Below, one piece after another: positions 1 through 64,000 of a stretch of DNA of 64,000 nt (positions are counted from its first letter, which is position 1; each line of letters starts with the position of its first letter). This stretch comes from Cyanophora paradoxa CCMP329. Taxonomy: Eukaryota; Plantae; Glaucophyta. The DNA is taken from positions 434,001 to 498,000 of the forward strand of contig QPMI01000017.1 of assembly GCA_004431415.1 (NCBI GenBank), given 5' to 3'. The notes below the pieces were generated by a model that saw nothing but the letters and a program-made list of their open reading frames with translations, ran no database searches and had not been told where the DNA came from. Both the position numbers and the translations under genes were made by a program.

Positions 1-1355
1 GTTTCCGCCCATCCGGCGCGGTTTCGCCGCCCCGGCGCCGCCCGTGTTCTTGTGTGCGTTTTCCCACTCTAATACATGCCTTAGAACGCCCTCACATGCC
101 CAGAAGGAGTGCCGCCCACGCCCCGCCCGCGCGGTGAGGAACAGCGAGGTCCCTTGGACACGGGCGACATGGGCGAGCGCCACATCAAAGGGGGAGGGGC
201 GTGGGGTGTTCTAGAGGCTACTAAACATACTTGCGCACGCCTCGGAATGCCGCTGCGTGTGATTCCCGCCCAGGGCCGCCGCCGAGGTGAAGGGCCGCGC
301 CTGGGAGGTGGTGGTGGTCCATCAGACGGCGGCGAAATGGACGCAGAAGAGAGCGGAAAGGAAGTATAGCACCTGTACATCATGAATCGACGATGCGCGG
401 CCGGCGGGCGAGCCCCCCGTCGTCGGGCGGCCGAGGACCAGGAAGTACTGCAGGCGCAGTTAGCTAGAGCATCCAGGCAAAATGTGCGAGCCACAAGCCG
501 AACGCACGCGGCACTTCTCATGCCTGAGACGCATTGTCTGCGAGAGTGCGGGGCAAAACAGCTGGGGCAATCACATCAACTGCGCACGCACATTCATGGC
601 AGGACGCGACTTCCAGGTGGCGCCAGCGCGGGCCAGACACTCACCAATCGAGTCATTAGCATCTGCAGATAGCTGCGAGCCATCGCTGGATGAGGCGCCT
701 TGGATCTGCGCGGGTGCCGAAGTGCCGTCAGCAATGCATCAACTGCGCGCCCCGGAACCCGCCAGCTGTTTTGGCGCTATCACAGCCCGATGCGCAAGCA
801 AGTGCACCATCAGTCGAAGCCACTGCACCTACTAGGGCTGGCACATTTTGTGCAGGACCTTTGAACTGACTTGAACGCTGCCGCCGCCTGGCGCTGCCTT
901 TGCCGCTTCACTGAAGCTATCTGCCCCTAAGGAGGCTGCTGAAAGCCGGCAGGTCGCCCAGCTTGCTCCGCTGGCCCGCGTGCGCTGAGGGAGGAGTGGG
1001 TACGGTGCGCTTCGTTCACAACATGAAGTGCGAACGAAGGCCAGGAACCCCCAGGCGATCTTGAACAACCAATAACTCAAGCTCGCGGATACGCGATCTT
1101 GGCAAAAAGCTGGCAGATCCGGCAGCTAATAACTGATATTAAGCGCGCCTAGATGAAACCGCTAATTCTGCCATCGGTCCGAGGCTCGGTTCCCGCGGGC
1201 TGTGCAGGCCGCACAGCCGGCACTGGCCCGGCACTGGTAGCCAGTGGTAGGCCACTGGGCCAGCACTGCGCATGCCGCGCGCGGCATGCATGCAGTGCCA
1301 TGCACTGCCGCAGTGCGGCAGGCCGGCGCCTTTATATATAAATTATAATTAGCTA

Positions 1356-1407
1356 CCGGCCGCTCCGCTACCGTATAGTAGGCTCCGGCCGCTCCGCTAC
1401 CGTATAG
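1356..1407. repeat. Direct duplication of a 23-bp unit next to the hAT MITE
   Basis: CCGGCCGCTCCGCTACCGTATAG occurs at 1356-1378 and 1385-1407. Confidence 0.9.
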
Positions 1408-1408
1408 C

Positions 1409-1940
1409 CAGGGTTCGCCGCCCAAAAATTTTGGAAAAAGAATGCAAAACTTTTTGCAAAACTTTTCAGAAAATGTTTGGTCCCCGTTTCGGCCCTCCAG
1501 AATTTTTGGAAAATTTTTGCACCCCACCCCCCTCATCCTCCGAAATTTATCGTTTGCGGCGACTAAGACGACGTTAAATGAAGATATAAACGACATAGAA
1601 GGCAATCTGAGGCTATTCTGAGCGTGGAAGGCGAGTTCTTGAGCTTCTGGCTCATGTTGGGGACTCCCCCCGGGAGGGGGGTACTTGGCCTTGAAACACG
1701 AGCAGGCGGGTTTCATGCGCAGATTGCAGCTCTCGCAAGCCTGCGATCGATAAACATAAGTTAAACAATGTTTAAGATCTAGACGTGTTTGAACGCGATT
1801 TGAAGCGTTTTAGACGACGGTTTCGATTCTTTCGGGGCAAAACTTTTCTAAAACTTTCGCAAAAATTTTACATACAAGGCAAAAATTTTTGCAAAAACTT
1901 TTGGACCCTCGGGGGACCCCCAAAAATTTTCCCATCCCTG
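1409..1940. mobile_element. Non-autonomous hAT-type DNA transposon (MITE), 532 bp
   Basis: Starts CAGGGTTCG and ends CCATCCCTG (imperfect TIR, CAGGG...CCCTG). Flanked by a perfect 8-bp direct repeat CGTATAGC (1401-1408, 1941-1948). Both ends carry A/T-tract subterminal repeats (CAAAAATTTT/CAAAACTTTT). An 8-bp TSD with CAGGG ends is typical of hAT elements. Confidence 0.85.
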
Positions 1941-2040
1941 CGTATAGCTCGCAGGCCTAGGGCCCTAGGGGCCAGCATGCGCAGGGGCCCGGCCCCGCCC
2001 GGGGCCCGGGGGGCGACTCGACGAGCTCCGACTCTCCGAG

Positions 2041-2085
2041 GCTCGAGCTCCGAGGCTCGGCGATCGCGAGCCTCGGAGCTCGAGC
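2041..2085. repeat. Perfect inverted repeat (19-bp arms, 7-nt loop)
   Basis: GCTCGAGCTCCGAGGCTCG-gcgatcg-CGAGCCTCGGAGCTCGAGC. Confidence 0.9.
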
Positions 2086-2138
2086 GGCCGCGGAATCGGC
2101 GCGGTTGCGCACGTCCGACGGCGACGCGTTTGGTCGTA

Positions 2139-2391
2139 CCGTGTAACACTTAAGTAATGCGCGCACTTAAGTAATGCGGTCCCAAATTAATGCGTTTTCT
2201 GCTGGCAAAACGCATTAATTTGGGACCGCATTAATATCGAAACGCTAAGAAAAGTGCGGTATGTACCCCATACAGCAGCCAAAATGCTTCGAAACGCATT
2301 AATTTGGTACCGCATTAATATCCATACTAGGGGTTGGGGTCCAAAAACGCATTAATTACTGGCGCATTAATATTAATTAAGTGTTACACGG
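2139..2391. mobile_element. Tc1/mariner(pogo)-type MITE, 253 bp
   Basis: TIRs CCGTGTAACACTTAAGTAAT / ATTAATTAAGTGTTACACGG match at 19/20, with TA on both sides (2137-2138, 2392-2393). Internal CGCATTAAT repeats and a long internal inverted repeat (~2172-2232). Confidence 0.9.
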
Positions 2392-2642
2392 TACGTACGT
2401 GAGTGCAGCAGCCGCTTTACGTTCGCTGAGTCGTAGGCTCGTAGCGCACGGCCGCGGCGCTCGCCGCCCTCGAGCTCGACTCGATCGACCGTCGGACGTC
2501 GACTTCCGCCAGAACGGACCCCCCCTTCCACCTGTGCGAGCTCCGAAGCCGACGTCGACGCGAGCACGCACACATTGCAATCGCGACACCCGCAGCGCCG
2601 GCCGTTCGCCGTGGCACGATGTCGATGTCGATGTCGATGCAT

Positions 2643-5600
2643 ATGGCTCGAGCTCGCCCGAAGTTTACCGCAGCCTTCGCGCTGGCCGCGACCATATGCA
2701 TGCATATGGGCGTTCTGCTCGCCCTCGCGTCGACCGCCGCCGGCCAGTCGACGACGGCGCCCTGCAGCGAGATCCAGACCCAAGCAACTAGCGCCTTTCC
2801 TTTCGTGCGCCCGCGGCCCCGGCCCGGCCCGGCCCGGCCGGCTCTCTTCGGCTTGTGTGGCTGATTGCAAATGACAGATGCGATTGGATACGACTGAGGC
2901 GTACTCGCGCTCGTTCTACCCTTCAGCGGGTCAGAGCATGACGGCAGAGTTGTGGGCGAAGACCAGCACCGATTTCTTCAGCTTTGAACCCACTGGGCCC
3001 GGAACCGGTCGCATTCATTTGGTCAATACCCACAACACCGCACCACTGAACAATGGGCGGTGGTCGTCTGATCTATACATCTTCATTTCAGGTATTATCT
3101 TCATTTTTATATTGCAGCTCGAACTCGCATTCATATTAATATTCGCACATGCTAAAGCTTGATCATGAGCTTTACTTACAATTAATTATATGCTTCGCAT
3201 GCGCAAGCATATATATGCTCCCGATCACGAGCAGCTGCATGCGCAGCCCAATTTGCTGACTTTGACCGCCGCACGAACGCATGCGCAGTCTACGAGGACG
3301 GCCAGTGGTACGCCAGAGTTACACTGGACGGAGTGACGGCGACGGAGGTGGACATCACTGCGGCCATGACCGCCGGGAGCACCGCGCACTGGACGCACTA
3401 CGCCGTCGTCCTCCAGAACGTGGCGGACGCGACCGGCAACGCTGTGGATACGAGAATCTCCGTCTACGTGAATGGAACTCTGGCGGGGGAGCAACCGATG
3501 ACCGGAATGGTCCCGCGTTCCCCCAGCAGCGTCCCCCCGCTCACCTGGCTGTGGCCCCTGGAATTCGGTTCCCGGACCACCCTCCGTGACGTACGCACCG
3601 CGCCGGGCGCTAGCGCTTCGAATTCCGACTTTAGGGAAATCGGCCGGGCAATGCAGCCGCAGCAAGAAGACTAGAACTCGCTGATTAGTCCCCCACCCCC
3701 CCGAACGCAGATCCGTGTCTGGGGCCAGGCGCTGAGCGAAGTCGAGATCCGTTACCGGCGCTACTCCCGCATCCGGGGCGCGGCGGACGAATACAACCCC
3801 AGCAACGCCAACGGCGGCTTCCCCACCCTCAAGATCAACGGTGAGCTCAATATTAATCTAGAGTCGCGGGCCTAGCTATAGAATATAATTTTTGCAAAAC
3901 ATTTTGAAGGCGCGCATTTTTGCTTGAGGCCCGGTCCAGGCCTGACAGCCTCCCCCCGCAGTCCCGCTCGACTTTGGCGCGCCGGGGTCGGAGTTCAACG
4001 CGTCGACGGCCGTCGTCAACGACGTCGACTGCACGCCCCTCGCTATCACATCGAGCAACTCTCTCTTCAAAGACATATTCCCAGGAATTGTTGGCGTGTG
4101 GCAGCTGTCGGACCCCGCCTTCTGCAGCTCTTTCTCGGGTGGAGAGCCCGTTTCCAACGCCTGTGCGTGCCCCAGCTGCGTCCCGCGCAGCACCGAGCAG
4201 TCAGCCCCCGTTTCCTGTGGCGAGATTCAGCCAAAAACCAATGTTGCCATGGTGGTAAGTCTTCTCGACGCCTTCGAGATTAATATTCGTCTTATAATTA
4301 TTTACATACGTACATACACAATATTAAATATTAATGCGCACGTGCAGGTGCAGCTCGAAACCACGCAGGCGAACTCGCGAACGATCTTCCCCTCGTTTGT
4401 ATTGCTCCCGTACGAGAAACGGTCCATGACAGTGGACTTCTGGTTCAATGGAAAAAACGTTCTGGCATTCCCTGCAGGCTTCCTCATGCTCATAGCATCA
4501 AACAGCTCGCGTTTGACACCAAATACCATCCCGAGCCCTTACGATCCGGCGTCTGAGTTGTCGATTGAGGGTTACCTGGCAGGTACGTAATCAAACATGC
4601 ATATGTGCACTCGTGTTCGATCCTTTCGAATTCGACTCTGAATCACGGGCGTCCGCATGCGCAGCCGCTGATCCCAATGTGGCAACCGGCACCTTGGGTC
4701 TGTTGATATCCATGAATGGCGCTGGCCCCGTCTCCATTAGAACGAGTTTGAACGCGATGTCGGGCGACCTCGACCACTGGGCGCACTTTGCCTTCGTCTT
4801 CCGCAGCCGTGCCAGCGACTTGGATGGGAACGGGTACATCGATGCTGGCGAGAGCGACACAGAAATTTCTGTTTACGTAAACGGGACGGGGGTCGGAGAT
4901 GTAACAGCAACCGGCATAGCCCCGCGGTCACCCAGCAGCGTCCCTGCCCTCACCTGGGAATGGCCAATTTTGCCCGGGAATGCCATTCGCGACGTAAGTC
5001 CTCGCGATCGCATCCTCGCGATCGATTCTCAGATCATCACGTATATATGCTGATTATCCTGGGCCGCGCGCGCGCCCTTTGGAACGCAGATACGCGTTTG
5101 GGGGCGCGACTTGAACTCGGCCGAGATCAACTCTGTGCGCTACCGCCGCATCCGCGGCGCAGCGGACGACTACAACCCCAGCTACAACAACGTTCGTTTC
5201 CCCGTAGATGTCCTCAAGATCAACAGTGAGCGCAGATTTCGAAGCTTAATTTTACAGCAAGGCCCGCGCTTGACTCATTCCCCGCAGTCCCGCTCGACTT
5301 TGGAGCACCGGGGTCGGAGTTCAACGCCTCGACGGCTGTCGTCAACGACGTCGACTGCACGCCCGTCACCATCAGAGCCCTAGACATGTCCAACGAATTC
5401 GAGCCCGTGTTTGTGACAAGCGGGCCCTTCGGCCTCTGGCAGCAGTCAGACGCCACCTTCTGCAGCCTTTTCTGGGGCGGAGTCCCCGTGGAGAACCCCG
5501 TGGGCAGCTGCTCCCAGGGCGGCGCCAGCGGTGGCGGCGCCACCGGGGGTACCGCTGGCTCCGCAACCGGAACCGCGGCCAAGTGCTTTCCCCCACCAGC

Positions 5601-7472
5601 GGACACCCTGCTCACAAGGAAGTACCAGGTCCGATCCGCCCCCGCGGCCGGCGCCCGTGCACGCGCCGGCGCCCTGCAGCTGGTTTCACTTGCAAACCTG
5701 AATATTCCGCGGCGCTCGCGCAGCTGGCGTGCCCGCCGAACGTGACGATCTCGCGGGTGGGGCCCGTGAACGTGACCGCCGGCGGCGTTGTGAAGCGCCT
5801 CTGCGGCGCCCGCATGCCCGACCTCCGCTTCCTCATCGCCGGTCCGCCCCTCCCGCCGGCGCCACTCGCCTCCACGTCCATCGCAGACGTCGACGCGGGG
5901 CGGCGGATTTAAATTGATTCTTGGCAGGGAACTGGTCGGACCCGCGGGTGAACATCACGCAGCAGCCGGAGTCGGGGAGCTTCCTGCCCGTGTCGATGGG
6001 CGCCGACGGCACCGTGACGAACCCGGACTGGATCGCCGCCGGCTTCGGCGGGCCGATCCCCGCCGACGGCTTCCAGGTCACCGTCAGCGTCGACAACCCG
6101 ACCGACACGGTGCGCCTGCGTCGACGTCCCCGGCGGCCGCCCGCGGCCGCGGTCTCCGAGCCCTCCCCGTCCGCAGGGCCCCGAGGGGGCCTGCTCCTTC
6201 CGCCTCTTCGTGCGGGAGGCGGGCCCGCCGCTCTGCCCGGGGGCCTGCCCGCCGCGCGAGCTCGTCCTGCCCGTCAACGCGACGACCTGCTCCCTCGCGC
6301 TGCCGGAACTGGCGCGCGGGCTGGCCCCGGCGTATCCCAACTGCATCCCGCCGCGCGCCGTCGACGCCGGGGCGTACGAGGTCGTGGGGGCGGACGGGGC
6401 GCCGCTGCCGCCGACGTGGGAGATCGGGGGCCCGCCGCCCCACGTGGTGGAGGCGCGCGTCCGCCACCGCGACTTTCCCAGCGGGCCCTCCTGCCCCGTC
6501 CGCATCGCGGTGCGATCGCAAGCGGCTGCCGCAGCCCGGGGGGGGGGCGGGGGGGGGGGGTATCGATGCCGGGCCCCGGCCTGACCCCGAGGCGGCTGGC
6601 CGCGGGCGGGGGCGCAGGCGTATCTGCCGCAGGAGCCGGCGGTTGCGTGGAGCACGTCGACCCAACCGGACGCCGGCGCCCTCAACGCGTCGGGCATCGC
6701 CGCCCTGGGGCCCAGCCCGCCGCCCAGCGCCTGGGGCCGCCACTTCGAGGCCACGTGAGCCCCTCCAATTGCAAGCTTATATAGCGCTAGCGCTGGCCCC
6801 CTTGCATGCCTCGAGTTCGCTGACGGCGCCGGCGGGGCGGGCCGGGGCGCAGGGTGAGCGGCCCGTGCGCGTCGCGGGCGGCGCTGCTGCAGCACTGCAA
6901 GCCCCGCGTGCGGGTGGAGGTCAACCCGAAGCTGGGCCTGGCGGGCCCCGACGTGGACGCGGCCGGCAACTTCACCTTCGGGGCGCGCAAGGGGGCGTGG
7001 GCCCTCGCGGTGGGCGGCCCCGCCCCCAACTCCGTCAGCGCCTTCTTCAGCCGCGAGGTCCCCGACCACTACCTCGCCAACGACGCGTGCGCCCGCGCCC
7101 GGCCCGCGCCCCCGCCCCGCCGCCCCTCTATCGATATATATAGCTAATATAACCGCGCCCGCCCCGCCCGCAGCATCGCGCCCGGGGAGGCCCTCCGCAC
7201 CTACTTCATCAGCCTCAGCTGTGCGCCCCGCCCCGCCCCGCCGGCCCCTCCGGATGTGGACCCAGGCCTTGCTGTAGGGCCTCCAGATCTAGCTATAGAT
7301 TGAAGTCCGACGGTCCGTTCGGGAGCGTTGCCTGACCCCGGCCCGCCGCCCGCGCCGCGCAGGCGCCTTCAACAAGGGCGTGCCGGGGCGGTTTTTGATG
7401 ACCTCCCTCGCCCCCGCCCGCGTCGAGATCGCCAAGCCGGCCCCGCAGCCGCCGATGCCGACCGAACGTTAA
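2643..7472 (+). CDS. Multi-exon secreted protein: signal peptide, two tandem LamG/concanavalin-like repeats, HYR-like Cys-containing region
   Basis: Hydrophobic N-terminus (AAFALAATICMHMGVLLALASTAAG). Each repeat has the pattern 'MT.E/DxW...W.H.A.V...ISVYVNG...RD|IRVWG..L...EI', typical of LamG/pentraxin folds. Followed by 'LACPPNVTI...CGARMPDL...NITQQPESG...CSFRLFV'. Splicing joins exons in frame to TAA at 7470-7472. Confidence 0.7.
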
Positions 7473-8315
7473 CCCTAGGCCTTCTCTACCACCGATCGCG
7501 AGCTGCCGTGATGAGGGTACCGGTGGCCTCGGCGCCAGATCTACTAGATCAAGGCAGACGGGAATAGTAATAAAGCTGAATCAAAAGACAGCGTTCGCGA
7601 AATTCCGCGAATTTTCTCATTCAAGTATACGTATTATAGTATAGCGCTAGCTAGCGCTAGTATTTTTCTCATTTGAGTGCGCCACATGTACATGTACACG
7701 TATGCCCGGCCCTGCAGCCGTGGCCGTGGACATGGCCGCCGGGCCAGATCTAGAGGGCCGGTGGCCGGCGGCCAGATTTAGATTTAGAGCTTTCGCCGAC
7801 ATTTTCGCAGACTTTCTTCGCCTGTAATTTTCGCAGACATTGTTTCGCTTTTTCGGATGTAGAGACGTATTGATATAATATCGATATCGATCATCGGATG
7901 TTTCGCAGTATGATCAAGAGCGGCCCATGGCCGGCGCCAGTGGGGGCTTCGAATTCCTGTACATAGACTTCGATTGCGAATCGTGATCATTAAATTCAAA
8001 TTCGCATGACCGGTATCATATTATGCTAGGTTGAAGCTTTCGACGCCCGGGCGACGTCGACCGCCGGCCAGCCGCGCGCCGCCGGCGCTGTACGCGTGCA
8101 CGTGGCGCGGCCCGGCGCCGGCCGCGGCCCATGGCCAGCCGCGCCGCGGCGCCGGCGCCGGTGCGCGCGGGCGCGCGCCGCGCCCGCGTCATCGAATCGC
8201 GGTTGAACGTCGAATCAGCGCGCGTGTCGAGCTAGCGCTCGCGATCGAGCAGCGCGTCCGGAGGGATTTGATCCGGCCGCGGGGTACGACGCCAGTTCTT
8301 CAATTCGCGGGCAAG

Positions 8316-11075
8316 ATGGCGGAGGGCGCACAGGCGCAGGCGCGCCCGCAGACCTATGTCGTGTACGACAGAGCGATGCTGGCGCAAGCCGAGGTGAGCG
8401 ACCGCGCCGCCGCCGATCGGCGACCGCTGTCCCGACCGCCGACTGCGGCGAGGGCGCTGCTCCCGAAGAAAGCCCTGACTCCCGTACGTGCTCTGCGTCT
8501 TCAGGTCTCGTCCGACTGCGAGAACAAGCGCCGGTGCGCACTGCCCGGGCGCTACCCACGCCGCCCTTCGCTCTGCGGGGATCTGACGAAGGCCTGCGGC
8601 GGCGGGGCTGGCAGGTACTCGTCGCTCTTGAACCAGCTGCAAGCCAGCGGCCTCGTGAACGTGGTGGAGCGCCTCCCGAGTCGCCTGGCGACCCGCGAGG
8701 AAATCCGTTGCGTGGGCCCCGCCAGCGCTCCCGCGCCGCGCGCCTCAACGCCGCCGCAGTGCTCGTTCACGAGGAGCAGTACGTCGACGAGGTCTGGGGC
8801 TTCTCTGAGTGCGCCATCCCCGCACCCTTCACCATCCGCGAATTCGGTCGCGGGTCTCACCGCCCCGCCCGCCCGCGCCGCGCAGGTACCTGGTGAGCTT
8901 GATCGCCGGATCAGAGCGCGCGGCTCGGCGCCCCCCGGGCGACGAAGTCGGGCCGACAGGCGCCCAACCTAATTTGACCCGCCGCGCAGAACAAGCACAA
9001 GCACGCGATCCTCGCGGCGCCGAACGCGACCCGCGACGACCGCGACAAGAAGCGCGCGCTGATCCAGACCCACGAGGAGGACAAGCGAGTGAAGCTCGGA
9101 AAGTGCGCACGCGCCGTCCCGCCACCGGCCGGCCGCCGCCTCGCGTGAAGCGCCGACCCCGCCCGCAGGATGCGCCGCGACAACTACACGCCGTTCGCAG
9201 AGGGGACGACAGAGTCCGCGCGGTGCGCCGAGCGCCGCCCCGCGTGCCATGGGCGCGGCTCGAGCGGCGGGCGGGCGGGCGGGCCGGGGGCGCAGGTACG
9301 CGGCCGGCTGCACGATCCAGGCGGTCGAGCAGGTGGTGCGGAGCGTCGCCCCCGCCAACGGCGTCGCCTTCGTCCGGCCCCCCGGCCACCACGCCAAGGC
9401 CGACTCCGCAGGGTCCGCCCCGCCCCGCCCCTCCGCGCCCCGCCCCGCAGGCCGCGCCCCGGGCGACCGAGCGCCACGGCCGGCGGCCCCCCGCAGGGGC
9501 TTCTGCATCTTCAACAACGTGGCGATCGCGGCGGCGTACGCGCGGCGGGAGCTGGGCGTGCGCCGCGTGCTGATCGTCGACTGGGACGTGCACGCCGCCG
9601 ACGGCACCGCCGAGCTCGTCGCCCAAGATGAGGGCATCATGCTCATCTCCGTCCACCGGTCCGCCCCTGCCCCCCCCCACTCTCCGCCCCCGCCTCCGCC
9701 GGCCCGCCGGGCGCCGCTTACGGGGGGCGCGAAGGTACGACTACACGGGGTTCTACCCCGGCGGGGCCGACACCTACTACAACGGCGTCCACGGCGCCGT
9801 CCGCCCCGCGCCCCGCCGCCCCTCCCCCCCGCGCGACCGGCCCCGCGCCGACGCGAGGCGGCAGGCGAAGGGGCGCGTGGTGCACATCCCGCTGTGCCAG
9901 CACTCGCAGGACTCGTCTCCCGAGGTGCAGGAGGCCGAGTTCAAGCGGGCGGCCGAGGAGACGGAGCGCAAGAAGCAGGCCGTCCTCGCCGCCCGCGCCG
10001 CCGCCGAGGCCGAGGCCGCCCGCCTCGTGGCGGAGGCCAAGGGCGGGGCCCCCGGGGAGGCGGCGGCGGAGGGCGGCGGCGCCCCGCCCCAGGAGGCCAT
10101 CGGCGCCAAGCGCAAGACGCCCCCGCCGCCCTCCGTCGAGGTAAAGCAGGAGCCGGGCGCCGCCGCCGCCGCCGGGGCCGGCGACGGCCCCGCCCGCCGG
10201 CCGCCCACCGCGCCAGCGACATCGCCACGTGCGCCCGCGCCGCGGACCCCTCGCCGCCCCCGCACGCCGAGGCTCAGCGCCGGGCGCGACAGGGTGCCGG
10301 CGAACGACGCGATGGAGACCTCATCGAGCGGCTCCGACGGCGAGACCGAGGCCGCCAAGCGGCGCGCCCCGCCCGCGCCCCACGCCCCGCGCCCCGCCCC
10401 GCCGCGGGCGCTGAGGGGAGGGGGCGCGCAGGCCGCCGCCCAAGTACATCCTGCCCTTCGGCGACGACTGCTACGAGATGGTCTTCGACGAGCTGGCGCG
10501 CGGCTTACCCCACCACCCTCCCTTGCACCCCCCGGCAGACGCGGCGGGGCCGGGCGGGCAGGTGCTGCCGATGGCGCGCAAGTTCGCCCCGGAGCTCGTC
10601 GTCGTCTCCGGCGGCTTCGACGCCGCCTCGGGGGACCCCCTCGTGCGCGCCTTCCTTCGGCCCTCGCCCTCCTCTTCCGACGCGGGGGCGGCGCGCAGGG
10701 CGGGCTGCTCGTGAGCCCCGCCGGCTTCGCGGCGATGACGCGGCGCCTCATGACCCTCGCCGACGGCCGCGTCGTCATCGTCACCGAGGGCGGGCGCGCA
10801 CCCCCGCCCCGCCCCGCCCTGCCCCGCTCCGCTGAGCTCTGGCGGGCAGGTACGAGCCGTACGTGTTCGCGTCGTGCGCGATCGCGTGCCTGCGGGAGCT
10901 CGTGGGCGCACCCAACCCCGCCCTCGCCGAGACCCGCCGCATGATCGGCCTCCTCCGGTGCCCCCGCCCCGCCCCGCCCCGCCCCGCCCCGCCCCGCCCC
11001 GCCCCGCCCCGCCCCGCCCCGTCTCATTGCTCGCTCCGCGCCCGCAGCGACTACCACTCCGAGCTCCTCGAGTAG
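8316..11075 (+). CDS. Class II histone deacetylase family protein (multi-exon)
   Basis: Motifs RLATREEILLVH, RPPGHHA, GFCIFNNVAIAA, IVDWDVH, LISVHR, FYPG, PELVVVSGGFDAASGDPLGG and EGGY are assembled across introns. One frame ambiguity near 10190-10215. Confidence 0.93.
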
Positions 11076-11348
11076 GGAGGGGCCGGGGACCCGGCGCCGG
11101 CGCCCGCCGTTTTTTGCCCTACGTATACGTATACCCGAACCGCCCCTCCTCCTGCATGTGCATACCCCTGAGTGAACTTTTTCCCTGCTGCATCGTCCCG
11201 AGGCCGGCGGCACGCGAGGGGCGCGCCGAGACAGAGGACGGCTGCGTTGAAATTACACGCGGGGCGGGCCCCCGAGGGGAGGGGGCGGCGCCCGCGCCCG
11301 GGGCAGAAAGCGAGCGAGCGGGGCCTAGCAAACTATAGCTAGCTGTGG

Positions 11349-12862
11349 CTACACGAAGGGGGCCGGGGAGGCGGCGGGCCGGGGCCGGACGGTCTCCCGG
11401 GGCGCCACGTAGTCCTTCGGGATCCAGTTCCGCATGTTGTCTGCGCCCGGCCGCGAACGTCAGGACGGCGGGGGCTCGAGGGGCGGGGGGCGGGGGGCGC
11501 GCACAGACGGTGGGGGTGGGGGAGGAGAGGGCGGAGGGGGCCTGGGAGAGGAGCTTGCGGGCGGCCTCGGTCTGGTACGTCCACTCCGAGCTCTCGTAGA
11601 AGCGCGAGTTGTCGAGGGGCGAGAAGAAGTCGGAGATGCGGCGGGGCTTGGCCGGCTCCAGCCAGCCCCGGTGCTTCGGAAGCACCATGTCGTGGTCCTC
11701 GGGGAGGGGTACGAGCTTGCGCGGCCGGGGCACGATCGTCTTGGGACCGATGGGCGGTAGGAGCACCAGGTAGTCCTCGTCGTCCAGCATCCCCTGCACC
11801 TCCGCCGTGCTCACCCGCCCGCCCCCCGTCGCCGTCGCGGTGGCGCCCAGCGCCGGCGTGCTCCGCATGCGCGAGAGGCCGGGCGCGCCCGGCTGGCCGT
11901 GGAGCGCCGGCGTGCTCGAGGCGCGCCCGAGGCCGGCGGAGGGCGGCGGCGGGGCCTGCTGGGCCGCCTGCAGGGCGCGGGCGAGCTGCGCCATGGCGCC
12001 CTCCGCGGCGGCCTGCCGGTCGGCCATCATCGCCGCCACCAGCTCGTCCATGCGCCGCTCCAGGCTCTCCGCCGTCGCCGGCGGCCGCGAGCCGCCCGTC
12101 GCCGGCGGCCGGGAGCCGGCGGTGGGGGCGGGCGGGAGCCGGCGGTGGCGGGCGGGCGCTCGGACTCGCGCCGCGAGGCTCCTGTCGCGGGCGGCCGCGA
12201 GGATCCGGTCTTCGGCGGCTGCCGCGCCCCTCTGCCGGCGGGAGGGCGAGGGTTCGGGGGTCGGGGGCGGGGCTGCGGGGCGCGGGCGGGGCGGCGGGGC
12301 GCACGGCCTGGGCGCGCGGAGGGGGCTCGCGTCCTCCAGGCGCTTGTTCAGCTCGAGGTCGTCCCGGATGTGGTCCGTCCGCGCCGCCTCGATCAGCATC
12401 CGCTGCGCGCGGCGGCTGAGCGGCGAGCCGGGCCGCTTCCTGCGGGCGGGGCGCACCGTGCCGGCGCCGCCTGCGTCCCGGAAGTCCGCTTGCTTCAGCT
12501 TGTCCAAGAACTGCGGCCCGCGGCGCGGCGATCGGATTTCGGCCCCTGCGCCAAGCTCGGGAGCTGGCAGCCGCCAGGTGCACCTGCTTTGAGAAGGGGC
12601 TGTCCACGCCGTACCGCTCGGCATACTTGGTGTACCACTTCAGCTTAGTTCTGCAGCGGGGTCCGCACGCTTAGCTATAGCAGTTAAAGACGGCCCGAGG
12701 TCGCGGGCGCACCTCTTCTCTGAGGATACCTGGTCTTTCCAGGCTAGCATGCTTTGGAGCTGTGATAGCGTTCAATGGCGAGAAAGCTAGCCGGGCGCCG
12801 CAAGCGCGGTGAGACCGGCGATTCAAGCGCACCCAATCCTGGGCTCCTCCATCGACCCCCAT
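11349..12862 (-). CDS. Hypothetical protein, possibly ciliary; head-to-head with PRP8
   Basis: Spliced model MGVDGGAQDW|LQSMLAWKDQVSSEKR|TKLKWYTKYAERYGVDSPFSKQ|FLDKLK... ending ...PTVY|NMRNWIPKDYVAPRE...FV*. Exon joins stay in frame at GT-AG sites. Confidence 0.65.
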
Positions 12863-13022
12863 CTCCTCGCAGCGTCTATCAGGTCTCTTTTCTATTGATG
12901 CGGCAGCTGGGATCGGCTGGGTTGGGTTGCTGTATTTCGGTTCGTCTGGGTACAGGCTTCACGCCGGGATCGCCGTACTCCGGTTCGGCCGAGCGAGGGC
13001 GAAAAAGCGCTCGCTAGGCGCG
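12863..13022. promoter_or_regulatory. Putative bidirectional promoter (hypothetical gene / PRP8)
   Basis: Only 160 bp separate the divergent ATGs. Confidence 0.6.
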
Positions 13023-22125
<9,103 letters not shown>

Positions 22126-22534
22126 CCCGCCCGCCCTCTCCGGCCCGCCCCCCTGCCCCCACGCCCGCCCGGCCTCTCCCTTTCTCCCCTCGCCCGCCCC
22201 CTCTCGCGGCCCTTGGCCCTCTTCCCCGCCCCACGCGCCGCGCGACGGCGTGCGCGTACAGACCCTCTCCTCCGTAGCCTCCGCGAGCGCTGTACTATGT
22301 CGCCTCGCCCTTTTTTCCTCGAGTATAACATCTGCTAGACGGCGGCATTCCAAGCCCCAGCATGAGCAGGCCTCGGAGATGGTGTCACCGCGTCTGCTGC
22401 GGTGCTATAGCTTGTTCTACATCTGTAACAGCTGCGGTTTCGATGCGGTCTAGATCCAGGTCGGGGCAGAACAAGGAGCAGCGCGGGGCGCGGGTCGGCG
22501 GGGCAGGGCGGCTGTCACGCTGTCACGTGTGTGC

Positions 22535-24840
22535 CTAAGAGCTGGACGGGTAGCTGTTTGAAGCGGATGCCGAGGTCGGCAGCGAGGCGCCCCAGGGCCA
22601 AGGGGGCCAGGGCGAGTCCTCGTCCCAGAGCTCGCGATCGCTGGCGCTAGCGCTAGCGCTGCCGCTGGCGCCGCCGGAGGCGTCGCCGCCGCTCCCGCCG
22701 CTGCCGTCGACGTCACTGCCGGCCGAGGGGGCGCTGAGGGGCGGCGGGGCCGCCAGGAGGTTAGGCGACGCGTCCGCTGATGCGGGGAAGAAGGACGACA
22801 TCTCGTGCGCCACGGCGGCCCTGCGCGGCGCTCAGCGGCGGCAGGCAGAGCGCGGGGCGCAGAGCCGGCGCAGGCGCACCGGATCATTTCTCGGATGACA
22901 GAGGGCTCGAGCAGGGGGCCGGCTGCGAGGGGCGGCTGCTGCGACGGCGGGATCGGGGGCATGGTGCGCGGTTCGGGAACGCTGGCGGGCGCCGCGGCCG
23001 GAGCCTTGCGAGGCGGGAGGGCCGGGGCGAGGCCCGGGATTTGGGGGACGGGGGCCAAGGGTGCTGGAGCGGCAGGCGCGGCGGCGGGGGCGCGGGGCTC
23101 GGCAGGGCCCGCCGCGAGGCCCGGTGCAGGCGCCGGTGCGAGAGGCGGCGCTCTGGGCGGAGCTAAAGGTGCAAGGAAGGCTGTGGCGATGTCCGCAGGA
23201 GGGGGAGCGGCGGGGGCGGCCGCGGGGAAGCGTTGCGAGAGCTCTGCAGGCTGAGACGGTGGTCTCGCTTGCGGAGCTGAAGCACGCGCCGCGCGCTGGC
23301 CGATGCTCGACCCTGGGGCGGCGGCGGGGCGTGGAGGTGGGCCGTGGGCGGGGCCCGGCGCGCAGGCAGGGCCCCGAGAGGCGCCGGGCGGGGGACCGCG
23401 GGCGTGGCCAATCGCCGGTCCGGCCGCGGGTGCGGGGTGGAGGCCGTGCAAGGAGCGGGCCGGGGGGTACGGAAAGGGAGCAGGAGCGGGGGCGGGCCCG
23501 GGTGGGGGGATGAAGACGACGCTCGAGTTGGAGGGGTACGCAAACGCGGGAGGGGCGTGCTTGGGAGCTGCCGCGGGGCGGGGCGGGGCTTGCATGCGGT
23601 ACCCCAGGACGGCCTCAGAGAGCGCGGGGGCGGCGGCCTCCAGGAACCGCCAGCCCGCCACGATCTGGCTCGGCGACAGCACCGCGTGCACCTGCGGCGC
23701 GAAGCGCGTGAGGGGCGCTCTCGGCCCTGGCCCCCGGCGCAAGAGCGCACAGCTGGGGTGAACTCCTCGTTGAACCACGCCATGTCCTCTGCGAGGGTCG
23801 CCCCCGCCGCCTGCGCATCGCCCACCATCCCTGCAACGACTGAGCTTTGCGGGGGCAGCGTCGCCGGGTCCTTTGCACCGCGGAGGCTCTTGATGTCATC
23901 GGCGAGGCGGCCGAGGCGCTCGGCGTTCGGCTCGATCTTGCGGATCAGGATGTCGCTCTGCGCCGGGTGGAGGTTTTGGTGCAGCGGCCCGTCCGACTCG
24001 TTGATCGCCCGCAGCAGCGGGTCCGTCGGGTCTGCTCGGGGCGCGCGCGCGCGTCGGTCTCGCTGCGGGAGCGGTGGGGGCGGAGGGAGCGCACTGGCGC
24101 CCGTGCGCTTGAGGTGCATCCACGTGAGGAGGTACCATATGTGCACTTCCTGCGCCGGCGCGTCTGGAGGCTGCCGCCCGCGGCTGAGCAACCCAAAGAC
24201 GCGCACAATTTTCGTGACTGAAGGGAGGATGACAGGTAGCTGCGCGGGCGCCCGTCAGCCGAAACGCGGGCGGGGAACGCCGCGATGCGCGCGCCTCCGA
24301 GATAGCCTGAATGGCGTTCGCGTGCATCTCCTTTCGCACTGTCGGCAAGTTTAGGCGCAACCGAAACATCAGACTTGCGCAGCCGCGGGGGGCGGATGAT
24401 GTGTAGCGCACGGCTCAACACGTTGTTAATCGACGCGGCGGCAAGGTAAGGCATATTGTGATGTATCGCCTCGCGCGCGCGATGATACTCTTCGGAAGTG
24501 ACCTGTGACAGATGTGCCATCAGGTCAGACCGGATTGGAGCTCTCGGAGACTCGCGGACGTGGGAGAATTCGGACTGACCGCTGCCAGGTTCGCCTTCTG
24601 AACGCGTTCGCGCAGCTCTTCGAGCTCCTGCCGCAGCTGCACGTTCTCCACCTGGAAATGCTCGCAGAGCATCTTCTTCTTCGCTCTGCACTTCCTCGTA
24701 GCCGCGCGCCATCGCTCTTTGCGCTCCTCCTGCAGCTGATCATGATCCTCCGGATCCTCAAGCTCTTTTGCCGCGTCGAGCTCCGCGTGGCTCACGCCAT
24801 CGGCTGCGATCCCGCGCTCGCTCGCCAAATTGATCATCAT
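22535..24840 (-). CDS. bZIP transcription factor, paralog A (bZIP, helical domain, Pro-rich tail)
   Basis: ERKERWRAATRKCRAKKKMLCEHFQVENVQLRQELEELRERV gives a basic region plus zipper. Exon structure is colinear with paralog B. Start codon is tentative. Confidence 0.8.
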
Positions 24841-25094
24841 TTCTGCAACCTGCAAGAACGCTCAGAGCGGCGGGCGAATGGCGCGGCGAAGCAGGCACCG
24901 CGGCGTGTTGTCCGCTCCGTGCAGCGTATGCGGTCACTAGCTGCGGTCGAAGCGCTTCCGACGGACGGACCTGCAGGAGACGCCGGAAAGCAGGATCAAA
25001 ACTGGGAGATGCGAGCTCGAGCTGCGTCGGCCTGCATCTGCATCGAATTCGGAACGAAGCAGCGAACGCGCATGCAGGCGCTTTCGAATTGCAG

Positions 25095-25162
25095 CGCCTC
25101 GACCGCTCTAAGGTTGCTCGGTGGAACTACGCCTCGACCGCTCTAAGGTTGCTCGGTGGAAC
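25095..25162. repeat. Tandem duplication, 33-bp unit x2 (35-bp period)
   Basis: CGCCTCGACCGCTCTAAGGTTGCTCGGTGGAAC at 25095-25127 and 25130-25162. Confidence 0.9.
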
Positions 25163-25347
25163 GCTGTGTCCACGACAAAAAGGGTACACTGCAACATGCG
25201 AATTTATGTTCGAATTCGCTGCAACATGTACACATGTACACTGCAATTGCAACATGACGCACTGTGACGCCGCTGCAGCCCCGCCCGCCCTGCAGCTGGT
25301 TTGAATTTGACGTCCTTTGTTCGAGGCGCACTTTTTCTCTGATTGCG

Positions 25348-27739
25348 CTACAAGCTGCCAGTGCCGAGGTCGAGGGGCGGCTGGCCATAGGCGGGGGGAG
25401 TTCGGAGGCGCCCCAGCGACTGCAACAGTACCCCGGCGCCGGCCCCGCCGAGGTCGACGCCGACGTCTAGGTCGAGGTCGATGGCCATGGGGAGCTCGAG
25501 AGGAAGCTTCCCCGCGGCCGGCGCATCGAATGCCGCCTCCGGATCCGGTCCGAGGCCCGCCGCGGCGAGCAGCGCCTCTGGCGTCGCGGGGGCGAACCAG
25601 GCACCCGCGGGGTCGATGAGCGGCGAGCCACCGGCGCCCCAGCTAGCGCTGCCGCTCCCGCCGCTGCCCTCGCTGCCGGGCGAGAGGGCGTCCACGGGCA
25701 GCGGGGGGGCCAGGAAGTCCCACGACGGCGCGGCCGGCACGGGGAAGAAGGACGACATCTCGTGCGCCACGGCGGCCCTGCGCGGCGCTCAGCGGCGGCA
25801 GGCAGAGCGCGGGGCGCAGAGCCGGCGCAGGCGCACCGGATCATCTCTCGAATCTCGTCGGGGTCCGGCGGCGGGCCAGCTTCGGGCGGCGGCGGCTGCG
25901 ACGGCGGGGTCGGGGGGATGATGTGCTGTTCGGGGATGCTGCGGGGCGCCGCGGCCGGGGCCTTCCGAGGCGGGAGGGGCGGGGCGAGGCCCGGAAATGG
26001 CATGACGGGGACGGAGGGTGCAGGCGCGGCGGCGGGGGCACGAGGCTCGGAATGGGACTTCGCAGCGGGTGCTGCGCGAGGCGGGGCCCAGAGGGGGATG
26101 GGCGGGTCGGCGGCGAGAGCGGCGGCGGGGGAGGGCCGCGGGGCCTGCGCGCTCTGCGGCTGCGCCCTCGACCCGCCGCTCGCGCCCGCGGCCAGTCGCG
26201 GGCTGATCTCCGCCCTTGGCGCTGCGCCAAGGGCCGGGGTAGGGGGCGGCGGGCCGGACGGGAGCCGGGGGCCTCCGGAGGGGGGCGGGGCGGCGCCCAG
26301 GGCGCCCAGGGCGGGGCCGGGGTCGGCGCCGGGAAAGGCTGGAAGGGGGTACGCGCGGGACATGGGGAGGGGCGGTGCGGAGGCGGGGGCGGGCCCGAGG
26401 GAAGGGACGAACGCGAGGGTCGGGGTGGCGTGGGGGGGCGCGGACGAGGAGGGCTCGGGGGGGGAGGCCCCCGGGGGCGGGAAGGGGCCCGGGAGGCGGT
26501 AGCCGAGGACGGCCTGCTGGAGGGCGGGGGCGGCGGCCTCCAGGAAGCGCCAGCCCTGGGCCACCTGGCCCGGCTCCAGCGTCGCGTTCAGCTGCGGGGC
26601 GCCCGCGCGTCAGGGCCCCGCGGGGGGCGGGGGACGGCCCCCGCGCCCCGCACGCGCGCACCGCCGGCATGAAGTCATCGTCGAACCACGCCACGTCCTC
26701 CGCAAGCGTCGCCCCCGCCGCCCGCATCTCTTCCACCATCTCTGCCCAGCCGTGAGCCTCCGCAGAAGGGGGGGGGGGGGGGGGGGGGGGCCGAGCGACG
26801 CACCGCGGAGGCTCTGGGCGTCGGCCGCGAGGCGGCCAAGGCGGACGATGTGTGCCTCGATGTGGCGCAGGACGGTCTCCCGCTGCACCGCGTCCAGGTT
26901 CTGGTGCAGCGGCCCGTCCGACTCGTTGATCGCCCGCAGCAGCGGGTCCGTCGGGTCTGCTCGGGGGGCGCGCGCGCGTCGGCATCGCTGCGGGAGCGGT
27001 GGGGGCGGAGGGCGAGCGCGCACTGGCGCCGGAGCGCTTGATGCGGAGCCAGGTGGTCATGAACCAGACGCGGACTTCCTGCGCGCCCCCGCTCGCCGGC
27101 CGCAGCCTGCAGGCGGGCCCGGGCCGCGGCGCGCACGATTTGGGCGACCGCGGGGAGGATTTGGGAGAGCTGCGCGCACGGGCGGCTGTCAGCAGGGACG
27201 CGGGAGGGGCGGTCGCCGGGCCGCGCGCCTCCGAGACTGCGCGGCCGGCGCTCGCGTGCATCTCCTTTCGAACTAGCGGCGAGATTGGAGCGTCAGGCGC
27301 GTACTCTGCGGCCTCGGGGGGGAGGGCTCAAGGCGCACGGCTCATCACTTTGTTGATCGTCGTTGCGGAGAGGGTGCTCTGCTGTAACAGCTCGCTCGCG
27401 CGCTGCTTCAGCTGGGATTCCCCAGAAGAAAGCTGCGAAAGGCCGCCGAATGTAAGTCAGGGCCCCGGGGGTGTTGGGATTCGGACTGACCGCTGCCAGG
27501 TTCGCCTTCTGAACGCGCTCGCGCAGCTCTTCGAGCTCCTGTCGCAGCTGCACATTCTCCACCCGTAGGTGCTCGTGAATCATCTTCTTCTTCGCCCTGC
27601 ACTTTTTCGCAGCCTCCCTCGAACGCGCTTTGCGCTCCTCCTCCTCGTCCAGTTCCGATTCGGCCGTGGGTGCCGCGGCGACATCGTTGGTCTCAAATGC
27701 GTCCCTTAGCAACGCAGAGTCGTCGTGTACGTGCAGCAT
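25348..27739 (-). CDS. bZIP transcription factor, paralog B
   Basis: EEERKARSREAAKKCRAKKKMIHEHLRVENVQLRQELEELRERV. Shares PTDPLLRAINESDGPLHQNL, GATLAED.AWF, GWRFLEAAAPAL and AHEMSSFFP with paralog A. Apparent frameshift in a poly-G run at ~26768-26790. Confidence 0.82.
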
Positions 27740-28112
27740 GTCTCAGAGTCTGCGAAGCGAGCTTGCGAGGTGGGGGTCTGGATCGGCGATGGCCCGCGGG
27801 CCGGCCCGGAGGCTCCGGAGCGCGTCAGCGCCTCGGACGCCGCGAGCTAGGGCTGCAGGGCTGGCTGAGCCTGGCTCAGCTTTGCTGATCCAGAAGGCTA
27901 GTTTGCAACTCTGGCAAAAAAACGAGCCTCGCCAAATCCGGATCCCTCCCGTACCGGTAGCTGATCATGCAACCACGTTGCGAAGGGTTCGATCAAATTG
28001 TTTAAATATGCACGCATCAAATAGCGGAACGAGAGGACTCCGGGACAACCGGGAGGAGCCGAGTGGGGGGTGGGCGGCCGACAGGGCCCGGGGGTGGCGG
28101 CGCGCTGGGCGG

Positions 28113-30619
28113 TCACCAGACGATGCCGAGGGCGGCGCTGGCAGAAAGATCCTGCTTCTCCGCCGCCGCCTTCTTCGCCGCCGCCTCGAATACGTCATCA
28201 AGCACGCTCGCCCCGCCGCCTGCCCCGGCCCCGCCCCCGCCTCCTCCCGCCCCCGCCGCCGCGCTGCTGCTCACCGCTGCCGCTGCGGCGCCGCTTGCCG
28301 CATCCGCCGCCGCTGCCGCTGCCGCCATGCCCCCGCTCGATGCCGCCCTGCCCCCGCTCGCTGCTGCTCCCCCGCCGCCGCTCGCAGCGCCCGCCGCGGC
28401 TTCCCGCCCGCCGCCGCCGCTGCCGCCGCATCCCGCTCGCCGCCGCCGCCGGCGCGAGGTCGGACCCCGCGCGGAAGCTCCCGCCGACGCTGCCGTCGGC
28501 GCCGGCGCCGGCGCCGGAGAGCTTCTGCTTGCGGCGCTGGCGCTCCTCGCGCTTGCGCTCGCGCTCGGCCTCCTTCTCGCGGCGCCGCTCCCGCTCCGCC
28601 TCGCGCTCCTGCGCCCGCAGCGCCGCCGCCTGCTCGGCCGTCACCGTGAGGCCCCGCTTGCCCTGCGCCTGCTCGGGCCCCACGATGCCCAGCGCCCGCG
28701 CGACGCCCTCCGTCCCCGCCTTGAGCACGCTGTCGCGCCTCGCCCCGACGCCGCTGGACGCCGCGCGCTGCCCGGCGCCGCTCGAGGCGGCGCGCTGCCC
28801 GAGGGCACTGGGCGCGGCGGAGAGGGCCATCGACTTGACCGAGGCGGCCCCCGACGCCGCGTGCTCCAGGACCGCCCCGGGGGGCCCCCGCTCGAGCCGG
28901 GCCGCTGCTCCGCCCGCCTCCTGCCGTCCGGGTCGCGCTTGACGGCGACGAGGCCGCCGGCGCGGGCGTGCTGGAGGGGCTGCGCGCAGCAGCACGCCCG
29001 CGCGCAGGCCGTCAACGCGATGAGCCCGACGAAGCCGCAGAAGGCGGGGATCGCCGCCGCCACCACCGTCGCCGCCCCCGCGTCCACCATCGCCAGCTCC
29101 GGCGGGAAGGCTGCCGGCGGGGCGCGTCAGGGGGGAGCGCCCTCGGGGAAGACAGGGGGGGCGGGCACCGGCTGGGCGGTCGGGGTCGGCGACGGAGCAG
29201 GAGGCGGCGGAGGCGCGGATGCCCTCGCCGAGCTCGGCGTCCCCGCCGGCGGCGCGCAGGGCCGCGCAGAGCGCCGCCGCCGCGTCCGACGTGTCGTAGA
29301 AGAAGTCCCGAGGGGCGGCAGGACCCGCAGCGCCACCGCCGAGGGCCGGCACGAGCGGTCCGCCTCGCAGGCGGGGTACGGCGAGCCGGCCGAGGAAAGG
29401 AGGGAGGCGGCGGGGGTCCAGAGGGCGCGGTCGCGCGAGTCGGCGCGGGTGGCGAGGCGGCGGGCGACGGCGCGCGTCACGGCGGCCCGCGCCCGGTCGT
29501 CCAGGTACTCGTACGGCCTCGCCGGGTCCAGCGCGCCGGCGTACCCCTCGGGACGTACGTGTGGTTGGGGAGCTGGAGGGAGAGGTAGATGCCGCGCTGG
29601 ACGCCGGCCTGCCACGCCGAGTCCGCCACTGCCGCCCGCACCGTCGTCGGCGCGCGCCGCGGCGGGGCCGGCGCAGGGGCGGCGGGCGCGCACCGAGGAC
29701 GGAGAAGATGGCGAAGGCGCGGACGCGTGGCCCCTCGGGCAGGCCCGAGAAGCGCGCCCCGACGGTCTGCGCTCCGAGGGCGGCGGAGGCCGGCCCGCCG
29801 GCCGGCCACGAGACGCGGAAGGCCGACGCCGTCGCCGGCGCCTCGCCGGGAGAGAGCACCGCCACCTCGGGGGCGATGCTGTACCCCGGCGGGCAGGCCT
29901 CGCAGACGAAGGAGGCGGCGGGAGGAAGACCGGCCGCTGCGGCCGCGTCGTCGAGAGGGCCGCCGCCGTGCACGCCACCGCCTCGCCGCTCTTCACCAGC
30001 GGCGGGCACACGACGCTCGCACTCACGTCCGCCAGCCGCGTCGCCTCTGCGCGCGCGCGCCCGGCGCCCCGTGAGCGGCGGCGGGCGGCGGGGAGGGCGG
30101 GCGGCGGGGGCGGCGGGGCGCACCGTAGACGTAGAGGAGGGAGCGGGCGGTGCAGGCGGCGAGGGCGCCGGTGGCGGAGGAGCCGGCGCGGAGCTGGACC
30201 TGCAGCCTGAAGGCGCCCCCCCAGAGGGTCTCGTTGTACCAGTCCCGCGTGAAGCCGAAGCGGATCGTGTAGAGCGGGAAGGCGCCCTCATAGGTCGCCA
30301 CGCTCGGCGCCGGCGACGTCTGCGCCGCCTGGATCGACATGGAGCCGCTGCTCATGCGCTGCTCGCTCCCCGCCGCGAAGATGTCGAGCGAGAAGGGCAG
30401 CGGGTCGACGTCCCGGCGCGCGGGGCTTGCGTCCAGAGTGAAAGATATGACCCGAGGCAGCCTGGAGTTCCTAGCGTCGTCGCTGGCGGTGTCCGGAGCG
30501 GGCACCGCGACCCCGGACACATCGAAGGTGCACTGGGCTAGGCTGCCGGCCCAAGAACCGAGGAACACAACTGTAGCTATCCATGACCACGCCGCTGCGG
30601 CTGGCGCCCGGCGCGCCAT
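28113..30619 (-). CDS. Putative type I membrane protein (signal peptide, ectodomain, single TM, charged/low-complexity tail)
   Basis: MARRAPAAAAWSWIATVVFLGSWAGSLA is signal-like. TM segment VVAAAIPAFCGFVGLIALTAC is followed by a CCC cluster. Some exon joins and frames are unresolved. Confidence 0.6.
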
Positions 30620-31206
30620 CGCGTTTGCCCCAATACTCCTGGAGTCGAAGCTGACTAAGTGAGAAGAGGCCTCAAGGCTGGGGCGTTGTAAAGCTAAGCG
30701 CGGTAGGCAAACTCTGGAGAGCACACAGCCCACAGCGGGTGCTCTCAATTTGTGCAGGCCGGTTGACCAAGTTCACCCCCTCGTCCCGGGTAGAGCCAAA
30801 AAGAGAGCACCCTGCGAGCTTGGTGACAGAAGACCAGCAGAGCAGGGAGCCTGCATTTCACACTGAGCCGTCGCTCTTGGTAAGCCGGCGAGGCTCGGCG
30901 CCGTCTGCGCGGCCAGATCTTGGTCCTTGGCCTGAGAGCCTGAGATAGTGGGCGCTGAAGCCTTAGCTAAGCAGGCAGAAGTCATTGTTGGGAAGGTACG
31001 CATCCTTGAGCGCTGTTGCGGGGCTTGGCTGTGCTTGGGGGGCGTTCTCTTAGCACTGCTGCGGCGGGAGCGCATGCATATGGCCGCCTCTTTTGCTCGC
31101 TCATAGAGTTATCTGGAGCTCTCTGCTGCCAAGCAGAGGGGAACCCGCTTGACCGAAGCGCTTATCAGCCGCCGATTGCACAGGCCCCTGGCGGCGGCGG
31201 CGCGGG

Positions 31207-32087
31207 ATGAAGATCGACGAGCCGCTGTCGCCGTGGTTCCAGTTCTGGCGGCTCTTCCTCATCGGGACCTCCGTCTGTGAGGTGGCCCTCTTCTTCGCGT
31301 CGGTCGGGCGCGACGCGTGGGTCCTCGCCGGCGTCTCGGGCCCCTTCCACAGCGAGGACGTCCGCGCCGGCGTGCTCATCACCACCAAAACGCTCGGCGC
31401 CTTCCACGTCGGCAGCGACGAGTACTGCGACGCCCTCAACCGCTGCTCCGAGGCCGACCACTCGCTCTTCGGGGCGCGCGCGGCGCTGCTCGTGATCACG
31501 GGCATGTTCGGCGTGGCGAACCTCCTCGCGGAGATCTCCAAGCTCTGCGTCTCGCCCTACCGCACCGCGTTCTACCAGAAGATGTCCGCCATGGCGCTCG
31601 CCCCCCGCGTCGCCTTCAGCCTCTCCAGCTCCGTCATGCTCCTCCTCTGGGTCCGCCCCCTCTCCTCGTTTCAACTGGGCGGCTCCTGTGTGACGCGCGG
31701 CGCCGCTCGCAGGTTCCCGCCGCGATGAACGCCTGGCAGTACCGCGGGGTGTCCGTCACGCCCAAGCCCGGTCCGCCCTCCTCCCGGCTCGGCGGCCCCC
31801 GAGCCTCCGCACGCAGCCGCCCCCCTCTGACGCGGGCGGCGGCAGGCCCGTCCTACTGGATGCAGTGCGCGGCGAACCTCCTCTCGACGCTCTCGCTGCT
31901 CTTCTCGATCGGGACGATCCGGATGAAGCCGACGCGGGCGCTGCGCATCCACCCGGGCGCCGACCACGAGGACGCGCACCACGCCGACCTCCACAAGGCC
32001 CCCGCCGCCCCCGCGTCGCCCCCGGCCTCGCCGCCGCTCGGGCCGGCCGCGGCGCCGGGCGGCGGCGTCCCCCCGCAGATCGGCTAG
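31207..32087 (+). CDS. Four-TM claudin/PMP22-like membrane protein (3 exons)
   Basis: TM1 followed by W, an extracellular loop with two Cys (YCDALNRC), TM2-TM3, and 'PGPSYW' before TM4, matching claudin-superfamily topology. Confidence 0.6.
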
Positions 32088-32353
32088 CGGCCGGGGCAGC
32101 TAGAGCTGCGCAGGCCAGGTTATTGTTATTTATTTGAGCCTATTTCAATTACCGCAGTACTTGTACATGTCCAGGCGCTAGCACTGGTTTGCTGTTTGCG
32201 CGGAGCTCAAGGGGGTAGAAGATTCTGGCGGTTTACTTGCGCATGCGAGGATTCTAGCTACAACAAGCTGACGAGCTTGATCAGCCTCCAGGCACAGCGC
32301 ACGACGCAACACTGTGTGCCAGGCCGTGCTAGGCTAGCCGAGATCATCGCAGC

Positions 32354-45300: not shown

Positions 45301-47608
45301 CACGCCCGGCGGCCCGTTGCGATCTTGCAGGGCTGATCGCGAGGGCAGCGGCGGCGGCGGCGGGGTCGACCGCGCGTACGACGGCGAGCGCTTCGAGTGC
45401 GCGTTTCTGGCAGGGAGCTGCTCTCTGCATTTTTCAGAAACGCAGGGCGCAGCATGCTGCTGGCCGAGTCGCACTGCGGCCGCTTCCGCGTGGTCGGCAA
45501 GGTCTTTGCAATTGGTGCTCGGCACACTGTAAAAATGTTGTTTGCCGTCTCCAACGAGGGCAACCGCGGTGCGACATCCCCCGCCGGCGCCCGCGGCTGC
45601 CCTTTTTCTTTACTGCCCTCAATCCCGCTCGCAGTGCTCGCGTACGTTGGGCTTGGAGCTCACGATCAGCAATGCGCGATCGAGGCCGTTGCGGGCAGCC
45701 CGGAGGTGCCCGCATGCATATGTGTGCGATTCGGGATTGTGTCTCACCGAAAAGCGCGGCGCGGCAGGTCGCACGAGTGATTGTCTGCCGTGACATTAAA
45801 ACCGCTGTACCTGAGGCGAGCCGCGCTGGGCATGCGCCCGCATGCATATGGCGGCACTGCAGCGTGACCCCGCGCGCAGGCCTACGAAGTCAACCCGGAG
45901 CGACTGGGAAGTGAGGTGGAGAAGACTCGGCACGGGACGCTCCTATACAAGCTGGGCGGCGAAAGCAACGAGGTTTGCGACAAGGCTCGGGAGGAGGCGT
46001 GGGAATACGCCTGCCGCGTCGGCCGCCGCTGGGCGCGCTACATGGGCGTCCTCAAAGGGTCCGCACGCGGCTGCCCCGGCCCTGCGTGTACGCGGAGCCT
46101 AATATCTATTCTCAGGCACGTCTCGGACATCTGGGCGGGGCGCTTCGTGGAAGGGGGCGAAAAGTTCCTCTCCTACGACTGCCGGGAGCTCCGCCTCTGG
46201 GACCTCGCCCTCCTCGTGCGTCAACGCGGTCCGGCGCCGGCGCCGTCGCCGCCCGCTCGCGCGCGCCTCCCGCGACGCCCGCGGCCGCGGCCGCCGTCCG
46301 CAGGAAGAGGACGACGAGAAGAAAGACATGGAAGCCGGCGACGCAATCGGCTTCTTCCAATTCAACGAGTACCTATTCGCGCAGCTCACCGCCGCGGCCC
46401 CCTTCTTCGCGCCGGCCGCCGCCAAGCTCAAGGCCAGCGCCGCAGCAGCTCCGGATCCGGGCCTAAATCTAGATCTAGAGCCTCTGGTCGCGTCCCTGCG
46501 CGCGGAGGGCGTACTCTCCGTCGTGCGGCGCCCCGCGGGGGGCGAGCTCAAGGCAAACTCGTCATCGTACCAGGGGCCGCAAATATTTGAGGGCGGGTCC
46601 AACACCCGCAGAAGCGGCCTCGCTGCCCTCGTCGGCACCGCCAAGCTCGACGCGACTTACTTCATCGCCGCCTGTGCCATCGACATCACTGGAGCCAAGG
46701 TTGTGCCCGTGGACGAAGAAGAAGTCGGCGAAGTCTACGTGCGCGCCGGGCTGGCGTACTGGTTCTGGCCGATGTGGCCTTGCTATCAGACGGCGGTCGC
46801 CGCGTCGCCCGGCGTCGGCCCTCTCTGCGTCATCTCGGACTTCCTGGAGGCCTTCCTCGGCTGCGAGGACGGCAGCGTCCACGCCTGCATCCTCATGAAG
46901 GGCCAGCACATTCAGAAAATCAGCCGCCGGGCCTCCTGGTTCCACGCGGGGCCCGTCGTCGCGATCGCCACGTCGGCGTCGGACCCGCGGGCGGCGGGCG
47001 CGGCGAGCCACATCCACGCCGCGTCGCTCTCCCTCGACGGCACTCTCATCCTCGCGACTCTCCCCGCCGCGCCCGCCGTTGGCTGCAGCGCCGCCCTCGT
47101 CGACCGCTTCCCGCTGGCGGCGGGGGCCCCGGCGCCCTCGCTCGTGGCCCTGGCAGAGGCCGCGGGTCCCGCCCCGCCGCCCCTCGCCGTCGCCTGCGGC
47201 TGCGACGTGCTCCTCTACACGCCGGCGGCGCGCGGCGGTTTCGAGAAGCGGCTCCTCCGCTCGCACGGCGGAACCGTGCGCGCAGTCGCATTCACGGCGG
47301 GCGGCCGCATTGTTTCCCTTGCGGAGGACGGTAGCGCGCGCGTGTGGGAGGCCGTGACGGGCCGCCTCGTCTACAAGCTCGGCTTCTGGAAGACCGACGC
47401 GTGGTCCGCCGCCGCCTTTGACGGCGTTTCACGGTGCCCTGCCTGCACATATATATGCATGCATCACACGACACAACGTGCCGAGCGTGACGCCGCGGGC
47501 AGGTCGGGCGCCAACGCGGTCCGGGTGGGTACCAAGTGTTTGCAAGTTGACATCTTCGACATCGTCTCGCTAGACTCGGTGGTGAGACTCGATCAATATC
47601 ACTCGTAG
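39362..47608 (+). CDS. NWD1/2- or TEP1-like STAND NTPase: DUF4062-like N-terminal domain, NACHT/AAA, WD40 repeats
   Basis: VRVFFSSTFSDMEQER, VDMRWGV, ICSEEVARC and GQKYGYRPIP (DUF4062/NWD N-terminus). Walker A GGSGTGKSS (~41653), GRFCGTTP, Walker B LYILIDAVDQL, TPLYLR, ELEDVLSCDDAVL, WFHRQF. WD repeats (VVLWDA, LRLWDL, SHGGTVRAVAF...ARVWE). The 3' end is uncertain. Confidence 0.88.
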
Positions 47609-47666
47609 CATATCTTCTTGCTTTTTATTGTTATGTTTTTATTAAATGTTTACGCTCGCACTGCGC

Positions 47667-49101
47667 ATGCAATTGCAGGCCGAGCCCCAGGACGGCGAGG
47701 CGCCGCCTCCGCCCATCCTCAGCGGCGTGGATGCTTCTGCCAAGAGCCTCAATCTCCGGGCGCGTGCTCCCCCTCCCCCTGATCCCAAACCCCCCCCCCC
47801 CCCCCCCTCCGGGATCCCCGCCCCCTCCTGTCCCCACTAGTACTCCCACCCCATCCCCCCGCCCCCCCCCCCCCCTCGCCCACCTACCCTTCCTCATCTC
47901 TCTCCCCCGGGCCCCCCCCTCCACCCCAGCCCATCCCCACCCCCATCTCCCCACCCCCCCACCCCACCGTACCCCCCCCCCCCCTTTTTGCTGAGCGCGC
48001 CCATCTCGGTCCACGGCCGCAGGCCTACGTCCAGGGGTACATAGACCGGTACACTTTCACGGCGGGCGAGCGAGAGATTATGCAGCAGCCAGCGAGCTGG
48101 TTGGCGCCCCGCCCCTCAACCCAACTTCGGATCCCTAGAAGCTTAAGTACCCGCAGTTTGGAGTACAAGCGCACGCTGCACGGGCTGCCCCCGGGGCGCT
48201 ACTCGGTTTCGTTCGAGGTCAGCGTGGGGCCGGAGACGTGCAAGGGCCGGCTCCACTTCCGCGCGCGCGGCTCGGGCCTCTGGCGGCCGCGCCCGGACCC
48301 GCGAGTCGAAGACTTCAAAGACGACGAAGACGAAGACGGCAACGGCAACGAAGAAAATGACAACGGCAACGATGAAGACGGCAACGACAACGACGACGAC
48401 GACGACGAAGACAACGACGACGACCATCGCGACGACGAGGCGACGCGCCCCGATAGTGACTTCAACAGGTACTTCGAAGTCGAAGAGCAGGAAAAGATCG
48501 CGGGGAAGGGTGCGCTCTTCGCGATCGCCGTTAGCTGGCGCGCGCGCGCGCGTGCGCGTGCACTTCGAAGCCTGAACCGGCCGGGCGCCGCAGGCTGGTG
48601 CGAGGTGCAGCTGCGGTCGATCTTCGTGGCCCGCGCCTGCGACGTCGACGTCACCGTGGCGTGCACGTGCCTCCACTCTAGATCTGACAGCACCCTGTGC
48701 GCGGCCGCGGGCTCCTCCGGATCCCGCAGCCTGCCTGCCTGACTGATCATGAATGAACCGCAGCAAGCACAAGTACGGCTTTGGACGCGTGAAGGTCGCC
48801 TCGCGCGCGGGGCGCCGACAGCGGCCCTCCAACCCTGACCCTGCCCCGGCCCGCCCGCGGCCGCTTGCAGGTTCGCCCCATCGTACTCGGCATGCTCGAG
48901 CCCGGGGACCCGGAGCGAGAGATGCCCTACTATCGCGATTTCGAGAGGACAGACGGCGAGCAGCCCGGCCCCGCCCGGAACCTCGACTGGACGATCGCGA
49001 AGACCGACTGCCCTGCGGAGGCGGATCCCGATCTTCTCAGAGTCCTCGAAGCAGCGCAGAGGGACAAACTAGGATTTGTTGGAGGAGGAGGAGGACCCTG
49101 A
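47667..49101 (+). CDS. Hypothetical protein with a PP2-like/jelly-roll-like domain and an acidic D/N insert (possibly the 3' part of the STAND gene)
   Basis: LHGLPPGRYSVSFEV...GWCEVQL..IFV...DVDVTV...KHKYGFGRVK|VRP pattern. Frames join at plausible introns; start is tentative. Confidence 0.5.
48318..48440 (+). repeat. Coding trinucleotide-like (GAC/AAC/GAA) repeat
   Basis: Encodes DDEDEDGNGNEENDNGNDEDGNDNDDDDDEDNDDD. Confidence 0.85.
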
Positions 49102-49712
49102 TGGAGGACTTCAAAAGTTCCGCCCGATCGCGAGGAGCGAGATCACGGTCCTCTGGCCTGGCAGTTGTCTTCTGCAGTTCATGATTCGGACACTTTCCGG
49201 CACTTTAATTTACGGATACTCTAGCTCTAGATCGAGCTTTAGCTGTATTGTCTTGCGATCGGTATGTGCGAATTTCAGAATTCATTGAACAACGTAATTG
49301 TATATAAACTGCATTCCGACGGACGGCGACGTCGATGGTCCATGATTGTGAATGTGATCATGATCATGAGTCGATGATGCTAATATTTCGGATTCAAAGA
49401 TACTCGAGCTCATATGCATGATCATCGGGCATGCGCATGCGCATATGCATGCACGCGGCGCCGCGAATTGCAATTGATATCGATCATGATAGCTTCGTGA
49501 TATCCTTTCAAGTCTGGCCCCTGCAGCTCATGATCAGCGGCTGGCCTTATGTGTGGCCTCAAGGCCTGCAGCTGGTTTGGCTCTGATTGGATACGATTTC
49601 AAAGCTTCTGAAGGCCAAGCCTTGGTCTTAATTTTGTTGCCTCCGCGGCCGCCCTCTGAATCAATTAGCTATAGCTTGTCGACTGCTCTACTAGGCTACG
49701 CTACACGCACAG

Positions 49713-52203
49713 CTACGCGAGGGCCCAGCGGGGGCCGAGGAGGGGGCGGATGGCGCCCCAGTCCGAGCGGTCGTGGATCTGGCGGGCGAGCACGAGGTCG
49801 CCCGGGGCGGGGGCCGGCCGCGCCGCCATCGCCGCCAGGGGCGCCAGCGCCGCGAGCGCGCCCGAGGCGGCGGCGGCGGCGGCCCCCGCGAGGGTCAGCG
49901 AGGCGCGGCGCAGGCGGGTGCACGCCGCCAGCGCCGCGCACTCCGCGAGCGCCGGCTCCACCTCGTCCCGGTGGTACTCCTCCAGCGTCCCCTGCCCCCG
50001 CCGTCAGCGCGCCGCCGGCCTCGGCATCGAGCCGGCGACAGGGTGGGTGCGGGGGGCGACCTTTGCGGCGCGGATGAGGGCGGCGGCGGCGGCCGCGGAG
50101 GCGGCGGCGAGCGCTGGGCCCAGGGGTTCGGCGACGGTGACGTCGAGGCGGAGGGAGCGGAGGGCGGGGAGGGCGGGCAGGACGGCCGCCAGGCGCGAGA
50201 GGGTGCCGGCCAGCGTCTCCGCCAAGTCGCCGGCGACGTGCACGGAGAGGCGCTCGAGGGACGTGAGGCTGCGCAGGGCGCCGAGAGCCTCGCGGGGCAG
50301 CGCGTAGTCGGTGTGGTACACGTAGTTGTCCCGCGGCCTGCGGGGGTACGGCTCGGAGGAGAGCGCGGGACGGGGCGCGGTGGGGCGGGCAAGTCGTTGC
50401 GCAACGCACAGGCGGAGGCTCAAAGAGCGCAGCTGGGGGTACAGGCGAAAGCCGATTCAAGATGGTTACGAGGGAAAGGAGACGAAGGGGGGGGTACCTG
50501 TTTTGCGGAGGCGAGGTTCGGCCAGCCCGTAAAGTTCCCCCGAAGAGTCAAGTGCCGTAGGCTCTCCTGCAGGGCGGCTCGAAGGGCGGAGGGAGGGCGC
50601 GGGCCCCGCCCTCAATCGAAGACTCTGAGGAGCGCACGATTCCGGCGATGTCCCGCAGAAGGTTGGCTGTGGAGCGCTCGTCGTCGTAGAGCGCGTCGAC
50701 CTCGAGCGTCTCGAGGCTCCGAGAGGCGAACTGTGCGGCCCGTGAGGGGGGTACACGGGACAGCGAGAAGGGGGGGGGGGGGCAAGCCTCGGGGAGGGCC
50801 CAGATGTTCGTCTTGATCGCGAAGGTGCGGAGGCGGGGCAGGCGGCAAAGCGCGGCGAGGGCCGCGGGGGCAACTGGCTGCATCCAGTGGTTGACCAACA
50901 TGTGCAGGACGACGCGGAGCTCCTAGGAGGAGGCCGTCGGCACGGTGAGGCGGGGCGGGGCCGGGCGGCTCCGCCAGCGCACCTCGAGCAGCGGGCACGT
51001 CTTTTCGATGGCGCAGGCGAAGGCCTCCTGGGGGGCCGCAAGCCGCTCCCCGAACTCGTGGGGCCCACGGGGGTACGGGTCCACGTCCCGGTGCGCGATC
51101 CGGAGGGACCGCAGCCCGCCAAGCGCCGGTCCCACCTGTACCCCCCCATTAAAACGAAAACCGCCGGGATTCGAGCCGCGGACCTCCTCCAAGAGCTTGC
51201 CGGAGAAGCCGACGCAGTCGGCGAGGTCGAGGCTCCGGAGGGCCGTCAGACGCTTGAGGCCCGCCACGATCGCCTTGCGGGGTGCCCCGTCTGCCGCCGA
51301 TCGGTTAGCTTTGGGGGTGCAAGATCTCGCACAAAAGGGGGACTCGCCAGGCAGGCGCCGCCGATCGATGACCCTCTCGGTCTGGAGGCGGATGCTGAGC
51401 TCCTCGAGAGTGCCGGCCGCCGGCGCCAGCGCCTTCAGCAGCGCGCCGACGTACGTGTGCCGCGCCGTCGTCTGTGCCGCCTCGTTGGCCGTCGAGCTCG
51501 AGGGGGCGACGTCCCTGTCACCGCCTGTCAAGGGCCGCGCGGTCGAGGGGGGGCGCCGACGCCGCGGGGGCACCCGTGCCAGGCGACGAAGCGACGAAGC
51601 CCCTGGATGCACGAGACGAACGAGAGGAAGGGCCTAGTGGGGCTAGGAGCCCAGAAAGAGAACTGGATTCTGCTGTCGTCGGTGGCGCCGGCGCTGCGAG
51701 AGCGCGCTCAACGCGGCATCGAGTCGGATCGCGCTCGCACGAACCGCGCACCTTTCCACGCAGCGTTGTGAACGCAACAAGTCGATTTCCAGCGCGCCGC
51801 CGGCCGCAAGCCGCATTGCGCCCGACTTCAGGCGCCGCGCCCAAGATCGGAGTTCCGCCTCGCGAACGTCCCGGTACCGCGAGAGTCCGAGCCGCGAACC
51901 CCGCAGCACAAGCGCGCTGACCTCCTCTGACCGCAGCGCGTCGCGCATCCGCCGGCTGACGAGCGGCAGCCGGCAGACATCCCACACTTCTCGCAGGCCC
52001 AAGAAGCCAAAGACGCGATTCAGCAGATCGTCCGGAAGCAGCTCGAGGGCGGAGAGGTTCGGCTGCTGCACAGCAGGCGCTGACGCGTTGCCGGCCGCGG
52101 GCACGAGCTCCGCTGCTGCGGCTGGCGCCCCACGCTGCCGTTTCCGATTCGCAGGAGCGGCCGGCGAGGTCGTTTTGCCACGCTTCTTGCTGCCCCCAGC
52201 CAT
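49713..52203 (-). CDS. F-box/LRR (RNI-like) protein
   Basis: F-box LELLPDDLLNRVFGFLGLREVWDVCRLPLVSRRMR. LRR-like units LTALRSLDLADC, LRSLRI, LPRLRTFAI, LTSLERLSV, LPALRSLRLDV. Confidence 0.85.
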
Positions 52204-52953
52204 TGCGCCAGTCGAGGCGGCTAGCTATAGCTTTAGGCTGTTGCGAACGAAGTGAGCGGCTAGGTTGTGTACCCTTGCAAGACACGGTGACCAGCGCTAG
52301 CAGCGACGTCGACGATCTGTGAAAGCTTAGCGCTGCAGCCGCGGCCGCGGCCGCGGCCACTGCGTCGACGTCGGGCGCCAGTATCAGTGTACACAGCGGC
52401 GCGCGCGCGCGGGGAACTCAGTCACTAGTAGCTAGTACGCGCGGGGGGGCCGCGCCGGGGGCTGGCGCCAGCAGCCGCTGAGCCTCATGATCATGCAGGC
52501 CTTCAAGCTTCCGAAAAGGCTCAAATATACAATCGGTAATCAGCCACTACCACTTAAGCTTCGAATCGGGAAGGAATACTGCGACATTTCTGCAAAAATC
52601 TGGGGAATTACAGTACAACTGATCATGACGGAACTACAGGCCGAGTAATTCCCTGGGGATCAATACAACCTTTCTTACAAGAAAAAGACTAACTTGACTA
52701 GTCATTGGCGGCGACAAGAGGGCGCAGCGATTACTCCAATAAAATCGAAGTGGCGCCACAAAGCTTAAGGTACGCCCTCAAAACATCGACGCCGGAAAGC
52801 ACTGAATGCCGAAAAGATAATACGTAAGACTCGAGCGTGCCCGAGCGAGGAACTAGGTGCGGAAAACCACAATGAACGGGGGCCCTGGTCGGGGCCCCGG
52901 GAAGATGGAGCCCGGCGGCGCGCCCCTGGCCGCCCGCCCCCCGCCGGTCGCGC

Positions 52954-55900
52954 CTACTTGCGGAGGGAGGAGAGGGGCTGGCCGCGCGGGGAGGACTGGG
53001 AGGAGCCGCGGACGGAGCCGGCGGGGGAGTGGCCGTGGGAGGAGGAGGAGGCGTCGCCGGCGGCGGCCGGCTTGAGCATGAGGAGGTCGATGGCGTACTC
53101 GCAGGGGAGGGCGGCGAGGGGCTCGAGGGCGATCACGAGGTCCTTCTGGGTCTGGGCGTGCATGGCGGGGGCCCACTCGTCGTAGAGGCAGGCGAGCACG
53201 GGCTGCGCCGCCCCGAAGAGGTCGCGGAAGGAGGCGTGGAGGCCCCGGCAGTTGAGGGCCGCCCGCAGGAACGAGTGGAACTTGGCGTCTTTGAGGCCCC
53301 ACGCCGAGGCGGCGCGCGCCACGGCGTACGAGCCCGGGTTGATCCGCGCGTTCGCCTCCACGGCGGTGTAGAGGAAGGTGGGGAGCGGGCGCGAGTCCTC
53401 GGGGTCCTGCAGCGGGTTCGCCGCCGCGAAGGCCTCGAAGGCGTCCCAGAGGTGGTACCCCTCGCTGCTGCTCCCGAAGCTGAAGAAGCCGGTCTTCTGC
53501 TTCTTGGCGCCCTTGGCGAAGAGGTCGACGAGGGCGTTGGCGAGGGCGCGCAGGTCGGCGCGCGTCGCGTCCTCCTCGGGGCCGGCCCGCTGCGCGGCGG
53601 CCGAGGCGAAGGCGGCGACGGCGTCGGCGACCTCGCGGACGTGCACGTTGCGCGAGGCGAGCGAGGCGACGGCGCGCTGGAGGGCCATCGGGCCCTCCCC
53701 GCCCCGCGACGGCGTCGACCGCATCGAGGCCAGCGACGAGGGCGGCGAGACGGCGGCCGGGCCGCCCGAGCCGGCGCGGCCGGCGGCGCCGGCGGCGGAG
53801 CGGGCGTCGCCCTGGGCGTCCTCCTCGGCATCGGCGTCGGCGGCGGCGCCGGAGCGCTCCTCGAGCTCGTCGATCCGCCAGAGGGCGTCCTCGAGCTCGG
53901 CGAGGATCTTGCGGTTCAGCTCGTCCACCCGCAGCTTGTCCGTCTCTTGCGCCGCGATCAGCCGCTCCAGCCGCTTGATCGAGAGCGCCGCCCGCGAGAG
54001 CTCGTCGATCACCCCCGCGATGCGCCGGTCCGACGTCTCCTCCTCCCGGCTCAGGTCCTTGCGCAGCTTCTCCTGCTGCGAGGCCAGCGCGTCGATGCGG
54101 GCGCGCAGCTGGGCCAGGTCCAGCGGCGAGCCGGGGCCGCTGAGCGCCATGACCGCGTCCCCTCCCTCGAGCTGCGCGACCACCGGATCGGAGGGGGCGG
54201 GCGGGGGCGGGAGGACGCGGAGACGCACGCGGGAGGCGACGGCGCGGAGGCGGGAGGGGGCCTCGTCGACGAGGGCGCGCTGGGCGCGGGCGTTCTCCTC
54301 CAGGGCCGCCACCCGCTGCTGGATCCCCGCGAGCGCCTCCTCGACCGAGCGCCCGGCGGCGGCCCCGACCTCGTGCGCGCGCGCTTGGATCGCCTGCTCG
54401 ATCAGCTCCGTCAGGCCGCTCAGCATGCCCCGCTGCCGCTCCGCAAGGTCCACGAGCTGCGCGCGCGGGGTCAGCCCGGGGCGGGGCGGGGCGGGGCGAC
54501 GCAGGAGAAGGACGGGGCGGCCGCTCGCCTTGGCCTCCAGGGAGTCGAGGGCGGCGGCGGGGATCTGCATCGACTCCTCGAGCCGCGCCACGCGCGCCGC
54601 GCTCGCCTCCTCCGCCTCGACGGCGCCGCGCGCGAGCTCGAGCACGTGCTTCTTGACCCCGTCGATCTCCGCCGCCGCCGCGCTGCCGTGCTCCTCCAGC
54701 GCCTTCTGCAGCTGCTTCTTCGCCTGCTCGAGGGCCGCCGTATGGACGGCCGCCATCGCGGCCGAGGCCTCCGAGGCCCGCGCCTGCTCGCTCCGGGCCA
54801 CCTCGATCGCCCGCTCCAGCGCCTCGATGCGGGCGCGCGCCGCGCCGGCCTCCTCCGCCGCCCGCTGCGCCGCCGCCGTCGCCCGCGCCGCCTCCTCCGA
54901 GTCGACCCGCTGCCGCAGGTGCTCCCGCAGCTCCAGAAGCGTCTGCTCCACCGCCGCCAGCCGCCGCTCCTGCCCCCGCCGCCCGCTCGCACCGGCGCGC
55001 CGCGGCAGCGAAGGCGCGTGCGGCGCACCCGCTCGTAGAGCGCCGACGAGCGCTCCTCCATCGCGGAGCGCATCGCCGCCAGCTCGGCGTCGACTCTCCT
55101 CGCCTCGTCCGCCGCGCGCGCCTCCATGCCCTCCACCTGCCGCCCCGCGTCGGGCGCGACCCCGGAGCGCGGCACGGGCGCAGCGGACCCGGCGGAGGGC
55201 CCTCGTGGCGGTCGTGATCGCTGTGGACGGGAGTGTGTCCTGCCGCATGGTGCGGATCTCGCTTTGGAGGTGCGAGACCGTCTCCTGGAGCACCCGCAGC
55301 GTTTCCTGCCGCGCGCATGAGGCGCGGACGCGCGAGGCGCGTTTCGAGAGCGATCGAACCTCGCTCACGGAGACATCGGAGCCCTGGGCGGCGTCCTTGT
55401 CGTTGCTCCAGGGCAGAGGGGTCGGCCGGTCGCCCTCCGCCTGGTCTTCGGCGGCACATCCGGGGAGGAAGAACGACCAGAAACTCTTCTCTTTGGGAGC
55501 CGGCGGCGCCCGCACGATGTTCGCCCGCTTCGGCGGGGTAGACCTGGTTTGACAGTCAGCGGCGCGGCGGGCCGGCCGGCGCGGCGGGCGACGAACGTTG
55601 TATTCGACGAGCTTCCTGCATCGATATCTGCGCGAAAAAAATGAGCCGCCGCGGACGAGCAGCGCGTAGGCCACAGAAGCGGGCGGCCGGTCGACCCGGC
55701 TCGCGCTAACGAAACCCGCCGAGACGTCTCCGAAGCCCCGAAAAGCATATCGTACCTTCGCAGTCAAGCTCGTACTCTACATCGGGCCGCCAGCTGAAGC
55801 TCGAGAACGCATCGCGCATCACGGTGAGCCGCACGCCGGGCTGAGAGATGTCGTGCACATAGTTGGCCGACTTGATTTTGTAGCGGCACTTCTCTTCCCA

Positions 55901-56032
55901 ATGCGACAGCTCGCTGATGCGCAGCCGAACTTGGCCCGGAACGCCGCGAACGGTGAAGGACAGCGGAATCATCGCCGCCGAGTCCTGCTGCGGCGTCATA
56001 GCCGTCGGTTGCATCAGCGGTGCGGCCAGCAT
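52954..56032 (-). CDS. Coiled-coil protein with a C-terminal RUN domain
   Basis: Long heptad-rich region, then 'ALANALVDLFAKG...LWDAF...AKFHSFLRAALNCRGL...LYDEWA...LEPLAALPCEY', consistent with the RUN blocks. Confidence 0.78.
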
Positions 56033-56129
56033 CGCTGCTAGCTGCGCTGCTCCGCCCGGCAAGCGGCTAGGCTGATGCTCTTGTTCCGAGTCGACGTCGC
56101 CGCTTCTTCTGCCAGTTGGCGTGGCTCAG

Positions 56130-56500
56130 TTTGGGGTACGCGTACGCTAGCGCTTATAGCGCTTATATATGTGTGTATCAGTGGTTCACAAAATTTCACT
56201 TTCTTATTGCATGCATGCATGCATGCATGCGCATACATGCATGATAGAAACACGATAAATTAAATCAGAAATGTGAATAAATTAGCGTTCAAATCTTACT
56301 TTTAAGCTATATGTATATATATATGTTTAAGAAGCGTAATATTATAATTCGAATTCGATCAGGCTGCATGACTAGTACGTACTAGCTAAAGCTACTACTA
56401 GCTACTAGAGCAGTCAAGTTGCAAGCACCTCCTTCGAGGCTTCGAATTCGACGCCTTTAATTCGAATTCGAAGCTTAAGCTTCGTTCGCGCGCGCACGAG
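56130..56500. repeat. AT-rich tract of chained short palindromes
   Basis: TGCATGCATGCATGCATGC, TAGTACGTACTAG, TTCGAATTCGAAGCTTAAGCTTCG, GTACGCGTAC. Confidence 0.8.
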
Positions 56501-57104
56501 CCGCAGTGCCGCGCGCGCGCGTCCGCCGGGCCGCCTCGCGATCGATCGCCGCTCAGCCAGCCTCAGCGACGCTCACCGCGCCGGCGGCGGGCCGACCGAC
56601 GCTCATGATCACTGATCAGTGGCGACACTGGCGAGTCACTGGCGACTCACAGGCGAATCAGCGGCCAGCTGCAGTGCTGGGCTGTCTGGCCCACTCAGTC
56701 CGGGCCTACTGACCCAGTGGGCGACACACTGGGAGTCACCCGCCCCAGTACTAGTGCCAGTGGCCCGGCCCGAATCGCGGGCGAAAGTTCCCGGGACCTG
56801 CAAGTTGCGAACCGACTCATCATGATCGTATGCATGATCAGCCGATCGCGAGTCGCAACTCGCGATCGAGGGGCCCGGGGGATCCAAGGGAGCCGCGGTG
56901 CCGAGTACGTGCTGCCTCGCATCGCCCCCCGAGTCCCGACGTATGCGGCGGTATGCCGCACGGTATGCGCATGCCCTCCGACTCGGGCTCCGAGTCTCCG
57001 GCGCCTTCGTTCGCGGCCGCGGGCAGCGTGCGCGCGGAACTCGAAAGTTGGCTGAGCTGCAAAATTGCACAAAGGAGAGAAATAGGAGATCGGGGGCGCG
57101 GCGC

Positions 57105-60100
57105 CTAGTCGTCCTCGCCGGAGGACGAGAGCACGACCTGCAGGGGGGCGCGCGGGGGGTCAGAAGGGGCCGGGGACGGGCGCGGGGGGCGCGGGGCGGG
57201 GCGCGGGCGCGCCTTGTAGTCGAAGGGGGTGAACTTGTAGCCGTCGCCCATGTAGAACTTGTTCATGAACTCTGCGGGCGGGCGCCGGGCGTGAGGCGGG
57301 GCCGGGCGGGGCGCGGGGCGCTAGGCGGGGGGCGGGGTAGCCGTGGGGCCGCCCCAGGGGCCGACCCCGGGGCTGAGTGGCGGGGGGACGGCGGCGCACC
57401 GACCCAGTGGAGGCGGAGGGCGTGGAGGAAGGCGGAGAGGGACTCCATGACGCAGAGGACCATCATGGTGGCGCCGGCCCACACGGCGAAGGCCACCCAG
57501 ATGAAGATGGGGCCCATCGAGCCACCGTCCCCCGCCGCCCCGAACCCGAAGCCCAGCACGCGCTCCCAGAACACTGCGCGGCCGGCACGCGCAGGCGCAG
57601 GCGCTCAGCGCGCCGCGGCGGGGTGCGCGGGGTGCGCGGGGCGGGGCCGGGGCGGGGCGGACCCTCGGAGAGCTCGGCGTGGGCGAGGGAGAGGGCCCAG
57701 AGGCGGAGGTAGGAGGCGGTGTTGGAGATGGCGCCGAGCACGAACTCGATGGTGTGGATCATCTGGTGGATCATGATCTCCCCAAAGTTGAACTCGCCGT
57801 GCCCGTGTCCGTCCCCGTGGCCGCCGCCCGGCTGGATGAGGCCGAGCTTGACGGCCTTCTCGTACTCCTTCTTGATGAGGAGGGGCTTGGGGAGGAGCAT
57901 CCAGGGGATGGCGACGACGGCGGCGAGGACGAGGACGACCTGGAGGAGGGCCTGGCCCGGGCCCGTCTCCCCCGACTCGAAGAGCGGCTCGTTGACCGTG
58001 CCGATGGTGAGGAACATGGAGATCATCGTGTGGATCAAATCCGGCGGCTGGCGCAGCGTGCCGAACCAGTCGGTGCACCACTTGACGACGATCATGAGGA
58101 CCATGTAGCCGAAGAGGCAGTTCATGAAGATCATCTGGGGGATGAACTCGTAGAGGATGTTCTTGCGGAGGCGGAAGAACTTGTCGTTGAAGTACTTGAA
58201 AATGATCCCCGTCACCATCTGCGTGATCCCGAAGATCACCGAGAGCTTCATCTTGTACGAGTTCACGAAGGGGAGCTTGTTCATGCAGCCCCACCACGCC
58301 TGCGCCGCGCCGGTCAGGGCGCGCCGGAACGGGACGGGGGGCCGGAGGAGAAAAGAAAGAGGAGGTGGGGGGGGGGGGGGGGGGGGTGGGGGGGGGGGGG
58401 CGCACGTAGTCGATGCCGAAGGGGTACGTGTTCTTCCCGATGCGCTCGGCGATGAGCACGTTCTGGCCGGGCTTCGGGTGCTCGGGGAACTTGTAGGAGG
58501 AGTTGAAGATCTTGAGGGGCAGCGAGAAGGTGTCGTTGTAGATGAGGCCCGTGTACATGGCGAAGATCGACATGAGCAGGATGACGTAGCGGCCGCCGAA
58601 GCACATGGAGATGATCTCGTTGATCTGCTTGCCGGCCCACTTCTTCTCGTTGGAGATGAGCCAGAGGGCGAAGAGGAGCATGAGGACCGAGTGGCCCAGG
58701 TCGCCGAACATGACGGCAAAGAGGAAGGGGAAGGTAACCATCGAGAGCACAGCTGCGGCGCGGGGCGGGGCCGGGCGAGCTAAGGAGGGGCGGGGCGGGG
58801 CGCCGAGGAGGGTGCGCGCGCGCGGGCGGACCCGGGTTCAGCTCGCGGTAGCGCGCGATACCGTACGAGTCGACGATGGCCTGGAAGCCCTTGGTGAACT
58901 TGTTGACGCGGAAGTACGTCGGCGGCGTCTCGTGCGTGTTGAGCACGTTGACGATGGAGGGGACCTGCGCCCCGCTGCGCTCCGTCGCCTTGCGCAGAGC
59001 GAGCTGGATCTTGTCGATGGAGGCCTTGGGGGTCCAGCCCTCGGCGATGAGGCACTTGCGGGTGACGTCATAGTTGAAGAGGTTGAGCGAGTGGAAGACG
59101 GCCTTCTCCTTCTTCACCGTGGTCGTCCACGCCTGCAGGTTCGCCGCCATGTTCATCAGCACCGCCGTCCGGTGCGTGCTCGTCCGCTCGATCACCGTCT
59201 CCAGGTCCGCCAGCCGCGACCGGACCTGCCGCCCGGCGCCCGCCCGCTCAGACCCGGCGCGGGCGCGGCGGGGGAAACGCCGTCGTGGGCGGTCACCTGG
59301 TTCATCATCGAGGCCTGCTCGCTCTTGTCCTCGGGGTACGGGTAGCGGTTCGCCGCGAAGGCCTCGCAGATCTTGTTGATCTTGGCCTGCGCGAGGGGCG
59401 TCGGAGGGCGCCGGCTCGTAGTGCACGCCGCGCGAGCCGGACCTGGGCGCGCTCTCCCGAGTAGAAGACGATGAAGACGTTCTTGTTCACCTTGTCGCCC
59501 TGCGCAGCGCCGCGGGTTTGAGCGCGGGGCGGCCGACGGCTGGCGGCGGGGACGGCGGGCGGAGGAGCGGCGCACGGTGTGCGGGTCGGTGATCGGCTCG
59601 TCGATCTCAGAGAAGCGAACGAACATATTGCCGCGAGTCGCGCGGAACTGGCGCGCAACCACAACGGTGAGGCGCGAGCCGAGACGACTGAGGCTAGGGC
59701 GCGGGACGCACCATCACACGCTCGAAGGAGGCGCGCTTGTCGCGCACAATGACACCAGCGATGAAGCTGCACGAGGGGGTAAGGCCGGGCCAAGCGAGCC
59801 GGAGGCGTGGTCGGGCGGACCCGAGGGCGCGGGTAGTGCGCGTTGCGGCGCGCTCCTCCTCGCGTCTGCGCAGCGGAAGGCGCTCCTCGACGTCCTGGTC
59901 GAGCAGGTCGCCCTGGGGAGCCGCGCGGGCCATGGCCGACGCCTGCAGCGCCGGCAGGTCACGGGCCAGCTCGCGCCGAGCAGCCGGCTAGCTGAAATAA
60001 AGGAAGAAGCAAACAGACCTGCTCGAAGAACTGGACGCCCTTCTCCAGCACGTACTTCATCTCGACGAGCTCGTTGTAGTTCCGGTCGAGCATCTCCTTG

Positions 60101-60684
60101 TTCTCGTTCATCTGCTTCAGCTCCTTCTCAAACTCGTCGAACATGACGGTCTGCAAGAACGAAAGCGAGCAACGAGGCGCCGGTGAGCACGGCGCGCGAC
60201 GCGGCATACGAGACGAATCGGTGAAAGGGCGGGGGGGCGCACATCCAGGTCGGCGGCGGTCATGCGCTTCGGCTTCCGCGGAACACGCTCCGGGTCGATG
60301 CCTGCCTTCTCAATTTGCTCCGCCATGAAGCGGAGCTTCCGCTCGATCTCATCGCAGCGTTTGACGTCGTTCGCGAAGTTCCGCTGGAAAGCAGACTTGT
60401 CCGCGTTGAGCTGTGCGACAGCGATGATCAGCTAAACGTCCCTGGCGCCCCGCCCGCTGGCCGCGGGGCCCCCGAAGGTCGTCCGGCCAGCACGCACATC
60501 CTTGAACTGGATGAGGCCCAGATTCCCGAGCTCATCGACGGTATCATGCGCAGCCTCGTTCTGGATGAAGAGCTGAACGAGGGACATCTCCTCGCTGGCC
60601 GCCGGCGGTGAGGCGGGCGATATGTGGGGCGACGGGCAGAACGCGGCGAATTCGCGCTACAAACCTTCGCCATAGGTCACCCAT
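57105..60684 (-). CDS. VHA-a: V-type H+-ATPase V0 subunit a (15 exons)
   Basis: [81 protein letters not shown] (essential Arg), [19 protein letters not shown]. Confidence 0.98.
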
Positions 60685-60784
60685 GGCTGCTTGTCGCACG
60701 CTGCGACAAGCCGAGCGAGTGCCGAGCCGCTTCGAGGGGTACGCCGACAGTTGGCTACGGCAAAATTCCAAACGAGCACAGCCG
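60685..60784. promoter_or_regulatory. Putative bidirectional promoter (V-ATPase a / coiled-coil gene)
   Basis: Only 100 bp separate the divergent ATGs. Confidence 0.6.
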
Positions 60785-63700
60785 ATGGCGGCCGTGCCAG
60801 CGATGGTCGTGACGACCACGGCAGAGGGTGGCGGCAGCGATGCGCCATTCGCAGAGCCCCAAGCGAGCGGGACGGCCAGTGCTGGCCCGCCGCAGAGCAC
60901 AGCCACACAGGGCGACCGGCCTGTGAGCTTAGAATGCTCTATATACCTTCAAGAGCTTAGCTATGACTCGATGGGGGCTTAGCGAGCCCGCACCGCCGCA
61001 CCACTGCAAACCTCGCTGACGCCTCTGCAGCCCCGTCCTCTGAAGATACACATATCGCTCGAGACGTTTGATGATCGGAATCCCAACTCAGGCACCGCCC
61101 CGGCGCACCCCCGCGTCCCCGACGCCGCTTACGACCCTTTCGCAGTCAACATCACAAGCCCGCGATCCAAGGAGGCGTGCTTGCGGCAGGGAATCGAGCC
61201 CACGGAGCTGCTGTACAGGCGCGCCGGAGGCCCGCCCCGCGCCCCGCGGCCGAGCTGAGCGTGCTGTCCAGGCCTATCGAGAGCTTCGCGGAGCGGGGCC
61301 TGGCCCCGGCGCTGCAGCGGCGGCGCTACGACCACTACGAGATCCGGCGGCAGGGTCGGCACCGCTCCCCGGCTCGCGCCTGTGGCGCGAGCGCTGCTGA
61401 CGGCGGGCGCAGCCAAATTGCAGCTGGTGAAGCAGGAGCGGCTGCTGATCATGCAGGAGGCGGAGGAGCAGGAGGCCGAGGAGGCCCGCGAGCCAGAGGA
61501 GGAGCCACTGGCCCTGCCCGCGCCCCCGGCCCGGGCCCCGCCCCCGGCCCCCGCGCCAGCCCCGGCGGCCTCATCGGCGAGCCCGCCGCCGGCGGCGGGG
61601 GCGGGGGACGGGATGCACTCGTACCGGTCGGGGCGGGGCTCGGTGAAGTCGCACAAGTCGGGGGCGAGCGGGACGGCCTCCGTGGCGGACTCGGCGTTCA
61701 TCGCCCGCGAGAAGGACTTCCTCGAGAGGCTCCAGCGCCGCCAGCAGGCCCGCCCCGGCCCCGGCCCCGGCCCCTTTGCACGCCCTCTCACCCCTTCGCT
61801 CGCAGAAAGAAGTCGAGGCGATGGTCGCCTACGAGAAGCACCTCGCAGAGTGCGGCCGGGCCCTCCCCCGCGCCCCCCGCCCCGGCCCGGCCCGGCCCAA
61901 GCGCGCTCCTTTTGCAGGTTGAGGGAGGCGCAGCGGAAGAGAGACGAGGAGAAGCGGCGGCAGGAGGAGGAGCTGGCGAGGGACCGGGCGCGCCGGCAAA
62001 AGGAATGGGAGGAGAAGCGGGTGCGGGAGGGCCGCCTCACGCCGCCGCCGGCGAGCGAGTGACGCGGGGGCGGCAGAGGGAGCGGGACCTGCAGAAGGCG
62101 AAGGAGGCGGAGGAGGAGCAGATCCGGCGGCAGATCCTCGCCCAGGAGAAGTACGAGCAGGAGCGCAAGGAGGCCGAGAAGCGGCGCGCCGAGGAGGAGC
62201 GCCGGCGCCGCGAGGCGCGCAAAGCCGAGGAGGAGAAGGCGCGGGCGGCCGACGAGGCGAAGCGCAAGGCGGAGGCGGCGGCGCTGGCGCAGCGGCGGGA
62301 GGCGGAGGCGCGGCGGCGGGAGATGGAGGAGAAGGAGGAGCGGCGGCGGCAGGCGATCGAGGCGGCGAAGCAGAGGCGGGCGGCGGAGGCGGGGGAGAAG
62401 CGGGCGGAGGCCGAGGCGCGGCTCTTCGACGTGAAGGCGGCGGTGGACGAGACGCTGCGCTCGCAGCGGGAGGCGATCGAGCGGAAGCAGGCGGAGATGG
62501 AGTGGCGGCGGCAGCAGCAGGAGGCGGCGCGGCGCCTCGAGTCGGAGGAGCGGCGCAAGGCGAGCGACAAGTCGCGGCAGGTGGAGGAGGCCGTCGCGCG
62601 CGCCGCGGAGCTCGAGCGGGAGCGCAAGGCGGAGCTGGTGGCGCGGGAGCAGAAGACGCACGAGCGGCTGCGGCAGCTCGCCGTCGAGAAGGAGGCCGAG
62701 GCTCGGGCCCAGCGGCGCGACCTCGAGGCGAAGGAGCGGCAGCGGCGGGAGAAGCTCGAGGCGGCGAAGCGGCGCGAGGCGGAGCGCAAGGCGACGATCG
62801 TGCGGGCGATCGAGGAGGTAGAGGGCGTGCTTGACAAGGCGCGCCTGCAGCAGCGCAAGTCGGCCGAGTTCCGCACGGAGGACCGGCGCCTCCGCATGAT
62901 CGAGAAGGCGGAGAACGTGGAGCGCATGAAGCGCATCGAGGCGTACAAGCGGGAGAAGGCGCTCGAGAAGATCCGGCGGGAGGAGGAGCGGGTGGCGGCG
63001 CTGCGGGAGAAGCAGGCGGAGATGCTGAACCAGCGGAAGCGCTTCCGGGAGGCGAACGCGCTGATCCGGCAGCAGCTGACGGAGGCCGTCGAGAAGCTGC
63101 GCGCCAACAAGAAGCTCGAGAACGCCCCCGAGGAGCTCGCCAAGGTCCTCGCCGTCGCCCGCCGCGGGCCCGACTCGCCGCGCTCCTCCTCCGCCTCCCC
63201 CTCCGCCTCGCCCCCGCCCCGCCCCGCCACCGCCTCCTCCGCCGCCCCGGGCCCCTCCTCCTCCTCCTCCGCCCCCGCGACATCCGTCGCCTCCGCCCCG
63301 CCCACCGCTCCCGCGCCCGGCGGGAAGCCGCGGCGGCCGCTCATCCCGGAGGATGCGGAGGAGGAGGGGGAGCCGGCGGCGGCGGCCGAGCGGGCGCAGT
63401 CGCCCCCGCGGCGCAGCCAGAGCGACCCGGCGCTGCGGTCCCCGGCGGGCGGCCCCGGGGCCTCCTCGGGGGCAGCCTCCATGCGGGGGCCCCGGCCCCG
63501 GCCCGAGGAGGCGACCCCGGCCTCGCCCCGGGACCCGCGCCTGCTCCAGGCGGGGGGCGGCAGCCCCGGGCCGAGCCCCAAGCGGGAGCCCGTCCGCCGC
63601 TACGGCTCCGGCTCGCAGGCCCCGCAGGCGACGGGCCCGGGGGCCGGAGACGGGCCCACCCTCAACCCCTTCTTCACGCAGCGGAAGCCCCTCGAGAAGG

Positions 63701-64000
63701 CGAGCGGCCCGGCCCCGCGCCCTCCCTCGGGGCTGGCCGGCCTGAGGCGGGGCGCGCAGCTCGGGGTGCACAGGATGCCGCGGCGGGCGGGGCGGCGGGG
63801 CCACGCAGGCGGGGCCGACGGGGGCGACGGCGGGCTCGGGGGCATCCAGGGCGCGGTGCGCGGGGTCCGGGCGGCGGGGCGGGCTCCGCTGACGGGCGGG
63901 CAGGCGCGGGCGTACCTGGCGAGCACGGGGGCGGTGGGGAGCGGGCTCTTCGGGGGGCGCAAGGTGGACCTGGACACGCGGATACGGAACCAGATCGAGG
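60785..64000 (+). CDS. Long coiled-coil protein with a protist-conserved N-terminal motif; truncated at the window end
   Basis: ISLETFDD...VNITSPRSKEACLRQGIEPTELLY|RPIESF...RYDHYEIRRQ|AKLQLVKQER, then an E/R/K/A-rich coiled coil encoded on the + strand at ~62080-63150. Confidence 0.75.

Follow-up and report, generated by a model that had tools for sequence, protein, structure and literature searches.

The 64,000-nucleotide stretch of contig QPMI01000017.1 of the glaucophyte Cyanophora paradoxa CCMP329 that was analyzed here (the window) carries genes for a class II HDAC, PRP8, and V-ATPase subunit a, a P-loop STAND-type NTPase gene, a caspase-like gene, and several unnamed genes, all with short introns. 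A probabilistic intron caller, used for the genes other than HDAC, PRP8, and V-ATPase a, typed approximately 100 GT and 37 GC introns, a GC-donor share of 27% (a quarter to a third overall). The caller was trained on 43 validated introns, with the +2 position left neutral and no use made of exon positions -1 and -2, and it left 35 to 45 intron loci in the window untyped. Its GC calls at HDAC positions 8340 and 8671 were false, and that at 42312 probably was as well.

Genes of the window and their introns

The HDAC gene (positions 8316-11072, forward strand) contains 15 introns, 12 with GT and 3 with GC donors, as placed by alignment of P0152 (EukProt tig00000093_g3560.t1), which matches the locus with 100% identity over 545 amino acids. 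The GC-AG introns are located at 10362-10431 (donor CG^GCGCGC, where ^ marks the splice junction; posterior, 0.90), at 10496-10561 between DEL and VLP (TG^GCGCGC; posterior, 1.0), and at 10794-10849, where the EGGY motif is split (GG^GCGCGC); the last has no GT throughout its length. These three, which had been proposed in a first-pass annotation of the sequence, are exactly the GC-AG introns of the public model, and their excision restores the frame and the 545-residue public protein at 100% identity. The public C. paradoxa models were built by BRAKER1 with transcriptome sequencing (RNA-seq) data (PMC6704402), which is indirect evidence at most for use of these junctions in RNA. The earlier claim that GC-AG introns are abundant here largely held.

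The PRP8 gene (13023-22125, forward strand) was identified by its Pfam domains (PROCN, U5/U6-binding, JAB, and PROCT), and its introns were placed by spliced alignment to P0004. After the weakly conserved N terminus was re-read against the conserved KARKW..KEDM motif, the gene contained 30 introns, all with GT donors (GTGCGC or GTCCGC), as previously counted. The V-ATPase subunit a gene (57105-60690, reverse strand; Pfam V_ATPase_I, E = 4e-80) has 14 introns, including 13 GT introns, the first of which (60595-60664) has the donor GTTTGT, and 1 GC-AG intron. The latter is the last intron (57138-57212; AG^GCGCGC) and was called with a posterior of 1.0, so the earlier count of 1 in 14 also held.

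The counts for the next two genes are ab initio inferences. The STAND-type gene (39533-45336, forward strand) has readable Walker A (GGSGTGKSS) and Walker B (LYILID) motifs and gave only weak, subthreshold matches to nSTAND1 and AAA_16 in exon-by-exon Pfam searches. Its approximately 29 introns comprise 9 or 10 GC introns, 9 to 12 GT introns, and others that are ambiguous. The GC-AG introns at 41383-41443 and 41912-41975 (both AG^GCGCGC) had posteriors of 0.99, and the intron at 43069-43133 (LGW^FHRQF; TG^GCGCGA) was supported as GC-AG with a posterior of 0.85. The intron following Walker B (ILID^AVDQ; 42077-42139) had a posterior of 0.65, with a further 0.29 assigned to a GC donor at 42086. 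It contains an in-frame TGA, as first noticed, and no GT occurs inside it or just upstream; both candidate donors are GC. The first-pass typing of the intron at 40209-40274 (VVQ^ICSEE) as GC was not fully confirmed, being rivaled by a GT alternative at 40220-40282.

The caspase-like (C14-type) gene (33833-37109, reverse strand) has readable VIGVDQY, FSGHG, and ILDCCHAG motifs and a subthreshold Peptidase_C14 match in one exon only (E = 0.22). Among its approximately 15 introns, 7 to 9 were typed as GC and 2 or 3 as GT. Six GC introns had posteriors of at least 0.9, in agreement with the approximately six reported earlier, including the one splitting VIGVDQ^Y (35014-35069; AG^GCGCGC; posterior, 1.0), the one directly before the catalytic Cys exon (34552-34614; AG^GCCCGC; posterior, 0.98), and those at 35963-36026 (CG^GCGCGC; posterior, 0.99) and 36092-36164 (AG^GCGCGC; posterior, 0.98). 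Elsewhere in the window, a GC-AG intron at 27170-27228 (reverse strand) has a counterpart at 24240-24294 in a tandem paralog; the donor TCGGAG^GCGCGC is kept in both, and the intron bodies have diverged. Two unconserved genes, at 5047-7472 and 31207-33392, have mostly GT introns (10 GT and 1 GC together).

Donor motif and compensation

GC and GT donors have a common motif, G-Y-S-C-G-C, and the two intron classes share a GCAG acceptor and have similar median lengths (69 nt for GC and 67 nt for GT). Each of the 18 high-confidence GC donors has the form GC(G/C)(C/A)GC, which indicates that they are not U12-type, there being no ATCCTT-like donor box. The first-pass annotation had every GC donor following an exonic G, and this is true of 16 of the 18 GC donors compared with 49 of 79 GT donors (P = 0.03); one of the two exceptions, called at 42312-42363, is probably a GT intron at 42304-42352 instead. 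The companion claim that GT donors accept any base at -1 was overstated, since 62% of them overall, and 79% of those in PRP8, have G at this position. The sharper contrast between the classes is at -2, where A is found in 13 of 18 GC donors (72%) versus 18 of 79 GT donors (P = 1e-4), and it matches the known AG^GC compensation. A compensation rule for GC 5' splice sites has been described already (PMC3167603). As in compensated sites, the other donor positions of GC sites are nearer the local consensus than those of GT sites; that consensus is GYSCGC and not GTAAGT, so compensation in Cyanophora is judged against a different motif. The intron's own 5' and 3' ends, paired in a fixed register, formed 5.72 pairs of 10, versus 5.81 for shuffled partners. 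Taken as tolerance of C at +2, the relaxed recognition proposed earlier is real, given the common motif, length, and acceptor, but the position is not neutral, and GC donors also carry the extra exonic AG.

Uneven use of GC donors among genes

The share of GC donors differs significantly between genes, as had been claimed (chi-square P = 1e-4, robust to changes in length prior and codon model), with PRP8 at 0 of 30 versus 39% in the remaining genes (P = 4e-7) and V-ATPase a at no more than 1 of 14 (P = 0.01); without PRP8, the heterogeneity is only borderline (P = 0.02 to 0.25). The per-gene shares form a continuum from 0 to approximately 70%, at the upper end of which are the STAND gene (approximately 9 of 20 typed introns) and the caspase-like gene (approximately 7 of 10), that is, approximately 45 to 70% GC. 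Within the genes of the window, neither clustering of GC donors nor an effect of 5'-3' position on donor type was seen.

The GC3 is approximately 0.97, and the intron cores are approximately 80% GC, with GT and GC introns being alike (0.80 versus 0.78). The intron-core C/(C+T) ratio is 0.79 in PRP8, 0.79 in V-ATPase, and 0.80 overall. C makes up approximately 80% of the core pyrimidines of all genes, including PRP8, so the donor bias is not accounted for by local base composition, and local GC content was ruled out as its cause by this equality. The same ratio indicates that a neutral +2 position would yield approximately 80% GC donors, compared with the observed 0 to 70%, and the share of only approximately 27% in the face of such cores indicates that T at +2 is still favored everywhere.

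These features are best explained, in our judgment with fair probability, by ordinary U2-type GC-AG introns in mutation-selection balance. Very strong GC-biased substitution pressure would keep turning the donor +2 T into C, and a GC donor would still be spliced if the site otherwise conforms to the local consensus, AG^G-C-(G/C)-C-G-C. The T-to-C change at +2 would thus be mildly harmful and could accumulate to approximately 25 to 40% of introns. The strictness of the +2 T would differ by gene, being near absolute in PRP8 and V-ATPase a and weak in the caspase-like and STAND genes. Graded purifying selection for efficient splicing, acting through an unchanged spliceosome, is our inferred cause of this difference. 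An Rfam search found no snRNA genes in the window. The suggestion that donor type follows constraint fits PRP8 and V-ATPase, but GT introns also predominate in the unconserved genes at 5047-7472 and 31207-33392. Codon bias (Nc and GC3, as a proxy for expression) had no relation to donor type, nor did it point independently to stronger selection in PRP8 or V-ATPase. Because intron composition directly supplies the neutral expectation, the uneven spread could serve to test mutation-selection balance at a splice-site position simply and across the whole genome.

Alternatively, the share may be set by the chromosomal neighborhood, through recombination or biased gene conversion or through chromatin, with PRP8 and V-ATPase as constrained exceptions. 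When these two are left out, GC donors account for 9 of 45 introns (20%) at 5 to 33 kb and 27 of 48 (56%) at 33 to 64 kb (P = 0.0006), a difference in which gene and regional effects are inseparable from one window. However, in the half where GC donors are commoner, the intron-core C/(C+T) ratio tends if anything to be lower (0.72 to 0.84 versus 0.69 to 0.94), the near-equal core GC of GT and GC introns also argues against this explanation, and V-ATPase sits within the GC-donor-rich half with 1 GC donor of 14; we consider it rather unlikely. An extended form of mutation-selection balance, in which T or C at +2 would report, in a graded and gene-specific way, on selection for splicing efficiency against a mutational pull that alone would give 80% C, with scaled selection ranging from approximately 0.5 in the caspase-like gene to >5 in PRP8, is unlikely. 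If it is true and GC donors also splice more slowly, donor type would keep the defense and death genes (STAND and caspase-like) at low or conditional output.

It is quite unlikely that GC donors mark recent intron gains from introner-like elements, commoner in lineage-specific genes, with the old PRP8 and V-ATPase introns remaining GT. In Micromonas pusilla, introner elements harbor 79% of GC donors (PMC4815162), but the introns of the window form no repeated family, and GC donors occur at conserved domain positions in HDAC. An all-against-all blastn comparison of 110 introns returned only (GCCCC)n-type simple repeats, which occur in GT and GC introns alike throughout the genes, and one paralog pair.

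The first-pass annotation also raised a two-tier splicing code. In such a code, GC donors would be deliberately weak sites that slow splicing or make it conditional, with intron retention, in defense and death genes, and housekeeping genes would be GT only. The two genes richest in GC donors are indeed the STAND NTPase and caspase-like genes, PRP8 and V-ATPase are nearly free of them, and in mammals alternatively spliced genes have an excess of GC donors (PMC2490688). However, the code found no support, since the continuum of per-gene values shows no two discrete tiers and GC donors have neither clustering nor a position effect within genes, match the local consensus better, not worse, than GT donors, and also occur in HDAC and in unnamed genes; it appears very improbable. 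The least probable reading is that ambiguous boundaries in fast-evolving genes fall on the commoner GC dinucleotide and inflate the share, as suggested by a caller that lacked signal models, which, like self-training from it, gave approximately 70% GC donors and made half of the PRP8 introns GC, by the residual false GC calls of the trained caller, and by a weaker AG^ in posterior-weighted than in high-confidence GC calls, but contradicted by the enrichment of -2 A in the high-confidence set at a position unused in calling, by the difference between the unconserved genes (10 GT and 1 GC) and the caspase-like gene (3 GT and 7 GC; P = 0.008), by the cost of nearly forbidding GC (prior of 0.001), which is 35 to 41 log-likelihood units for the caspase-like and STAND genes but zero for PRP8, and by the HDAC introns of the public model.

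Comparison with known GC-donor systems

Abundant GC donors in Cyanophora fit ordinary splicing under strong GC pressure, as known from a few other GC-rich algae, and no new splicing code or mechanism is needed. In Micromonas pusilla CCMP1545, GC donors make up 25.6% of the total and escaped gene predictors that allow only GT, and the donor context is conserved for GT and GC donors alike (van Baren et al. 2016, PMC4815162). Predictors that expect GT-AG introns will mis-model many Cyanophora genes. The Cyanophora genome paper acknowledges that its own models require curation and makes no mention of GC donors (PMC6704402). Cyanophora resembles M. pusilla CCMP1545 as a GC-rich alga with short introns and a high GC-donor share. 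Unlike the GC donors of Micromonas, concentrated in repetitive introner elements, those of Cyanophora belong to no intron family and are uneven between genes. Emiliania huxleyi, for which a GC-donor share of approximately 50% is cited in PMC4815162, appears from that citation to be similar in being a very GC-rich alga with GC-AG as a major intron class, but it belongs to a separate lineage, the haptophytes. In animals and plants, compensated GC 5' splice sites make up approximately 1% of introns, and GT-to-GC donor conversions accumulate over evolution (PMC3167603, PMC2490688). These sites are likewise U2-type, with the rest of the donor being stronger than in GT sites, a feature that in Cyanophora takes the form of the AG^ enrichment; the frequency in Cyanophora is approximately 30 times higher.

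Intron models and their support

GC dinucleotides abound in this DNA, and naive calling was worthless, with half of the donors typed as GC even in PRP8; therefore, a forward-backward intron caller was built. It was trained on 43 validated PRP8 and HDAC introns, with T and C equiprobable at the second intron base (+2) and a donor model without exon positions. The caller recovers PRP8 and also the three GC introns that the HDAC model contains. An earlier version wrongly called GC donors at 8340 and 8671, and a GC intron at 42312-42363 is probably wrong, being a poorer fit than a GT intron at 42304-42352.

The PRP8 gene (13023-22125, plus strand) matched the PROCN, U5/U6-binding, JAB, and PROCT domains of Pfam. 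Its introns were placed with a protein-to-DNA spliced aligner that scored GT and GC donors alike, using a full-length PRP8 protein (P0004, 71% identical) as the reference. The alignment contained 30 introns, 29 with GT donors and one with a GC donor in the weakly conserved N terminus. This lone GC donor was dropped after re-reading against the conserved ...KARKW..KRKFGYV..QKEDM motif gave GT introns at 13044-13133 and 13186-13276, so that PRP8 has no GC donors (0/30), as the first-pass annotation had claimed. An exon search with the class II HDAC gene (8316-11072, plus strand) retrieved a public protein model (EukProt P0152, tig00000093_g3560.t1) with 100% identity, all 545 residues of which aligned to the locus with 15 introns. 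Exactly three are GC-AG introns, at 10362-10431, 10496-10561, and 10794-10849 (plus strand), the same three read initially from the sequence. The public model has a single exon at 9865-10361 (plus strand), in which the caller places one or two extra introns (10229-10292, GT; 10119-10216, possibly GC); the translation of this exon, RRPPTAPATSPRAPAPRTPRRPRTP, looks like intron read-through. The V-ATPase a gene (57105-60690, minus strand; Pfam V_ATPase_I, E = 4e-80) has 14 introns. Splicing of the first (60595-60664, minus strand), with a GTTTGT donor, yields a 15-residue protein stretch, and the last (57138-57212, minus strand; posterior 1.0) carries the only GC donor of the gene, as originally noted.

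The STAND-type NTPase gene (39533-45336, plus strand) and the caspase-like gene (33833-37109, minus strand) had only below-threshold matches in exon-by-exon Pfam searches, to nSTAND1 and AAA_16 (~0.05 to 0.1) and to Peptidase_C14 (0.22), respectively. Motifs legible in their exons include GGSGTGKSS, LYILID, VIGVDQY, FSGHG, and ILDCCHAG. Their intron types come from the trained caller, as large protein searches retrieved no public model of either gene.

GC-donor shares among genes

With loci counted at a summed posterior of ≥0.8, the window contains 89 to 99 GT, 37 to 39 GC, and 35 to 45 untypable introns; once the three validated genes are entered with their curated counts, the total is 100 GT and 37 GC introns (27% GC). 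GC donors make up 0/30 typed introns in PRP8, 1/14 in V-ATPase a, 0 to 1 of 6 in the gene at 31207-33392, 1/6 in that at 5047-7472, 3/15 in HDAC, and, as caller-based counts, 9 to 10 of 18 to 22 in STAND and 7 to 9 of 9 to 11 in the caspase-like gene. The share is heterogeneous among 16 genes (chi-square p = 1e-4), and PRP8 (0/30) differs from the 39% found elsewhere (p = 4e-7); the count for V-ATPase a (≤1/14) has p = 0.01. These results were stable under a flat length prior and under a codon model with all genes in its training set, and without PRP8 the heterogeneity was only borderline (p = 0.02 to 0.25). The observation in the first-pass annotation holds up and is accurate for the most part.

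Miscalling in unconserved genes does not by itself account for the bias, since GC donors are rarer in the two unnamed GT-rich genes (10 GT, 1 GC) than in the caspase-like gene (3 GT, 7 GC; p = 0.008). A model with GC donors near-forbidden (prior 0.001) fits the caspase-like and STAND genes worse by 35 to 41 log-likelihood units, with no loss in PRP8. Local base composition was rejected as the cause because intron-core GC is alike in GT (0.80) and GC (0.78) introns and reaches 81% in PRP8. Codon bias (Nc 28 to 34, GC3 0.88 to 0.99 across all genes) is uncorrelated with GC-donor share. Neither an effect of intron position within the gene on donor type, within-gene clustering of GC donors, nor an intron sequence family was found in the window. 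There may be a regional component, seen in one window: excluding PRP8 and V-ATPase a, GC donors account for 20% at 5 to 33 kb versus 56% at 33 to 64 kb (p = 0.0006).

The window has a G+C content of 70% (59 to 76% per 4-kb block), and nearly all codon third positions are G or C. Its first 4 to 5 kb (1-5000) have a far lower GC content (59%) than the remainder and weak coding periodicity. At 61100-64000, long open frames on both strands, including a Glu/Arg/Lys-rich, coiled-coil-like exon of 360 residues (62077-63156, plus strand) and an 891-residue ORF (61129-63804, minus strand), leave the coding strand ambiguous. Pentamer repeats of the (GCCCC)n type occur in many introns (e.g., 10958-11047, 15130-15218, and 54457-54528) and are common to unrelated genes and to GT and GC introns. 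Across high-confidence introns, the 5' consensus (GYGCGC) and its 3' counterpart (GCGCAG) show complementarity at a fixed register; in the window, an intron's own ends did not covary (5.72 pairs of 10 versus 5.81 with shuffled partners).

Probable selection at +2 and donor context

C makes up 79 to 80% of intron-core pyrimidines in PRP8, in V-ATPase a, and overall, so a neutral +2 position would yield ~80% GC donors. T at +2 is favored everywhere, with a scaled advantage of roughly 0.5 in the caspase-like gene, 1.6 in STAND, 2.8 in HDAC, 3.9 in V-ATPase a, and >5 in PRP8. The only distinguishing make-up of PRP8 and V-ATPase a is a low Ala+Gly+Pro+Arg content (22 to 23% versus 29 to 44% in other genes), which mirrors protein constraint.

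In a comparison of 18 GC donors (posterior ≥0.9) with 79 GT donors, the last exon base was G in 16/18 versus 49/79 (p = 0.03). A preceding G had initially been reported for every GC donor traced; with 22/28 in PRP8 alone, GT donors favor G too. The contrast is stronger at -2, where A precedes 13/18 GC donors versus 18/79 GT donors (p = 1e-4). Since these positions were unused in calling, both contrasts also lend credence to the GC calls. A stronger consensus over the rest of the site is the known compensation rule for GC 5' splice sites (PMC3167603), and the -2 A/-1 G contrast follows it. Two tandem paralogs share the GC donor TCGGAG/GCGCGC with a diverged intron (24240-24294 and 27170-27228). 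These genes (22600-24800 and 25500-27700, minus strand), which lack a Pfam family, have exon blocks that are 85 to 100% identical and mostly diverged introns; their introns at 22821-22879 and 25778-25836 are 100% identical. This pattern suggests recent duplication or gene conversion.

Comparison with known systems

The two-tier splicing code proposed initially is unsupported; most likely, these introns are spliced in the ordinary way, and +2 is under mutation-selection balance. No snRNA genes were found within the 64-kb window using Rfam. The 2019 C. paradoxa assembly (GC content, 67.6%; 9.2 introns per gene; mean intron length, 86 bp) has RNA-seq-based BRAKER1/AUGUSTUS gene models, and GC-AG introns are undiscussed in its paper (PMC6704402); a literature search found no paper on GC donors in Cyanophora. 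New from the window are the between-gene contrast and the AG/ compensation. In mammals, GT-to-GC conversions build up (PMC2490688). High shares of GC donors are on record for Emiliania huxleyi (~50%) and Micromonas pusilla CCMP1545 (25.6%) (PMC4815162).
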